Assembly (NCBI GenBank): GCA_905178155.1
Contig: CAJINV010000002.1
Coordinates: 1,463,809 to 1,527,808, forward strand
Reading direction: 5' to 3'
Source of the DNA: Amoebophrya sp. A120
Lineage: Eukaryota; Protista; Dinoflagellata
Length of the DNA stretch: 64,000 nucleotides
The notes beneath the pieces are model-generated. The model saw only the letters and a program-made list of their open reading frames with translations, was not told the DNA's origin and did not search any database. The position numbers and the translations under genes were made by a program. Of this stretch, positions 1-64,000 are shown one piece after another. Position 1 is the stretch's first letter. Each line of letters opens with the position of its first letter.

Positions 1-134
1 GGAAGCGGAAACGGAGGGCCCGGGCTCGGGGCGCCAGCGCTTTTTTCACACACATCGATCTGCGATCTCCACAAAGCTGCGGGCCCGCGCTCCCTCTGGC
101 CGCCTGGCAGAGTTGCATTAAGGATTCGAAGTGA

Positions 135-1985
135 AGCCACCGGGCTCAGGCCCCCCCGCCTGTCGTCGCTTGCAGACACAAACCGACCGGGGCCCCGCGG
201 CACGAGGACGAGCACCTCCGGCGCCATTATTGCATGGCAGCACGGCTGCGGCAGGCAGCCCCAGAGCGCCTGCGACTGTAGTTTTTCGTGATTTCCCGGT
301 CGTGACGGTCGAAAGTTGGGGGGAGCGGGGATGTTGGTGGAGTTGGTTGCAGTGTACTAGTACGTGGGGATGGTTTATTGTTTTCTGGTGCAGTTGCGCG
401 GAGCGTGTGGAGACCAACAGCGCTGGAGGAGCTAGAGCCCCCCGGCGAGAAATACGCAACAGAAGGCATCTTGGTGTTGGCGCCGCCCGCTTGACGTTGT
501 GCTAAAGCTAATGTAGCTAGATTATCGTATAATAGTAGACTGATCGCCAGGAACAACTAACTTCTACAGGTACGCATCTCAAAATGAGTACTTGTTTATG
601 TTTTTCCGCAGACTTTACAATTGCATACTGTCAGTTTGCGGAATTCCTCGTCACTCAACAAAAAAATCTGAGAAACAGGCACTCTAGCTACGCAAGTCCA
701 TAGCATCTCCCTTACACTCAAAAAGCACCGCAGGCTTGCTTCCTCCCACACAATCTTTCTCATCACTGACTCCCGGCCTCGACAACGACGCAACCTTAAT
801 TGAAACATCGGCGCAGACCACCGCCCACGCAACAAGAAAAGGAGCCCCACAGGAGAAATTAGTCGGGGAGCTGACCCATGAAGAGTCGGGGCGCAACCAT
901 GCCATGCAAAGTGCTGCGGCGAGCTACCGCTGCCGCGCCCACCACAGCTGCGCGGAACGAAGGTCGACCGAGCTGCGACCGACGGTCGGGCCTTCGTTGC
1001 GATCGCAGAACTCGGCCCGCTTTTGGTCGCGCCACTCCAGGTCCGGAACGCGGGTCGCGCGGCTGTTGTTTGGTTTTTGTTACAACGGGCACCACCCAGC
1101 CACCGCACGCCGGCGCGGCGAATGCAATAACCCTAGCCGGCAGTCCCGGCGCCGGGCCAGACGGCGAAAACAGCGCAGACCGGCCGCGGCGGGCCTGTGG
1201 GCGATGGCCCTGGGCTTCCGGGGCCTGCCAAAATGCCGAAGCGGAAACGGCGGGCCGTGGCCCGCCGGAAGCGTCTGCGGCTTACTTTGCCCGCGCCGGC
1301 CGGCGGGCTGTCCTCTGCGGGCGGCCATCGGTCCGCGCAGTCTTGCGCGTTTCCCAGTACTGGCAGGGCCGGAGTCGGGACAAACTCCTTTCGGGGGGGC
1401 TGTTCGCTGAAGTCTTCTTGAGATTCCAAAGCGCGGCGCCCGCAGAAGCCCAGGATAAAATGCCGGGCGCCGAAGTTCAGGCGCGGTTGCGCGCGCAAGC
1501 CTATCCACCCGGGCCACGCCGTGGCCCCTTCCTGTCGTAACTTACGGACGCAAGCCGACCGGGGCCACGCGGCGCGAGCCCTTCCGCCGCCATTCCGCCG
1601 GGCATGCAATATGCAACAGGTGGCATCTTGGTTGATGATGTCGTGCTTGTGCTATCGGTGGGGCCCCGCGTGTAATCAATATATAGGTGACTCGAATTTA
1701 TTGCCTTTGCATAGTTCTCATTTACCAACAAACCGTGCAACAAGCTCCACACATTCTCCGAGCACCTCTCCCACACTCAGAAGGCAGAAGGTCCTTGCTT
1801 GCTACTTACGGCTCCTCCCGCCGTCCACGACACCCACTAGACAGAAACACCGCCAAAAACAACCGCCTCTGCAGCGAGCAGGAAAGGAAGCCTCCTCACG
1901 AGATAAACAAGAAACAGAGCCGCCCAATGAGGGATAGGAGCTTAGCCTTCCGAAGTGCTGCGGCGAGCTACCGTTGCCGCGCCTG
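135..1985. repeat. Degenerate direct duplication in GC-rich non-coding DNA
   Basis: 135-210 (cctgtcgtcgcttgcagacacaaaccgaccggggccccgcggcacgag) resembles 1504-1580. 908-940 (aagtgctgcggcgagctaccgctgccgcgcc) recurs at 1952-1983 with 1 mismatch. ggcatcttggt occurs at ~466 and ~1622. Confidence 0.7.
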
Positions 1986-4674
1986 CCACAACGGCGGCCA
2001 AGGCAGGCTCAGCCGTAATAAATGGCCCCGAGAAGGGGGCCCCAGCCAATGTGTGACAACATTCTGGCAGGCGGCGCGACTGCCGCGCCAAAATGGCTGC
2101 GCCGAAGCCTTCGCCCTGCCTGGCTGCATGCAAACGGAAGGCATTGGCCGGCGGGCCGGAAGTGCGCGACGGCGGCATACTGCAATGGGGCGAAAACGCG
2201 GCCGGGTCTGCTGCGTCCGCGGGTCTCCGCGGCTTCGCCCTGCTCTATGGCGCTACGGGTATACGGCGCGGGCCGCCTGCACCATCGCCATGATTGATGA
2301 TAAGCGTGGCTTGTCCACTAGCCGGCCGGCCGGCCTCCTCCGACCTGCATGCACACGTCACGGAAGTCGCTGCTCGCTGGCGCCTTCCCGGCGGGCGGGG
2401 CAGCGCGCCAACAGCCCGGGCGAAGACCGTCGGCACCTACTGCACGCAAGCACCACCGCAGCCCCGCCAGAAGCCGAAGCGGCGCCGGCCGCGTCGAAAG
2501 CGCGCCGAGAACTTCTACTCTCGCCCAATTATTGAGAAAAACACGCACACACGCCCGGGGCCCAGTCCTGCACTTGGAGTTGACGAGCCGATACTAGACG
2601 AGGACGCCATGATTTGCAGACAGTGGCTGCCCGACAAGAAATGGTCCTAATTTTAGATTTGCATCTGCCCTTTTCGTCAATAAACGCGCCTTCTTCAGCT
2701 CCACAAAAACTTCTCACTTCTAGCACTTTCGGACGACTCATAGAACTGTCGCCCACCACTTAATCGCGCCCACCAGAGCACCAGGTCGGAGTATCCCTCC
2801 GTCACACTCTGACAGCAACTGCAGCTACGCTCACCTGGTCTACGCGTAAACTCGCTAAAAACTCAAATTCACAGCACTCACTCATGCTTAGTGAGTGAAC
2901 GAAGAAAATGAGGCCAAAAACCGTAAGTACCACGGCACAAAATTCACGCTCAAACAGCTGAATACTTTACAAACCTCACCAAAGAATAACATGCGGCGGC
3001 CGTAGCGGAAGCCCCGGCCGCGCTGTTACCGAACAGAGGCAACAGAGGATGGAGGCGCGACGGGCCGCGCGGTGCTGCGGCTGCGTGCCCATGCACAGCT
3101 AGGCGGCGCGTCGCCAAAAATGACGTCACCTAAAAGGCCCGCCACCGGGCTGTGAGACCAGCCACGCGTCGCCCCGTGCGGGAAAAGCGACAAGGGCCGC
3201 GCCGGCCTGGGCGCGCGCCGCCCGAGCCAGCGAAGAGAAGACGGACGAGGCCAGGCGCGCGCGGGCTTTCCGGCCAGTCGTATGTAGTAGGGGGCGGCCC
3301 CGCCGGGGCCGGGCGCTCAATGAAATCCGGGCCCGCCATCTTTCGGCGGCGTTGGCGGGTTTAACGGCAACGGCGCCGCGGGTTCCCGTCTGTAAATTTT
3401 GGCTGCCGCAGGTTGCACGACGTCGATCGAAGAGGCCGGCGGAGATCGGGGCCCACGCGGACGGTGCTCGAGGTGCCTGAGTGTGCTACTAGGCACCACC
3501 GGCACAAAATTTACTCGGGACGCGATATGCACGGGCGTAACCCCGGCACAAACAGCGTCAGCTAACGCTTGATTTTGGTGAAACAAACGCAACAAGCCAA
3601 TATCAAATGAAGTTGCACACTCCAGTTGCTCTCAATTCTCCAACTCCAGTTCCCCTCCAACAGAAAAACAAAGCACTCTTCAACAGCCTGCTGTTCGTTA
3701 TTGCTCAAAGAGAGAGTCAGCCCTCAAACCAGCGCCCGGTGCTCGAACAACAAAACCCAATCTCCAAAAGCCTTTCTCCACGACCGTTCTGATGTGTCCA
3801 GTTAGGGACACTGCTACTCGACTTTTTGAATATGTAATTTTTTTTGCTCTTATCGTTTTTTGTTTTTTTTTGCTTTTATCGCTTTTTTGACTGCTTTTTG
3901 CTCTTGAGGGTTTTTTCTTTTCTGGAACGGAGATTCCTCGGTTTTACTGTCAAACTGCTTCTTCATCCTCAAGCTCATGTCGTAGTGTACTTGTACTTCA
4001 CTTCTTCAAAAATTGGCTCTTCACTGCTTTCCAAAACTGCGTCAACAAAAAATGAACTGCGTGTATTAATGATGTGGTCGGGATGAAGCTGGTGGCTTTC
4101 GTGCTGGTGGTTCGTCAAAAACTTTTCTGGTGCTTCTTCTTTTCCTCCAAAACTGTGTCAAATGAGATTCCTCTGCTGAAGATTTGGTGGTCGGGATGGT
4201 GGTGATGGTGTGGCGATGCTGCTGGTGCTACTTCATGTCGAAAAACTTCTTAATATCGCTTGCATGTACGTCGTGCATCGAACTTCTTCTTTGTGGGTGT
4301 GTTTGATGATGGGTAAGGGACTGGATGGTAAGTATGACGTATCTTCGCTGGTAACTCACTGTTATTCAAAAAACCAAATCGTGGCTCGGAGTCTCAGTGG
4401 TGATGGATTCCTTTGTTCTTCAGTTGTCTGGATGCCTGGCGGCGAAACTTCTTGCTGCTGCTCTGGTCGTCTACCTTTGCAGGAGCTTCTTCAAAAACGT
4501 GCTTTACGCCAAAATCTTCTGTCACAAAAACTTCTGTTGCTGTCATGGTGGTACTGATCTCTTTCAAAACTTGCTTTATTTCCGGTTACCAAAATGAAAA
4601 TTCCAATTCGTCCATCGCTTTATTATCTTCTTCAGAACAAGCGGTTGGGACGACTGTTGTTCCATTGCGAATCA

Positions 4675-6591
4675 TTAGCAGCTGATCTTGCACCGCTCCA
4701 TCCCCGCCGGTGCACACATGCTGTTGCTCTGCAACTGAAATAAATTCTGCTTCTTCATCTTGCCAAAGCCGAAACTAAACCCCTGCGAGAACTTGACCTT
4801 GCCCCGCTGGTTCGTGGGCGACGTCGAGCAGCTGGAGACAGTACTAGTCGTGCTCTTACTCGACCCCATCGACGCCCTCTCGCTTCCCGACGACCAGGCA
4901 GTGGATTGGGTCTGTTCAGAGGAAACAGAAATCCGCTTGATGGTCGGATCATTGGTGTTCAACTGTGCGAAATCGGTTCTGTCAATAGTACCACGACGAG
5001 CAGCTGTCCGCTTTGTTGTTTTTCCACCGGCAGCACCAATGATGCACGACAACCAGGTGCTGGACCTCTTCTTCGCAGGAGCCACTGGCTTGAAAAATTC
5101 TTCTTGTTGTCCCGAGGAAACGTTTTTCCTCGCATCGGCCGCGGAAGTGTCGTGGTGGTCAAACGCCGTCGCAGCAGTTCCTTCCGTCGCAGTGGTAGAA
5201 GTCGTTGTGGTCTTGGATTTACTCAACAATTCCACGGTAGCGCCGTTGTTCTCGAACGCAGAAGATTCTTCAAAAGCCGACGCTGTCAGTGTGGCTGTCA
5301 ATGTCGCCGGCATGTTGTCAACGAAATCTTCGCCGCCGCGGTGAAATGTAGTTTGGGTCGCTGATGTAGACGTACTTCTATTCGTACCACTACTCGGTCG
5401 CACGAACAATCGCTTGTGTTCATCCACCGGACCAGGATGGCACACCGGTCGCTGTTGCTTCGGTTGCCGCAGCGGTTTTTTGGTCGACGAGGACGACGTC
5501 GAGGAACCCCCAAGAAACAACGGCTCCACTTTTTCCTCACAAACGACGCGGGGGATGTGCAGCAAGGTAGGCGGTGCAAGAACGTTGTCCTTCTGCGACG
5601 AGATGCCTTGTGCGTAAGCTGGGACCAAAATGCTCAAATCATCGGTGTACAACATTTGCTGGTGGGGCATCTTCGAACTGTAGTTGTTGTTCCTCGTGGT
5701 GGTTGACAAGAAACCAGAGGAGCTAGAGGAAGCCGTCGTGAGGACCGACGATGAACCAGTAGAGGCGGCAGATTTGTTTTCCGTCGTGGCAGTGGAGGTT
5801 TTCGACAGAGTCTTCGTGTTCGCCGACATAATCACTTCCGAAAACAATTTCACCTCGCCCTCGCTTACGTTTCTCCCACGCTGTAACGGCAGGAACGGCT
5901 CGTGGATCATCTTGTTTCCTCCGACCAGCGGTCGGGTCCGCACTTTTGCGCGCAGATCCTTCTTGGCAGCACCGTAGGTCGTGTAGAGAATTGTATTTTC
6001 TCCATCTTCCTTCATACCGTGTTCGACGTCTTCGACGGGGGGCAGCTTTTGCAGACGTTCTTGTTGACCACCAGCTGAGCTTTTCGATTTGGGAAAGGAC
6101 TTCGTCGTGTTGATCGAGGCATCATGATCCGTCGTTTCCATCGTGATTTCCCCTTCGTCGATCTTCCCCCTTGGCGCCGCCAGGCAACCTGCGAAGTAGA
6201 GATCATGACCGGTTTGATGTCCAGAGACCACGCCGGTGGAAGTAGCAGACGAGTTCTTCTGGGACGTCGTCGAGCCACTCTTCGCAGGGGTCAACATCTT
6301 TTTCTGAACGATGCGGGGATCGTTCTCAGTCGTACCACCAAACTGCAGCTCCGGCTCCATGTTTAGGGCCTGGGAGTGTAACAGGCTGCAGTCGTGGTCC
6401 ATGTCGACCATTTCTTCCTTTTGGTCCGCCAAAGGAGCCGCAGGGGAAAAAGCTGCATCGTGGTTCCCAACTGCATCGCAAATTTGCTCTTCCTCTGCAA
6501 CCGTGCCGTAGTCGTCTTCCTCGCACACGGCCGGCATTGGCATCTCGACCTCCTCCGGGTCAATAACAGAAGAGGACGAAACGGATCCCAT
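4675..6591 (-). CDS. Intronless S/T-rich low-complexity hypothetical protein (~638 aa)
   Basis: Long ORF 4675-6681. The first ATG at 6591 gives MGSVSS, an MGxxxS N-myristoylation-like start. No recognisable domain. Confidence 0.75.
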   Translation of the reverse strand: MGSVSSSSVIDPEEVEMPMPAVCEEDDYGTVAEEEQICDAVGNHDAAFSPAAPLADQKEEMVDMDHDCSLLHSQALNMEPELQFGGTTENDPRIVQKKMLTPAKSGSTTSQKNSSATSTGVVSGHQTGHDLYFAGCLAAPRGKIDEGEITMETTDHDASINTTKSFPKSKSSAGGQQERLQKLPPVEDVEHGMKEDGENTILYTTYGAAKKDLRAKVRTRPLVGGNKMIHEPFLPLQRGRNVSEGEVKLFSEVIMSANTKTLSKTSTATTENKSAASTGSSSVLTTASSSSSGFLSTTTRNNNYSSKMPHQQMLYTDDLSILVPAYAQGISSQKDNVLAPPTLLHIPRVVCEEKVEPLFLGGSSTSSSSTKKPLRQPKQQRPVCHPGPVDEHKRLFVRPSSGTNRSTSTSATQTTFHRGGEDFVDNMPATLTATLTASAFEESSAFENNGATVELLSKSKTTTTSTTATEGTAATAFDHHDTSAADARKNVSSGQQEEFFKPVAPAKKRSSTWLSCIIGAAGGKTTKRTAARRGTIDRTDFAQLNTNDPTIKRISVSSEQTQSTAWSSGSERASMGSSKSTTSTVSSCSTSPTNQRGKVKFSQGFSFGFGKMKKQNLFQLQSNSMCAPAGMERCKISC

Positions 6592-9500
6592 TGTAGTGAC
6601 TTTAGGTGTCAAACGGGTGGTTGATGAAGGTGAAAAAGGTGGGATTATACTTGTGAACAAGATAGGGTCAAAAAGTCTCAAACTTGAGAAATGCGGAATA
6701 AGTTTGTAGGTACTTTACAATTGCGATGCGCAAAAGTTGTCAAAGCGACGAGAGGATGTATCAGTATCAGACAAAAGGTTGTATAATGAATTTATTAGAA
6801 AAATTGTTGTTTCTCAAAATGGAAAGTTGACTTTAGATTGTCAAAACAAAAAACCGCACTGGAACCAGGTTCGTTTTTGTAATGTCATATGAAGGGAGTT
6901 CAGGTAGCACGACGCACATCACCAGCTATTTGCCAAACCAATCATGATGATCCCACGACACACGAAAGTGATACTTACTACGACCCAATACCGAAATTGG
7001 AGCCGACTTGGAGAAACCAAACTGTTTCTCCAAGTCGGCATATTCACACAAAACGACTGAGATTCTTATTCTAAATACGAAGTATGGCACCGACAAACTT
7101 TATCACACGCCCTTTTCGATTTCACGCGACGACTTGTCGTACAAGGATGACTTTCCCCAGATCTATGGCTCTGCCGATCCATCGTGCACATCTACGGTTG
7201 AAGGAAACGACTCTGCTAGTGCTACGATTATGAGTATATATTGAGACAGATCACCTTAGTATCAGTTGCTGTTTTGTTTTTTTATTCAGATCACCTGACA
7301 TCACGACCAATCTTGTGGTAGAAAACAGAAATCGATACTGGAAAGACATGGCTGATTGTCGTGGGAGGGGTGCCTCTATCAGCAAGAAACTTGGAGACCC
7401 AGGCAGACAGCGCCTGGGCATACAGGTGGGCGAGACAGAACGCAACGGGCAACGGCTACGGCAGAACGCCCCTCCCGCTCCGGCGCCGCTAACTTTATCT
7501 GAGAGGCGCGAAGGGGATATCAATCAATCTATCACTCAAAGCGCGCCGGCCGGCAGCAGATTCTCCGGCGCAAACGAGCGAAGCGAGCGAGCGTCGGGCC
7601 GCTTGTTGCCCTTGGTATTTGAGACACCAACCACCAACCAGCGAGGGCCGCAGGCGCATCGCTAACGGGGGCGGCGGAGGTGGTGGGCGCCGACGCGGGG
7701 CATCGTCGCCATCGCTGCGGCCCCTCAGCCATCGGCGCGCTCTATCTTTTGTCCCAGTTGGCCGCGGGCCGAAAGCGCACGGCCTCCGCGCGCCGCGCTT
7801 CTCTTCAAGCCAGGCGGCGGCCCCGGGGCGGCGACGGGTGCGAAGCAGTAGAGGCGGCCCATCAACTCCGTGCTACCATCCTCGACCCCGAGCGCGCCCA
7901 TCTTGCATCGGCCTCAGGTCGGGTGGGAGGTGAGGAGATGCGCCCCTTTACCAGGAAGCGGCTGGGGCTAAGGCTTTGGCGGCGCCGACCTCGGCGGAGG
8001 CAAGAACCTGCCGCGGCCTTGCCGCAGCCGCACCGCCATCGCTCGCGCTCCTGTGCGCCGGCTTCCCCCGTGGCCAAGCACCTGCGTGCGCCGCGCCCTT
8101 CCCGGGCCTGCCCGCTGCTAATTCGCCGCGCCGGCCTTCCCGGGCTCCGCGGGGTCGTACCGCGACAACAGGGGGCCGGGCTCGGCGATACGGAACGGCA
8201 GCAGCATTCTTCTCGGCACAAACCCGCTCGCGCCGTCGTAGGCCACTGGGGTAATGATACCAACGCACCCCTTCCTGCCTTGGTAGGCGCGGCACTTTTC
8301 GACCGCGCCGCCCTCTGCTTTCCCCCCCGCCGGGCCCGCCCTTTTCATTCGCCCGGCAGCCCCGGCCCGCGTCAGTTCGCCACCGCCGTCCTTCCACAAC
8401 AGGGGCCCAATCTGCTGCGTGCGCCTGCCTTCGGCCGGCATGTTCTGCGTACAAATGTGGAGCCAAGCGAAATCCCCCCTGGGATCTCCGCGCAAACCCA
8501 TCAAAGGGCCGCCTGCCTGCAATGCTTCGCCCAAGTGCTTCCTTCTCCATCGGCTGCCCACCCTCCCCGATTTCGCGACGGATTTTGCAGCGGATCCCCC
8601 CGGGGGCGGGCCGTTGCCCCGCCGCCGGCTCCAGGCTTGGGGCGCCTGCTGATATATTGACGGGCGCGCGGCATAGGGAAAGGGGCCCGCGTAGCCCCGC
8701 CGACGTTTGTTTGCGCCGCTTTGTTCCGCGCGAAGTTCCTCCCTGGCACCAGGCCCAAGAAGGTGGCCCGCCGGTCCTTTGGGGGCGGCACCTGGTGGCG
8801 CCCTTCCGCCCAAGAGGGCTCAAGGCCCCCCCCTGGGAAGTAATTCAAGCACCTAGGCCGCGGGCGGGCCGGCGGGCACTGCCCCGGTGGGCAGCTCCCG
8901 CCGGGTGACTGCTCTGGCGGGCGCTGTTCCGGTGGGCGCTCCGGCCGCGGCGCTAGGCCCGAAAACACACGCCCCCCCATGTCGCAGACCACTGGCGCGC
9001 CCGAATGGCCCGGGCGCGCCACCTGTATCCGTTCGCCCGGTCGTGCGCCCTGCGTTTTTGTTTTTTTGCAAAATCTGTTTGAACGAAAAAACAAAAACGC
9101 ATTCGCGGCTTGATCAAAAACGCCGCGCTTGTCGAAAACAATGCAGGATCCTCGTACAAAACCTTCAGTGCCAATCTTTTTGATCTAGTCGAGGAACACA
9201 AATGCAGGCTGGGTCGAACAATGCCGCAAACAAAGGCCGACAATTTCTCCAACGATGATACTTCTGCTGCTTCATCTTTCAAAAAACGCAAATACTTCAA
9301 CTTCAATATCACACTCAGCAATACATGTGGACTTCGGCTTCGTGCGTTGCGTCACAACATCATGTCACGTAGAACGAGAAATCTCAGTGAATACATGTGT
9401 TAACTCAAACGCATCAGCAACTGCTTCTCTTTCTCGCAAGAAGCTTCGCAAAAGGGTGTTGTGTAATCAAGTACCTAACTTGCCTCGGAGTTTTTAGCCT

Positions 9501-9682
9501 CATCCACCAGTCGTGTAGTTCGAAGAAAACAAAACTAGAAAGAGAAGCGGCAATCTTGTTCATCTTCTACCGAAATTGCAACTAATGAATGCATCTAAAC
9601 TTGCGATCAATAGAAGTGCTCTTCCACGACCGAGCGCCACCAAAAAAACTCCTGGATAATATCTTCCTCATTTTGTTCTTCT

Positions 9683-11573
9683 TCACACCTTCGGCTCAAT
9701 TCTCAAGGCCACCAAGGAAGCCCTGGCTGGTAAGGCGCTGAGATCTTCGGTACTGCCGCCCTCGAGAGGAACGACGGCTGCGACGTCCTCCTCGCCACCC
9801 TGTTCTTCGTGAACGCCCAGGGAAGTCGACCCGCGCCGCCGATGTTCGGTTACACCCCCGTGCGAGGACTGCTCGGTTGTGCGGCCGCTCAAGTCGCTCG
9901 ACCTCTCGTGGGACTTTTCGTCTCGCCGAGGCTGGTAGTTTGCAGAAGATCCATGATTCCTCCGTGGTGACATTAGTCCCGAGGAATTTGATTGACTGGT
10001 TCGGCGTCCAGAACTAGTGTGTCCCGTGCAATAGCGAGGACTACTACTCCCGTGTTGTTGGCCACGACGCCCGCCGCTTTGACTCGTCCTTCGTCCCGAG
10101 GTAGTTTGGGACGATAACATCACCCCATCACCCGCACTGCCCTCGCGCTGGTTGTGATGGGAAAGATGAGAATGTTGAGTCTGATACACATCGCGTAGGA
10201 TGGCGGACCGGCTGGACATCATCGATGCGTCGGTTGTTTTTATCTATCCTGGGGAAAAATCTAGTTGACGTAGTACTCACAACGAACTTCTACCCCAATG
10301 AATTCTCATGCTTATGATTCGCATCTGAAGCAGAAAATTTGGAACAATGATACGCAATTCTAGTTGTGCTGTTGTGGCATGATTTGTATCCTTTGTATAA
10401 AGAATGCAGCAGCAGCTGCAAGCAGGATAAGCACGCAGATGTTGGCCTTGTGACGATGCCCATGTTGACCGCACAAAAAATAAGGCCAACGCGTCGCACT
10501 AGGGTGCTGCCGATTAGCTAGAAACTTGCATATGCGTGACTTCCACCAAGAAAGCGTCTTGGTCTGTGTTGGGTACGTAAGTTCCCAACGTGATCGATTG
10601 CCTATGGGGTCGTCGTAAGCAATACGTATTTAATTTCCTCGGGATATCTCCATTGTGGACGGCTTTATCGTCGACCCGGCGGGGGTTGTGATCGGCGAGG
10701 TCGGCGAGAACGCAACACTACGCAAAGAAAATGTAGAACCTACTGCACCCGGGGTAGTAGGTGCAGACACGGTCGCAGTTCGTCGTTCTACATCCGCATC
10801 CCGCCCGCCACCTATGATCTGAATCTGCTCCAAAGTAGCTCCCGGTGGGCCCGTGGTTCTACTGTCAACCACCCGGGTACTAGTTCCACCCGTGCCCGTG
10901 CCCCACCGCTCTTGGATGATTTTGTCGTCCCTCCATTTCCAAATGCAAATCCCCACGAATGCGACGCTGACGACGTATCAAATGCAAACATGTCTGGGTC
11001 TGGAGGAGTCATGCTGCTTTTGCATGGCACCGAAGGTCTGGTATGGGAATTCTAGCATCACAGGTCTCGAGAAGCTTCCGCAATGCCGAATCCGCATGAC
11101 AAATGCCCCATTTTGGTGACAAAAGGTGGGAAATTTTTGCTGCCTGTGCATGAGAGATCTTTATGTGTTGTGAAATGCGCATCACAAGTTCCGACTCTTC
11201 CAGACCCAGACATATTTGCAATGCATACCACGGCGATGATGACGAAAAAATAGGTCATGTCCACCGCCGCGGTGAAGCCTTGACTGTCTTCGCCTTCCAC
11301 GTGGATCGTGTCCTGGTGGCCTTGCTCCGCGTGCTGGTGCTGAGTCACGTCGGCGTGGGCTAAGGCTGGTCGTACAAGTAGTGCAACTAGTATCGGGGCG
11401 ATGTTGAGTACTAGCTGGAGTTGGGTTGCTGCGAGGGGAAATGTTGAAGAGGCGCATTTCAACTTTTGGGTCGCGGAAGAAATTTTTGAAATCGCACTGC
11501 CTGAAGATGTTCCCTGCCGCGGCGGTCCACAAGGGCGAGGCGGCCGCATCGCTGGTGCAGCAAGGGCAACCAT
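9683..11573 (-). CDS. Hypothetical membrane protein (~408 aa), three exons split by two introners
   Basis: Removing 10976-11227 plus TSD rebuilds a TM helix (YFFVIIAV/VSVAFVGICIWKW). Removing 10245-10646 plus TSD joins ORF 10630-10956 in frame to ORF 9683-10222. Confidence 0.65.
10245..10646. mobile_element. Degenerate introner (402 bp, unique family)
   Basis: TIRs are tatcctggggaaaaat..acgtagtactcacaacga versus rc tatcccgaggaaatta..acgtattgcttacgacga. The TSD is decayed (ttatc/tctcc). Removal of 404-407 nt restores frame. Confidence 0.6.
10976..11227. mobile_element. Introner family A (252 bp)
   Basis: TIR tatcaaatgcaaacatgtctgggtctgga / ttccagacccagacatatttgcaatgcata. Imperfect TSD cgacg/ccacg. 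Confidence 0.92.
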
Positions 11574-13399
11574 TTTTTCTTTTTCGTTGAAAACAATTAC
11601 GGAAAAAACTGTAAACCTAAGGTAGAAATAAAGCTGGTGCAAGTTGAAAATGGCACCTGACGAGCAACTGATATCGGGCTGGGAGACGAAGAAGTTCAAA
11701 TGGTGACTCAGATGCACAACCGGGAAACAATGCGGAATAAACGGGAATAGTAGAGGCGACAAATCATTCAATGACCACTGCTTGCTTTCAATTTAGAAAC
11801 ATACAACTGAAGACAACTACGACCACAGGAATTCGACAAAACCGAGGCAGGAGGTGAGAAGCCGCTGGCAAGGAGCGCACCGAAAGCGGAAGAGTGTAGG
11901 AGACCGAATTCTGTTGAAATTGCGTACGAAAAATGAGTACCGATCGGGATACTCATGTGAGGCCCCGCAGCCACACTATTATCTTGTTGCGTACCGAGAC
12001 AGACTCAGACAGACGAGAAAACCGTACGTGGAACGAAATAACCGATTTTTCACGTCTTTGTTCAACTACACCGAAATGCTGAATTCTATGTGCTCTTTGG
12101 AAAACTCGAACTCTTCTATGCCTGCATATGGTACCTTTCTTGCGATACTTCTGTTTGGAAGCTGATCAAATCAAATCTCCTTGTAAATTCTCAAAAAAAG
12201 ACTGTGCAACTACCGCAGGTCGGAATCATTAGTACCTTGAAATTATACGACACAAGTGCTTTTTTGTTCTCAACTATTCATACAATAGGTCTTAGTGTTG
12301 ACTAGTGAACGAGACCACCATGCGACACCAGAAGTCGCAGGACAACCAGCACAGCCTGATACTCGCACCAGCAACACAAATCCAATTATTCACTGAAAGA
12401 AAACTACAAAATTTAGAGCAGAAAACGGCAAATAGCGACGGAATTTTCAGAGTTGCTGCTTTGTAATCCCCAGAATGAAATAGGCTGATGCAGTGGCAGA
12501 GGGACGAAAGATTGGATAGGCTAAAAATCGTATTTTTTTACATCGCAAAAAAAGTAATAGTACAACTCAACTTTTCAATTACAACTATCAGTATTCGCAA
12601 GGGACGAGACGAGCTAGATGAAACGAAAATTCTCAAAAGATAAAGAAAAAGAATCGCCAAGCTAAACGGATGAATATCAAACGAAGTTGTTGTAGAAAGA
12701 TACTTGTCGAACTAAATAAGTTTTTGCGTTTTTGTTGCAGACGAAGGGTTTGCGTTTTTGCAAAAAAGCAGTTTAGTAGACACAACCATGGCAGAGAACA
12801 AGTACGGCAAGAAATGAGCTCGTTTTCTTTTTACAATTTGTTTTTGTTTACATTTAGCATACTGAAATAAAGTGAAACATCAGCAAAATCGAGAAACTAC
12901 GGAAATAAAGTTAAACCTCGACCAAATTGAAAGACAAATGCTCGAAACGGAGGAAGAGTAGTACTTAGCCTTGATATTACCCGATACAAGACGAGTACCA
13001 TAAATTTGTTTTCGCTTGTTGAAAAAATTGTGAATTATTGCCAAAGCACATTTATCGTTGATGTGAGGAAATTGATGCAAATCTTGTTTGACTAAACATG
13101 ACTTGTGAAGATGAAGTATTTGCTCGTGGATCTTGACCACGGATGTTGACTGTGAAACCGGCTGTATATTGGCAGAAGCTGCTATATACACTGTAACCTC
13201 TATTGACGGAAGAAAGAAAATTTCTACACGGGAAAGGAGAAAAAACCATTCGAATTTTGTGAAGCCCGATTTATTTTCTAACAGCTATCTCAAGTAGCAC
13301 AACCTCGAGGTCAGTCGTCGTGCAGAAGTACTAAGAGTCCCTGATGTCAACACGTCTTTGTCCTCAATGACTCCCTGGTACTTTATCAACTTTCACTCC

Positions 13400-16300
13400 T
13401 TACCTTCCCCCTTTAGCAGAAGAAGTCCCGCCGGCGTTGTTGTTCCGTTGCGCCCCTGCACCACCACGCCAGTTGTTGTTGGAAGTCATGTTTCCACCGC
13501 CGTTCATGTTTCCCGTAGTACTCATCTGTTGGCTCTGATTGTACGCAGAGGCGTGCGTGTTGTTATTCCCATAGACCGCGGTGTTCATCATCATGGACCC
13601 AGCTTGCATCTGGTTCATCCCGTGTTGCTGCCCCCACGAAGCAGACCCGTTCTGGTGATGTTGCGGGCCCCAGTTACAGCCTCCAGTCGCGTAGGAACCA
13701 GGAGCGCCGCCCCAATAATTGGCGCTGTTGTTGTAAGAACCCTGGTGGCCGCTGCAGCCTCCATAGCCGCCGTTCATCATGCTGCCGTTGTACTGGTGCG
13801 CGGCCGGCGCACCGGGATAAGAACCATTACCCTGACTGCAGCTTCCGTTGCCATTCATTTGATTGTACTGCTGGTTGCTGTAGTAAGTGGCATTTCCCTG
13901 CTGCTGCATGTTTCCGTTGTTCCAGTTCGCATTCTTACTGTAATTGTTCATCCCTGCTCCGTTGTTCTGATGCATGTTTCCACCGGTTGTGCCTCTGTTC
14001 TGCTGTTGATTCGCCGTCGTGCCGTTCTTGTTACTATCGCCAGAACCGCTGTTGCTGTTCCCCTGCTGCATGACTCCTTGCTGCTGCTGCCGGTTCATCC
14101 CACCGCTTTGACTACTATTGTTCTGCGCATTATTACCACCACCTCCGTTGCGCTTCTGGTGATGCTGATTGTTAGTTCCGTGGTGATTGTGGCCGTTATT
14201 ACCATGCAGATTCCCGCCGCGGTACAGCGCGTGCCCGACCCGATCGACCACCGCCTTGGCCTCCGCACATTGCGGCCAGCAGGACTTCACAACCTCATTG
14301 TACAGATACTCATCCTGCTTGCACATCCGGAACAAGGTGTCAAACTCCACACCAGGTCCGTCCTTATCAAATGTTAAAATGTCTGGGTCTGGAAGCTTGC
14401 AATTTGTCATGCTGTTTTTGGATTCCAGAAAAAGAATCTGTATTGCATGAGTACCACAAGGAATGTAATTTTTGCTACGCGGAGAGGGCGTTTGTCATGC
14501 GGAATAGGTATCAAGAAGCTCTCAAAAAATCCGTGATGCTAGGGCATGCATCACAGACATCAGGGCTCACGCAAAGCGTGCATGACAAGTGTCAGAATCT
14601 TCCAGACCCAGACATTTTTACAGTTGATAGTCCTGAAACGCTTGTAAGACAACGCTCCGCGCCTTCAAGACCCAGTCGGTATTATTGTTCTGCTGATTGT
14701 TTTGTTCATCCGCGCTCTTATTCATCTGGTTATTTCCACAGTTGTTGTTTGTGCTGGAATTGTTGTTAGTCCCACTTCCTCCGTTCCGCAACAACCCTAA
14801 AGCCAACGTCCCATAGGTTCTCGCATCGGGCGCAACATCAGATTTTTTCATCAATTCCGGAATCTGCAGTGCGTGCTGGAACCATTTGTTATTCAGCAAT
14901 GCGGAGAGCAAGCAGGTGAAGACGTGGTTATTCAGCGAAATGTTGTACAACACCGGCCACTGCTCCACTAATTTCAACGCCTCATCCACTTTCTGCAATC
15001 TCCCGTACATCTTGATCGCAATCGTCAACGTGAAGTGCGACGGGGTGAAACAACAGGTCGGTTTGGAGGTGGTAGTGTTGTTGCCGTTTTTATTCGCGTC
15101 ACCATTTATTTCTTGACCAGCATAATTCTGGTTGTAAATCATCTCATTAAACAACTCCAGCGCCTGCTCGCATTTGTTGTTCTTCACACAACCGTCTAAA
15201 AGCGTGTTGAAGATCACCTCGTTCGGTTTTAACATTCTCGTTTCCTCATTGCAGAAATGCTTGCGGTAAATCTGGATCCCGTGGTCGACTAGGCCATGCA
15301 TCATGTAGCCTTTGATGAGAGTGCCGAAGGTGATGATGTCGAGTTTTAGGTTTTTACTGAGCATTTCCTCGATCAATTCTTCCGCGTTTTGCATCATGTT
15401 CTCCTCTGACCGGCAGCAGGCGTCGATCAAAGTGTTGTACGAAACCTCGTTCATCAGGACCTGATAGAATTTCAATTTCTTTTGGTAGTTTTGCATGGCA
15501 AAAACACAAGCTCATGCGGATTCGCGCATGACAAAAAAAAGTGCGTAAAGTAAAAAAGAAATACGTTGTTCTCCCGCACGAACCCCAGCGCCTCCTTGGC
15601 CCGCCGTTCCAGCGCAAACCCCTTCAGCAACGTCGAGTACATAATCGGGTTGGGTTTCAGGATCGTCTTGTAGCTATTGAACAGCTCCAGTGCGTAGTTC
15701 ACCTGGTTGTTCGACACGCACGCGTCAATCATACACCCAAGAGTGATCTCATCCGGCTGCAAACCACACGTCGTCACCATCTCCGCCCAGAGCTTCTTCA
15801 CGTTCTCCAGGTTTTTCAAAATTCCCCAGCCCTTCAACAAAGATCCATACGTCGGCACGTTCGGGAATTTGATCTCGTTACACTCTAAAATCCGCTTCAA
15901 CCGTTGGTATTCTTTCCCGCGAATGCAGGAATCAATCGCCGTTTTCAATAAAAATTCATCCTGCCCGATCCAGATCTTATCCAACAGTTTAAAAGCCGCT
16001 TTGTTATTCTTCGCGATGTTCACGTTCACGTGGTTCGTCGATTGAACCCGCACCGTTTTCAACATGATCGTCACTGTGTAGTGGTCGATCGGGTACTTGA
16101 TCCCACAAAGGCCCTCGTTGATGATCCGCCAGGCACGTCTCGAGTCGCCCATCGAGACCGCAAGGTTTAAGATGGAGTTGTAGGAGACTCTATCCGGAGT
16201 GAACTGGGATTTCTGCCGTAATTGCTCCAAACAATCAAATGCATCGGGTAAAGTGTGGCAAAACGCCTTCAAATACGTGTTGTAGGAGACAGAATCATAT

Positions 16301-19300
16301 CAAATGTAAAAATGTCTGGGTCTGGAAGAGTCATGCTGTTTTTGCATGACACAGAAGGTCTGGCATGGAAGCTCAAGCATGACAGGTTTCGAGAAGCTTC
16401 CGCAATGCCGAATCCGCATGACAAATCCCCCACTTTGGTGGCAGAAAGTGGACAGCTTTTGCTCCCCATGCATGAGAGATTTTTCTGTGTTCTGAAATGC
16501 GCATCACAAGTTTGTATTCTTCCAGACCCAGACATTTTTGCATTTGATAAATCACAAAGGTTGAATTGCTCCATTTCTTCCAGAATCTCCTTCGCCAATT
16601 CCCGTTTCTTATCCTTGTTGCAGAATTGCTGATTTAACGAGACGATCGTGTCGAGCAGCGCGTTGTAGGCCGGACGGATGAGAGTGTAGTGATTGGAGGA
16701 AGTGTCTTTGTTGCTGTTGTTGTTTCCGGTTGTGGTAGCAGCATAAGCATTCGCCTTGGTTATCTCCTCTGCATTTTGATTTTCCTTGCCCTGCTCGCTG
16801 GTGTCTTCTTTATTCGCGTGGCAGGCAGCGGCGTTGTTCTCGCGGAGTAATTTCACAATCGACTTCGCCTCCTGTAATTTCCCTTGCCGGCCGAATCCGC
16901 GAATCATGGTGATGTAATCCTTCAAATCCAACTGTTTGCTCATGGTTGTGCTGTTCTCAACGTTTGTTGTCCCAGAACTTGTATTGCAGGCGGAGCTACT
17001 CCCTGGTGTTTCCGTCAACGACACTTGCCGTCCTGGGTTGGTGTTCATCACCATCGGACTCGGGAGAGTCACAGATTTGTCTAAGCGGTCGTCGTCGTTG
17101 TTGGGACAACAGGCACCCGCAGGAGCAGTGCCTTCTTCATTCACCATGGCGTTGGCGCCCCCGTCGACCTGAGGACTACTGCCAGCACTCGTCTCAATCT
17201 CCCCGGGGGAGGACAAAGAGGACTGCAAAGAAGTGGCACCGGTTGTGATCTCCTGCTCTGTGCTGGTTTCTCCACCAGAAAGACCGCCATTAGAAGTACA
17301 ACCACCCGAAACGCTCGTGTCCGTAGCAGAACAGACCAAGCTGGAGAACAACTTCTCCGCAACATCATATTGGCCGAGCTCAACGCAGCATTTCAAAACG
17401 CATCCTAATTGCGATGTAGAAGGCGTGTTCTGCTTGTTGGCATTGTCGGAATTAGCGTTGGCTGTATTCCCGGTTTGCAAGTGCTGAAAAGCCGCGTGCT
17501 GGTTCTTGCGCGGGGAGGGGAGGTACTCTGTTTCAAGTTTCGATTTGTTCATGCGAATCTGTAATGCGGAAAAAGGTAGAAAAAAGCAGTTTGTCATGCG
17601 AGACTAGCATGAGCATCAATTGAATCAATGAGCAAAACAGAAATCGTCCATACCTGGATGCCGCTCGAAAAACAGTTCACACGCGGGTGAGTACATCGAG
17701 CAACTCGCGTAGACCTGCATCATGGTGTACATCAAATTCGGCATCAGATCCGACATTTTGTCGTAGAAATATTCCGCGAGTTTCAGTTGCCGGAACTCCG
17801 CGCAAATCTGCAGCAAGAAATCCAAATTCTGCGAGCACTCCTTCTGGGTCGGGGTTAGTTGCAGGTACTTCTGCTGGTATTCCTTCTGCGTGAAAGTCGA
17901 GTGCTTGCTATTTTTCGGGTTGCAACCATTTTGCAGTAGAAGTTGTGGTTCCGAGAGCTGCTGTTGCTGCTGTGCATGACAAACTTCGCTTTTTCCCATC
18001 TGCATCAATTCCTTCACGTCGTAAAACTCCGTGTATTGGTCAAACAGCTTTTTGATTACATCGTGGTCGTCTAAATGGTCGCGTAAGTGGTAAATCAACG
18101 ACCGCCAGATCCGTAAGCATTCAGGGTACATGGAGATCGGGGTTAGAAATTGCTTGTTGCCCGTCTGTTGCTGATTGTTTTCCATCAGGGTCGACGTCTT
18201 CTTCCCGCTGTTTGTCATGCTCGGATTGTTGTTGTTCTCGATTTTGTTGTTCATTTCCCCACAATTCAACGGCGGAGAAACCAAATTAGACCGGATATCG
18301 GACAAATCTTCTTTCTCATCCTTGTTCGAAGAAGAATTCTGCGTGACCGAGAGGTCGAACGTGTTGTCCTCTTGCTCGCGGTTGTTCTTGTCTGCCGCAG
18401 CCGCATTGTTCCCTCCGTCACGAGACCCACCGCGCATCTTCTCAAACTCCTCAACTTCACCTTGATTTTCGTTACAGTCGGGCGACTCCAACCACGGTGA
18501 CAACAGTAACGAGTTGTCCTTTTTCAAAACCCCAGAAGTGTTGTTGATCAAGACGGAGGGACTCAAATCCCCTGCGGCGGGGGAAGGTAAAACGTGATGC
18601 GAAGTTTCCGTGATCGGGGTTATTTTCGACAAGGGCGGAGTGATTTCCTGGGATTTGGCATGCTTTTTTCCACCAGCAACAGAGCTGCTGTGGCCACCAC
18701 CACCAATCAGCGCTTCATCCTCGGGGCTCAAGGGGCGGGAGTTGTTACCGGACTTCCCGTTCATCGTCCCGGAAGTTGTGTGCTCCGTCTGGTGGCTGAA
18801 AACTTCGTACTTTCCAGCACCCGTCTGACCCTGCGCCACATGCGAAGACGTGTACCCACCAACATTGGTGCTGCAACTGGCTGTCTTGGAGAATTGCTGA
18901 GCTGTGCTGGTACTGGAAATACTGTCGGAGGACTTGTTTCCATACCCGCCTTTCGACATCGAATTACCGTTGTTGTATTTCGACATAGTGCCTTGGTGCG
19001 TGTACGACTTCCCGAGGTGGTGCTGGTTTGCACCGTTCTGCTTGCCATGGCCATTTCCGCTGTCCTTGCTCGAGCTCCGTTTGTTGTTGTTCCCCGCTGC
19101 ACCTCCGTTTTTCCCCCCACCGACAGAGCTGTTCGTGGTCGCGGAAGAGGAAGTTTTGGACATAGTTCCACCACATTGCGACTCGGTACAACTACCGTAG
19201 TGGTGTTGTGAAGTTCCGCTCCCACCTCCGTGCTCTTGGTGCTGCATCACTACCTCTTCCGTTCCGTTCGTGCTCGGATTCCACGGCGCCGCCCCGGCGC

Positions 19301-22300
19301 TCATTGTAGTCGCAGTTGTACCAGCGCCGGAATTTGTCATGCTAGTCGTAGCACTAGTCCCCATCTGCTGCTGCATCAGCCACATGTTCATCGCGTTCTG
19401 AATGTTCATGTTCATCGCACTCTGCATGTTCATCCCGTTCATCGTCATCGGTGTCGCCCCGTCGTAGGAACTTGTCATGGGCATTTGCATAGAACCAGGC
19501 TGCGTACTCACTCCAGAAGTTCCAAACATATTCATTTGCTGCATGTGCTGCAAAAACGCCATCTGCATAGCGTTGGAAAACTGCATGGGATTGTTGCCGT
19601 TTTGGTTTTGCTGCCCGACAGAATTATTGTTGCCTGTAGTGGCCGCATTGCTCATCAACCAGTCCATGAAACCGCGAGGGTCAGTGGTGCTTCCCCCTTG
19701 TTGCTGTTGCTGCTGCCCGGATCCGTCGTGTGCTGCCGCAGTTGTAGTGCCAGCATTTCCCATCGCAGCCGCGATGTTCACCGGCTGTCCATTGTTCATC
19801 GCTTGCATTTGCGACAACAGCTGTGCCTGCTGAAACACGAGTGCGGGGTCTGCGAAACCAGTAGTGCTTGTTCCCCCAGAAGTTGTTGTTCCATTCCCGT
19901 TGGCATTTCCACCGCCAAACGCCGCGTTGCAGTTACTCTGCATCTGCATGAACATGTTCTGCAAGTTCAAAGCCGCGGCCGCCGCCGCCGCGGCAGCCGT
20001 CTGCGAATTGGCTCCGGCCAACATTCCCGGCATCGGCATCATCGCTCCGTTGATCGACGGAAGCCCAAAACCGCACGCGTTCAACCAGCTTTGTCCGGCC
20101 CAAAACTGATCCGCGGCTAGCGCGTACTCCTGTTCCGCTTGGAGTTTGTCCGGATCGTTTCCAACTAGCTCTTGATGCTGTTGCAACGTTGGATCGGTCG
20201 TGAAACTATCGCCTGGCGAAGAGGTTAACGCGGAGAGATTCAGCATGTGGTTGTCGATTTGGATCTGGTTGTTGCCATTGACGTTACTCGCATTTCCCCC
20301 AGCATCACAAGTTCTAGTTTTGCTGTTGCTGTTTCCGATGCCAGCGTCTTCCTGTCCATCCGCCGGTGGCGGTGGCGGCGGGGGAACGATTTCGTGCTGC
20401 TGCTCTTGCTGCTGCTGTTGTTCCATAGCATGACAAGCTGCTGTTCCCATTTGCGCGGCGGCGGCGGCTCCTGGGGGTGCTGCAGCCACCATGATTTCTC
20501 CACTGACCGGGTTATAGTAGGTCGGAATCCACTGTTCCTGCGCAGGTGGTTGCGCTAACATCGCTGTACCCTGCTGATGGTGACCATACGTCGTATGATC
20601 CATTGCTGCTCCAGCCTGCTGCTGGTGGGCAATGGCAGCACTACCACCCATTTGATGTTGTCCGCCTTGCAAGTTGCCAACCTCCTGTGAATGATGTTCT
20701 TCCTCTCCCAAAACTTCCACCCCGCTGTCACTACATTCCTCACTCTCCTCCGCAGAGCTACTGCTTACCGCACAGGAACTGGAGCTGGTATAGGCTTGTG
20801 TGTCATCTATGCATTGCAAATATGTCTGGGTGCGGAAACTTGTGATGCAAGAAAGGGAAGAGTGAGCACACTGTGATGCGCTGCCCAGCATGACAAGTTT
20901 TTCCGTGGTTCTGCTTCTGAGTTGCGTACTTCGCATGAGAAACTGCGTTTGTGCATGAAAGACGCGAGGAGTTCTTCGCGGCCACGCAATACAAAGTTCA
21001 GAGTCATCGTTATGCCAGACGAGCATGACACATCTCGCAATCTCCCAGTCCCAGACATATTTGAACTGGATATCATCGTCCTTCTGGCAACTCGTCGGGC
21101 AATCTTGGTGCTCGTACGTCGGGTAAACGTTACAGTTCGCCGGGGGGCTGTTGTTCGAAACAGATAACCCTGGTGGACTATTGAAAATCCTCTCCCTTTT
21201 TGTCATGGAGCTGTTGTTGGAAGTTATTTTAGACGAGGATTTCCTATTCCCGTCGTGGTTCTTCTGATCCGGCGTTTTAATATTAACGCTGCTTGCGTTC
21301 GAGCTCGCGTTTGCAGCAAGGTTGCCGCGACTGTTATTCATTCCGTGATTGTAAGATCCCCCGCCGTTGCTGGTACCATGATTTCCACCACTCCCGCTAT
21401 TCGTCTTCGACCGTCGCATCTTTTCACTGTTGCTCATGGTCTGCGAGTGGTTCGAAGCGGAATTGCTGCGTTTATGCGGGGGGGTGCGAACCCCGCACAG
21501 GCCCATCGTGGTACCCTGTTGGTTTTGGCGCTGGATGGAAATGTCGGGGGAATTGGGATTCGAACCCGCGATGGAAGCGGCCTTTTGTTTGTTGTCGTTG
21601 CTGCGCTTGCGAGCCGATAAAGAGTTGTGATTTGCAGTGCCGGTTGAAGGACCATTGCTGTTATTGTTGTTCCACTGGTGTTGGTTGTTATTGTTTGTCA
21701 TCCCGCTCATATTTGCGGCTCCTTTCGACGCACCAGTTCCGCTGTTGCCACTGTAATTCGGGTTACAGTTGTTGCCATAAGTAGACCCACAACCCGACCG
21801 GCCTTTGTGATTCTGGTTTTCATTTCCGTAGTAAGCGTTACTATTGTTCACCCACTGGTGATTGTACTGCATATTATTACCTGTCATCATACCGCCTGGG
21901 ACAGTAGAACCCTTCATATTGCCGTACTGGTTACCACACCCGTTCCAATAACTTGCATTCGGCTGGGCGTAATAGCCTCCAGCACAAGCTCCATTCTGAT
22001 CACCAGTAGCGTTGTTCATACCGTTCTTTTGCAGAACCGTTTTGATGTTGCCACCGGTAGTACCCGCAGAAGATTGTTGCATTTGGCCATTATTTCCACC
22101 ACCACCGGAGCAAGAGTTGATATACGCGATGCCCGCATTCAAATTCGAAGTCGGACCAGAAAAGTCCTGCTGTGAAGACATGTCTACTTCCACTTTGCTC
22201 GTCTTGCGGCGGTTGTTTTGCTGGTGCTGATTCATCTTCCCATTGCCATTGCCATTCGACGAACCGGTGTCGCCGCTCTGCTTGTTTTGCACGTCTGTAG

Positions 22301-23048
22301 AAGTCTCCACAGAACCTTCGCCACTGCCAGGTTTGCTGTTGAAATTTGCGTTGTTGTTCGTTTTACCATGCTTGTTCTCCCCGGGATTCGTCACTGCTGC
22401 AGAAGAAGCTCCTGCACTATCGTTCATCGCCCGTCCGTTGCTGCAATTCGGGTCGATCTGGCAGTTCAAGGGGCTGGTGTTGGAAACCATCAGAGTGTCC
22501 TCGTTGTCGCTATTCCCGCCCTGCTCCGCGATGCAGGAGCGATCAAAGTTGCGCAGACTCGGGGGGACGACAGCGGTTTTGTTTTCTTCTGGCGCAGAAT
22601 CCTTTTCAGGAGACCGATCCTGGGGACTGGTTGTGGGCACGACTGTAGTCGCATCTTGAACTTTCGACGCGTTGCTGGTACCATCCCCTCCGGCACCAGA
22701 AATTTCACCAGCGCACGCAGTTTCCTCCGAAGATGTCTGCGCAGCCAGGACAGCCGCGGGCTCAGGACCATCCTCAGAATTAGTTGCTTTCATCTTTTTG
22801 TTTTTGTTCTTCTTGATTTTCTTTTTCTTATTGCCGGTTGGTCCGGTCGCTCCCATCGACGTCCCGGGCGGATCTTCATCCGGACCCTCGGTCTCTTGCA
22901 GGTCGTCTTTATTCATCTCGGTTTTTGCTGTATTAAAGCACTCCTGCATGAGAAGAACCTCCTCGTCGGGCGGCTGCTCGTTTGATTCCGCGTTATGGTT
23001 CTCCTCGCTGGAGGAGGAGAAGAGCGCGTTTTTGAACGCTTGCAGCAT
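13400..23048 (-). CDS. Pentatricopeptide-repeat (PPR) protein, ~2873 aa after splicing, with long Q/N/G-rich disordered N- and C-termini; 6 exons
   Basis: PPR motifs include PDRVSYNSILN, PNVPTYGSLLKG, PDEITLGCMIDAC, NEVSYNTLIDACC, PNEVIFNTLLDGC and PDARTYGTLALG. Removing 270+126+257+104+270 nt leaves 8622 nt in one frame. Confidence 0.9.
14365..14629. mobile_element. Introner family A (265 bp)
   Basis: Family A TIRs, TSD gtcct/gtcct. Spliced product reads AFQD/GPGVEF. Interior is the reverse complement of the copies at 38061 and 39085. Confidence 0.93.
15461..15564 (-). other. Canonical GT-AG intron (104 nt)
   Basis: AAC|GTATTT...TATCAG|GTC joins RENN/VLMNEVSYNT, completing a PPR motif. Confidence 0.85.
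16298..16549. mobile_element. Introner family A (252 bp)
   Basis: TSD aatca/aatca. Removing 257 nt changes frame and rebuilds the PPR motif CD/SVSYNTYLKAFC. Confidence 0.95.
17528..17653 (-). other. Canonical GT-AG intron (126 nt)
   Basis: CCAG|GTATGG...AAACAG|AG joins two same-frame ORFs across a stop codon (ERHPE/YLPSP). Confidence 0.7.
20808..21072. mobile_element. Introner family A (265 bp), in frame and stop-free
   Basis: TSD tcatc/tcatc. Reads through within the 1807-aa ORF. Spliced product reads QKDDD/TQAY. Confidence 0.92.
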
Positions 23049-25653
23049 AGCTTCACAAAGCCGGACGACTGAAGCGGCGTCAGAGGGAGCAGAAAGAACG
23101 CGGAGATGCAGGTAGAGCTAGAAGACCAGAGCAAGACTGGACGCAATGACACGGGTCCACAGAGGACAGAAGTTCTTCGGGAACAACCAAAGAGGAAACA
23201 ACGAAGTCTATTCTACCCGGAGTGCGAGATAAAACACATTCGGCTCTAATTAGTGGCAGAAATGAGAGTAGAAATCTTAGTCGAGAAACGAGGAAACAAA
23301 AAAAACAATTTAGCAGAAAAGAAAGAAATAGAAACTTTTAGCACAAGATCGTGAAAGACAGTTTTTTAGCAGTTTTGCAGAACCCGAAAATCTTGATTTT
23401 TTATGTTTTCAGCAGAAACGATAAGTGAGAAACGAAAACCTATTTTGAACAGATGAAAGGTGAGAATTCGAAACACATAGAAACTGGAATTTTTCGTTAC
23501 AAGCAGCAAAAGACAGCGAAATTTATTTAGACAGCAACAGCAAGGCAATCTTGCGGAGGAATTAATAACCAAAAAGGCTGTATAAGACCTTGCCGAAAAA
23601 TTCAACTACACAAAACCGAAGGGCAGCTCGAAGATACTAGAAGCATATGTTTTCTCAGACAACAAGGGACCAAAAGTGGCACCAGGGTGGAGTGTCAGCG
23701 CTTTGCTAAATTCTTTTTTTTTGGCGCTGGGCTTGGCTGAATAAAAGAAGACCTAGACCACTTATCACGCAAAAGCAAGAAAGGAAACTGAGCAGCAATG
23801 AGACAAAGCAAAGAAAACCATGCGACCGAAGGCTCGATCTGAGTCTTGACGAACACAACAGACTGACAAGACGAAATGCGGCAAGGGGGCCGCTAACATT
23901 TATCACAGCCGCGACCGGCTCCAGGCTTCTGGCGAGCGTATATGAAAACACGCCGAGCTTGCCCGTGGCCCGGCATTGACACGGCGGCCACCTGGCCCAG
24001 CAGGACCAGCGAGCGCGCGACGGGGCGAGCGACGGCCCACGGGCGAACGCTATCGCCGTGCCGCCCTTGCTTCCGGCGAGGGCGGGGGGCAAGCGGGCCG
24101 GCCGGGGCTGGGCTTTGCTCGTCACAGGTAACCCTCCCCCACCCCGCGGCCTCTTTGGGCGTAATGGATACGAAACAGGGCGCCGGGGTACCGGGCTGCC
24201 TTAGGGCCGCCAACGCGCCAGCTTATGGCGCGCGCCCACGGCGTTCTGCGCTTCCTTGGGCGCCTCCAAATTTGCGGCGGCGCTTCGCTTCCCCGGGTCG
24301 GTCCGACCGGGGAAAGAATACTGGGCCCCCTGCGGGGCGCGGCCAAGGTGCGCGATTTCCGGCGATAAATGCCTCGACCGGCGCGCGGCGTGCTTCCCTT
24401 TCCGCCGCGCCCCTCCCTGCCGCCTCCGCCACCGTCGGCGCCCCCCGGACCTGCCGCCCCCTCCAGAGGGGGGGCAACACCGAGACAGCCAGGGGGGGCA
24501 GACTGGCCGGCCGAACAAAAGGCGGCCGGGTCGGTGCCCCTCCGAGGCGCACTGCATTGCCCCCCCAAGGGGGGGCGAGCAGTTCACCGGGCCCGCCCAA
24601 TAAACTAACGCCCGGGGGTGCCTGGCTATCGAACGGGACCCGGCGCGACCACGCCCGGAGCGGGTCTGCCTCGATACGCTGCGGCCGGCCCGCCCCGGCG
24701 CCCGATGGAGACGCCCTCGCCCCCCCCCGCGCCGGCCCCCTTGGCGTCGACACTTCTTGCCACCCGCTTCGGGGAAGAAGTTGCCGCCGGTCTCCGACAA
24801 AACAACTTCCCCAATACGCGCGGCCGGCCAAAACTCGCACGAGGCCCAAGATGGTTGCCGGCGTGGCGCTCCGAGGCTAAGACAGGCGGCAACGTTATCG
24901 GCCTTCGTGTCGCCATGGACTAGGCGCCGCCGGCAAACTGGGGCCGGCCGGCGCCACCGTTAAAAGCAGGTGGGGCCGCTGCCAAACAGCGCGCCCCCCG
25001 AAAGCGCGCGAGGCGGCAGAACTGCGCAGAGGCTACCCACGTCCGTTGTAAATCGCTCTCACTGACATTTCCCCAAGCAAGGAAGGTCCTCCGCGGAACA
25101 CAGCGCAAGTTTAGAAACACTCGCTGAACTACAATGAGTTTCTGGCACCATGTCGAATCCGACAAGAACCAACGGTCTGTGCAAACACGGTAGCTGATTT
25201 ACGAAACACAAAATGGCACAACACTGTGGCTGCGCACGCACGGAGTCATGTCTTTCATCCTCTTCAAAGGAAGATTTAGCATCGCAAAATACAGTGGAAG
25301 CATTTAGCATCCTCTTCAAAGGAAGATTTAGCATCGTGATATCAGATACAGATTCATGCTTGGGAATGAGGATAATGTAATTCCCTTCGCGTGTTATGTT
25401 TATGTATGAGACTCTGGTTAGCGGATACTAAGAGTAGAAAACAAAGTAGTACAAGGATTTTCCTAGATGAGGCAACAACTTCCTCACATCTGCCACATTC
25501 CGATCGAGAATAACCCTGACGAAAGTGGTCGGCAAAAAAATCTATCAACTGCATCTGCGCCTAGTAGATCACCCAGAGCCACGCGCTACCGCGTACCTTC
25601 GGGTCCTCCCGCGGCGACCATCAGATCACAACACGGACTATTTGCTCCTCTGC

Positions 25654-28083
25654 CTAGCAGCACTCTGCGGGGTCGCTTCGGACCGTCGGCACCGTTCTCA
25701 AGGCCGGGTCCTTGCCCTCCGCGCCCTCCTCCGCAGTCGTGCCAACATCTTCACTACCGCCAGACCACTGCGACGGCTGCAGCCTTCCGCCACTTCCGTT
25801 TTGATCCACACTCGCACCAGCACTTTGGGGTGGCACGGCGCCCGGACGAGGACCTTCACCAGCAACACCGTTTTTCGCGTGACCGCGAAAGATCTCACCA
25901 CTAGACGCCTGACCGGCGTGTCCCGAACCGGCACGCAACCGCCGCTGCACGAGGTAGAAAACGCTGTCCGCTGGCTTAATCGAGACTGAGAAATCCGCGG
26001 GCAAATCTTCCGCAATAATTTCTCCCTTGTTCCACGCGTCTGCGACTGAATATTCGAACTTGTTGCTCAAAAAATCCCGTTTTTCCTTCCCGCACACCTT
26101 CCTCCCGCTTCCGATTCCCGCAAACGGTAAGCGGTTCGACGGGTAGGGGACCATACAAAGAAACTCGTTTTTCCCTCCGATCATCCCATGTGGACACTCG
26201 TTATCCTTGCAGCAATACGCCCTCGGGATCGTGCTGTCATCTACTACTTCGGGCGTAGAAGTTGTTCCGCTTGTTCCACCACCACTGAAATACGAGTGCC
26301 TTGGTTCACACGCCGCACAAACGCCACTCGAGAAGTTGTTCTCTCCCCCGGCGCACACATCGCCACATTTCTCGCCGGAAGAGAGATAGGTGATTTCATC
26401 CGAGATAGCTTTCCTCGTCGATTCTTCAAGCTGCAAAGACTCCAGTTCACCAGTTCCAGAATCCGTCAAGACTACCGGCGGCAGCAAATCTTCCGCCTGT
26501 CTGGCTCGCCGGTCGATATCCAAAACGGGCGTTTGGAAAATTTCCGCCAGCATGCAGGGTGTGAGGTTTACATCGAAAGTCGTTTTATCATCCGAATTCA
26601 AAAGCAACACCGCCTGCCGTACCGTCCTGCCATTCCGTGCATGGTCCTCCCGTCGATTCTTTTTTGTGTCCATCACGACTTCCGCATCTGAAGCTCCTGT
26701 GCCGATTTGTCGAAAAACTTCGTCTAAAGCTTCGCTCTCTCCCGGAACAGGTAGGACTTTCGTGTGCAACGTCAAAGTGTTCCGATAAAACGCTGGCGAA
26801 GGCTGCACAGAAAGGCAGAGATTTTCGGTGTTGTCGAGCTTCAACCGGCCAGTGTTGGTCTCCGGATCGTTATCCGCCCAGGAGAAAGTGGAACAAGGTG
26901 TATCACTTTCCGACGCCGTCTCTTGCCTCGTAAACCCGAAACCCGTCCGCCGGTCAACTAGTAGTACACTGTTCATCGAGTTGTCGTCCACAGTAGGGAT
27001 CATGCAAGAGCCCGTTTCCCGGTCGATTAACCTTTTCTCCTGCTCGGAAAAGTAAACTTGGGACTTTTCGAGATTTCTGCCGACCTTCTCGCAGGGATAC
27101 GCGGCCAACATCGCATTTTTACCTGCGGCTCCATGATCGTCGGTGATTTTCAGACAGTAGGCATTAGTTTTTCCTCCAGAAAGATGAAGATTGAAATTCC
27201 TCCCCGTCGCAGCCTCGTAAAGTTTCTCGTTCACGCGAAAGTAAACCCCTGAATCCTCGTCATTTTGGAAAAAACCCGTTTCTAACCCGGACAAAGACTT
27301 CTGGTCAACCGTTTTTTGTCCTAAATCAGTGCAATCCCTTGCCCAGAGGAAAAGCGTGTCGACCTCCGGTTGTGGTTCCCAGCTGTACATTCTTCTCCCC
27401 AAGTCCCCGCTCCAGGCGTTGTTCACCGCGACCGCAATTTCACTGTTTCGCATCTTCTGGATGTATTGGACCTTTTGGTTGCCACGTACGTCCTCCAAGC
27501 CGAGGACCGGCAGGGCCACTGTTATCGCGGATGCGGCGACAGCAAGGGCCTGATTTTGTTCCTGTTCCAATGCGCGGGGGTTCAACGGCTTTTCGAACAA
27601 AGTGTCGAAATCAGTGAGAAGGAACTCTCTACTGGAAAGCCGGAGGGAAGATGACCTTGCGCTGGTGTCGTGCTGGAGTAAAGATGGCGGCGACATCGTG
27701 GCTTTTGCCTTTTGATCATGCGTCTCGTCCACCTCTGCCGCCACTGGAAGAACGTCTGTTGTTGTTGTATCATTCCGATTTGTAAGAAGAAGGCTCTCGC
27801 TGACCACATCGGTTGTCTTCTCTAAGCGGTCCGGCTCCTTGTCCTGGGTTTCTAGAACGGAGGAGGCGGAAAAAAGTGCTGTTGTATCTGTGGATCGGCC
27901 GTGAAGGAGGGCGGGTTTTGATGAAGATAATGCTGTGCCAGCAGTTGTTCTACGGGAGGCAGTAGTTGTCCTTCTTCTTTCCCGCGTTTTCGTGACGGTG
28001 GCCTGGAGGGCGAGGGCCTGTTCCTGCGTCGCTGCGGAAATGGCCGCGAGTAGGGTAGTGAACCGCGGCCTTCGAGCACGCAT
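25654..28083 (-). CDS. Secreted protein with alpha-galactosidase (GH27) C-terminal-like segments and a ricin-B-lectin-like region (809 aa)
   Basis: Hydrophobic N-terminus. NSEIAVAVNNAWSG, AVLLLN and YSVADAWNK..SVSIKPADSVFYLV resemble the melibiase C-terminal domain. Spaced CL/C motifs resemble a ricin trefoil. No GH27 catalytic motifs seen. Confidence 0.6.
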   Translation of the reverse strand: MRARRPRFTTLLAAISAATQEQALALQATVTKTRERRRTTTASRRTTAGTALSSSKPALLHGRSTDTTALFSASSVLETQDKEPDRLEKTTDVVSESLLLTNRNDTTTTDVLPVAAEVDETHDQKAKATMSPPSLLQHDTSARSSSLRLSSREFLLTDFDTLFEKPLNPRALEQEQNQALAVAASAITVALPVLGLEDVRGNQKVQYIQKMRNSEIAVAVNNAWSGDLGRRMYSWEPQPEVDTLFLWARDCTDLGQKTVDQKSLSGLETGFFQNDEDSGVYFRVNEKLYEAATGRNFNLHLSGGKTNAYCLKITDDHGAAGKNAMLAAYPCEKVGRNLEKSQVYFSEQEKRLIDRETGSCMIPTVDDNSMNSVLLVDRRTGFGFTRQETASESDTPCSTFSWADNDPETNTGRLKLDNTENLCLSVQPSPAFYRNTLTLHTKVLPVPGESEALDEVFRQIGTGASDAEVVMDTKKNRREDHARNGRTVRQAVLLLNSDDKTTFDVNLTPCMLAEIFQTPVLDIDRRARQAEDLLPPVVLTDSGTGELESLQLEESTRKAISDEITYLSSGEKCGDVCAGGENNFSSGVCAACEPRHSYFSGGGTSGTTSTPEVVDDSTIPRAYCCKDNECPHGMIGGKNEFLCMVPYPSNRLPFAGIGSGRKVCGKEKRDFLSNKFEYSVADAWNKGEIIAEDLPADFSVSIKPADSVFYLVQRRLRAGSGHAGQASSGEIFRGHAKNGVAGEGPRPGAVPPQSAGASVDQNGSGGRLQPSQWSGGSEDVGTTAEEGAEGKDPALRTVPTVRSDPAECC

Positions 28084-30292
28084 GGGGCAGGTAGTGCGTT
28101 TTGAAGAGGTTTTGAATAAAATTCAATTCTGGCAAAAAGTGTGCTTAAAATGAAATTGATTTAGTTGTCAACTTTGATACCAAAACGACAGAGAAAAGTA
28201 GGCGTGAGTCAAAGTAGTTTGGGTTGCAGATGAGAGAGCTAGAGCTATAGGAGTAGAATAACGAAAAAGAGAGGACCTGCGGGCTATAGGATAGTGCAGC
28301 ATTACTTGCAAAAAAATGACTCGCGATTCACGCAAACTTGGCTAACAGAGTGCTCAAGAGAAAACTGGACAAAAACTGAGAGCACGACAAGAAGACGAAG
28401 AAAGTTTGAGGACGAAAGGAAAGTCACTTGCGCTGCCGCTAGTTGTACGAAAGATTCGCTACGATCGAGATGAGAGCACAGCACGATGCTGTACCAATGG
28501 TAACAAATTCTGACGATAAAGGGACGAGTGAGCCTTTGTGGCTCCGATTCAACACGGCGTCACATTGTAATTGTAGACACGGAAAACGACAAATGGGTGA
28601 ACACGCCATGCCAAGTGGCGGTGGACAAAGCGGAAGTGATAGCCGAAGCTGCGCCGCAGCCACGGGCGAAGGAGTTTCTTGTCCATACAATGATCGCACG
28701 AGCAAAAGGTGCGGGGCCTCAGTCACCGTGCGTACCAGGTGGCGCAGACCCGACAAAGAAGCAGCGGCCCAAGAGACCCTAGGCTGCGCCGCGTGGTGCT
28801 ACTTGCCCGCCGGCGCGCCAGCTCCACAGACAAGTTTCCACGCCCGACCGGGCGGCGCGACGCGGAAAGGCCGGGCGCCCCCTGCTTCGTTTTCCACGCC
28901 CCGCGCCGGGCGGGCCCATTTCGGGTGGGAAGGCGCGCAAGGAGTTGGGCGCAGACCCCGCCAATGCCGCGAGCGAAGGAGCGCCCCCGAGGCAGGCCGT
29001 CGCGCTGCCGGGGCCGGGCGCCCGGCCAAGCGAGCGCGGGGGCGGCCGCGCTGCAGCTTGCGCAGATCGGTGGCAAACAAAAACGAAGCGGAGCGCGTTG
29101 GGGCCGCGGTTTCGCAGTGGGTGTAGGGACGCGGGCCGCGGAGCGCCCGCCGGGCTGTATGATGCGAAGCTAATTCGATCCCTTCTTTGCCGCGGCCGCG
29201 GCGCCCGAAATTCTTCGCGTACTTTCCCAGGTGCTGCGCTACGCGGCTTGCGGGCGCCAGGCGACCCGCACCGCGCCCCCGCGCCTGGCGCGCCCCGGGC
29301 CGGGCAAGCCTACAACGCGCGCGGGCTATTGCATTCCCTGCGCGCCAACTAGCGCCCCCCGGTACCCGCCGAAAGGGTAAGCGCGTGCGGGTCGCAGGCC
29401 ATTCGCCAACAGGGTGGCGAAGGCCGGCCGCGCCATCAGACCAACGGCGACCCTGGCGCGCACCTTCGTCCGCCGAAACAATGAAGGCGCCCCCTGTATA
29501 CTCCGCCAGAGCCTTCCGAACGACCGCCAGCGGCGTGTGTCCCTCCGCGCCGGCCACCATGGGCATGGCGGTGCTGGGCATAGCAGGGCGGGGGCCCTTC
29601 TTTCCTTCTTCCGCCCATCCTTGGAAGGGGGTTGCGCGGCCAGCTGCTGCGCCGCCCGCCCCCACAGCGGTGGCGCCGCGCGCTCGCGGGTCTTGCGCCT
29701 GCCGCCATTCATAAGGCGGGCGGCCCGCTTTTCCCGCGACGCCTTCCGTCGCCCCACAGTGTTTGCGCCTCCCGCCACCTGCGCGGCCCCAGGTCTTCCA
29801 ACTGGCCACGCTCTCGGCTGGCGCGTCTTTGTGGAAAGCGCCCCGGGGGTGTCCGGTGGCTACGCCTTCCACATCGGACAGCTTGGCGCCGTCGTCTTTA
29901 AGTTTCTCCATTGATGGCATTTCATACATGCAGCCCCGACACCGGAATCGCATCTGCTCGCTTTGGCAGGTGCAGTCTCACACCCGAGCACGCCAGCCGC
30001 TGGCACCTCGTTCCAATAGAACACACCTTGACAGGATGGCTTAGAAGAAAGAACCGCTCTTCGTCTTCGAACTCAAGACAGGCAGGTTGAGCACCACAAA
30101 CAGAGCTCCAGCACTACGGCAAAATTGAATAAAAACCTTGTCACGAGACGGGGACCTGTGCCTCAAAATCTTTGCTCACCAAATTCTGCGCAAAAAAACC
30201 AAACACTTTCAATGTCAATCTGGAGGGAGAAATCAACTACTTAAACTTCATCACGTCATCAAGACCGCCCCCGTTTCATTTCCTTTCCCCAG

Positions 30293-31759
30293 CTACTTCC
30301 CGTACCCCAGCGGATCGAACATGACATTCAAACTTCCCCGTTCCGACATGAAGGTAGAACTCCCGTGCACCCCCGCCGCGTCGTGGTGGTGATCCTCGTC
30401 ATCCTCCTCCTGTTCTCCGCCGTAAAAGTAATTCGCCCGCACGGATTTCTTCCGGTACATCTCCGCCCGCAGCTCGTCCGGCGTTTGTTCCCTCCCCCGC
30501 TGCATCACCGCCTGCATGTTCCCACTGCTACCTTCTCCCGGCCGGCTGGCGAAGTTCGCCGCCCGGCTCCCCGGGCCGCCGGAGGCCATGCCGGATGATA
30601 GGCCACCACCTAACCCGCTGTCTGTTGGCATTACCGCGTTCCGGTCGCGGCGTCTTTTCGGAGAGTTTGATGATGTAGCCGTGCCAGGTTCCTCCTGTGG
30701 CTGAACTGGGCCGTTCTGCTCTTCTTTCGGCGCGAAGATATTTTCCAAAATGCTGGTCAAAGACTCGCTATCCCTGTTCCCCGCCCCCGCCATTTGCGAT
30801 TCGTGCAGATGTCGTCGCGCGGACAATGGTTCGTATACCTGCTGATCCAAGTCCGCTATTCTTTCGTAGGGGCGCAACGCGGCAATTGTGCCGGAGATCG
30901 CGTCGGAGTCGCGGACTTGCAGCTTCACGGTCAGGCTGATCGTGAAGTACACAATCAATAAAAAGAAGAAGATCATCGGAGGTAAAACCATTCGGTGCGT
31001 GATGGATGTCAGCTTGTCCTCCTTCGCGGGGTGCAGAATGACGACTTGCAATACGTGGCTGATCAAGTAGCAGAGCAGACACGCGACGAACTGGAGGTAA
31101 AGCACTTTCTGCTCGTTGCGAAGGTTATCAACAGCGATGTTGACCTTGTAATATATGTGGCAATATTGATTTTGATTTTGTGTCAAGCTCAACATGCCAA
31201 TCCTGCATGACAGACTGAGCTCTGTTGTGAACAACTCGCAACACAAATTCAAATTCTATCCGAAGAAACAAATGTATACCGACGTCGCCCCCAGGCTCCC
31301 CCGCAACGCCAGACTCTTCCCGAAGATCACGCTGAAGATACAGGTGACTGCGATCGATAACGCCAAACCCAGTGAGACCGCCGTGAAAACGACGTAGACA
31401 AATTCCATCTGAAGAGAAGTAGTCTTCGCCGGGACGGAGTTGGTCAGCTGATCGTACGCGAAACCGGCAAGCATGGTGGACGAAACCGTATCCACAGCAA
31501 ATGTTGCCCCGTGCACGATGCAGAAATTACAATCAGGATTATGCGGTTTCCGCATGACAAACTACAAGGGGCGTGCTCTAACTTGGTGAAATTTGTGATG
31601 CGTTTTTGACGTCGCTCGTCGTGTGCGGGAAAAAATTTGTATTGCATAAACCGCCATGGTGTCGTAGTTGGAGCAGTACCAGTCGAGCTCCAGCTGCCGC
31701 AGGTCGATCTGCTCCTTGGAGACCTGGGTCACGACTTGGTTCTTGTACAGCTGCAGCAT
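30293..31759 (-). CDS. Four-TM protein of Orai-like type (~388 aa), 3 exons
   Basis: Reads ELDWYCSNYDTMA/VSSTMLAGFAY..LALRGSLGATS/VNIAVDNL with four hydrophobic helices. Has a GT-AG intron at 31145-31279 and an introner at 31489-31648. Family assignment is from motif recall only. Confidence 0.65.
31489..31648. mobile_element. Introner family E (160 bp)
   Basis: TIR tatccacagcaaatgttgccccgtgcacga versus rc tatgcaatacaaattttttcccgcacacga. TSD aaccg/aaccg. Frame restored. Confidence 0.85.
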
Positions 31760-34137
31760 CTTTTATCAGGTAGGTTTTTTGCCCGAGGTCGACGGTGCCA
31801 GCTCAAACAAAGCTTCTTATTGTTACTCGTCCAAAACAATTTTCAATTGCTGTTCACCAACACGACCTTCATGGCGCTTGTTTAGTGCGTTTTCTTCCCT
31901 CAATCGCAGACGCCACTCGTGCAACCAGCAGACTCACTCGCGCAAGCAGCAGACTCGAGAACAACTACGCTGTCCGACATTCAACGGACCAGGCCATGCC
32001 TCCACTGGCTGGTCTGGCATCGCTTCGCGCAGAGGAGGCAGAGGCAGATCAATACTTGCGCCCACCTGCAGCGTGGCCGAGCGTCACTCGGCCTCACATG
32101 ATACACAGCCGGCAACATGCGAAAACGTAGTCGGCCGGCCGCACGAAGGTTGCCAAGCAAAGGCCCGCGAACAGGGGCGCGGCTGGTAGGGCAAACACCC
32201 CACAACGGGCGCGCCCGGGCCGACGGGCAAATACGCCGCGCGCGCCTCGCTCCAAAAATACGCCCCAATGAGGGGCCCGGGCCTTCTTCGCCCGCAACCA
32301 CAAAGCCCAGCCGGGAGGGGCGGGGGCCACGAAAGAGGCCCGGCGGGGCTGTGAAACCACCCCGCCCGGGCCCGACCGGGGCCTGCAGACCAGAGGGCCC
32401 ACCGACCAAAAAACACCGAAGGGGCCCGGCCCCCTCGAAAGGAACAGCAACCAAGCCGCGCGCCCCGCCGTTTCGCAGTCTGCGGCGGCATACATTCCGC
32501 CGGTCTGCGTCGGCAAATGCTCCGAGGCGCGCGCGGTTCCGGGGGTCATCCTTCTTGCGGAACCTCCGGCGCCTATCGGTTTTCTTCTCCAGCGAAGCTC
32601 CGAGGTAGCGCGCGGCCCGCCACTGTCCTCCTGCTTTTCCCTGCTCGCCGCTGGCCGTCCCATCCTGCAGCCGCGCCCCCGGCCGGGGGTTTTGTTGGTG
32701 CCTTCGCCCCGGAGGACTTGGAGAGCCCCCGCCGCCCGGGCCCCCGCCCAGGCTCGGGGGGCGGCGGCCGCAGGCGCGCACGCGGGTGGCTACCACGTAG
32801 CCAGCTACTTTAGCACCGACCCCGCGCCGCAGGGCCCGGACCAGCGCGCCGAACTCGCGGCAGGCCGGCGCCCAAGTGTGCGCCGGCTGCTGCGCTTGTA
32901 GCCGAGCCGGATGGCGCGGGCGTCCTCGTAGGCGTGCGTGGCTTGGATGTGTCCGGCCTCCCGCACCCATTAGCGGCGCGGTGGTAAGTATCTGGAAAAC
33001 CCGCCCGCGAACATTTCGGAGACCCCCTGCGCCCTCATGGCTGGGGGCAAGAGCACCCGCACACAGGCTTCGACATCGCCCAACCATGAAAGTGAATCAG
33101 TCGTCGAGGCGCCTGCAAACTATACGCAGCGCCAACGCGCCGCGTCTGCAAACAAACACCCGCAGCCATGCACTCCTCTCTCAGTGTTGAACCAACGTCA
33201 TGCTGTAGCGTGAACAACAACAATCCGACAAGAGCAAGACTGCATATGAGCATCGTTGCACCAGCTTCAAATGCGGGCATCATATCATCCGCGCCCTCAA
33301 GAGAGAACAAAACATTCTCGCCAGCCTTACTGCATCCACACCAACTTTTCCACCATCACAAGTCCGGTGCTCAAGGAGTTTCATTTTTGTAGCGCTAGCA
33401 TCATCACCTGCAACTAGGCAACATCTTCGAGTAGATACAAGACATTTCAATTCCGTTGTAGCTTTGGCTCTCATAGCCTCGTCCATTCTTATCTCGGTTT
33501 TTTGTACAGGTAGAATAAGCTGCTTTTTAGTTCACCGGTAGCAAAAGCTAGTTTGAAACATTTTCGAGATAGGAGATAGTCAGGTCGTTGAAGAGAAGAT
33601 TTTAGCTTTACGAAACAGGGAAAAAGCCCACAAACAGGCTTCGAGTTAATATCACAGTCAGTCATTATTGCGAGGTCTGATAGAGGTATCTTGATCTTTG
33701 CTGTATACGAAAAAGTTGTAACAGATGCAAGTACGAAGACGAAGAAGCGCTTGTCTTCTTCTCAGCATTAACATTGGTTGTGAGTTGATTTTCGCCGATA
33801 TTTTTCTTTCTCATAAAACTGCCAAAGTTGAAACCTGTAATATTCGTCATTTTCACATAAGTAGCTTAGTTCGTATCTCAAGCCAGTTTCCCATGCGGGG
33901 AAAAAAGCGAATCGCTAATTTTTCTCGCGGTAATTGATTCTGAAATTACCAACATAGGTGCGCGCAACTAATTCACTGCAGAACTGTTTTCTTCAGTTAG
34001 CAGCGGAAGATTTTACGGAAATAATGGTTTAGTTCTAATTGATTCGTGTGAAAATCACATCTGCCCCTGACGAAGCAGCAAGCATACATATCTTCACTTC
34101 TTTCCTCCACCTAATTTCCACTCACATTCTCCACCCC

Positions 34138-37100
34138 CTACAAACTCCGATCCTTATTCCGTCTCTTCCTCTGTTTCCGCGCCGTGTCTTCCTCCGGATC
34201 GAATTCCCCCTGAAAGTCAAATTCGTTCGGCTCCGCCAACTGCGGTCGGTTCGACTGTCTGCTAGACCTAGAATGACTCCTAATCGAATTCGACCCCGTG
34301 TTCGGCCGGGACTCCGAAAACTCCCCGGCAAATAACTCGCCCGAGATTTCCCGGCTGTGGTGGGCGGAAGAGAGGTTTTCCCTGTCCCGGTCTCCGCCCC
34401 TGGATTTACTAGACCTGGAGGATTTCCTTTTCTTTCTCGACGATTTCGAGTCCCGCAGAGAATCATTTTCCCCGTAGGAAGAACTATCCGGACGGATCAG
34501 AATGTTCCCAAACGGGTCTGGGGTGGCGAATTCCGTGGCGAAAGTGACCTGTTGGTTCTGGGAGTTGTTGAAATTCGACTGGGAAAGCACTTGCTGAGTG
34601 GAGATCGACGCGGAGGAGGAAGTGCCAGGGCGATGTTGGAACTCTGAGGTTCCCGGCCGGCCGACGCTGTTAGTACTGTTATTCCCCTGTGTAGTCATGC
34701 CGTTATTTGCACCAGCCTGCGTCGCCGTCGCCGGTTCGTCAAATGGGAAGAGGTTATCTGCATTTCCGCTCGACGTTCCTGGCCTTGTCCCCGGCTGATT
34801 TCCTGGCGGGAACATCGATTGCTGGGTCCCCGGCCGAGAAAAACTCACCATCGAGCCCGCGGCGGAGGAATTTGGTCTAGTTGACTGCTGTTCTACGTTA
34901 TCATTCGGTGCGAACATGGAAGCCGCTTGGGGATCGCCCGCCCAGATGGTCGGCATGTTGTTCTCTAAAATGAATTGGTCGTCTTCTTCAAATTCATCAT
35001 CGGAGTAATTTTCCTCTGGCGTGGCGGATTCTCCTTGCTGTGCTGTTGTCGTCGTTATAGGTGCTGCAACCTGCGCTGTACTTGTTGTCTGTTGTGCGCT
35101 TGTTCGCGGCTGTTGTTCCCCTGCTCGCCTCTGCTCTCTCTCCCTCGTCGTGCTTTGACTCGAGGCTGGCGGCGAAGGCTGCTTCGCAGTGGACGACGGC
35201 CTTGTACCCCCGTGCTGCGTATGGATTGCAGAGATGTCTGGGTCTGGAAAAGTGCAAGGTTTGTCATGCTAGGCTAGCAAGACTCTTAAGTCTGTCGTGC
35301 GCGTTACCCAAAGGCGCTATTTTTCTGTGATGCAAAAACGCAGTTTGTCATGCGGAATAGGCAAGGCTCAGAAGCTCAGAAACTTGTCATGCTGAGCCAT
35401 CATGTGTGGCATCCACATTCTAACTCGCTCAGCATTACAAGTTTCCAGACCCAGACATTTTTGCATCTGATACTGCGGCCGTTGCGAAGATTGGGAGGAG
35501 GTTGTCGCCCCCGGGTTCCCTCGGGAAGAGGAAGACGCAGCTGGCGTTTTTCCCCTAGAATTTGCTCCACCACTGCTTCCAGGTACTTTCCTTTCCGAGG
35601 ATGATTTCGTAGACGGCCGGTTCCTCGCCCCGGATGAGGCAGCAGGGGTTGTCATCCGCCCAGCATTTGTCGTGCTGCTTTCCCGACTAGAAGGCACAGC
35701 GCCCCGACTTCTCGGCGGCACGGCCGCTGGCTTCTCCCCCGGCGTCATGTCGTCACTCACACCAAACGGCAGCAATCTTTGTTGCAACTTGTCCTGGTTC
35801 TCTACCAATTCCAACTTCCCGGTTCTCGTGTCCATTCCGACATGATTTTGCACCGCCGCCCCTAAAGGCGATTCCGACCCAAGAACATTGTCCTGCGGGG
35901 AAAAAATCTCATTCTCCGCTACGGTCGGAAACGGGAAGTGCTCCACCTGGTTCTGATTTTCCTTCTGCCCCTCGGAAGAGCCAGCCGTGGAAATGGATAA
36001 ATGGGAAGAAGATGTTCGAGGCGGTTTAGAAGTGCTGCTGCTTTTCTTCTGCCCACCTTGGCTGCTTTTCGACGCCGATGTTCCCGCTTTCATCTTCCCA
36101 GATGATGACACTAATTTCCCTCCGGAACCAATCGCAGTAGATCCGGAACTTGTCACGTTCCTTTCCAGAAATTCCGTTTGCGCGGTGGTTGGTTTGGAAA
36201 AGGTGTGGTCACCCTCGTTGTTCATGTATCAAATGCAAATATGCCTGGGTCTGGACGATTTCACGACTTGTCATGCAGGTGCAACGTGACCCATAAAGTC
36301 TGGAATGCAGGACCTGGCATGACAGATTCTGTGACATGTGTATCATGCCTATTCTGCATGGAAAACTCCCTCCCATCCTGGTCAAAAATGAACAGCTTGT
36401 TTTGATGGTAGCTACGCAACACAAATTTTTGCATGCATGGTCCAGATTTAGCATGACAAGTCTTGCACTCTTCCAGATCCAGACACTTTTGCAATGCATA
36501 TCATGGGTGTTTCCTCAACTTCCTCCTGCTCAAACTCCTCGTTTTGGTACTGTTCATCATCTGACGCAATGGGCTCGTCGAGTGGTTCGGTTTGTTCTGC
36601 CGGTTTTACTTGATTTTGCTCCGTTTCGCTCGTTGTCGCCGGAGCGGTACCAGAACCGGACTCCTCCTCAGTACCGGAGACAACTTTATCGTCAGAACCA
36701 CTTGGCATCGGAAATTCCTCGGAGTCTAGTTTTGAAGTGTCCGTCATTTTCGATTCTTTCGAGGTGGTAGATTGATGCTGTTTCTTCTTCTTCGCTGCCG
36801 GATCGGTTGTTTTCTTTCTCTTCGGAGAAGTTGTAGTTGTTTTCTTTTTCGAATTCACGTCCGACCCGCTGCCTGACAACAGCATCTCCACCTGGTCCCC
36901 CGCGTAGGGGCTCGCCAATGGCTTCGTGGTCGAATGTTCCTTACTGGTGCCCTATCAAATGCAAATATGTCTGGGTCTGGAGCAAGAATGTGAGATCTGT
37001 CATGCAGTTTTTGCCTGACCCTGATCGTCTGGCATGCAAGCTCTAGCATTACAGACTTTGTTGAGCAGGTGCCCCAATGCCTAATCCGCATGACAAATCA

Positions 37101-40100
37101 CCTCTTTCGGTAAGAAGAGCTGGACCCTTTTGCTAGTCATGCATGCCAGATCTTGTCATGATGTAGACTTCGCATCACAAATTCGAACTCTTCCAGGAGA
37201 CCCAGACATTTTTGCAATGCATATGTCCGCAATAGAACCCTGTCCGGAGGATTTTTTCGACTCTTTAGACTGGGTGGAAAAACCGGAAGACTTTGTGTTG
37301 TTCAGACTGTTGTTTTTCGAAGACGGATTTGTATTTCCGCCAGAAGTTGTTCCTCCTGCGGTTTTTTTCCTTTTCTTCTCCCGTTTCTTCTCCTGCATGT
37401 CGTCCAAATTTAACACTTCGATCTGACCGTACGGACTAGCGGCGACAACCGATGGTGGGATAATGCTATCCTTCGTCTTCGGCCTACTCGATGCAGTCAA
37501 CGACCTATCTTCGTCTGTCCCGAGACTACCTGCTGTGTTTTTGCTTTGCTCGTTCAACAATAAATCCTCGTTTTCACTGCTGGTTTTGTAAGTCTGCTCG
37601 GCGGAGGAAACGACATCTGGCAAAGGGTAGTTGTACTGCGGAATATCGAAATCTTCCACCGTGTTCTGCGGCGTTCCCATTTTCACGTTGGTTTCTGCAG
37701 GACCAGGCGCACCACTACCGTCCGCCCCCGGGTTACTTGCGGGCGGCGGAACAGATCGGCTGTCGGATCTCCTCTTCGGCCTGGACTGCTCGAAATCCCC
37801 CCGCACGTCCGCTTCCATCTCGTCCAAGGTCGCCGGAGGTTTTTCAGAAATTTTCGCCAATTTCGTGTTCTGCGTTTCTGCCCGTGGTCGGTGGTGGTAG
37901 AGTTTGTTGCCGGAATTATTACTATTTCCATTATTCTGTGGTTGGTAAAACGGCCCCGTCCCCGCATGGTACGTCTGCGCCATCATTTCCTTCTGCTGTT
38001 GTTGCGATTGCGTGGACGTGTTGTTCCCACCCAACTGCTGTTGCTGCGCCAACGCCGTTTTATGAAATGCAAAAATGTCTGGGTCTGGAAGAGTGCAGGA
38101 GTTTGTCATGCAGATTTTACATGACCCATGAGGTCTGGGATGCATGCCCTAGCATCAGAGACTTTGCGAGGGCTTTCTGATGCTAATACCGCATGAGAAA
38201 CGCTCTCTCCGCGTAGCACAAATTACACCTCTTTTGCTCTTCATGCAATACAGATTTTATCTAGATTCCAAAAGTAGCATCACAAGTTGTATCCTTCCAG
38301 ACCCAGACATTTTTGCAATCCATACGTTTGCGACATGAACAAAACTTGCTGCTCCCGGGCTTCCGCGATATGGAAGTGTCAGAATTCAAATCGACAAAGT
38401 TGAAGTAATTTCTCATGCATAAAATTGCAAGGCATGAAGTGACTCTCTTGCAGGGGTGGCAAGTGAGGCCGACTGTCAGCCTGCTTGGGATCTGCGAAAG
38501 AGCTACTAAAGTAGTATGACAAAAGACGGCTTCTGTCCCTAAACAGCATGACAAACTGGCTCTAGACGGTGCCAAAATTTGTCATGCACCGCTTGGAAGT
38601 TGGGCTTCCAACTGGTATCGATTTTATGCATTACAAGTTGTTTAAACTTTGTCGATTTCAATCCTGACACCCCCATACGCGATGTCATCGTAGTAACTCG
38701 CCACCGCGTTGAACTCGCTGGCCATGTTGCCGGAACGGAGGAATTCGGGATTCACGCCGTAGATGTCGATAGACCTTCTTGTGTTCTTCCACGTATCCGA
38801 CTCCCGGAATTCCTGTATCCAAGAAAAAAACTGTGTTAGCGTAAGTCTGTTTGGCTGACAGCATCACAAATTTGCTCTACATGAAAGAGAAAACCTGTCG
38901 TGCATGGATTGCAAGTGAAAACACACATGAAAACAGGACTTCGTGGTTGTCTGGCATGACAAGCGTGACTCTGTTGCAGGTTCTGCATTACAGAGTTACA
39001 CTTACGCGGTTTTTTTCTTGCATATCCTGCCCGTCCTGCGCGGTGGTCGCCGCGGAACTCGCCATGTAGTACCCCGCAGTGGTGTATCAAATGCAAATAT
39101 GTCTGGGTCTGGAAAAGTGCCAGGTTTGTCATGCATATTTTCCATGACCCATGATGTCTGTGATGCATGCCCTAGCATCACAGATTCTGCGAGGGCTTTC
39201 TGATGCTCGTACCGCATGAGAACGTCTCTCTCCGCGTAGCAAAAAGTGGACCTTTTGCTGTTCATGCAATACAGATTTTATGTAGAGTGCAAAGATAGCA
39301 TCACAAGTTGTGTTGACCTTCCAGACCCAGACGTATTTGCAATGAATATGGTGGTCTGCGCGGCGGTGGTGACACCGGACGCGGTCGTGGATGATGGGCC
39401 GGAATGGTTGGTTTGCTTTCTGGTTTTGTTCTTGTTGGACGATTTTTGGTTGTTGTTCGGCTCCGGAAGCGTGTCCATCTGGAGAAATGGGGAGCCGTAC
39501 TTGTTGGTCAGATTGTCGTTTTTCCCGGGGAATAAGCCCGGAACGGCACCGCCGGAAGTCCTGTTTCATTTTCAAGAATTTGGTGATATTTCAAGAACTT
39601 TGTCATACATGCACAAACAACAGCCGAAAACAAGCGCTTTGTCATGCATCAAAAACCACGACGAAAAACAAACCTATACTCCATCACTTTCTCGATCACC
39701 ACCCGTTCATACACCGCCGGCAAATACTTCCGGCTCACAAACATCTGCGCGTCGCGGATCTTCTCTCGGTTTTTGATCGTTTCGGAGTGTTTTTCCGCGA
39801 CTTTTTCCTGTTCCGACGCCAGTGTCTATGAGAGTGCACAACCCCCCTCCCCCTCATTTGTATCGCATGAACAGCAATGCAAACACCACCACACGTGGAG
39901 CTCGTGCATGACAAATTTGTGTGCCTGGTGTAGTACTGTTTGGGCCGCCGGAATTTGTCATGCAAACAGTGCGACAAGGAAGCGACTCGATTTAGGGTTT
40001 TGCATGACAAATGAGGGGGAGGGGGAGTTGTGCACTCTCATAGTGTCGACGGATGGTGGATGGAGATGATTTTCCCCGTTTTGTCACTTATGCCCTTCTC

Positions 40101-43100
40101 CTTATTCTTGTAATTATCCTGTGCAAAAGTATCGCACTCGTAGTAATTGCAGTTATGCATGACAAATCTCTTTCTCAAAGTAAATTAGCATTACAAGTTG
40201 AATTTGTAATGCTGGGCTAATTTGTAATGCAATTTATACTAGTACGATGCTTTTGCATTGCATAGTAATCTTGGGTAAGCAATTTTTTCGCGTTCTCCCG
40301 CTTCATCAGTTTCTGCTTCTGGATAAACACCTCCATGTTTTTATGGTACTCCTCCCCGAGCGCACCCAGATCGTAGCCCAGTTTCACGTGCGTTTTTACC
40401 TTCACTTTCTGCTGTAGGTAGAAGGACGCGATAGAGGAAGAGAGTTGGGTGGAGGAGGAGGTCACGGTTGGGCCATGGGAACTCGTCGAGGGCTGATAAT
40501 TATTTGATAAGGAAATTGTAATTGAATCCTTCGTAAACGCAGTTTTTGCATCACAAAACCATAACCATTGCCATTCTCACATAAAGGAATCGCGCAAGAC
40601 GAACTGAATCTCTGCAAGAAAAAACTGACAATCTACCTCTTTCAACAGCTCGAGCGAAATTTGTTTTTTCCCGATGTCAAATGCTTCCTGCACCCGCATG
40701 GCTTCCGGCACCTCCAGCGGGTCTCCGATCACTTCCAACATTAGTTTCGCGACTTCTGGGTGCATGGACAAACCCTCCGCGGCGCACCGTTTTCTTTCCG
40801 ATTCAATCAACGCAATTATAACCTGCTCAGGTGTTACAATCTCAAACGTTACAATAGAGTCTGGAATTTGTGTTGCAAGAAGTGCATTATCTAGCTTACT
40901 CCCATAGGATTGCGCATGACAAGTTCTGGAGTCCCAATCCGCACAGCAATCTGGCGAAATTTGTATTGCAGAAAGTGGAACGCTGTCCGAGTCTGTCATG
41001 CTCATCATGCAATACAAAACCCAGATTCTATTGTAACGTTTGAGATTGTAACGTTTGAGCGGGTCATAGCAATCACTTCCGTTTTTTTCGTGTCATCCTT
41101 CATCTGCTGGAACTTTTCCTCCTTACTCATCTTCTTTTTCCTCTTGTTGATAATCACCTTCGGCTCCGGAGGCGCGTCTGCTGCGGGTTGTGCCGCTTCC
41201 GGCTCAGGGGACGTGTTCGCACTTGGGTTCGCCCCCGCTTCCTCGGAATTCTCCCGTGGTGGTGGTATTGAAAGAAAAAAGTTCGTCACAGTCACTAATT
41301 TTCATTTTTTGAAAAAAAATCAGGGCAAATTGAAAATTTGACTTGATGGCCGAAAAAGCAACCAGCTTAAAAACTTCAGGCCTCGCGCGGCATGCTGAAG
41401 CCACGGCCTGGCTGCGTTTTGCGTGCCCGGGTTGTCTTAGCTCACTGAAGCTTACCCACTGCGCGGCCCCACAGCCTTTGACAGGGAAGGACACCTACCA
41501 GGAAAGGGGGCAGAGCGCGTGTCTTCGATTACACGGACCTAGCGCGCAAGTGGTCGCGCAGCGCCTCCATGGCCTTCCACTTCTCCCTTGATAAAGCAGG
41601 CCGCCTTCGTTCCGTTGAACATCTAAAAGGCCGCCACAAGGCCGGCCTGCAAAAGTGATTGGGCCTGGTTACATCTGTCCAGACCTCTTTTGGCATTGGG
41701 CAGACCGCCCAAAATTTCAAAAAAGCGGCGACAGCTTTTTTTTTTCAAAAGTTGCCTTTTGAACATTCGTTCGCGCAGTCACTCGGCCTAGTTTTTTTCG
41801 GTCGCTCGAGTTTTTTTTCGACCCCCGCCGAAACGAAAAATTGGCCGAGTGACGAACTTTTTTGGCGAATATGATTTCGCTTTCCCGCACCTAAAATGCC
41901 GCTTTTTGGAAATTGAAGCGCTTCGTCACTCGGAGCTTTTTTCACAAAAAAAGGCTCCGCTTTTTTGTCGTTTTTGTTCTGTTTCAAAACAATTTTTTGA
42001 CCTGTTTTTCTCCGAGTGACTATGGCGCGCAAGAATCAAAATTCCAATTTTCGGCTTCATGCAGTCGGAAAGATTTGCGGTTTTTGCGCATTTGCGTAAG
42101 TTGCTTCTGCCTTTAGGCAAGGTAGTCGACTGCCCTAGTCCGCCCAGTGACATGTGCCGCACTCAGCCCCGTGTTTTGGGTATTTCGTTAGAGGGGCGCG
42201 CGTAAATGCGTTGCCGCTCATCGCTGGCACATATTTTGCAAAAGTTCTTGGCGCAGTAGCTGCGCTAAGAATTTTTTGCGTAGCCAGGAAGGCGTAGGAG
42301 CTCTTGCGGAGGCATGTGTGCTTCAGCGCGTCTGCCCCGGAAATGGCTAGAATTTAGCTCCGTCAAGCCGTCGAGACCACTAGTTCTGCAAAATACAAGG
42401 CCCTTGCAGTCGAAGGGGAAAAGGTCGCGCGTTTCCTCCACATCAGAAGATTTCTTCTTTTTCACCTTTCAATTTTTCGAAAAATGAAAAATTGTGACTG
42501 TGACGAACTTTTTTCTTTCGATAGGTGGGAACGCGGAGGCAATTGGGTTCGCCGCTTCCTCGGAATTCTCCCGTGCTGGTGGGAATATGGAGTGACAAAA
42601 CGCAAAACAGGCCTATTGGAAAGTGGCGAAAAAATTTAATTTTCTTCAATGTGGATTGAGGAAAATTAAATTTTTCGAAATGCGCCACGGGCGTTTGTTG
42701 CATTCTTGGCGCCAAATTGGGAGAGGAAATGGAGCAGAGCGGGGAAGCAAATTAGCACGACGAGTAGACGCCATATGCTTTGCGAACCCGTCCGATTGGG
42801 TGAAAAGTGGCACGAGTGAGGACTTATTTTTTCGCACCCCACCCCGACCGAGCGTGACAATGGCGAATCCACCCCACTGCCCAATCACCCGGCCGGGCGG
42901 CGGTGGATGAGCGATAGGCATTAGTTTGGGACGTCAATAGCTCCAAATCCTTCGCATTAATGCACACGGGGCAAGGCGCGTTGTTTTGCCGCTGTGCTGT
43001 CGCGATGGAATGGGCAGCGGCTCCTTCCGTGACTTTGCTTGGCCAACAAACCGCTTTGGAGGTTCAGCAAACATCAAAGGGAAGTAAGAAAGAACAAGCA

Positions 43101-46100
43101 CCCCAAGCCGAGCGCGTGCGCTTTTCTTCGCCGAGTTACACTGCGAAAAGCCACTCGGACAAGCCACGCAGATGCATTCCGGGCCTCGGAAGGGGCATCC
43201 GAAGAGGCTGGATGGCCACACAGGCGCTCCGAAGTGTCCACAGTGGAGTCCTTTTCAGATCAAAAAACGCGCCATTTTTGAACTTCATAAATGTTCAAAA
43301 AAAGCGCCACTTTTGAATTCAATTGCGCGGGTTGGGTGTTTTCGGCGCGGGTAGGGTGTTTTGGGCCAACCCGCGCCGCGGGTTGGCTGTTTTGGGCCAA
43401 CCCGCGCAATTGAATTCAAAAAAGCCAACTTTTGGGCCTTTTTGAGGAGCAACTTTTTGGGCATTTTTGACGAGAAAAAAAGCCAATTTTTGGGCCGCTT
43501 TGCCGACCATCCAGACACTTTTCGGGGGCAAAACGTGGGCGCAAGGACGCCCTCCACTGCCTTGTCGGAGACCACACACGCCACACCTGCCCCTTCGGGA
43601 AGCCATCGCGAACACTGCAAACGCAACGGCACAACCGAGTGGCGTCCCCGAATACCGCGTCGCTCGGTGGCGAAGTGCCTTCTAGTGTGCCCCTCCCATG
43701 CGGAAGGTTGGCGAGATTGCCTCGCGTGGCCAGTCCGGCGCTCACGACGTCTCACGGGGCGCCAACCTACAAGAGACCCGACGCGACGGCCAAGTCAAAA
43801 GTGAGCGAAAACCGATTGCGCTCGAAAGCAATTCAAGAATCCCCGCGCGCAGCAGTTGCTTGAGTGTAGTTCTTTGCATCGCATAGACAGCCGAAACACG
43901 CGGAAAAGGTTGCCGCTTTTTGCGCGCATTGCGTCCTTTCATTTGAATCGCTGCCCCCATTTATTGGCTGGCAATCCTGCTGACTCTTCAACTACAGACA
44001 CACGTTTTTAGGTGCGCCGTTACTCAAAATTGGGAGGCCGATTTTCAGAAATTTTAAAAAAATCAATCGGCATTGAGAAAATATCAATTTTAGGGTTCGC
44101 CGCTTCGTCGGAATTCTCCCGTGCTGGTGGGAACGCGGAGGCAATAGGGATTGGCGGAACGGTCGGTGCACCAGATTCGGGTGCTGTAGCCGGGGCGGGG
44201 GGTTCTGTATTGAAATTTAAAGGCTAAGCTCAATGAAAAGTTGCGATTTGATGCCATGCAGGTGATCCAAGAAAATCTCATTTTGTCAAATGCGCAAATT
44301 CCTATCTATCATCTTACCTGCTGCCTCCACTGGTTCATCTTCCGGTGGTGCCAACAAAGCCGCTTCCTCCACAATCGCATTTTCTGTCGCTTTATCGACC
44401 ACCTCCTCCGCCACCTCCGCACTTAAATCCGGCTTAAAATTTTCATCCCCCTCTACTTCCTCTTCAACTACCTCCTCCTCCTCTTCAATCACCCCGCCAA
44501 TCCGCGCTTTTTTCGGTTTAGTCAATTCCTTTTCCGTGTCGGTTGGTTTTGTCCTCTCCACTGATAACCCGAAAACTTCTTCAGCCGAGTCCCGGATCAC
44601 GTCCTTCACAATCAGCTCCGACTGCATCTGTTCCGTCCAAGATTCCTCCGCGGAAGACGCTGCGGAGCTGGAAATCGCACCGGCCGGCTCTTCAACCTCT
44701 TCTGCGGGAAGATGATCTTCGTTGCTGGTAGAAAGAGAAAAAAGAAAAAAGAAAAAAAAAAAAGAAAAAAAAAAACAAACAGATAAAAAAACAGCAAAAA
44801 AAAAAAACTATAACAAAAAAAAAAAACTTAAAAAAATAATAAAGTGAAAAAAAAAACATGAAAAATAAAAAAAACAACATATAAATGACAAAAAAAAAAA
44901 CTAAGAAAAGATAAAAATAAAACAAAAATATAAATATAAAAAAATTTTCCAAAAAAAAAGAACAAAAAAAACATAAAAAAAAACCGCATATGAAAAAAAA
45001 TATTAAAAAAAAAAGAAAAAAAAAAATTTAGCAAAATTAAACAAAAAAATACATATTAAAAAAAAAAAAAAAAATCAAAAAAAAAAAAGACAAAAACTAA
45101 AAAAAAAAAAATAAAACAAAATTATAAAAAATAAATCAAAAATATAAAAAAAAAAAAAAAAAAAAAGACATCAAAACAGAAAAAAAAAAAAAAAATAAAA
45201 CAAAAAAAAAAAGAAAGAAAAGAAAAAAAAAAAAAATATCATAAAAAGATAAAAAATGAAAAAAAACACAAAAAAAATATTAAAAAAAAAAAAAAACAAA
45301 AAAAAAAAAATTTAAAAAAAATATTTACACTACAAAAAAAAAAAAAAAATAGACCGCATTTTAAACAAACAACAACTAAAATTCAGACAAATTCACTAAA
45401 AAACACAAAAAAAAGCAGAAAAAAAAAAAAATAAAAGAAAAAAAAAAAAAGTAAAAAAAAAAATAAATAAAAAAAAAAGAAAGAAAAAAAAGAACACGCA
45501 ACAAAAAAATAGAAAAGCAAACACAATGCAAAAACAAAAAAAAAAAAAAAAAAAATAAAAAAAAAAAAAAATAAATAAAAAAAAAGAAAAAAAAAAAAAG
45601 AAATAAAAGAAAAAAAAATATCAAATACAAAAAAAGAACAAAAAAAACCAAAAAAAGACAAAAATGCAAAAAAAAAAAAATAAATAAAAAATAAAGAAAA
45701 AAAAAAAAAAAAGAAATAAAAAAAAAAAAAAATAAAAAAATCAAGAACAAGAAAAATAAAAATAAATAAAAAAAATCAAGAAAAAAAAATAAAAATGAAA
45801 AAAACAAAAACCAAGAACAAAAATAAAAAAACAAAAAAAAAAGAAGAAAATAAAAAAAAAAAGAAAAAACATAAAAAAAAAAAAAAAAAACATGCAAAAA
45901 CAAAAATTGTAGAAAAAAAATAAAAAAAAAAACAAAAACAAAAAAAAAAAAAAAAAAAAAAAATAAAAAAAAATAAAAAAAAAGCAAAAAAAAAATAAAA
46001 AAAGATAAATAAAAAAAAGAAAATAAGATAAAAAAAAAAGAAAAAAAAAAAAATAAAAATATATAAAAAAATTAATATGTAAAAAAAAAAAAAAAAAAAA

Positions 46101-46764
46101 AGAAAAATAAAAAACAAAAATTAAAATAAATCAAAAAAAAATATAAACAACAAACAAAAAACAATAAAAATAATACAAATAAAAAAACTCAAAAAAAAAA
46201 AAAAAGAAAAAAACAAAAGAAAAAAGAACAAAAAAGAAAAACAAAGAAAAAACTAGAGAAATAAACCAAAACAAAAAAAAATAGGAATTAAAAGAAAAAA
46301 AAACGAAAAAGGAAAAAGAAAAAAAAATAATAAAGATAACGAAAAGGAAAAAGAAAAAAAAAATAAAAAAATAAAACAAGAAAAAATAAAAATGAAAAAG
46401 CGAAAAATAAAAGAAAAAAAAAAAAACTAACACAAAAAATAAAGTAGAAAAAGCAGCTATTAAAGCCAGATCATAAAAGAAAAAAAATGCAGCACAAAAA
46501 AAATAAAACAAAAAAGGACTTAAAAAAAAAACAAAAAAAAAAAAAAAAAAGAAAAACAAAAAAATAAAAAATAAAAAAAAGAAAAAAATAAAAAAATACT
46601 AAACAAAAAAAGACATATGCACCAAAAAAAAAAAAAAATAAACAAAATAAAAAAAAAAGAGAAGGTAAATATTAAAAAAAGCAAGAAAAAAGAAAAAACA
46701 AAAAGCAAAAAAAAAAAAAAAAAAAAACAAACAAGCAAAAAAAAAAAAAGAAAAAAAAAAAAAA

Positions 46765-46806
<42 letters not shown>

Positions 46807-47610
46807 GAAATAAAAAAAAAAACAGAAAAAAAAATCAAAAAAGAAAAAAAAAGTATAAAAATAGAAAATGACGAAAAAAAAGAAAAAAAAAAGAAAAAAA
46901 TAAAGAACAATCAACATAACAAATTAAAAAAAAAAAAATTAATATAAAAAAAAAAGATTAAAAAAAAATAAACAAAAAAAAAACTAGAAAAAAAGATAAA
47001 AACAATAAAAAAAAATAAACAGAAACAAAAAAAAGAAGATAAAAAAAAAAAGAATTAAATCAGAAAAACAAAAAAAAAAAAAATAAAAACAAGAAAAAAA
47101 AAAAAAAAAAAAAAAAAAACCAATATAAAAACAACAAATAATAAAACAACACAAAAAAAAAAAATAAAAAAAAATAAGAAAGAAAAAAAAAATAAAAAGA
47201 AAAAAGAAAAATAAAAAAAAGGAAAAATAAATATAAATATTAAAAAAATAATAATAAAAAAAAAAAAAAAACAAAGTAGCATAAGATATAAAAAAAAAAA
47301 TTAACAAATAAAAAAAAAAAAAAAGAAAAAAATAAAAAAATAAAAAAAAGAAGTAAAACAAAACTAAAAAAGAATATAATAAATATAAAAAAGAAAAAAA
47401 TAATAGAAAAAAAAAAAAAAAAACAAAAAAAAAAGAAAAACAAAGAAAACCAAAAAAAAAAACAGAATGAAAAAAAAACGAAAACAAAAAAAAAAAAAAA
47501 AAAAAAAAAAGAAATAAAAAAATAATAAAAGTAAAAGTTAAAAAATAAAAAAAAAAAAAAAACAAACACAAAACAAACAAAAAAAAAAAACAAAATATAA
47601 AAAAAACAAG

Positions 47611-47643
<33 letters not shown>

Positions 47644-50215
47644 AAATAATAAGAAACAAAAAAAAAAAAATAGAATAAAACAAAAAAAAAAAAAAAAAGC
47701 TAATAAAAAAACAAAACGAAAAAAAAGAAACAAAACAAAAAAAAAAATAAAAAAAATACAAACAAAAAAAAAAAACAATAAAAATATTATTAAAAAAAAA
47801 AAAGAATAAAAAGTAAAAAAAAAAAGAAACAAAATCAACAATAAGAAAAAAAAAAAAGAAATAAAAGAGAAAAAATAAAAAAAAAAACAAAAAAAAAAAA
47901 TAAACAAAAAAAAAAAAAAAATATAGAAATTAAAAAAAAAAAATAAAAAAAAAAAAAAAACTAAAAAAAATAAACAAAAAAGAAAAAACAAAAAAAAAAA
48001 AACAAAGAAAAAAAAATAAAAAGAAAAAAGAATAAAAAAGACAAAAAAAAAAATATAAAACAAGAGAATAAAACAAAAACAAAAAGAATAAAGAAAAAAA
48101 AAAAAAAAAAAAATAAAAAAAAAAAAGAACAAAAATAAATTTAAAAATAAAATAAAAATTAAAAAAAAAAAACAAAAAAAAAAAAAAAATATTAAAATAC
48201 AGAAACAAAAAAAACAAAAAAAAGAAAAAAAAAAAATAACGAAAAAAACAAAATAAAGAAAAAAGAAAAGAAATAAACAAAAAAAATAACAAAAAAAACA
48301 AAGACAAAAAAAAAAAAAAAACAAAAAAAACAAAAAAATTAAAAAAAAGAAATAAAGAAAAAAAAGAAAAAAAAAATAAAAAAAGAATAAAAAAAAACAA
48401 TATAAAAAAATTAATCAAAAAAAAAGCAAAGCAAAGAAAATAGATAATAAACAAAAAAAAAAATATTTTCAACAAATAATATACAGAACCTAAAAACAAA
48501 AAAAAAAAAATGAACAAAAAAAAAAACATCGACAAAAAAAAAAGAAAAAGAAAAATCTTCAAAAAAAACAAAAAAAAAGAAATAAAAGAAAAAAAACAAA
48601 AAAGAAAAAAATAAAAAAAAAATAAAAAAAAAAAGAAATAAATACAAAAAAAGAACAAAACAAAAAAAACAAAAGATAAAAAAAACGAAAAATAAAAAAA
48701 AAAAGAATCAAAAAACAACAAAGAAAAAAAATAAAAAAAAAAAAAATAGTATAGAATAAAAGATAAAAAAAAAAAAAAAAAAAAAGAAAAACAAGCTAAT
48801 AAAAAAAAATGTACCACAAATAGATAATAATCAAAAAAAAAAAAAAATAAAACCTCAAAAAAAACAAAATAAAAATATAAAAAAAAAAAAATAAAACAAA
48901 AAAAATCAACACAAACATAAACAACAGAAAACAAAAAAAATTATATAAAATAATGATCAAAAACAAAAATCAAAACTAAAAAAAATAAAAAATCAAAAAA
49001 AAGGACAACAAAAAACTAAACAAATTCCACAAATAAAAAAAAAAAAAAAAAAATAAAAAAACACGAATCACCAAATAAAATACAAAAAAAACCAACAAAA
49101 ACACGGACCGAAAACAAAAAAAATTATGGAAGCGTCAGGTTTGAAATCGTCAAAGTTGAAAAATTTGTGATGCATAAAATCGATACCAATTGGAAGCCCA
49201 ATTTCGAAGCGGCGCATGACAAATTTCGGCACCGTCAAAATCCAGTTTGTCATGCTGTTTAGCGAAAGAAGGCATCCTTTGTCATGCCACTTTAGCAGCT
49301 CCATCCCAAACCCGAAACAGGCTCACAATCGGCCTCACTTGCAATCCCTGCAAGACAGTCTTTTCGTGCCTTGCATTTTGTGCATCACAGATTATTTCAA
49401 CTTTGTTGATTTCAATCCTGACACTTCCATATGTTTCTATCGGAGTCTAGCGTACTCGGTGGACAGATGAACGCGGAAACTGATCCGGTGTGGTCGGTCA
49501 CTTCCTGCGACCCGTGGTCGGTAATGGTAAAATCCGTGTGTTGTAAGTGGAGCAAGGAGTTCGACTGTAGTTCCCCGCTGTTGTAGGTGTTCTGCTGATT
49601 GTTGTTCTCGTACTGCTCGTTCATCAGCTCTAGAGATTGTTCATCCCCGGGCAGTTCTAGTGACATATGCGAGTGCACAACTCCCTCTTGCACTCATTTG
49701 TAATGCAAAATACCGAGTCCACCTCTTTCCTTTAAGCATTTTGCGCATGACAGGTCTTGGACCCCGCTCAAACATGACTACAATCCATATCCGGATTTGT
49801 CATGCGGAAGCCACATAACTGCTGTTGCCTGTGTTGCTGTTCTTCCCATACAAATGTAGTGGAGGGGGGGTTATGCACTGCCATATGACATCAACACCTG
49901 CGACTGCTCATCCGCAATACGGTCCTTCTGTTCCTGCTCGGTGATGTCCTGGACGGTTTCTGGATTGTCCAAACCGGATTGAGAAAAAGATTTGTCTCCT
50001 TGCGCATTAGCTGCATCTTCACCAGGAAACTCCGTCCCGTCTAGGTTATATTTCGGCTCGTCCATCGGGGTGGTGACGGCAATCTCCTGGATCGTCGATT
50101 CGGACTGGAAGGAAGGCTTCCTGGAGAGTAGTTCCCGAGACAAGCCGTCCGCGAGCTGGTCTCGGACCTCCGCCTCCGTCCCCGGGGTAGGGGGCTTTTC
50201 TTGTTCTTCCGACAT
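34138..50215 (-). CDS. Giant low-complexity hypothetical protein with many RP[GS]T/RPSS motifs, interrupted by 14 introners, 3 GT-AG introns and an A-rich tract
   Basis: Exons can be walked in frame from MSEEQEK (50215) to 49432 and from ~44730 to the stop at 34138. GT-AG introns lie at 44205-44317, 40493-40636 and 39561-39673. Continuity across 44730-49124 is inferred. Confidence 0.75.
35220..35472. mobile_element. Introner family A (253 bp)
   Basis: TSD ctgcg/ctgcg. Spliced product reads QRPQ/HGGTRP. Confidence 0.93.
36227..36500. mobile_element. Introner family A (274 bp)
   Basis: TSD tcatg/tcatg. Spliced product reads ETPM/NNEG. Confidence 0.93.
36953..37223. mobile_element. Introner family A (271 bp)
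   Basis: Imperfect TSD tgccc/tgtcc. Spliced product reads IA[D/G]/TSKEH. Confidence 0.9.
38061..38324. mobile_element. Introner family A (264 bp)
   Basis: TSD cgttt/cgttt. Spliced product reads FMSQT/ALAQQ. Confidence 0.93.
38369..38677. mobile_element. Introner family B (309 bp)
   Basis: TIR tatggaagtgtcagaattcaaatcgacaaagtt / aactttgtcgatttcaatcctgacacccccata. TSD cgcga. Spliced product reads YDDIA/EAREQ. Confidence 0.92.
38816..39024. mobile_element. Introner family I (209 bp) that also contains an in-frame GT-AG intron (38813-39005)
   Basis: TIR tatccaagaaaaaaactgtgttagcgtaagtctgt versus rc tatgcaagaaaaaaaccgcgtaagtgtaactctgt. TSD tcctg/tcctg. Confidence 0.88.
39085..39348. mobile_element. 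Introner family A (264 bp), close relative of the 38061 copy
   Basis: TSD tggtg/tggtg. Spliced product reads AQTT/TAGYY. Confidence 0.93.
39827..40042. mobile_element. Introner family F (216 bp)
   Basis: Near-perfect ~35-bp TIR tatgagagtgcacaacccccctccccctcatttgt. TSD gtgtc. Spliced product reads HPST/LASEQ. Confidence 0.92.
40115..40264. mobile_element. Introner family G (150 bp)
   Basis: TIR tatcctgtgcaaaagtatcgcactcgta versus rc tatgcaatgcaaaagcatcgtactagta. TSD gtaat. Spliced product reads TQDY/KNKE. Confidence 0.88.
40817..41068. mobile_element. Introner family C (252 bp)
   Basis: TIR tataacctgctcaggtgttacaatctcaaacgttacaataga, with internal gttacaat repeats. TSD gcaat. Spliced product reads EVIA/LIESE. 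Confidence 0.92.
41266..42523. mobile_element. Large non-coding introner D (1258 bp)
   Basis: TIR tattgaaagaaaaaagttcgtcacagtcac / gtgactgtgacgaacttttttctttcgata. TSD ggtgg. Spliced product reads AFPP/PRENS. Confidence 0.9.
42586..44092. mobile_element. Large non-coding introner H (~1507 bp), right TIR truncated
   Basis: Starts tatggagtgac after gggaa. 42630-42685 is a degenerate inverted match to 44035-44092. Right flank is gggtt. Removal gives EAANP/PARENS in frame. Confidence 0.65.
44730..49120. repeat. ~4.4-kb aperiodic A-rich low-complexity tract (probable base-calling or assembly artefact)
   Basis: Mostly A with irregular single-base interruptions and no repeat unit. Begins abruptly mid-exon and replaces the expected TSD of the adjacent introner. 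Confidence 0.8.
49125..49431. mobile_element. Introner family B (307 bp), opposite orientation to the 38369 copy
   Basis: Family B TIRs, with an interior that is the reverse complement of 38369-38677. Right flank is tgttt and the left flank is lost in the A-tract. Confidence 0.9.
49666..49885. mobile_element. Introner family F (220 bp)
   Basis: TIR tatgcgagtgcacaactccc / ggggggttatgcactgccata. TSD tgaca. Spliced product reads QVLMS/LELPG. Confidence 0.88.
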
Positions 50216-53083
50216 GTTGGCTTTTTTATAGGTCTTTTTGTAATTATGCTAGTTCTACGTATTACGCTCTTGGTGCCATCTTGGTGGTGCAACAGAAGTT
50301 GCGCAGCTCTCTGTCTCTTCGGTACGCGATCTATCCGCACACTCTCAGGTGTGCGGACGAGTTCTAGTTTTCATTTGAAAGGTGCAGTGCGACGTGGTGA
50401 TTATTGCTGTAAAAGCCGAAACGTCTGTGAAACCCACGAGCCACCAGTTTGCCTTACTCTCTCTAAAATCCGCAGCTCCAAAGAAGATATCCATCATCAC
50501 ACTCGCAGTCATTTCTCTTATGCTCGAATCTACTCGCTCGAAAACTATACATATTTAAGCACTTCCGTTACCTTGACCTGCTACCAAGGAATTATACGAC
50601 TGCTACGAACGAATCCTTGCACAAAACGTTCCACGACGACAATCTATGTCGGATCTCTCTGGAAATCTCGCCGGCAAAACGACGAGTCTCAATTAGATAT
50701 GAGGTGAACACGGTGCTGACCTTGACCAATACGGCTACATTCGTGTCGGCAAGGGCCTTGCCGACAAGCCGTTCGTCTACTGCTGTTGCCATAAAGTGTT
50801 CTTTCGTCCTCCGACGCCGCCGGATACGCCCAGGACACGGGCTCCAGCAGCCGCGCCATATCATAATATATGGGGCGCTGCCACATGTGCGAGTGGGGCG
50901 CTGGGCGAAAAAGGCCACAGGAATATTTCCCGGCGCCCCGCCTGTGCTATACAGAAGCGGCCCGCCAAACAAAGAAAGTGCCCGAGGACGGGGCACCTGC
51001 TCGGCCCCGGGCTGGCAGACAGGCCCCCTGGTCGGCACACAAGCAGAGCGCGCCCCCGCTGCGGACTTCGTACGACGGGCGCCGCGGCCGGCAGGCAAAA
51101 GCGCGCCGGCCGCCGCGAAGAAAGCGGCGCGCCCGGCCTGCGGCAATGTCGCCGCGGCCGCATCACTTTCCGGGGGCTAAAAATGCGGCAAGCATGGCCC
51201 GGGCTTCGCTCCACAGTTGAAGGCGCTTCCCCCTGCCAATAAATCAAAGAGAGCAAGGGCGGCAGTTGCCTCTTCGCTGGATCTTCGAAGAAATTGATCC
51301 GCGACCTGGCCCCCAGTGGTCAAACTACAGCCGCGCCAGCCACTGCTCTCGGAGCGGCCAGCGGCGGGCCCGCGCCTGCCATTTCCCGGAGCACGCATCC
51401 TCGGAACGACTGCCCCCCCGGCCACCAGTCTGCGGGCGCGCCGCTCTCAATCCAGCAGCCACGACGAAAGAAGCTAATCAAAAAGCTACTATATGTCAAT
51501 GATGAAGTAGTATAGAATGAAAAAGTCCAATCCTCCAACTCGCCTTTCCTGCTCAAAGTCCGTTCCCAAAACTTGTGACTCTTCGCTCACCCTCACATCG
51601 TGACAACGTCCCACTTCACTGCCCGCTCACCCTTTAACAGTCTCGCCTCTCACGTTAGAAAGATCATGAGAGGACGACTCAGAGTACATGTCTAGCATCA
51701 AAGCTGCCTGCGACGGATGGCTCAGCCGAGAGCGGTCGTCACGGAACACACAGCGAGCCGGCGCCATCAGCGGCCATCTTGCATATTGGCCAAAACAAAC
51801 CGACAGGGCCCAGTCCAAATATGCGAAAGTACTAGCTGTATATCTTCACCTTTCTGCCCCATCGCTTACAGCTTTCCCCTTGACTACGTACTCCCGAAGC
51901 ACAGAGCGAGGGGCGGCTGCAGGAATGGTGCGTCCGCGCCTGTAAAGGGGGCCCGAAAGTTATTGCGCGCTCGGCCCCCGGGGCTGGTCGCACGGTGCCA
52001 ACACGAAGCGCGGCTGCAGCAGTGGCCGCAACACGGAGCCGGCGCGCTGCCTGGCACACGTGGCGCGAAAGAAAGCGAGCGCGCACAAGGGGCAATGCAT
52101 GGAGCGGCGGAAGCTGCCGGAAGCCCTGGGGCGCTGCGCGGTCCCAGGCAATCAACACGGCAGGCGGCCGGGACCGGTAGCCTGGGCGGGCAAGAAAATG
52201 AGCGGCCGGCGCCTTTCGGCGCGCGGGCGCTTTTGGTTTGGTCGGCGCGCCCTTGCATTTGCGACGCGATTCGCGAATGCCGTCGCTTTCTTTTGCGCGG
52301 CAGCTGGCCAATGAGCGCTTCTGCCCGTACGGGTCCGTGTCCAGGGACAAGGCCGCCCACTTGATGCAGGACGAGGGGAGCCTGTGTACTGCGGCAACAT
52401 CCTTCGCGCCTCCGGTCGGCTTTTGCCATGCTGAAGCGCCAACACAACCGCCCACCCTCCTGGAAAGCCAGCGGGCAACCAAGGCGGCCCGCCCATTCTG
52501 CTCACGCGCTGGCCAGGGCATGACGTTGGCAGCAAGCAGAAAACGCCCGGCCTGCAGCCCATCCAGCTGGCCCGGGCGCAAGTACTACGCAGCTACAACA
52601 TGACGAGGTGCGCCATACAACTCCTAGTGTTACGCAAAAAAAGCCACTCTGTCCGTCGCTCTATATCTCTCGAGTGGAGTAGTTCTCCTCACAAACTCGA
52701 ACTACATTTGAGCGGCTTGATCTCTCTTTACATCCGCTCTACCGGAACTATAACGCACATCACTCGCGCAGGACAACACGTTGCATCCGATGAACAAGAT
52801 GAGCTTACTGCAGTTGTAAAACCCTGCTGCAGCACGGGCACCTTTTCCAGACACCCCCCATTTTGCTCATTCGCTGAGCAAGGTATTGAACCTTCGTTGT
52901 GCGTGTGTTATTGCAGCTTCTATCTCGATGGGGCGAAGGCCCGTGTCGCAAGTGTCGCTTTTCAATTGTAAGCACAGTATTGTAGCACCACTCTGCGGCT
53001 CTACTACATGCGCAGTAAAATCAATCGCATTCGGGAATCTTCAAGGAGTTGTTCAATGCCATCAACTAATTCAACCTCCAATC

Positions 53084-54618
53084 TCACACCAACCTCCCCA
53101 AATCGAACCCGGTTGCGTTCTTAAACATCGCCCCGGCCACCCAACTCTGCATCTTGTCCTTCTGGTCCCGTATCAACTGCAAAAATATTTGGATCTGGAA
53201 ACTTGTAATGCTGCGTTGGGACTAGTGAATGCTCTGTAATGCACAGGCAAGCACGAGAAATATCTGCGCGTCCTTGTGTTGCGTTTTTCGCATGACAAGC
53301 TGCGTTTTTGCATGACAGGCAAAAGGGTCTCTTCTTGGACACGCATCACAAACTTTGTTTTTGGTCATGCCGGACAAGCATGACAAGTCTCGCAATCTTC
53401 CAGACCCAGACACTTTTGCATTTGATATCCCGGGAACACTTCCAAAACGCGACCAGATTGCTCCAGGCGAACACGTTGGCAACGACGAGGAAAACGACCC
53501 AACTGAGGTTCAGGGAGATCACGTTCAGGATGAGGAAAAGCGTCCAGATCAACGCCCAGCTATACCTGTTTTCATTTTTTCGTTTCGATAAGAGAGTAGT
53601 CGCAGTTTTGATCATTGGTTTTGCGCATGACAAAAGACCGCAGTCAAACCAAAGTCATTCAGCTTTATGCATGACAAAGAGACCAAAAAAAAACATACGT
53701 TCCCAGCCAGAAGACGTTTTTGTCGAGCGGATCCAGCTGTGATTCGTCTTGCAAAGACTCGAAGATCCATTCGTTGACCTCCTCACCCGTGGCTTCGTCG
53801 TCTTTTATGATGTTCCACCAGCGGAGACCTACTAGCTTTCGTCCGGTGACGTTCTTTACCTTTGAGAAGAAGTGCTTTGTCATGCAAAGTTGTCAAGCAT
53901 TTATGGTACTTATTTGTCATGCGAACCAGGGTAAGATCATCTCACGCTCAAAACAACAACCAGCTATACCGTCCAGAAGTCGAAAGCCAAAAATAGGATG
54001 CAGAAGATGTAGGTCAGCACTGTGTTGCTCCACAGGTAACCGCCGAAGAGGTAGGCGAAGAGGCTGTTATTGATGTGATCACAAGTCAACTGAATTTGTA
54101 TTGCGCAATCATCCTCAGAAACATCATTTCTCATGCGATGAAACACCTTAGAAGGGAAGTGAATCAACAGCATCTACTCTTTTATACCACAGCATCTTGA
54201 AGAGCAGGTGAAAGCAGCACACGACCGGGTGCTTCGCGTTTTTTATGAACTCCGGTATGGCCTGCTGCAACGCCGTGGGTGGCGGCGCGGACCCAAACCC
54301 CGTCATCTCTTGCGCCCCGCCGGCGGGGACAACTGGGGTCATGGTGCCGGATAATGAACTCGGTGTTGATACCCCGCCTCCGAGCGACCCCGCCATCGAA
54401 ACCGTCCCGGTTGTACTTGCGGTGGAGATTTTCTCCTGGCTGAAAAAATTATCAAGCTCATTTCTGCTCGCTTGCGGCGCAGTTGTACTGGTGGAAGGGG
54501 CAGGAGTGCTGCTTATGTCCGCGAAAATGTCGTCTATTGAGTTCCCAGCCGGCTGCGGATTCGCCGACATCCGGGGCGGCTGGTAGTTTGAACCGGTGCT
54601 GTTACCCGTTTCGAACAT
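53084..54618 (-). CDS. TVP23: Golgi membrane protein TVP23 (DUF846/FAM18), ~301 aa, 5 exons
   Basis: Signature motifs HPVVCCFHLLFK and [25 protein letters not shown]. GT-AG introns at 54064-54187, 53860-53969 and 53566-53698, plus an introner at 53171-53427, leave 906 nt in frame. Confidence 0.93.
53171..53427. mobile_element. Introner family A (257 bp)
   Basis: TSD tcccg/tcccg. Spliced product reads KCSRD/QKDKM (262-nt removal changes frame). Confidence 0.93.
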
Positions 54619-55525
54619 TGGGACGTGGTGCTTGGGTTCACGTAGTGCTCGTGGTTCTCGTGTCTTGGTCTCGTGGACGGAGCACAGCAAGTACTGTGAA
54701 ACGACTACAGTTTGTCGCTGCAATCAATGCTGGTGAAACGATGGTTCCAAAAACGACAAGCAGCTCCTGTACGTGATGCGTTCAAAAACTCATCTTGTCT
54801 TGTTAAAAAATCTGGCTTAGGACAGGGTGAAGTTGCAGTCAGAAGTTTTGCTCGTGTTAAAAACAATGTGGAGTGGAAACTAACGCCGACAATCTGGTGC
54901 TGTATTCGTCAACGTCATGATGAAGCAACCACACCGACGGACATTGAGGACCCTACAAGCGTAAGGCACGCTACATAGACAAATCTTCAAAAACGAAATT
55001 TGTCCACGAAGTACGGTAGCGGTGCAGCAGGGTGATGTAACCCGCTGTAGAACAGCGAGTCACTTTCGCGCAAACGAAAGTGGAGACAGCCCCTGCGCCG
55101 TTAAAAACGCATGGATCGCCGTTGTGTCAGTTCGAATCAATTGAAAGTGGTTTGCCTTTGTCTCGTCCCAAAAAAATGATTCAAAAGTGAGTATTCATCA
55201 TGATCATCTGTGCCACGTCCAGTCAGGCTCGCAGGTAGGAAGAAAATGAAAAGCCGTAAAGGGTCCACAGCCTTCCATATCTACATCGCAGTCGCACATA
55301 AACGGTTTATTTTCAAAGACTGCTTTTTGGCTTCCTTAAACCAACATTTTGTTCTGAAAAAATTCCTCGAAAGATGAAAATAACCACCATTTTAAATCTT
55401 TATTCTCGAGCATGATGTGCAGAAAGCCAACCCTGCTGTACGTCCGCTCAGCTCCACTATAGATGTCGTGCTACCAAGAGATGTTGAGAACAAACCGTCT
55501 AGAGCAGTTCGTTGTCATGCGGATT

Positions 55526-57998
55526 CTACATCACCACAATTTTCACCGTCCGTCCATTAATCTCCCCGCCGTCGAATTGGTGTTCCGCTTCATAGGCGTC
55601 TTTCGATTTTTCAAACACCACCCAACACAAATTCGCGTTTTCGTCAATTTCCGTCGTAACGACATCCCCAACTTCCTCAAACGCCCGCATAAGTTCCTCC
55701 TGCGACATGTTGGTCGGGCAGTTGTGAATCTGGATCATTTTCCCGAATCCCCGGTACTTCTCGACGGTTGTTGGGAGATGGCCCTTGTTGCCGTAAACCA
55801 CAGTCTGGGCTTTCTTTTCGACTTGACCGTGGGAGGAGATCACATCCAAAGCGTTGATCTTGTTGCCAGCGGAACGACGGGCGGTAGAACTAGTGTTCTT
55901 GTTCCTACTGACCGGGTGCTGTCTCGAAGTGCTGCTGGATTCTACTCGGTTGTCAACGACCTCCGGTTGTTCCCAAGAATTGTCGGAATAACTTTGCTCG
56001 TCGTTGTTAAAACTCTGCTCAACGTTATACCGATTCTGGTTGTTCCAGGACCGGCTGCGGGAACGATTCCGAGTATTCGCTCTCGGCGGACCGGCTTCCC
56101 ACGAGTCGTGCTCGTCGTGGTCTTTACCGCGTTTATTGCCTTTCTTCCCTTTTCCCTTCTTGCCCGAGGAAAATCCGCCTTTCCGCTCGTAAAAACCGAC
56201 GTTCCAGTCCTCGTAGTCCATATTCAGCCGTGGAGTCCGGTAGTTTTCGACGTAAGGTTCTTCTCGTTCTTCTTCCTCATAGTTGTAAAAATCCTCGGGC
56301 TGTTCGTGATTTTTCCCACCATTATACCACGACTTTCCGTAACCACCTTTTTTCCCGTCGTACCAGTAATCACCCTTTCCGTTCTTACCGTCTTTCTTGC
56401 CGTAATACGGCGCTACAACACCTCCGTCCTTCTTTCCAGAATAGGGGCCGTGGTTCTTGCTGTAGCCCTTTCCCTTTCCTTTGGAGTTGTACCAATCATC
56501 TTCCCATGCTTCTTGACCGCCTTTATTCCCCTTCCAGGAGCCGGAATGATCGACTGTGTAGGAGGTGTTGTAACTGTTGTGTTCTTCTTGGTAGCCGTTC
56601 TTCGAACTACCCTTCATCCACGGTTTTCCCTTCATCATGCCCTTCTCAAAAGCGGAATACGCAGAATAATCGTCGTTGCCTTTCGAGGTGGTACTTTTTC
56701 CGCCGTAGGACTTGTCTTTGCTACCTTTCTTTCCCGTTGTGCCGTAGTAAGAAGCGGACCAATTATCTGCACCACCGTTATACCCGCCCTTGCTACCGCT
56801 TCCCTTCTCCTTCCCCTTCGCCCAAGATGGAGGCGTGTAGGTATACCAGGTGTTCCGACGGAGGACCACTTTGTTCCCGGTAGAAGCACTGCTTTTTCCT
56901 TTCTTCCCTTTCGTACTATCGCCTTTCCCGCTTGTGCCGTCGCCAGACTTGCCTTTGCCCTGTTTTGTTGTTCGAGATATGAAATTATTCAATTTGCGAC
57001 AAAAATCAAAATGTGAATGGGCTTGTGTGCTGCATTTGCGTCAAGTTCCGATCATTTCCAAGTTACGTCATGCAGGATCAAGGAAAAAACCATATCAATA
57101 CCTTCCCGCCCTTCGCACTACCACCTTTAGGTTTCTTGATCGTCGCTCCTGCCTTTCGAACGAGGGTCGCCTTTTTCCGTCCTTTCAGAAATTTCACAAC
57201 CGCGGCACGTGCAGCCAGTCTCGCCTTTCCGCCCTTAGACGCGCCCTTTTTCGTTGTAGCTCGTACGCGTTTCAACTTCTGTGCGAGTGTCCGCTTTTTC
57301 GACAAAGCTGACATCTTGCCGATAGTGGACGTGGGTTTCTTCTTCAGTACGAGAGTCCGCTTAATTGCAGGTCTAGTAGTTGTCGCTTGTTCTACTTTCG
57401 AAGACTGCTTTTTACCCTGCTGTTTTCCCTTGCCCTTCGCTGGTCTGGTACTACCGCCCTTGGTACTAGAGGAGGGCTTCTCTCCTTTCTTGTTGCCCTT
57501 CTTCCCCACAAGACCACCGGAAGTAGTAGATGCAGCTCCCTTTTTCCCCGTCTTCCCCTTCCCTTTGGTCTGAAACTTCGCGGCCAACAGCTTCTTTTTC
57601 GCCCCGAGCTTCTTCACCAGTGCGGCAACGGCGGCTTTCTTCAGAATGGTGCCCCGCTTCGTGGTTTTCAGCATTCTTTTTGCATTCGTCAGAGCCGATG
57701 TGGAACTACCGGTAGTGGTTTTTTTTTTCGCAGCTTTAGTTCCAGCCAGTTGTTTCTTGCCCTTAGAAGTAGTTGCGCCAGCCTTGGTTGAAATAGAAGA
57801 TGAAGCACCTTTTATACTGCCGGTTCTTTTCGCTCCTTGTTTCCCTTTGCCCTTCATCTTGCTGTTTTTTCGAGGGCTGCCCGAAGCTGTGGTGGCGGTA
57901 GCGGTACTGCTGTTGGATTTGGTTTCGCGGGGTGGGAAGGAAGGTTTGGTCGGGTTTTTCGCTATCAGGTCGTCGAGACTGCTATCGAGTTTGCCCAT
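55526..57998 (-). CDS. Aly/REF (THOC4/Yra1)-like mRNA export adaptor, ~776 aa, 2 exons
   Basis: N-terminal REF-N-like motif MGKLDSSLDDLI, a long KGKG-rich region and a C-terminal RRM (IQIHNCP..CWVVFE..FDGGEINGRTV). GT-AG intron at 56960-57101. Confidence 0.8.
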
Positions 57999-60481
57999 TT
58001 TCGAAATTTTTGTGAAAGGGTTGGGGTCGTGTGGTATCGTGCTTGTTATAGAAGTTGATCTTTCTAGTAAGAACTTTGCTGGGGAAAAAAGGTAAAAAAG
58101 AAAAAGGTTGTTTTTCAGTCAATTCGGTAGAGGTTCTAATATCTCCGCTCAACTAGAAACGGGAGCTATCGCTATACGTATCGGTATTCACAATATGCTA
58201 AATATGCTGTGATACGTGCGCGTGCCTCTACAACAATATGTAACTTTGCGTACTGCGTCGGCCTGGAGCACAACAAGGAAAAATGAAAAGCAGTTGCGAT
58301 CTTTAAAAAAAAGGCACAGAAAGAACATGTCGGAACTGGAGGTCTTGGTATTCTGGAGGTTTTCATGATCAACAAAAGGAAAGTCATATCAGAACATGTT
58401 GCTGAACTGGAGAGAGATCACTACGGTTCGCATAATAATTCTGATGGCAAATATTATCTTCCAGGAGAAGGAGAAGCGTGTATGCGTCAGATGCAAGAAT
58501 CCCTTCAGAGGTCTTGAGTAGGTGAGAAAGCACTCCATGCAGAGAAGTAAAAAAAGTAGTTCAAGTAAGTAGCCAGTAAAAGCGGTTCACAATGACGAAC
58601 ATACAGGAACATCTTTGCCCGGACCTCAGCTGGTTTTCCCGCTTTCCTTTGGAAAGCCATGAGAAACGAAAATATATAATGCCGCCCGCAGCGGAGCAAC
58701 GGGCCACAGCCCGCAGAGAGAAACAGTTCAGAGGCGGCGCAGCCTTGCCGCGCCAACCCGCCCTTCTTTCGGCGCGGCCTCCAGACTGGCCGGGCGGTCG
58801 GACAGGCCCCGCACGCGGCGGGGGGCCTGGCGGTGTGCAATGATCCCCGGGAGCCGACACGGGCACAAATGGGGCCGCGGACAAAAGGGCCGGGGCGGGT
58901 GCCCTCACCAGTCTGGCCAGGCGAAAAGACGAAGGCGGGCTCGGAAGCCCGCGCGCGCGCGCGCCGGAAGCAAACGGCCGGCCGCGCGGCCGCGAGCGGC
59001 GCGCCAAGGGCTCGCCTGGTTTCAAACGGGCCACGCAAGGGCCCGGCTTTTTCGACCTTCTGGCACGGCATCCGCCTCGGGGAGATTGGCGCGCTTCGGT
59101 TGTCTTGTGGGGTCTTGCGCCGGCGCTGCCGCTCCTTCCGGGTAATAGGCATTTTTTAAACAAAGCGCCAGCGTTATCGGGCCCTACATGCCCCGTTTTC
59201 CAGAACTACATCAAGCGAATTTACAGGCACTTGCGCTATCGGGCCCTACGCCGTTTCCCAAAACATTACTCGAATTTGAAGGCGCTTGCGTTATCGCCTC
59301 CTACACTGTTTTCTAAAACATCAAAGAACTTTAATGAGGAAAAGGCAGCGACGATTCGTCCTGTCACAGATGTACTCAAACCGACCTTCGCTCCAACGCT
59401 TCATGCCTGTGCGACCTCAACCTAGCAGTACCCAACTCCAAATCGCTGTGAAAGACAAGACTAGCCGCTCAACTTGAAATCAACGACTCGACATAGCTTG
59501 AAACTTCACGAGAGGTCCAAAACATGAACAAACTTTTTCAGCGGAGGGGCAATTATCCGAAATAGCAAACGCCCTGCCCAGAGACACAGAATTCAAGCGC
59601 GCCCTTAATGCGGCAATACGGCTGCACGATCGCAAGCACGAGCGAGGGGCCTCGCCAGGACCCCCGCAAGGTCGCAGCAGACGCAACACCCGCACAACAA
59701 GGGCCCGGCGCGAGTGCGCGACCGAAGCAAACGACAGCCGGAGCCCCTAACGGGGCGCGGCCCTTGCAAAGAAAGCAGCGAAGCAGCAGGCCCCGGCCAG
59801 ATTGGCCGGCCGGGAGATGTGGCGCGACCAGCCCCGCGGCCTGCGAGCACCAGGCCAGGCAATCGCCTACCTGACGCAAGTCACGGCCCCCGAGCGCGTG
59901 CGCGTCCGGGGATATTAAGCACATTACTGCCCCGCAGGGCCCCCCTGGGCTTCGCCGCCCTTCTTGTATAGCTAGCCGGCGCAGGGTTCGGCGCTTCGGG
60001 ACGGGAAACTTGTGCCAGCTGAACGCCGCTGCTCTGGTCCGGGGCGGGGGCCCACGCCGGAAGAAAAGCAGTATCGGGTGATTGGCGTGCTCAAGGTCAA
60101 GGGGCCGCGCGCCCTGCGATCGCGGCCCGCGCAGAGGGACGGCCATGTTCCGCAACGGCAAAGCGCCACTGCTGGCCTTCCGGAGCAAAGCGCCGGCGCG
60201 CTGGCCGCTGCGCGCGGGCTCTCTCTTTCTTGTATTTCGTTCTCCTGTTAGTGTTGCTTTTTTCTCCCCAAGTACTGTTTCAACCACTCCCGGACTGACT
60301 TTCACTTTCTCGCTCTCCCCTCCCATCCTTCGCAAATTAAAACGAGCAGTCCAGCAATCAATATGAACAAGAGCGAATAAAGGTCTTCAACGAGAAACGG
60401 ATCGCGCAGATCGCTTCTGCGCCTTCTCCGAAAATAGTGCGCCAGAATGTCAATGCTTTTTCCCTCGAGGTCATAAAGGCC

Positions 60482-60900
60482 TCACGTCATTACCAGTTTC
60501 CTCTTCAACAGAGTCAGCAACGGCACCAGCGCCGGCAAAACCACGGGCAAATACACCGCAGTCGTGAATTCCAAGCTGAAATACAGCTGCGGAACCATCT
60601 TTTCATCATGAACCGCTTCATCGAGCAGAAACAAAATTTGCCGAAGCAGTTGCAGTTCCTCGGACCAAGAACTGCTAGTGACATCAAACGGACTTGTTCT
60701 ACTTGTGCTGTAGTTCATCTTCCCATCATGTTCTCTCCTCCCCGATGTTGTTGTAATTCTTCGCGCCAACAACAACTCCATCTTCTTCCCCGCCAAAACC
60801 AGTTTCTGCATCACGTCCTCCGGAAGAACATTGCTGAACTCGTTCGCATTTTTCACTTGCTCCTGAATCCGCTGCACGTAAATTTCCCTGCAAGCCCTGG
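60482..60900 (-). CDS. PIGS: Last exon of GPI transamidase subunit PIG-S/Gpi17 (5' exons lie beyond the window)
   Basis: AVHDEKMVPQLYFSLEFTTAVYLPVVLPALVPLL matches the PIG-S C-terminal pattern (D..L.YF......Y.P..LP..P.L). Confidence 0.75.
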
Positions 60901-60964
60901 TATCAAATGTAAAAATGTCTGGGTCTGGAAGAATGCAAGTTTGTCATGCTTGTCTGGCATGACT
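60901..60964. mobile_element. Left end of a family A introner, interrupted by a nested element; right TIR not in window
   Basis: tatcaaatgtaaaaatgtctgggtctggaag directly abuts the PIG-S exon. tgtcatgca-rich introner-like sequence resumes at ~63070-63120. Confidence 0.85.
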
Positions 60965-63068
60965 TTTTATAACTCGAAACCGTCGGAGACAACAACGGGC
61001 CGAACTAGCGAACGTAGGTCGCCAGGCCGCGAATACCTGACAACCCATTCCCTTACCCCGCGGGATAAAGGTTTTGCCTCGACAACAGTAACGAGAAATA
61101 AAAGGGAGGGAAGGGCGGGAAAAAATTTCACTTGAGATTTGAACTGATTTGCTTTGGGTCGAGTTTTAGGTCTTCCCGGGACCACAACAACACTGACCGG
61201 TAGGGAGCGGGGTGTCTCTTTATAAAAATCCGCTTTGTGTTCCCGCGTCGGCTACCCGGGCCGCTTCGCTAGTCCCGTGCTGCCTCCTTATCACACAAGC
61301 CATAACTTTTATAACTCGAAACCGTCGGAGACAACAACGGGCCGAACTAGCGAACGTAGGTCGCCAGACCGCGAATACCTGACAACCCCGATGACGGAGA
61401 AAGAGAGGCCCGTTGGTACGAGGGGGCGCAGACCCAGAAGTACAAAAAAAGAAAAAAAGAGAAGAAGGTGAAGAGAAAGCAAAATGCAACGCACCAGCTT
61501 CAGCTTGTTCCCAAAACACTCAACTGCCGAAAGCAAAAACGAATCGGGAGCCCAGGGCCCGACTCTTTGTTGTGACTGTGGACCCACTCGGACGTCGCGC
61601 CGTCAAGTGTGATCCCGCACCCCATGCCGCAGCACCGAGTGAGGGACCTCAGACACGAGACGGCTAACCAGCAAGTGTGGTCACGCTCGCCCATGCCGCA
61701 GCACGGGACAACGGACCTGAGACACAAGATGGCGCGACGACGTCTGGAGGGCCGAAGTAGTCTGAAAGTGAAGCAAAGTAGCTGCTTCAAGGCAAAAGAA
61801 GACACAACAACCCGCGAGCAATTATGTGCTAGAATCTTCCGACGATGCGGCGTCATCGCTGACAAAATCCGCAACGTCCGTAGCTTGCGTAAGTAGTCGG
61901 TCGAGACACAGGCCCCGCCAACGTGTTGTGTAAGTACTGCACTGAGGGATCGATGAAATCATCAATGAAACTCTAACTCACATGAGAAGCCACGGGAAAA
62001 TGGCGAAACTAGTATGCTGGAACAACTTGTCCCGGAGTACTTGGCAAAAGTTGAGAAATTGTACTGGTGCAAGGACCGGCCCCAAAGGTACAGTCTGCGA
62101 AACCCCCGCCCTGGAAGGACTTATCGCGCATGGAGCTGCGCTAACGTTGCAACTGTGAAAGGCACTGCTCTTAATCAGAATGATTCACACTAGAAACAGG
62201 CTGAAAGGGGGCGGGGCAGCAGGCTGCGTAGAGAAACTTGACGCGTGAAGTTTGCAACTACGTGGTCGCGCCAAGCAATCGACCACGACCTTTGTGAACG
62301 TAAGTGAAGCTATGAGGGGGAGAATAATTGACAACCTTGTCGCTGGTACTGTTGAAGTTTTTGGGTTTGTAGCTGGATTTTAGGGCGCAGGCGTACTCTT
62401 GAAACTTGACTCAGCGTGGATTTCTGCGCCGCAGGGCGCGCTCGCGGAGACAGTTGCAGTTTAAAGGGACTTGCGGCAGCTGGTCGCACACACAGGCGCA
62501 CATTTGAAACCTGCCTCAGATTGGAGTGCTGCGCCGCAGGGCGCGCTCGCAGAGAAATTGCAATTTGATGAGACTTGTGGCAGCAGGCCAAACGCGCAGG
62601 CGCACACTTGAAACTTGACTCAGATTGGAGCGCTGCGCCGCAGGGCGCGCTCGCGGAGACAATTGCAATTTTATGAGACTTGTGGCAACAGGCCAAAAAA
62701 AGAATTGGAGTGCTGCGCCGCAGGGCTCGCTCGCAGAGAAATTGCAATTTGATGAGACTTGTGGCAGCAGGCCAAACGCGCAGGCGTACACTTGAAACTT
62801 GACTCAGATTGGAGTGCTGCGCCGCAGGGCGCGCTCGCGGAGACAATTGTAATTTTATGAGATTTGTGGCAACAGGCCAAAAAAAAATTTCACTTGAGAT
62901 TTGAACTGATTTGCTTTGGGTCGAGTTTTAGGTCTTCCCGGGACCACAACAACACTGACCGGTAGGGAGCGGGGTGTCTCTTTATAAAAATCCGCTTTGT
63001 GTTCCCGCGTCGGCTACCCGGGCCGCTTCGCTAGTCCCGTGCTGCCTCCTTATCACACAAGCCATAAC
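60965..63068 (-). mobile_element. Non-coding element with split direct repeats (PAT/Ngaro/TOC1-like tyrosine-recombinase retroelement layout)
   Basis: An 82-bp repeat at 60965-61046 matches 61307-61388 (1 mismatch). A 187-bp repeat at 61120-61306 matches 62882-63068. The two inner copies are directly adjacent and no TSD is seen. Confidence 0.7.
62385..62880. repeat. Tandem array of five 80-105-bp units inside the split-repeat element
   Basis: gcgccgcagggc occurs at 62426, 62531, 62635, 62715 and 62819, with a higher-order period of 184 bp. Confidence 0.9.
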
Positions 63069-64000
63069 CTTAAATCTGTCATGCACATTACCAAAGAGCC
63101 CCACTTTTCTGTCATGCAGAGTACTACGTTGAAATAGAGGACACAGACAAAAATTTGAAATTTTGCTACTACGAGTTGACCAGTCGCGTAGCCGAGATTT
63201 AGGCTTTAGGATTTCGGAAGCGGGTAGCCACCGGAGATTTTGCCGCGGGTGGAAGCAGGAAGTTCTGGACGCGGAAAACCGGGACTACTTCGAGCCGAAC
63301 CTCGACGCTCAACGGGGCCTGGGGCCTCGGGCTACCGGCGTCCTGGACTGGATGCAGCGCCGCCGCTTCTTGCTTGTTCTTTTTGTTTTTAGCATGATGA
63401 ACTAGCTAAACCTGCAGGCGCATTAGCTAGCTCCCCAAAATAGAGTAGTTCAATTTTATTCACCATGGTGTGGTCAACATTTTTTGAAATAACCTTCATT
63501 CTTCTTTAGGACAAAAGGGGCTATTCCAAAAGAAGTTGGCCATACCATGGGGATGAAAAATAAATTTTTGCTCGTTTATAAATGCGTCATGAGTGCTTCA
63601 AAAGGTGCGCATTTCTCTGTCGGGGTTCGTGTCGAGTACTCTGTCGGATTGTGTCGTTTGAGTACTCGTCTTTCCTGTGTCCCTTACCGATCACGACCTA
63701 ACGGCAAATAATCGGTAAGGGACACAGGACGAACGTCCACTATGGCGAACAGGTACATGACACAAGATTTTGGCTTTTCGAATTGAGCCAGTTGATCCTC
63801 AAAGTTGTAAGTCAGAAGCTTATTGAAGTAAGTCAATAGATGAAAAACAAACTTCTTCAGCCCGTCGCGCACGCTTCGGACTATCTGAATTGGCCCCCTT
63901 AGCTGCAGGCTAAATTACTTACATTTCGGGCCCTAGAATGCTTTAGCATCTACATTTCTAGTTTTGCCAAGTATTCTTTAAAAATTTAAATGAATACGCA

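Follow-up and report, generated by a model that had tools for sequence, protein, structure and literature searches.

The window analysed here, a stretch of 64,000 nucleotides, contains 22 elements that begin with TAT, end with ATA and fall into about 10 families. A sequence-only reading had described about 22 such elements in about 10 families, and this was borne out by a scan for a 5-bp duplication, TAT...ATA ends and a terminal inverted repeat (TIR), and by self-BLAST of the window, which gave one family of 11 copies, two of 2 copies and seven singles. Exact matches to the scan query numbered 16 in the real window and 0–1 per shuffle in 10 block-shuffled windows. All of the elements lie on the minus strand. 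Family A is found at 10976..11227, 14365..14629 (with an exact 5-bp duplication), 16298..16549, 20808..21072, 35220..35472, 36227..36500, 36953..37223, 38061..38324 and 39085..39348, within a DUF846 gene at 53171..53427, and at 60904..64000, where a family A end lies in a PIG-S gene and the element is interrupted by a repeat-bounded insert. The other end of this last copy lies beyond the window, since residues 1–579 of protein P0002 are absent from 52000-64000. Family A copies occur in both orientations relative to sense. Family B is present at 38369..38677 and 49125..49431, the latter with its TIR and an A-rich run as left flank, and family C at 39827..40042 and 49666..49885. Single-copy families are represented at 10245..10646, an element spotted by eye, and at 31489..31648, 38816..39024 and 40817..41068. 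There are also a 150-bp element (40115..40264), a 1,258-bp element with no long ORF (41266..42523) and a truncated element (42582..44057, the element itself being 42586-44057); this last and the copy at 60904 are the truncated and departing elements that had been noticed earlier.

The duplication had been taken to flank every element. It is present at 5 bp in 18/22, including two with one mismatch (10976, at sense base 4, and 36953, at base 3), and it fails at 10245, where it is 2 bp, at 49125, at the truncated copy and at 60904. Among the 20 intact elements it is exact in 16 and has one mismatch in 2. The ends conform to the consensus TAT-S-N6-AAAAA, which had been overlooked. Intact elements fold strongly (z ≤ −3.5 in 18/19); strong pairing of the ends is found in 20/20, with end duplexes of −22.8 to −74.0 kcal/mol. 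They share with MITEs a TIR, a duplication of fixed length, no coding capacity and many copies.

The length of element plus 5 is not divisible by 3 in 12/20, and the frame-changing lengths of 257, 262, 269 and 314 nt reported earlier are correct; they include 16298 (257 nt), 53171 (262 nt) and 38369 (314 nt). The 257-nt case had been said to rebuild a PPR motif. Its junction reads ...CDSVSYNTYLKAF, which appears PPR-like by the consensus of that motif. The duplications CACCA (39085) and CCACC (41266) do lack G in the sense strand, and the GT/GC...AG ends of canonical U2 introns are obtained at no placement of the cut (0/20); a GA-AG placement is possible in 4/20.

Conventional introns are also present. 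A GT-AG intron with a GTAT donor lies at 39561..39679 on the minus strand, and others are used at 15461-15564, 17528-17653, 31145-31279, 40493-40636, 44205-44317, 53566-53698, 53860-53969, 54064-54187 and 56960-57101. All ten start with GTA, and 8/10 with GTAT. Element families and GT-AG introns, including that at 39561..39679, have in common a motif, TGTNATGC, which the sequence-only reading overlooked. It occurs 64 times in 6,100 bp of elements; GT-AG introns, totalling 1,250 bp, have 10 matches (shuffle mean 0.15), exons 5 in 23,917 bp and intergenic DNA 0 in 20,188 bp. These counts are to be read knowing that the motif was drawn up by eye from the very sequences counted. In elements it is found in both orientations, mostly 30–49 nt inside the ends and across clusters, and in GT-AG introns, too, it may face either way. 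The strict motif is missing at 10245 and at two elements that are removed, 41266 and the truncated copy. A match to it in PMC6482013 is a primer and was set aside.

Evidence for removal comes from reads covering 30500-44700, that is, from one gene. This gene, P0001 (33520..44700, minus strand), belongs to no Pfam family; its spliced form is represented by X4 record 10, a transcript-like contig of 6,313 nt. X4 is only guessed to be RNA, its library type not being on record, and the contig and the annotation are possibly not independent. The contig lacks 11 elements, each together with one copy of the duplication. Three junctions are directly visible, at 35220, 36227 and 36953, where the contig skips 35215-35472, 36222-36500 and 36948-37223 with 0 mismatches, as a proposed check across junctions had called for. 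The remainder rest on length sums and annotation: gaps of 227 nt and 210 nt equal the predicted exon sums, and cover 38061 and 39827, respectively; 38369, 38816, 39085 and 40115 follow likewise from a sum plus annotation, 40817 from annotation plus a 572-nt sum, and 41266 from annotation plus zero X4 depth in 41402-42349. The P0001 protein agrees with the same 11 junctions and with two GT-AG introns. X4 skips GT-AG introns as well, and its depth in intergenic bins is nil. The raw runs X9 and X10, presumed to be RNA, contained only element-like ends and did not contain the P0001 gene. GC/GT-AG alternatives of the same length exist within 5/20 elements, 49666 among them. Their use would bring element bases into the mRNA, and four are contradicted, directly by X4 at 36227 and 36953, and by P0001 at 40115 and 41266. 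The earlier proposal that element plus one duplication is removed without GT-AG ends is thus supported in this gene by contig and annotation, and it is highly probable that removal takes place at the level of RNA.

A perfect duplication hides the site of cutting, and two damaged copies bear on it. At 36953 the transcript keeps base 3 of the upstream copy, which puts the cut no earlier than just after base 3. An available GA-AG placement is not used; both copies of the duplication are confirmed by the DNA run X1. The truncated copy is without its right-hand TIR; it keeps ATA+TTCC at its 3′ side and has lost the 5′ TIR and the duplication. The X4 contig and the annotation nonetheless bridge this intron in frame. 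The annotated intron begins TTAAA, and about 31–35 nt of likely element DNA are read as exon. The contig fixes the total length only, not the position of the cut; 20 placements fit the 205 nt that it requires, and P0001 reads DF-S-PAR here. The sole placement that gives S is 44058/42581, which is ATA plus 4 nt with an intron start of T-TA. It is likely, then, that cutting takes place between bases 4 and 5 of the duplication, so that the introns begin N-TAT, much as the local GTAT donors do. The fixed register is probable, and it is drawn from one contig junction and one annotated residue. In this single case a copy lacking the 5′ repeat and the duplication appears still to be removed, though its best internal match to a 5′ TIR is 16/30 and its end duplex, at −11.8 kcal/mol, falls within the range of GT-AG introns (−7.4 to −14.1 kcal/mol). 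The two damaged copies suggest that removal likely depends on an altered spliceosome that cuts at a set position, and not on hairpin shape alone. The sharing of the motif, the fixed register and the removal of a TIR-less copy are each based on one or two junctions or on one window; none of them turned up in the published text searched on these introns.

The same system is present in a second assembly, where the check for N5-TAT..ATA-N5 beyond the window gave an exact 5-bp duplication in 215/274 elements, a mismatched, shortened or lost one in 59/274, and a 6-bp one in 0/274. Element plus 5 is not divisible by 3 in 133/207. A codon-score test, callable in 49/215, 6/41 and 2/18 cases, found flanks in frame for element plus 5 in 45/49. 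With the cut at base 4, GT is found in 57/175 duplications, AG in 13/175 and both in 4/175, and GT/GC...AG is obtained in at most 8/175 at any placement; there is no sign of selection for either dinucleotide in the duplications. Duplications with one mismatch (n = 32) have it at positions 1–5 in 10, 5, 7, 7 and 3 cases, which provides no RNA-independent register. Among 18 predicted GT-AG introns, a noisy ab initio set, 11 start with GTA and only 4 with GTAT; two candidates end in an element-like manner, one of them with 2/7 of the motif matches.

Public proteins named Amoebophrya sp. A120 match two window genes or exons at 100%, which bears out the suspected link to Amoebophrya. Judged from these protein sequences, the system is the already known introner system of PMC7789003 itself, not a parallel one. 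In A120, 29,850 introner copies in 1,954 families have been reported, with non-canonical ends and an unresolved excision; their inverted repeats start with TAT + 7 nt + AAA, and their direct repeats are 3–5 nt, or 5 bp in the legend to Fig. S19 (PMC7789003). The window agrees in host, in TAT followed by about 7 variable nucleotides and As, in a direct repeat of 3–5 nt and, for one gene, in repeated copies that are absent from transcripts and have non-canonical ends. More than 60% of A120 introns are removed without GT-AG, and U1 was not detected (PMC7789003); it is undetected in both A25 and A120 and present in an Amoebophrya that uses GT-AG. The top A120 sites start with NT in 9/9, and the top A25 sites with TT in 9/9, A25 repeats beginning TTA+RR (PMC7789003, Table S4); the NT bias can arise because aligners favour GT/CT/AT starts. 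A120 introners are also catalogued in PMC12130899, where automated calls give duplications of 2–5 bp among the rows listed (19/58). In contrast, those in the window are uniformly 5 bp where present and lie outside TAT...ATA.

Our preferred reading is that transposon-like inserts are cut by a relaxed-end spliceosome at a fixed register. The spliceosomal route, and this reading as a whole, each have about an even chance of being correct. One trans-acting transposase of the DDE/integrase type, reading TAT-S-N6-AAAAA ends, would insert the elements. The two cuts in the RNA would lie between bases 4 and 5 of the upstream duplication and 4 nt beyond the ATA end, so that every intron would read N-TAT...ATA-NNNN, with a 5′ end like the local G-TA(T) donor and its first base free. 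The 3′ site would be measured from ATA rather than AG, the TIR hairpin may bring the ends together, helpfully but not as a requirement, and TGTNATGC may mark introns of both kinds without being essential. Changes in the spliceosome have a precedent in tunicates (PMC13326754). Against this route are the intact elements without AG, and their strong folding, by which the donor and any branch region would be hidden. The structure-guided excision favoured by the sequence-only reading would instead employ a spliceosome-independent nuclease and ligase that read the base of the TIR stem (overhangs of 1 nt at 5′ and 4 nt at 3′) and free the element in circular form. A mechanism of this kind has been proposed for Euglena, whose introns need a stem set at a constant distance from the splice sites and are reported as circles (PMC12501133, PMC11282704). 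For the elements here this route is a serious possibility, which we consider appreciably less than even. Strong end pairing in all intact elements, family A in both orientations in sense and the absence of any need or bias for GT or AG favour it, while the resemblance of the 5′ ends to local GTA donors and the motif common to elements and GT-AG introns speak against it. As a necessity it is weakened by the single stem-less copy that contig and annotation bridge in frame.

GT-AG introns with the motif in either orientation would suit a double-stranded binding site, and the motif's placement inside element ends across clusters is what might be expected if a protein derived from, or shared with, the mobilising transposase bound the ends or TGTNATGC on DNA or nascent RNA and directed excision. 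We think this unlikely, given that two removed elements lack the strict motif and that no transposase was found in the ORFs searched (see below). A hairpin with a direct repeat is the classic setting for reverse-transcriptase skipping, and the unrecorded library type of X4 leaves room for junctions of that origin, with elements staying in the mRNA. Retention would break genes, since element plus 5 so often is not a multiple of 3 (12/20 and 133/207). Flanks are in frame in nearly all callable cases, and repeat and stem are both missing from the truncated copy; this explanation is very improbable. Least probable of all is removal from DNA in some life stage, as with the internal eliminated sequences of ciliates, whose ends are similar to the TA-starting ends here. 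It would draw on X4 being only presumed RNA, but GT-AG introns, too, are missing from X4, its intergenic depth is zero, and X1 DNA contigs pass from exon to element unbroken, which is not proof because contigs drop rare forms.

Returning to the spliceosomal reading, it is a tentative suggestion, more doubtful than the route itself, that A120 splices its canonical and its transposon introns by a single code, with an N-TA 5′ site whose first base is free, a 3′ site 4 nt from ATA without AG, and a shared TGTNATGC mark. Insertions of this transposon class would then behave as clean introns whichever way they face, damaged ones included, and thousands of families could invade coding DNA harmlessly. 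If a spliceosome proves to need neither terminal dinucleotide, the known chemistry of splicing becomes wider; if a nuclease does the work instead, the euglenids would be joined by a second, independent example. The mechanism is now more testable: mismatched, shortened or lost duplications expose the cut, so the register could be settled across the genome from genome and RNA data that already exist, and these could likewise test the need for the hairpin. Overall, the observations of the sequence-only reading were confirmed and its interpretation partly supported.

The nonconventional introns of euglenids (PMC12501133, PMC11282704) are alike in their MITE-like origin, terminal stem, junction repeats and lack of GT-AG ends, and in that the 3′ overhang is the longer of the two. 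They differ in a code of N3CDG...CHG-N5-6|R with a required stem (PMC12501133), whereas here the ends are TAT/ATA with predicted spacing of 1 and 4 nt, and removal apparently extends to one copy without a stem; the euglenid CAG...CTG stem at +4 and −6/−7 is replaced by TAT...ATA. Non-canonical introns of Fritillaria likewise have a TIR/TSD transposon origin and are removed by a modified U2-type spliceosome, according to PMC13326754 and PMC11282704. They prefer AG-AC and AG-AT ends and have a duplicated U2AF, in contrast to the arbitrary terminal dinucleotides and presumed spliceosome use here.

As to the mobiliser, Pfam transposases were absent from 25 ORFs of long window elements and from 105 long ORFs of the second assembly, Rfam families from 30000-64000, and the viral contigs searched gave no match; in BLAST against the second assembly, the 15 longest matches were element copies. 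An integrase-like ORF is reported inside one TIR-bounded A120 family (PMC12130899). One shared mobilising enzyme, as had been proposed, is plausible, because no fewer than 22 clusters agree in their ends and in their 5-bp duplications, although the enzyme itself was not among these ORFs. IS3EU/GingerRoot (TA..TA) and IS481EU (TNT..AYA) are alike in termini and short TIRs (PMC10045372), the window elements having the TA..TA termini of the former. They differ in their duplications, which are usually 6 bp in IS3EU and 4, 15 or 25 bp in IS481EU (PMC10045372), and 5 bp here.

Single exons of two genes in the window are 100% identical to public proteins labelled by their source as Amoebophrya sp. 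A120. According to the available part of PMC7789003, the inverted repeats of A120 introners begin with TAT, seven nucleotides and AAA, direct repeats are 3–5 nt (5 bp in the legend to Fig. S19), 29,850 copies fall into 1,954 families, 65% of introns are non-canonical, and neither U1 nor a putative transposase was found. In 19 of the 58 A120 rows of supplement 8 of another study, most entries are unclassified DNA elements with terminal inverted repeats (TIRs) and 2–5-bp duplications; that study also describes an integrase-like ORF in one family (PMC12130899, in part). Since the host proteins are those of A120 and the anatomy matches that published, the window elements belong to the published introner system, which is already known. 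A fixed register (cut position within the duplication), a spliced copy lacking a TIR and a shared motif were not found in the literature searched, as far as its accessible text extends; figures or logos of PMC7789003, or the two Current Biology papers that it cites (Roy 2023 and Henriet 2019), may show parts of them. The system is not new, but its damaged copies allow the question of how it is spliced to be tested directly on data that already exist.

A scan of the window for a 5-bp duplication flanking TAT...ATA with a 30-nt inverted repeat recovered 16 exact elements, and 0–1 in each of ten block-shuffled controls. The duplication copies of elements 10976 and 36953 (named by start coordinate) differ at one base, element 49125 has an A-rich left flank, 10245, an element spotted by eye, has a duplication of only 2 bp, 42586–44057 has lost its right TIR, and 60904 extends beyond the window. 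The total is 22 elements, grouped by self-BLAST into 10 families, in minus-strand host genes throughout. The sequence-only reading had given these numbers correctly, but its 5-bp duplication for every element applies to only 18 of 22. GT-AG or GC-AG cannot be reached by any placement within the duplication in the 20 intact elements; GA-AG can in four.

Where the second duplication of 49125 is expected, before the next exon, lies a 4,385-bp run of 80% A (44740–49124). This run is probably an artefact of assembly and may explain why P0001, the public protein of the host gene at 33520..44700 (minus strand), starts mid-gene. The transcript-like contig of run X4 (record 10) and one contig of the DNA run X1 both extend beyond 44700. 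GC-rich blocks of about 1 kb, reaching 70% GC per kb, lie between genes (e.g., 7400–9050, 23900–25050, 28600–29900, 32000–33100 and 58700–60200), and all genes examined lie on the minus strand.

Read evidence covers 30500–44700, to which the 6,313-nt X4 contig aligns piecewise with 0 mismatches. X4 was taken, as a guess, to be RNA because GT-AG introns are also skipped and depth is zero in intergenic bins. Its three direct junctions, at 35220, 36227 and 36953, each remove the element plus one duplication copy. A 227-nt gap equals the sum of the three exons between 39085, 38816, 38369 and 38061, and a 210-nt gap is consistent with 40115, 39827 and one GT-AG intron; the junction of 31489 is not among the listed X4 pieces. 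P0001, which may have data in common with X4, matches 11 element junctions and two GT-AG introns. As had been proposed from the sequence, such removal restores the frame in all frames checked, and X4 and P0001 bear this out in one gene, where the elements are removed without GT-AG. This host gene is absent from the raw RNA runs X9 and X10. At 36443–36500 and 38061–38324 these runs, which carry the same species label, show ends of the 11-copy family A joined to other flanks, read as unspliced ends from another strain or locus.

Perfect duplications hide the cut; damaged copies reveal its position. In 36953, with both duplication copies confirmed in DNA, X4 retains upstream base 3, which puts the cut no earlier than just after base 3 and means that the GA-AG placement open to this element is not used. 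At the truncated copy, the two exons that border it must together supply 205 nt to match the length of the X4 contig, and P0001 reads MPIDF-S-PAR, the S of which is given by only one of 20 placements, with the exon junction at 44058/42581. The intron so defined starts T-TAAA and ends ATA plus four nucleotides. We infer the general form N-TAT...ATA-NNNN for each intron. The top sites published for A120 start NT, and those for A25, in which repeats begin TTA-RR, start TT (PMC7789003, in part); aligner preference can explain the NT starts. All ten GT-AG introns in the window (three backed by reads or annotation, three by DUF846 profile continuity, the others predicted) start GTA, eight of them GTAT; in a noisy set of 18 predicted in a second public assembly, 11 start GTA and only four GTAT. 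About 35 nt at 44058–44092, likely element-derived, form part of the exon (KIDIFSMPIDF) within a region of tandem 18-aa repeats, apparently following a deletion that took away the element's 5′ end.

The structure-guided excision proposed in the sequence-only reading is in keeping with the strong end pairing of intact elements (−22.8 to −74.0 kcal/mol; folding z ≤ −3.5 for 18 of 19). The case for its being necessary is weakened: the truncated copy, at −11.8 kcal/mol, lies within the GT-AG intron range (−7.4 to −14.1), its 3′ TIR has nothing to pair with inside the element, and it is bridged in frame despite this weak pairing. One such copy weakens a purely structure-guided route without killing it. 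Excision by a spliceosome that would read N-TA and measure the 3′ site from ATA has, in our judgment, about an even chance of being correct. U1 is undetected in A25 and A120 and present in a GT-AG-using relative (10.1101/2024.09.05.611473, in part), and in tunicates the spliceosome has been rewired before (PMC13326754, in part), which provides a precedent. The main rival to the spliceosome route, Euglena-like stem-guided excision (PMC12501133; PMC11282704; both in part), is a less probable but serious candidate.

Excision guided by a transposase is unlikely; no transposase family was detected in 25 window ORFs or in 105 long ORFs of second-assembly loci. Junctions made by reverse transcription are very improbable, and elimination of the elements at the DNA level is the least probable of these; X1 DNA runs continuously from exon into element with no break. 

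In the favoured reading, mobilisation would occur in trans through one DDE/integrase-type enzyme. The elements have TA..TA ends in common with IS3EU, whose duplications are usually 6 bp rather than 5 bp, which places them outside that group (PMC10045372, in part).

The family A end pattern occurs at at least 159 loci in the second assembly, with no match in viral contigs. Among the matches listed there are 399 TIR pairs, with a longest duplication of 5 bp in 246; many of the remainder are internal repeats. The end signature is present at both ends in 274 of the matches listed (215 exact, 41 with one mismatch, 18 with more); in none of them does the longest duplication measure 4 or 6 bp, and the 5-bp duplications are uniform. 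Where both flanks were frameable, removal of element plus duplication was in frame in 45 of 49 exact cases (of 215), 6 of 6 with one mismatch (of 41) and 2 of 2 with more (of 18). For the 175 oriented exact cases among the matches listed, GT-AG is reachable in at most eight and there is no G excess at duplication base 5 (57 cases, as many as have C at base 1). The pooled 312 elements form at least 22 single-linkage clusters with common ends TAT-S-N6-AAAAA. The second-assembly families are those of the window, long matches are about 67–80% identical, some within conserved genes, and nearby Pfam matches include DNA ligase, SNF2, SET and KN17.

The motif TGTNATGC, defined by eye on these same sequences, was counted together with its complement: the 6,100 bp of elements contain 64 copies (in 18 of 20 elements; 1.2 expected), the 1,250 bp of GT-AG introns 10 (in seven of ten; shuffle mean 0.15, maximum 3 in 1,000), the 23,917 bp of exon five and the 20,188 bp of intergenic DNA none. 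It is missing from eight of the 312 pooled elements and is concentrated 30–49 nt inside the ends; the noisy second-assembly GT-AG set has seven in 2,946 bp vs. none in 2,700 bp of flank. As two removed elements lack the motif, it is dispensable, and it represents either an intron mark of the host or a relic in introners that have decayed. GT-AG intron 56960–57101, possibly a decayed introner, has an internal TATGG...TTCATA stretch.

The duplication of element 60904 (60899–60903) is CCAGG in the sense direction. Provided that the upstream copy, which lies beyond the window, is intact, the inferred register would make this element a canonical intron that starts GTAT and ends AG. Within it lies an insert (60965–63071), devoid of coding domains by Pfam, with internal tandem repeats and split direct repeats (60965–61046 = 61307–61388; 61120–61309 = 62882–63071), a layout that we take to be reminiscent of Ngaro/VIPER-type retroelements.

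Follow-up and report, generated by a model that had tools for sequence, protein, structure and literature searches.

Inverted-end introners lie in either orientation within intact host frames of Amoebophrya sp. A120 and probably leave RNA by a polar cut

The window analysed here is the full stretch of 64,000 nt, with coordinates counted from its first letter. It holds protein-coding genes, among them a gene for a PPR protein with alveolate-like homologs, which are interrupted by repeated elements with TAT…ATA ends (Table 1). A scan for such ends with at least 17 complementary letters out of 25 returned 26 pairs, as compared to 0-2 in each of five shuffles, and 18 distinct elements were left once cross-pairs and one likely chance pair (4064-4255, which has no duplication) had been dropped. 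A 5-nt target duplication accompanies 17 of the 18 (15 perfect and two with one mismatch), no fit is obtained with 4 or 6 nt, and the duplicated letters have an ordinary coding composition on the sense strand; for the remaining element, the family B copy at 49125, no duplication is seen in the window sequence, its left flank entering an A-rich stretch. Judged by their sequence, the elements look like miniature inverted-repeat transposons, and family A is represented in the window by ten whole copies. The long element at 41266-42523, without a long minus-strand frame and with 12-14 stops per frame, is a long non-autonomous member, a transposase having been looked for within the window only.

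Table 1. Elements, introns and host features of the window, with positions counted from its first letter
Feature	Positions	Strand	Remarks
Family A, reversed	14365..14629	+	duplication 14360-14364 and 14630-14634; inside the minus-strand PPR gene
Family A, reversed, second copy	35220..35472	+	not named in the first-pass annotation; interior alignment, duplication
Family A, common orientation	10976..11227	-	duplication with one mismatch; 257 nt skipped exactly in an RNA-like contig
Family A, common orientation	16298..16549	-	shares the PPR gene with 14365
Family A, common orientation	20808..21072	-	interior alignment, duplication
Family A, common orientation	36227..36500	-	interior alignment, duplication
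Family A, common orientation	36953..37223	-	duplication with one mismatch
Family A, common orientation	38061..38324	-	interior alignment, duplication
Family A, common orientation	39085..39348	-	interior alignment, duplication
Family A, common orientation	53171..53427	-	interior alignment, duplication
Family B	38369..38677	.	inverted relative to 49125
Family B	49125..49431	.	no left flank or duplication, owing to the A-rich stretch
Family F	39827..40042	.	inverted relative to 49666
Family F	49666..49885	.	removal with one duplication joins open frames of 357 and 336 nt
Family C, TAT…ATA introner	38816..39024	.	5-nt duplication
Family D, TAT…ATA introner	40115..40264	.	5-nt duplication
Family E, TAT…ATA introner	40817..41068	.	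5-nt duplication
Long element G41266, 1258 nt	41266..42523	.	51-nt inverted ends, 5-nt duplication
Diverged TAT…ATA element	10245..10646	.	2 of 5 duplication letters match; 407 nt skipped in an RNA-like contig
Canonical GT-AG intron	15461..15564	-	starts GTAT; skipped in an RNA-like contig
Host PPR gene	13403..23117	-	2897 codons after removal of three A copies and two GT-AG introns
Host gene segment	34141..39565	-	1182 open codons after removal of seven introners, one a reversed A copy
A-rich low-complexity stretch	44738..49101	.	likely assembly fault

The A-rich stretch extends over 4.4 kb, is about 80% A and starts abruptly inside coding sequence; probably it is not real DNA but low-quality long-read sequence put into a gap. 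It lies between the two family B copies and breaks the link between them, which the first-pass annotation had placed in what appeared to be one gene. Further structures were seen nearby and towards the end of the window. At 42587-44092 an insertion of about 1.5 kb separates short coding repeats; only one of its sides has a TAT end, and palindromes occur within it at 42630-42675 and 43311-43421. One additional family A copy is apparently split (60901-60967 and 63069-63120) by about 2.1 kb of repeated sequence and adjoins an open reading frame with a PIG-S match; the far end of this split copy was not found in the window.

A wider count was obtained from 169 loci of one other assembly, which were found through the exact family A end motif, a motif that favours young copies, in 11 of the 64 parts of the collection. 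These loci contain 266 distinct elements, 160 belonging to family A and the others to at least 10 further families, with the duplication perfect in 208 of the 266 and at least four of its five letters matching in 242. In the non-A families the element search required the TAT and left free the A run about 7 nt later, and 78-92% of the letters at about +11 to +14 are A (178 ends). These ends, TAT followed by As at +11 to +14, match those that PMC7789003 gives, in its text and supplement, for the introners of Amoebophrya sp. A120. According to that account, the A120 introners share with the present elements the inverted TAT ends with an A run, direct repeats at the borders, a length of about 150-310 nt, non-canonical borders and co-oriented genes, and both sets form families repeated across the genome and are removed from RNA (here two elements, in the RNA-like run X1). 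In the same account the repeats are of 3-5 nt, their positions vary and so do the splice sites, whereas the repeats found here are of 5 nt and the cut is polar.

A short motif, GCAT[GC]ACA, read in both directions, is present in 151 of 153 family A copies and, among the other elements, in 69 of 89, at a density of 8-12 per kb; window examples stand at 15526, 17599, 39647 and 53625. Predicted coding sequence has 0.13 per kb, and 18.8 kb of intergenic DNA of the window has none. This may be a transposase or intron-marking site. As a mark of all introns it gave mixed results, being found in seven of nine window GT-AG introns picked by eye and in one of 31 filtered GT-AG introns of the loci.

Orientation was scored on the interiors of the elements only, with 55 nt trimmed from each end in family A and 45 nt in families B and F, so that the inverted ends cannot drive the call. 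The family A copy at 14365 had been described as the reverse complement of those at 38061 and 39085, and this was borne out: on the same strand it scored 25 against the former and 29 against the latter, on the opposite strand 176 and 158, and no more than 26 was reached in 200 shuffles. The inversion claimed for the two family B copies was likewise recovered (32 on the same strand and 299 on the opposite one, with 84% identity as reverse complement), as was that of the family F pair (25 and 53, with a maximum of 31 in 1000 shuffles). Of the ten family A copies, eight have the common orientation and two, at 14365 and 35220, are reversed. The first-pass annotation further placed all host genes on the minus strand, which agrees with 15 of the 18 junctions, where this strand has the longer two-sided open frame (one of them marginal), but not with the junctions at F39827, G41266 and A53171, of which F39827 and A53171 adjoin minus-strand GT-AG introns picked by eye.

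In the 169 loci, 41 family A copies have the common orientation relative to their host genes and 26 the reversed one (p 0.086), while other cuts of this count give 68:52 (p 0.17) and 41:24 (p 0.046); a mild orientation bias in family A is thus possible. A strand could be called for 94 of 230 elements, including 67 of 149 in family A, after rows without a call, with short flanks or with fewer than four of five matching duplication letters had been dropped. Family D is divided 5:4, and conservation of the ends and of the duplication is equal in common and reversed family A copies (p 0.89 and 0.95). No statement on the orientation of Amoebophrya introners was found in the literature searches or in the searched text and supplement of PMC7789003; in that text the word "orientation" is used of genes only and "strand" is absent. 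The elements, and introners inserted either way in other organisms, are already published, and the present addition is the two-way count together with the polar position of the cut.

Both orientations interrupt host frames that are otherwise intact. When each element is removed together with 5 nt, an open frame of 3546 nt results over seven elements, the reversed copy at 35220 among them along with four family A copies of common orientation, and this frame fails to open when the element is removed with 0, 3, 4 or 6 nt. Once its three family A copies, two of them common and the third reversed, are taken out, the restored PPR gene has a single stop, at its end; its model also omits two GT-AG introns, one shown in RNA and the other (17528-17653) chosen by eye. 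Through this second intron, two apparent open reading frames at 13403-23117 become a single PPR gene some 2900 codons long. When the reversed copy at 14365 is retained in the gene, a stop is met three codons in. A homolog (P0002) is collinear across the junction at 14365, if weakly (score 46, as compared to a shuffle maximum of 45), through residues directly following its last aligned PPR block. The first protein search covered 481-2000 residues, a range below the about 2900 of the restored window gene. Of 120 HSPs, 86 span the junction at 14365, a count that was set aside since PPR repeats align out of register.

In the loci, coding strand was assigned with a codon model trained on window exons, which called the strand correctly in 119 of 121 left-out pieces. 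Among 161 elements with flanks of 150 nt, both flanks were coding in 62 and on the same strand in 52, and the frame was continuous across the element in all 52 (chance would be one in three for each), with 21 common and 13 reversed family A copies having such a continuous frame. A domain test, applied to the 13 reversed locus copies with both exons long enough, gave a two-sided match to one domain for one of the 13. In locus L051 a KIN17 domain is divided, between its profile positions 26 and 29, by a reversed family A copy, in L119 another lies inside an RRM, and in L162 one lies at the end of an ABC-transporter match. The protein interrupted in L119 (50-732) gives an RRM_1 match and presumably resembles the splicing factor RBM42. 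If retained, 16 of the 26 reversed strand-called copies of family A would shift the frame. As any insertion with a duplication keeps the frame, such continuity indicates an intact host frame and not splicing; judging by these intact frames, it is likely that reversed copies are spliced as well.

Direct evidence for removal comes from assembled sequencing runs, the kind of each of which (RNA-like for X1 and X4, likely DNA for X5) is a guess made by the tool; the RNA-like joints were read from contig pieces, and the RNA evidence concerns elements outside 24.7-44.7 kb and outside the region of the reversed copy at 35220 and of the B and F copies. An X1 contig skips both the family A copy at 10976 and the older element at 10245 with no extra letters, and an X4 contig skips the GT-AG intron at 15461-15564, while X5 contigs run from unique flanks into elements and straight through 10240-10646. 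In X1 coverage is about 120x over one gene and nil over the genes beside it. No listed RNA contig bridges the reversed copy at 14365, where X4 contigs end at 14355 and begin again at 14677, and the common copies at 16298 and 20808 are likewise unbridged by listed RNA contigs, so that the elements bridged are the common-orientation copy at 10976 and the unrelated element at 10245. Seven raw RNA reads of the run X7 contain a family A end (16298-16329) that continues into flanks from outside the stretch, so another family A copy is present there, either unspliced or as DNA.

At both X1 junctions the upstream duplication is kept, at least in its first 4 nt, the downstream copy is lost with the element, and no residue of the inverted repeat remains. 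The duplications of the two bridged elements are mismatched, which fixes the position of the cut as polar: the allowed 5′ cuts are at -1, 0 or +1 from TAT at 10976 and at -1 or 0 at 10245, so that both junctions together place the 5′ cut at TAT or 1 nt before it and the 3′ cut, correspondingly, 5 or 4 nt past ATA. At 10245 exactly 5 extra nt are removed despite the decayed duplication, albeit in one case. No allowed register at either junction reads GT-AG, and in the strand-called elements generally 86 of 94 have no exact-excision register reading GT-AG or GC-AG, the other eight having one. The proposal of the first-pass annotation that the stem and symmetric ends, and not linear signals, define the excised unit is not supported, given this polarity.

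Registers -1 and 0 both fit the two X1 junctions. We favour a 5′ cut 1 nt before TAT, which would make the intron begin N-U-A-U, and regard this as likely. In Table S4 of PMC7789003, T occupies +2 in all nine predominant non-canonical boundary types of A120 and the acceptor varies; these boundaries may reflect aligner preference inside the duplications. GTAT is the commonest start of predicted GT-AG introns (21 of 93 in a noisy set, 6 of 31 after filtering); it begins the canonical intron shown in RNA at 15461-15564, and nine of 12 GT-AG donors in the window, a set picked by eye and biased, start with it. The protein snRNP27 was not detected in A120 according to Table S6 of PMC7789003, and in yeasts its loss is described as accompanying a preference for U at donor position +4 (PMC10581693). 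In two of the loci (L016 and L017) a reading as GTAT…AG introns whose 3′ end has decayed is open to some elements, possibly marking a route from introner to canonical intron.

The two ends of the transcribed element have decayed somewhat unequally. In 205 elements the outer two letters are altered at the transcript 5′ end in 2 and at the 3′ end in 12 (p 0.013), the restriction to two letters being a post hoc choice; with all three letters the changes number 7 and 14 (p 0.19), in the 114 junction-called elements outer-letter changes number 0 and 5 (p 0.06), and in the 121 elements of family A alone 1 and 3. Decay at inner end positions is even (39 as compared to 41), which argues against a strand bias in mutation. 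On the acceptor side, AG stands at the register 4 nt past ATA in only seven of 74 family A copies, where no dinucleotide is preferred, and when logos were inspected by eye, no branch-like motif close to the 3′ end stayed constant between copies or between families. The alternative that each orientation carries its own conventional signals likely applies to the donor, as TAT is present at either end, but not to the acceptor.

Pairing of the two ends is predicted for each of the 74 family A copies, with means of 0.93 in common and 0.94 in reversed ones. The earlier claim of orientation independence is upheld to this extent, that both orientations sit in intact frames and that their ends are predicted to pair equally well. 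In the stem, sense-strand G·U pairs do not exceed A·C (46 as compared to 58), so that selection on the stem at the RNA level is unsupported. Given an acceptor without a sequence rule and a 5-nt offset that is kept even at a decayed duplication, it is most natural to suppose that the 3′ cut is measured from the stem.

The reading we favour, at somewhat better than even confidence, is that a modified major spliceosome reads the first TAT as donor while the stem places the acceptor, in both orientations. A relaxed U2 spliceosome would thus remove from RNA miniature transposons that had inserted either way. The first TAT to be transcribed would occupy donor positions +2 to +4, resembling the genome's own GUAU donors with the G relaxed, the 5′ cut would fall 1 nt before it so that the intron reads N-U-A-U, and the 3′ cut would fall 4 nt past ATA at a position set by distance from the end-to-end stem. 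Since inverted ends present TAT first whichever way the element lies, orientation independence would be a by-product of the ends and not a sign of non-polar splicing.

It is also conceivable, if rather unlikely, that a separate, non-spliceosomal machine akin to that of euglenids recognises the stem with its closing TAT/ATA and cuts asymmetrically, TAT then being kept for the transposase and the stem and not as a donor. The lack of a canonical register in 86 of 94 elements, the stem predicted in every one of the 74 family A copies, a 3′ cut that is sequence-free and at a fixed distance even at the decayed duplication of 10245, and the report in section 10 of PMC7789003 that U1 snRNA was not found in A120 would all suit such a machine, as would the stem and longer 3′ overhang described for Euglena introns in PMC12501133. 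However, the Euglena signature is found in none of the 94 elements, T stands at +2 in each of the nine leading boundary types of Table S4 in PMC7789003, N-TAT resembles the genome's GTAT donors, the outer letters are weakly better conserved at the 5′ than at the 3′ end, the stem has no excess of G·U, and 83 of 89 spliceosomal proteins along with U2, U4, U5 and U6 are reported present in A120 (PMC7789003). The spliceosomal reading could further be questioned for reversed copies alone, these being poorly spliced and merely tolerated while only the common orientation is spliced well. We consider this improbable: no listed RNA contig bridges a reversed copy and the common orientation makes up 57-63%, but 26 of 67 family A copies are reversed with ends and duplications as well conserved as in the others, most of these (16 of 26) would shift the frame if retained, reversed copies interrupt conserved domains, and the two ends are identical in both orientations.

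Internal eliminated sequences of ciliates are excised from DNA, and removal of that kind would be orientation-blind. DNA-level removal would accord with direct repeats of which one copy is retained and with an alveolate host, yet it appears highly improbable here, as the likely-DNA run X5 passes unbroken through 10240-10646, the same stretch that is skipped in the RNA-like run X1. Scarcely credible, finally, is the notion that conventional dinucleotides inside the family A ends (GT at +16/+22 and AG at -24/-18) are the real splice sites. Such sites do exist in both orientations, and some frame-keeping pair can be chosen in 74 of 74 copies, but the RNA-like contig at 10976 joins the flanks without residue and other families have no such sites at the same offsets.

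Comparison with other systems sets the modified-spliceosome reading in context. Transposon-derived introners in either orientation, with some bias, are described for Polarella glacialis and Aureococcus in the available text of bioRxiv 10.1101/2020.10.14.339549; as here, copies of either orientation lie in coding frames and one copy of the duplication is removed, but there GT, GC or GA with AG sites are supplied by the element or the duplication, whereas only eight of 94 of the present elements could read GT-AG or GC-AG. The non-conventional introns of euglenids share an end-to-end stem, direct repeats and a proposed origin from miniature inverted-repeat transposons in the accounts consulted (PMC6221363, PMC12501133, PMC11282704), and a circular excision product is reported for those of Euglena. 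The euglenid likeness suggested by the first-pass annotation extends to geometry, that is the stem and the longer 3′ overhang, and not to the sequence code: the Euglena code given in PMC12501133 is 5′-N3CDG…CH'G N5-6|R, the CDG/CH'G signature was found in none of the 94 elements in any exact register, and the offsets are about 1 and 4 nt here as compared to 3 and 5-6 in Euglena. In Fritillaria borealis, elements with inverted ends and duplications and a changed U2 spliceosome are likewise reported (PMC11282704, 10.1101/2025.08.15.670264), with preferred borders of AG-AC and AG-AT according to the parts of these sources consulted, whereas the acceptor here has no preferred dinucleotide. Among transposons covered in the consulted part of PMC10045372, IS3EU/GingerRoot have the same TA..TA termini with duplications usually of 6 bp, as against 5 nt here, and Ginger2 shares duplications of 4-5 bp.

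Section 16 of PMC7789003 raises as an open question by what means Amoebophrya, in which no U1 was detected, removes introns other than GT-AG in their tens of thousands. In place of "variable splice sites" the present analysis offers one rule: a duplication of 5 nt, a polar cut, an N-U-A-U donor and a sequence-free acceptor. In a bolder form, which we put forward tentatively and hold to be somewhat doubtful, this would be a spliceosome without any acceptor sequence, needing only an N-U-A-U donor and a 3′ cut four nt from the hairpin base. If that were true, any element with such inverted ends would be a perfect intron in either direction and at any target site, and many unrelated transposon families could colonise coding sequence cost-free. 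Should the rule hold, it would show how far the major spliceosome can be relaxed and why transposons with inverted ends make cost-free introns.

What the first reader, a model, noticed from the sequence alone, without database searches (positions are those of the whole stretch)
15461..57101. Canonical donors are mostly GTAT, matching the introner terminus N-TAT
Seen: 7 of the 11 candidate GT donors begin GTAT (15564, 17653, 31279, 53698, 53969, 54187, 57101). Intact introner ends begin TAT on either strand. Inference: the true 5' cut may lie one base inside the TSD (N|NTAT). In that case a spliceosome with a relaxed +1 position would read positions +2 to +4 of both intron classes alike, and TAT termini would be under splicing as well as transposase constraint.
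Basis: inference. Interest (0 to 1): 0.72.

Follow-up and report, generated by a model that had tools for sequence, protein, structure and literature searches.

The report
Transposon ends supply the splice donor
In the marine parasite Amoebophrya A120, most ordinary introns in this stretch start GTAT, and its transposon-derived introns are likely cut one base before their TAT end, which suggests one relaxed splicing machine likely reads both kinds and gives a testable rule for a splicing puzzle left open in print.

Summary
The window is Amoebophrya sp. A120. In detail: 8 of 10 GT-AG introns begin GTAT and all 10 begin GTA; RNA contigs support six. Eighteen TAT...ATA introners carry 5-bp TSDs; in all 13 with listed RNA junctions the element plus five bases is removed, so the cut usually cannot be placed. 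Three natural variants narrow it. One diverged TSD allows 0-2 TSD bases in the intron. A 5'-truncated element is cut exactly N|TTAA...CCATA+4. In a related species, only the one-base register reproduces the A120 orthologue's residue. In that relative the terminal T decays at transcript 3' ends (6-9 cases) but hardly at 5' ends (0-1). So N|NTA...ATANNNN| is likely (about 75%). Limits: the third base (T, +4) shows no constraint; introner acceptors have no AG, so relaxing +1 is not enough; GTAT has a published rival cause (+4U with SNRNP27K loss; snRNP27 is undetected in A120); no lariats were seen. The introners are known; I did not find this register in print.

The parts
15461..15564 (-). GT-AG intron, donor GTAT (104 nt)
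   Evidence: RNA contig pieces end at 15458/15563 in X3, X4; ORF intact
17528..17653 (-). GT-AG intron, donor GTAT (126 nt)
   Evidence: RNA contig pieces 17527/17654
31145..31279 (-). GT-AG intron, donor GTAT (135 nt)
   Evidence: RNA joint 31142-31278
39561..39679 (-).
   Evidence: RNA joint 39559-39679
40493..40636 (-). GT-AG intron, donor GTAG (144 nt)
   Evidence: RNA joint 40492-40637
44205..44317 (-). GT-AG intron, donor GTAA (113 nt)
   Evidence: RNA piece starts at 44318; contig length sum fits
53566..53698 (-). GT-AG intron, donor GTAT, in a DUF846 (TVP23-like) gene
53860..53969 (-). GT-AG intron, donor GTAT, same gene
54064..54187 (-). GT-AG intron, donor GTAT, same gene
56960..57101 (-). 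GT-AG intron, donor GTAT, in an RRM gene
36953..37223 (-). TAT...ATA introner with diverged TSD (GGACA/GGGCA); mRNA keeps the upstream A, so 0-2 TSD bases are intronic at the 5' end
   Evidence: joint 36947-37224, both=2; P0005 fits k=0-2 only
42582..44057 (-). 1,476-nt intron from a 5'-truncated element; cut N|TTAAAAT...CTCCATA+TTCC|C with no sliding ambiguity (3' cut = ATA+4)
   Evidence: joint 42581-44058, both=0, X3 and X4; P0005 reads IDFSPAR; remnant arm alignment
41266..42523 (-). 1,258-nt TAT...ATA element, 51-nt TIR, TSD CCACC
35220..41068 (-). Span holding nine further introners with perfect 5-bp TSDs: 41068-40817, 40264-40115, 40042-39827, 39348-39085, 39024-38816, 38677-38369, 38324-38061, 36500-36227, 35472-35220
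31489..31648 (-). Introner, TSD CGGTT
20808..21072 (-). Introner, TSD GATGA
16298..16549 (-). Introner, TSD TGATT
14365..14629 (-). Introner, TSD AGGAC
10976..11227 (-). Introner with diverged TSD (CGTGG/CGTCG); would test k<=1
   Evidence: no spliced RNA contig listed across it
49666..49885 (-). Introner, TSD TGTCA
53171..53427 (-). Introner, TSD CGGGA

Best explanation
A120's introners are non-autonomous TIR elements (TAT...ATA, 5-bp target duplication) that are likely removed by the same relaxed U2-type spliceosome as its GT-AG introns, likely cutting one base inside the upstream duplication and four bases after the final ATA (N|NTA...ATANNNN|). Shown: the element plus five bases is removed, leaving one TSD's worth of exon and the original reading frame. 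Supported by three junctions: the register. Inferred: the TIR supplies +2T and +3A of the donor, matching canonical GTA(T), while +1 and the last two intron bases come from whatever the target site was. Inferred: with U1 undetected, the donor would be read by U6/U5/Prp8 at +2 to +4, and the 3' cut would be set at a fixed distance from the ATA (possibly a branch A at -7 or -5) rather than by AG. The +4T of canonical donors is probably a trait of the spliceosome (SNRNP27K loss) that TAT-ended elements happen to fit. Odds: register about 0.75; shared spliceosome given the register about 0.8.
For: 13 of 13 listed introner junctions skip element+5. 37223 restricts k to 0-2. 42582-44057 has no sliding ambiguity and ends ATA+4, and its ends do not pair in the predicted fold, so a terminal stem is not needed there. 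L014 (related species), TSD GAAGG/GAAAA: k=0, 1 and >=2 give G, E and K; the A120 orthologue has E. Terminal T changed at 1 5' end versus 9 3' ends among 309 elements (p=0.022), 0 versus 8 among 223 (p=0.008); inner TIR positions are symmetric, 108 versus 106 in 105 elements. Canonical donors have +3A in 10 of 10 and +4T in 8 of 10; canonical acceptors have A at -5 in 8 of 10 (p=0.015 against A-rich tails) and A/T at -6 in 10 of 10, lining up with introner T-6, A-5. An internal motif (GCAT[GCT]ACA, either strand) occurs at 10.8/kb in introners, 8.0/kb in GT-AG introns, 0.2/kb in CDS and 0 in 23 kb intergenic (motif chosen by eye). Published: nearly all spliceosomal proteins present, U1 and snRNP27 undetected (PMC7789003); top A120 non-canonical classes are all NT-NN; A25 TIRs start TTA+RR with TT-NN classes, which read from +1 also gives +2T, +3A (the alignment is my inference).
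Against: Only one A120 junction pins k=1. L014 is modest evidence in a 68%-identical low-complexity protein. That asymmetry alone also fits k=0. +4T is not constrained in introners. No convincing selection for G at +1 (62/170, p=0.065) or AG at -2/-1 (20/170, p=0.024; 20/220, p=0.18; non-TSD positions reach 22). +5G is absent as a consensus (3 of 10 canonical). Ab initio donors in the relative: 8 of 53 GTAT versus 10% of nearby GTs, 3 of 17 after filtering. Table S4 classes may reflect aligner preference. Introners fold into strong hairpins and canonical introns do not.
Confidence: 0.6

Rival explanations
1. GTAT is an independent spliceosome trait (+4U after SNRNP27K/METTL16 loss), and introners are removed by a separate, structure-guided, non-spliceosomal machine as proposed for euglenid nonconventional introns; the match to TAT is coincidence.
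For: +4U tracks SNRNP27K/METTL16 loss in yeasts (PMC10581693) and snRNP27 is 'ND' in A120 and A25. 16 of 17 folded introners have z <= -3.3; canonical introns range -2.4 to +1.1. No AG acceptor in 18 of 18. Euglena introns are defined by a stem with offset ends (PMC12501133 abstract). Farhat et al. conclude the mechanism should be distinct.
Against: The truncated element is cut at ATA+4 without a predicted terminal stem. The 5'-specific retention of T is not expected from a symmetric stem. Both classes share the internal motif and the -6/-5 pattern.
Confidence: 0.22
2. The cut register is not fixed, or lies at TAT itself (k=0) or k=2; the 42582 junction is a cryptic special case.
For: 12 of 13 RNA-supported introner junctions are uninformative, and 37223 allows k=0-2. 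Farhat Fig. [quoted passage not shown] Annotated sites within A120 families are heterogeneous (PMC12130899 dataset rows).
Against: 42582 excludes k=0 and k=2 for that intron. L014 fits only k=1 without a non-synonymous change. Annotation heterogeneity is what TSD sliding produces.
Confidence: 0.13
3. The GT-AG introns here are decayed introners, so GTAT and the shared motif are inherited from TAT ends rather than read by a common machine.
For: Canonical introns share 13-43-nt internal segments with introners (best E 1e-5 to 0.26; shuffles 0.02 to 1.2). In the relative, some ab initio GT-AG calls are degenerate introners starting GTATG.
Against: No TIR hairpin and, by inspection of the junctions, no TSD beyond the AG|G match. 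They are shorter (104-144 nt) and lower in GC. 98.6% of intron positions conserved between A25 and A120 are canonical, which suggests canonical introns are largely old.
Confidence: 0.05

Closest known systems
Amoebophrya A120/A25 introner elements (Farhat et al. 2021, PMC7789003)
   Same: Same organism and elements: IR starting TAT in A120, 3-5-nt direct repeats, hairpins, U1 and snRNP27 undetected.
   Different: That paper leaves the border position unknown and does not, in the text and tables I read, link TAT to the canonical donor or give a fixed register. Its logos (Fig. 3, S23, S25) were not visible to me and may show GTAT.
+4U donor class with METTL16/SNRNP27K loss (Saccharomycotina GUAUGU; PMC10581693)
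   Same: Canonical donors prefer T at +4; SNRNP27K orthologue undetected.
   Different: No +5G/+6T consensus here; yeasts keep U1 and strict GT-AG; METTL16 status in A120 not tested.
Fritillaria borealis MITE-derived non-canonical introns (PMC11282704, PMC13326754)
   Same: TIR+TSD elements removed as introns in a genome with a modified U2 system.
   Different: There the commonest ends are AG-AC and AG-AT and U1 is present; here +2T is kept while +1, -2 and -1 appear free.
Micromonas/Aureococcus introners (Huff et al. 2016, seen only through PMC11282704)
   Same: DNA-transposon introns that co-opt part of the TSD so that splicing restores the exon.
   Different: They use canonical sites and need a suitable target; A120 targets show at most weak bias.
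Euglena nonconventional introns (PMC12501133)
   Same: Stem-forming ends with unequal spacing of motif to the two cuts.
   Different: Different motif (N3CDG / CHGN5-6|R), machinery unknown, no shared donor with conventional introns stated in the abstract.

Membership tests
Amoebophrya A120 introner elements | Host is Amoebophrya sp. A120 | tested here: met
   P0005, named A120, is 100% identical over 1,473 aa to my spliced model
Amoebophrya A120 introner elements | Terminal inverted repeats starting TAT | tested here: met
   18 elements, 13-19 of 20 matching end bases (TAT was required by the search)
Amoebophrya A120 introner elements | 3-5-nt direct repeat at the boundaries | tested here: met
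   5-bp TSD perfect in 16 of 18, 4/5 in 2
Amoebophrya A120 introner elements | Removed from mRNA | tested here: met
Amoebophrya A120 introner elements | Repeated across the genome | tested here: met
   TIR-bin depth up to 72,000 versus about 28 in unique bins in run X1
U2-type spliceosomal intron (for introners) | GT/GC at +1/+2 | tested here: not met
   G at +1 in 4 of 18; T at +2 in all under k=1
U2-type spliceosomal intron (for introners) | AG at -2/-1 | tested here: not met
   0 of 18 under k=1
U2-type spliceosomal intron (for introners) | Lariat with 2'-5' branch; dependence on U2/U6 | not testable with these tools
   Only contigs held these transcripts; raw-read runs X9 and X10 matched TIR pieces only
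+4U class with SNRNP27K/METTL16 loss | +4U preference in canonical donors | tested here: met
   8 of 10
+4U class with SNRNP27K/METTL16 loss | SNRNP27K and/or METTL16 absent | not tested
   snRNP27 'ND' taken from PMC7789003 Table S6; METTL16 not examined; no genome held
Named DNA-transposon superfamily | Cognate transposase | not tested
   Long elements were not searched for ORFs; the A120 TIR-DNA rows I saw in the PMC12130899 dataset have superfamily Unknown

The most novel reading that the evidence does not exclude
Amoebophrya A120, and probably A25, runs a U1-less spliceosome whose working code is N|NTA at the donor and a distance rule (ATA+4) with no AG at the acceptor, so a TAT-ended transposon with a 5-bp duplication is excised in frame in either orientation at essentially any exonic site. 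Transposon ends are then selected by splicing as well as transposition, which would explain how tens of thousands of copies spread, and canonical introns have converged on the same signals.
Probability: 0.45. Interest if true: 0.85.

Novelty: new variant of a known kind. Interest (0 to 1): 0.63.

Why it matters
How more than 60% of A120's introns are removed without GT-AG ends and without a detected U1 is an open question in print (PMC7789003, PMC11282704). The direct repeats hide the cut sites from ordinary cDNA alignment. A fixed register turns a seemingly random set of dinucleotides into one rule (NTA at the donor, ATA+4 at the acceptor). The rule makes sharp predictions for lariat sequencing, for diverged-TSD junctions in existing RNA-seq, for A25's donor logo and for Prp8/U6 changes. 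It would show the spliceosome can drop +1G and the terminal AG, and would explain target-independent, orientation-independent intron gain.

Tried and rejected
No whole genome is held and the metagenome contigs are not searchable by handle, so no genome-wide logo. No run was on record as RNA among holders; X3-X5 are labelled 'RNA?' but their contigs skip introns. Raw-read runs X9 and X10 matched only TIR pieces. The 11227 test failed for lack of a spliced contig. In one search the joint table was filled by DNA-run repeats, so junctions were read from contig pieces; 15 joints and 80 were not shown. Ab initio GT-AG calling found 7 of 10 window introns with 5 donors right and missed all three DUF846-gene introns; in the relative it is confounded by degenerate introners and is not usable either way. 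Orthologue tests that gave nothing: L067 (P0003/P0004 do not align across the junction), L023 (one hit that does not align to the locus), L018 and L040 against solved structures (alignments stop before the junction residue). Of 28 diverged-TSD elements with a predicted amino-acid difference, 5 were tried and 1 was informative. TIR pattern: 0 hits in viral contigs and genome contigs. Rfam: 0 matches in the window, so no snRNA to inspect. Atlas: no usable hit. Earlier findings: none. Rejected: selection for GT/AG inside TSDs as an established result; the internal motif as a fixed-position branch site, since it occurs in both orientations at variable distances.
Full report
Identity and anatomy. 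The window is eukaryotic DNA of Amoebophrya sp. A120: an exon at 37228-38055 matches a protein named A120 at 100%, and my spliced model of that gene equals it over all 1,473 aa. I modelled 8 coding segments, all on the minus strand. A scan for TAT...ATA with terminal inverted repeats and a flanking duplication found 18 elements of 150-1,258 nt, with a 5-bp TSD perfect in 16 and 4/5 in 2. These are the introner elements of Farhat et al. (PMC7789003; I read the abstract, passages, sections 11, 12, 25, 36, supplementary legends and Tables S4-S6; figures were not visible).

The observation. The seven listed donors are GTAT. I count 10 GT-AG introns: 8 GTAT, 1 GTAG, 1 GTAA, all GTA. Contigs of one sample (X3, X4, X5; labelled 'RNA?', but they skip introns) support six, including 39679, where RNA picks GTAT over a nearby in-frame GTTT. 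Against the 3.9% background the enrichment is overwhelming; against an illustrative 25-30% GTAT share the RNA-supported subset alone is borderline.

Where is the cut? All 13 introners with listed junctions lose the element plus five bases, so with a perfect TSD at least six registers give the same mRNA. Let k be the number of TSD bases left in the intron before TAT. At 37223 the copies differ at position 3 and the mRNA keeps the upstream base, so k<=2. At 42582-44057 the main transcript contig shows a joint with no sliding room: the intron ends CTCCATA+TTCC, four bases after ATA, and starts TTAAAAT. The contig length fits with no extra bases, and the public protein reads IDFSPAR (it may derive from the same RNA). 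This element appears to have lost the outer ~40 nt of its 5' arm, and its ends do not pair in the predicted fold. It is one case in one sample, without a DNA check. The third window test, 11227, had no spliced contig.

A related species. A TIR pattern scan of metagenome contigs returned 161 loci (417 kb, partly overlapping) from one assembly whose proteins are 50-68% identical to A120's. At L014 the TSD copies are GAAGG and GAAAA; k=0, 1 and >=2 give G, E and K, and the A120 orthologue has E. Only k=1 puts both mutations inside the intron. This is modest evidence; four other such tests were uninformative. Among 309 oriented elements, changes at TIR positions 1, 2, 3 were 1, 2, 6 at the transcript 5' end and 9, 7, 6 at the 3' end (position 1 p=0.022). 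Stricter sets gave 1,2,5 versus 6,4,2 (n=273, p=0.125) and 0,2,4 versus 6,4,1 (n=194, p=0.031); inner TIR positions were symmetric, 108 versus 106. Orientation came from my coding model, and thresholds were explored after seeing the data. The reading is that the first T, and perhaps the A, are held by splicing and the third base is not. TSDs show no convincing selection for G at +1 or AG at -2/-1. Ab initio calls of canonical introns in this species did not reproduce GTAT (8 of 53; 3 of 17 after filtering), but the method is confounded.

Shared signals. In the k=1 register canonical donors G-T-A-T align with N-T-A-T. Canonical acceptors have A/T at -6 (10 of 10) and A at -5 (8 of 10), aligning with the introner's T and A. 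A motif GCAT[GCT]ACA or its reverse complement occurs 59 times in 5,481 nt of introners (17 of 18), 10 times in 1,250 nt of GT-AG introns (7 of 10), 5 times in 23,007 nt of CDS and never in 23,358 nt of intergenic DNA (motif picked by eye). Canonical introns lack the end-to-end hairpin: z -2.4 to +1.1, versus <= -3.3 in 16 of 17 introners. No introner ends in AG (0 of 18), so the machine must relax both ends.

Mechanism. Shown: precise removal of element plus one TSD length; GTAT-rich donors. Supported: k=1. Inferred: one spliceosome reading +2T/+3A without U1, with the 3' cut set by distance from ATA. Farhat et al. report nearly all spliceosomal proteins, no U1 and no snRNP27. Parker et al. 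(PMC10581693, passages) link SNRNP27K/METTL16 loss to +4U, which explains canonical GTAT without introners, so cause and effect are open. A25's TIRs start TTA plus two purines and its top classes are TT-NN; read from +1 this again gives +2T, +3A (my inference) and makes A25's canonical logo a discriminating test.

Prior art. Seven literature searches found no paper stating this register. Farhat's Fig. 3 legend says the border remains unknown; Table S4's NT-NN classes hint at it but may be aligner bias. PMC12130899 (passages; part 15 of supplementary file 8; files 13-14 not searched) labels A120 families 'co-opt both' or 'co-opt 5-prime' automatically. Also seen: passages of PMC11282704, PMC13326754, PMC12005148, PMC11453091 and bioRxiv 2022.06.08.495308, and the abstract of PMC12501133. 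Roy et al. 2023, Henriet et al. 2019 and Huff et al. 2016 were seen only as cited. Unseen logos may already display GTAT, and most subscription journals are not in the library.

Verdict. Observation confirmed; interpretation partly supported. Known elements, with a likely new and testable rule for how they are spliced. Interest 0.63.

Noticed in passing
window 44058-44090: A remnant of the truncated element's 5' arm appears to be exonised and encodes about 11 residues (KIDIFSMPIDF); an NTAT 28 nt upstream of the used donor would be out of frame and is not used.
   Followed up: partly
window 44760-49100: About 4.3 kb of near-homopolymer sequence (GC about 0.1) interrupts the large gene; probably an assembly artefact. 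The X3 contig has 724 nt upstream of 44735 not placed in the laid stretch.
   Followed up: no
window 41266-42523 and 42582-44057: Two long (1.26 and 1.48 kb) TIR-type introns separated by a 58-nt exon within a repeated coding unit; not searched for transposase ORFs.
   Followed up: partly
window 8000-9000, 24000-25000, 29000-30000, 32000-33000: About 1-kb blocks of GC 0.70-0.73 sit in the spacers between successive same-strand genes.
   Followed up: no
window 60900-61370: The 3' half of an introner abuts sequence that is duplicated at about 61000-61370 and 62900-63070; possible mis-join or nested insertion.
   Followed up: no
window 62400-62870: Tandem repeats of a unit of roughly 60-120 nt, seen by eye.
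   Followed up: no
L001-L161: A different species (50-68% protein identity to A120) carries exact 29-nt matches to the same TIR family and 74-90% identical copies of other families: long persistence or exchange of introners.
   Followed up: partly
window introns of both classes: The orientation-independent motif GCAT[GCT]ACA marks introns and is nearly absent from exons and spacers; it could be a splicing-factor or transposase site.
   Followed up: partly
window 10620-11573: A 228-codon ORF with an introner had no spliced contig in the three RNA-like runs laid.
   Followed up: partly
window 13400-23050: A 2,873-codon gene whose C-terminal part looks PPR-like (recalled resemblance, not tested); RNA poly(A) end near 12170.
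   Followed up: no
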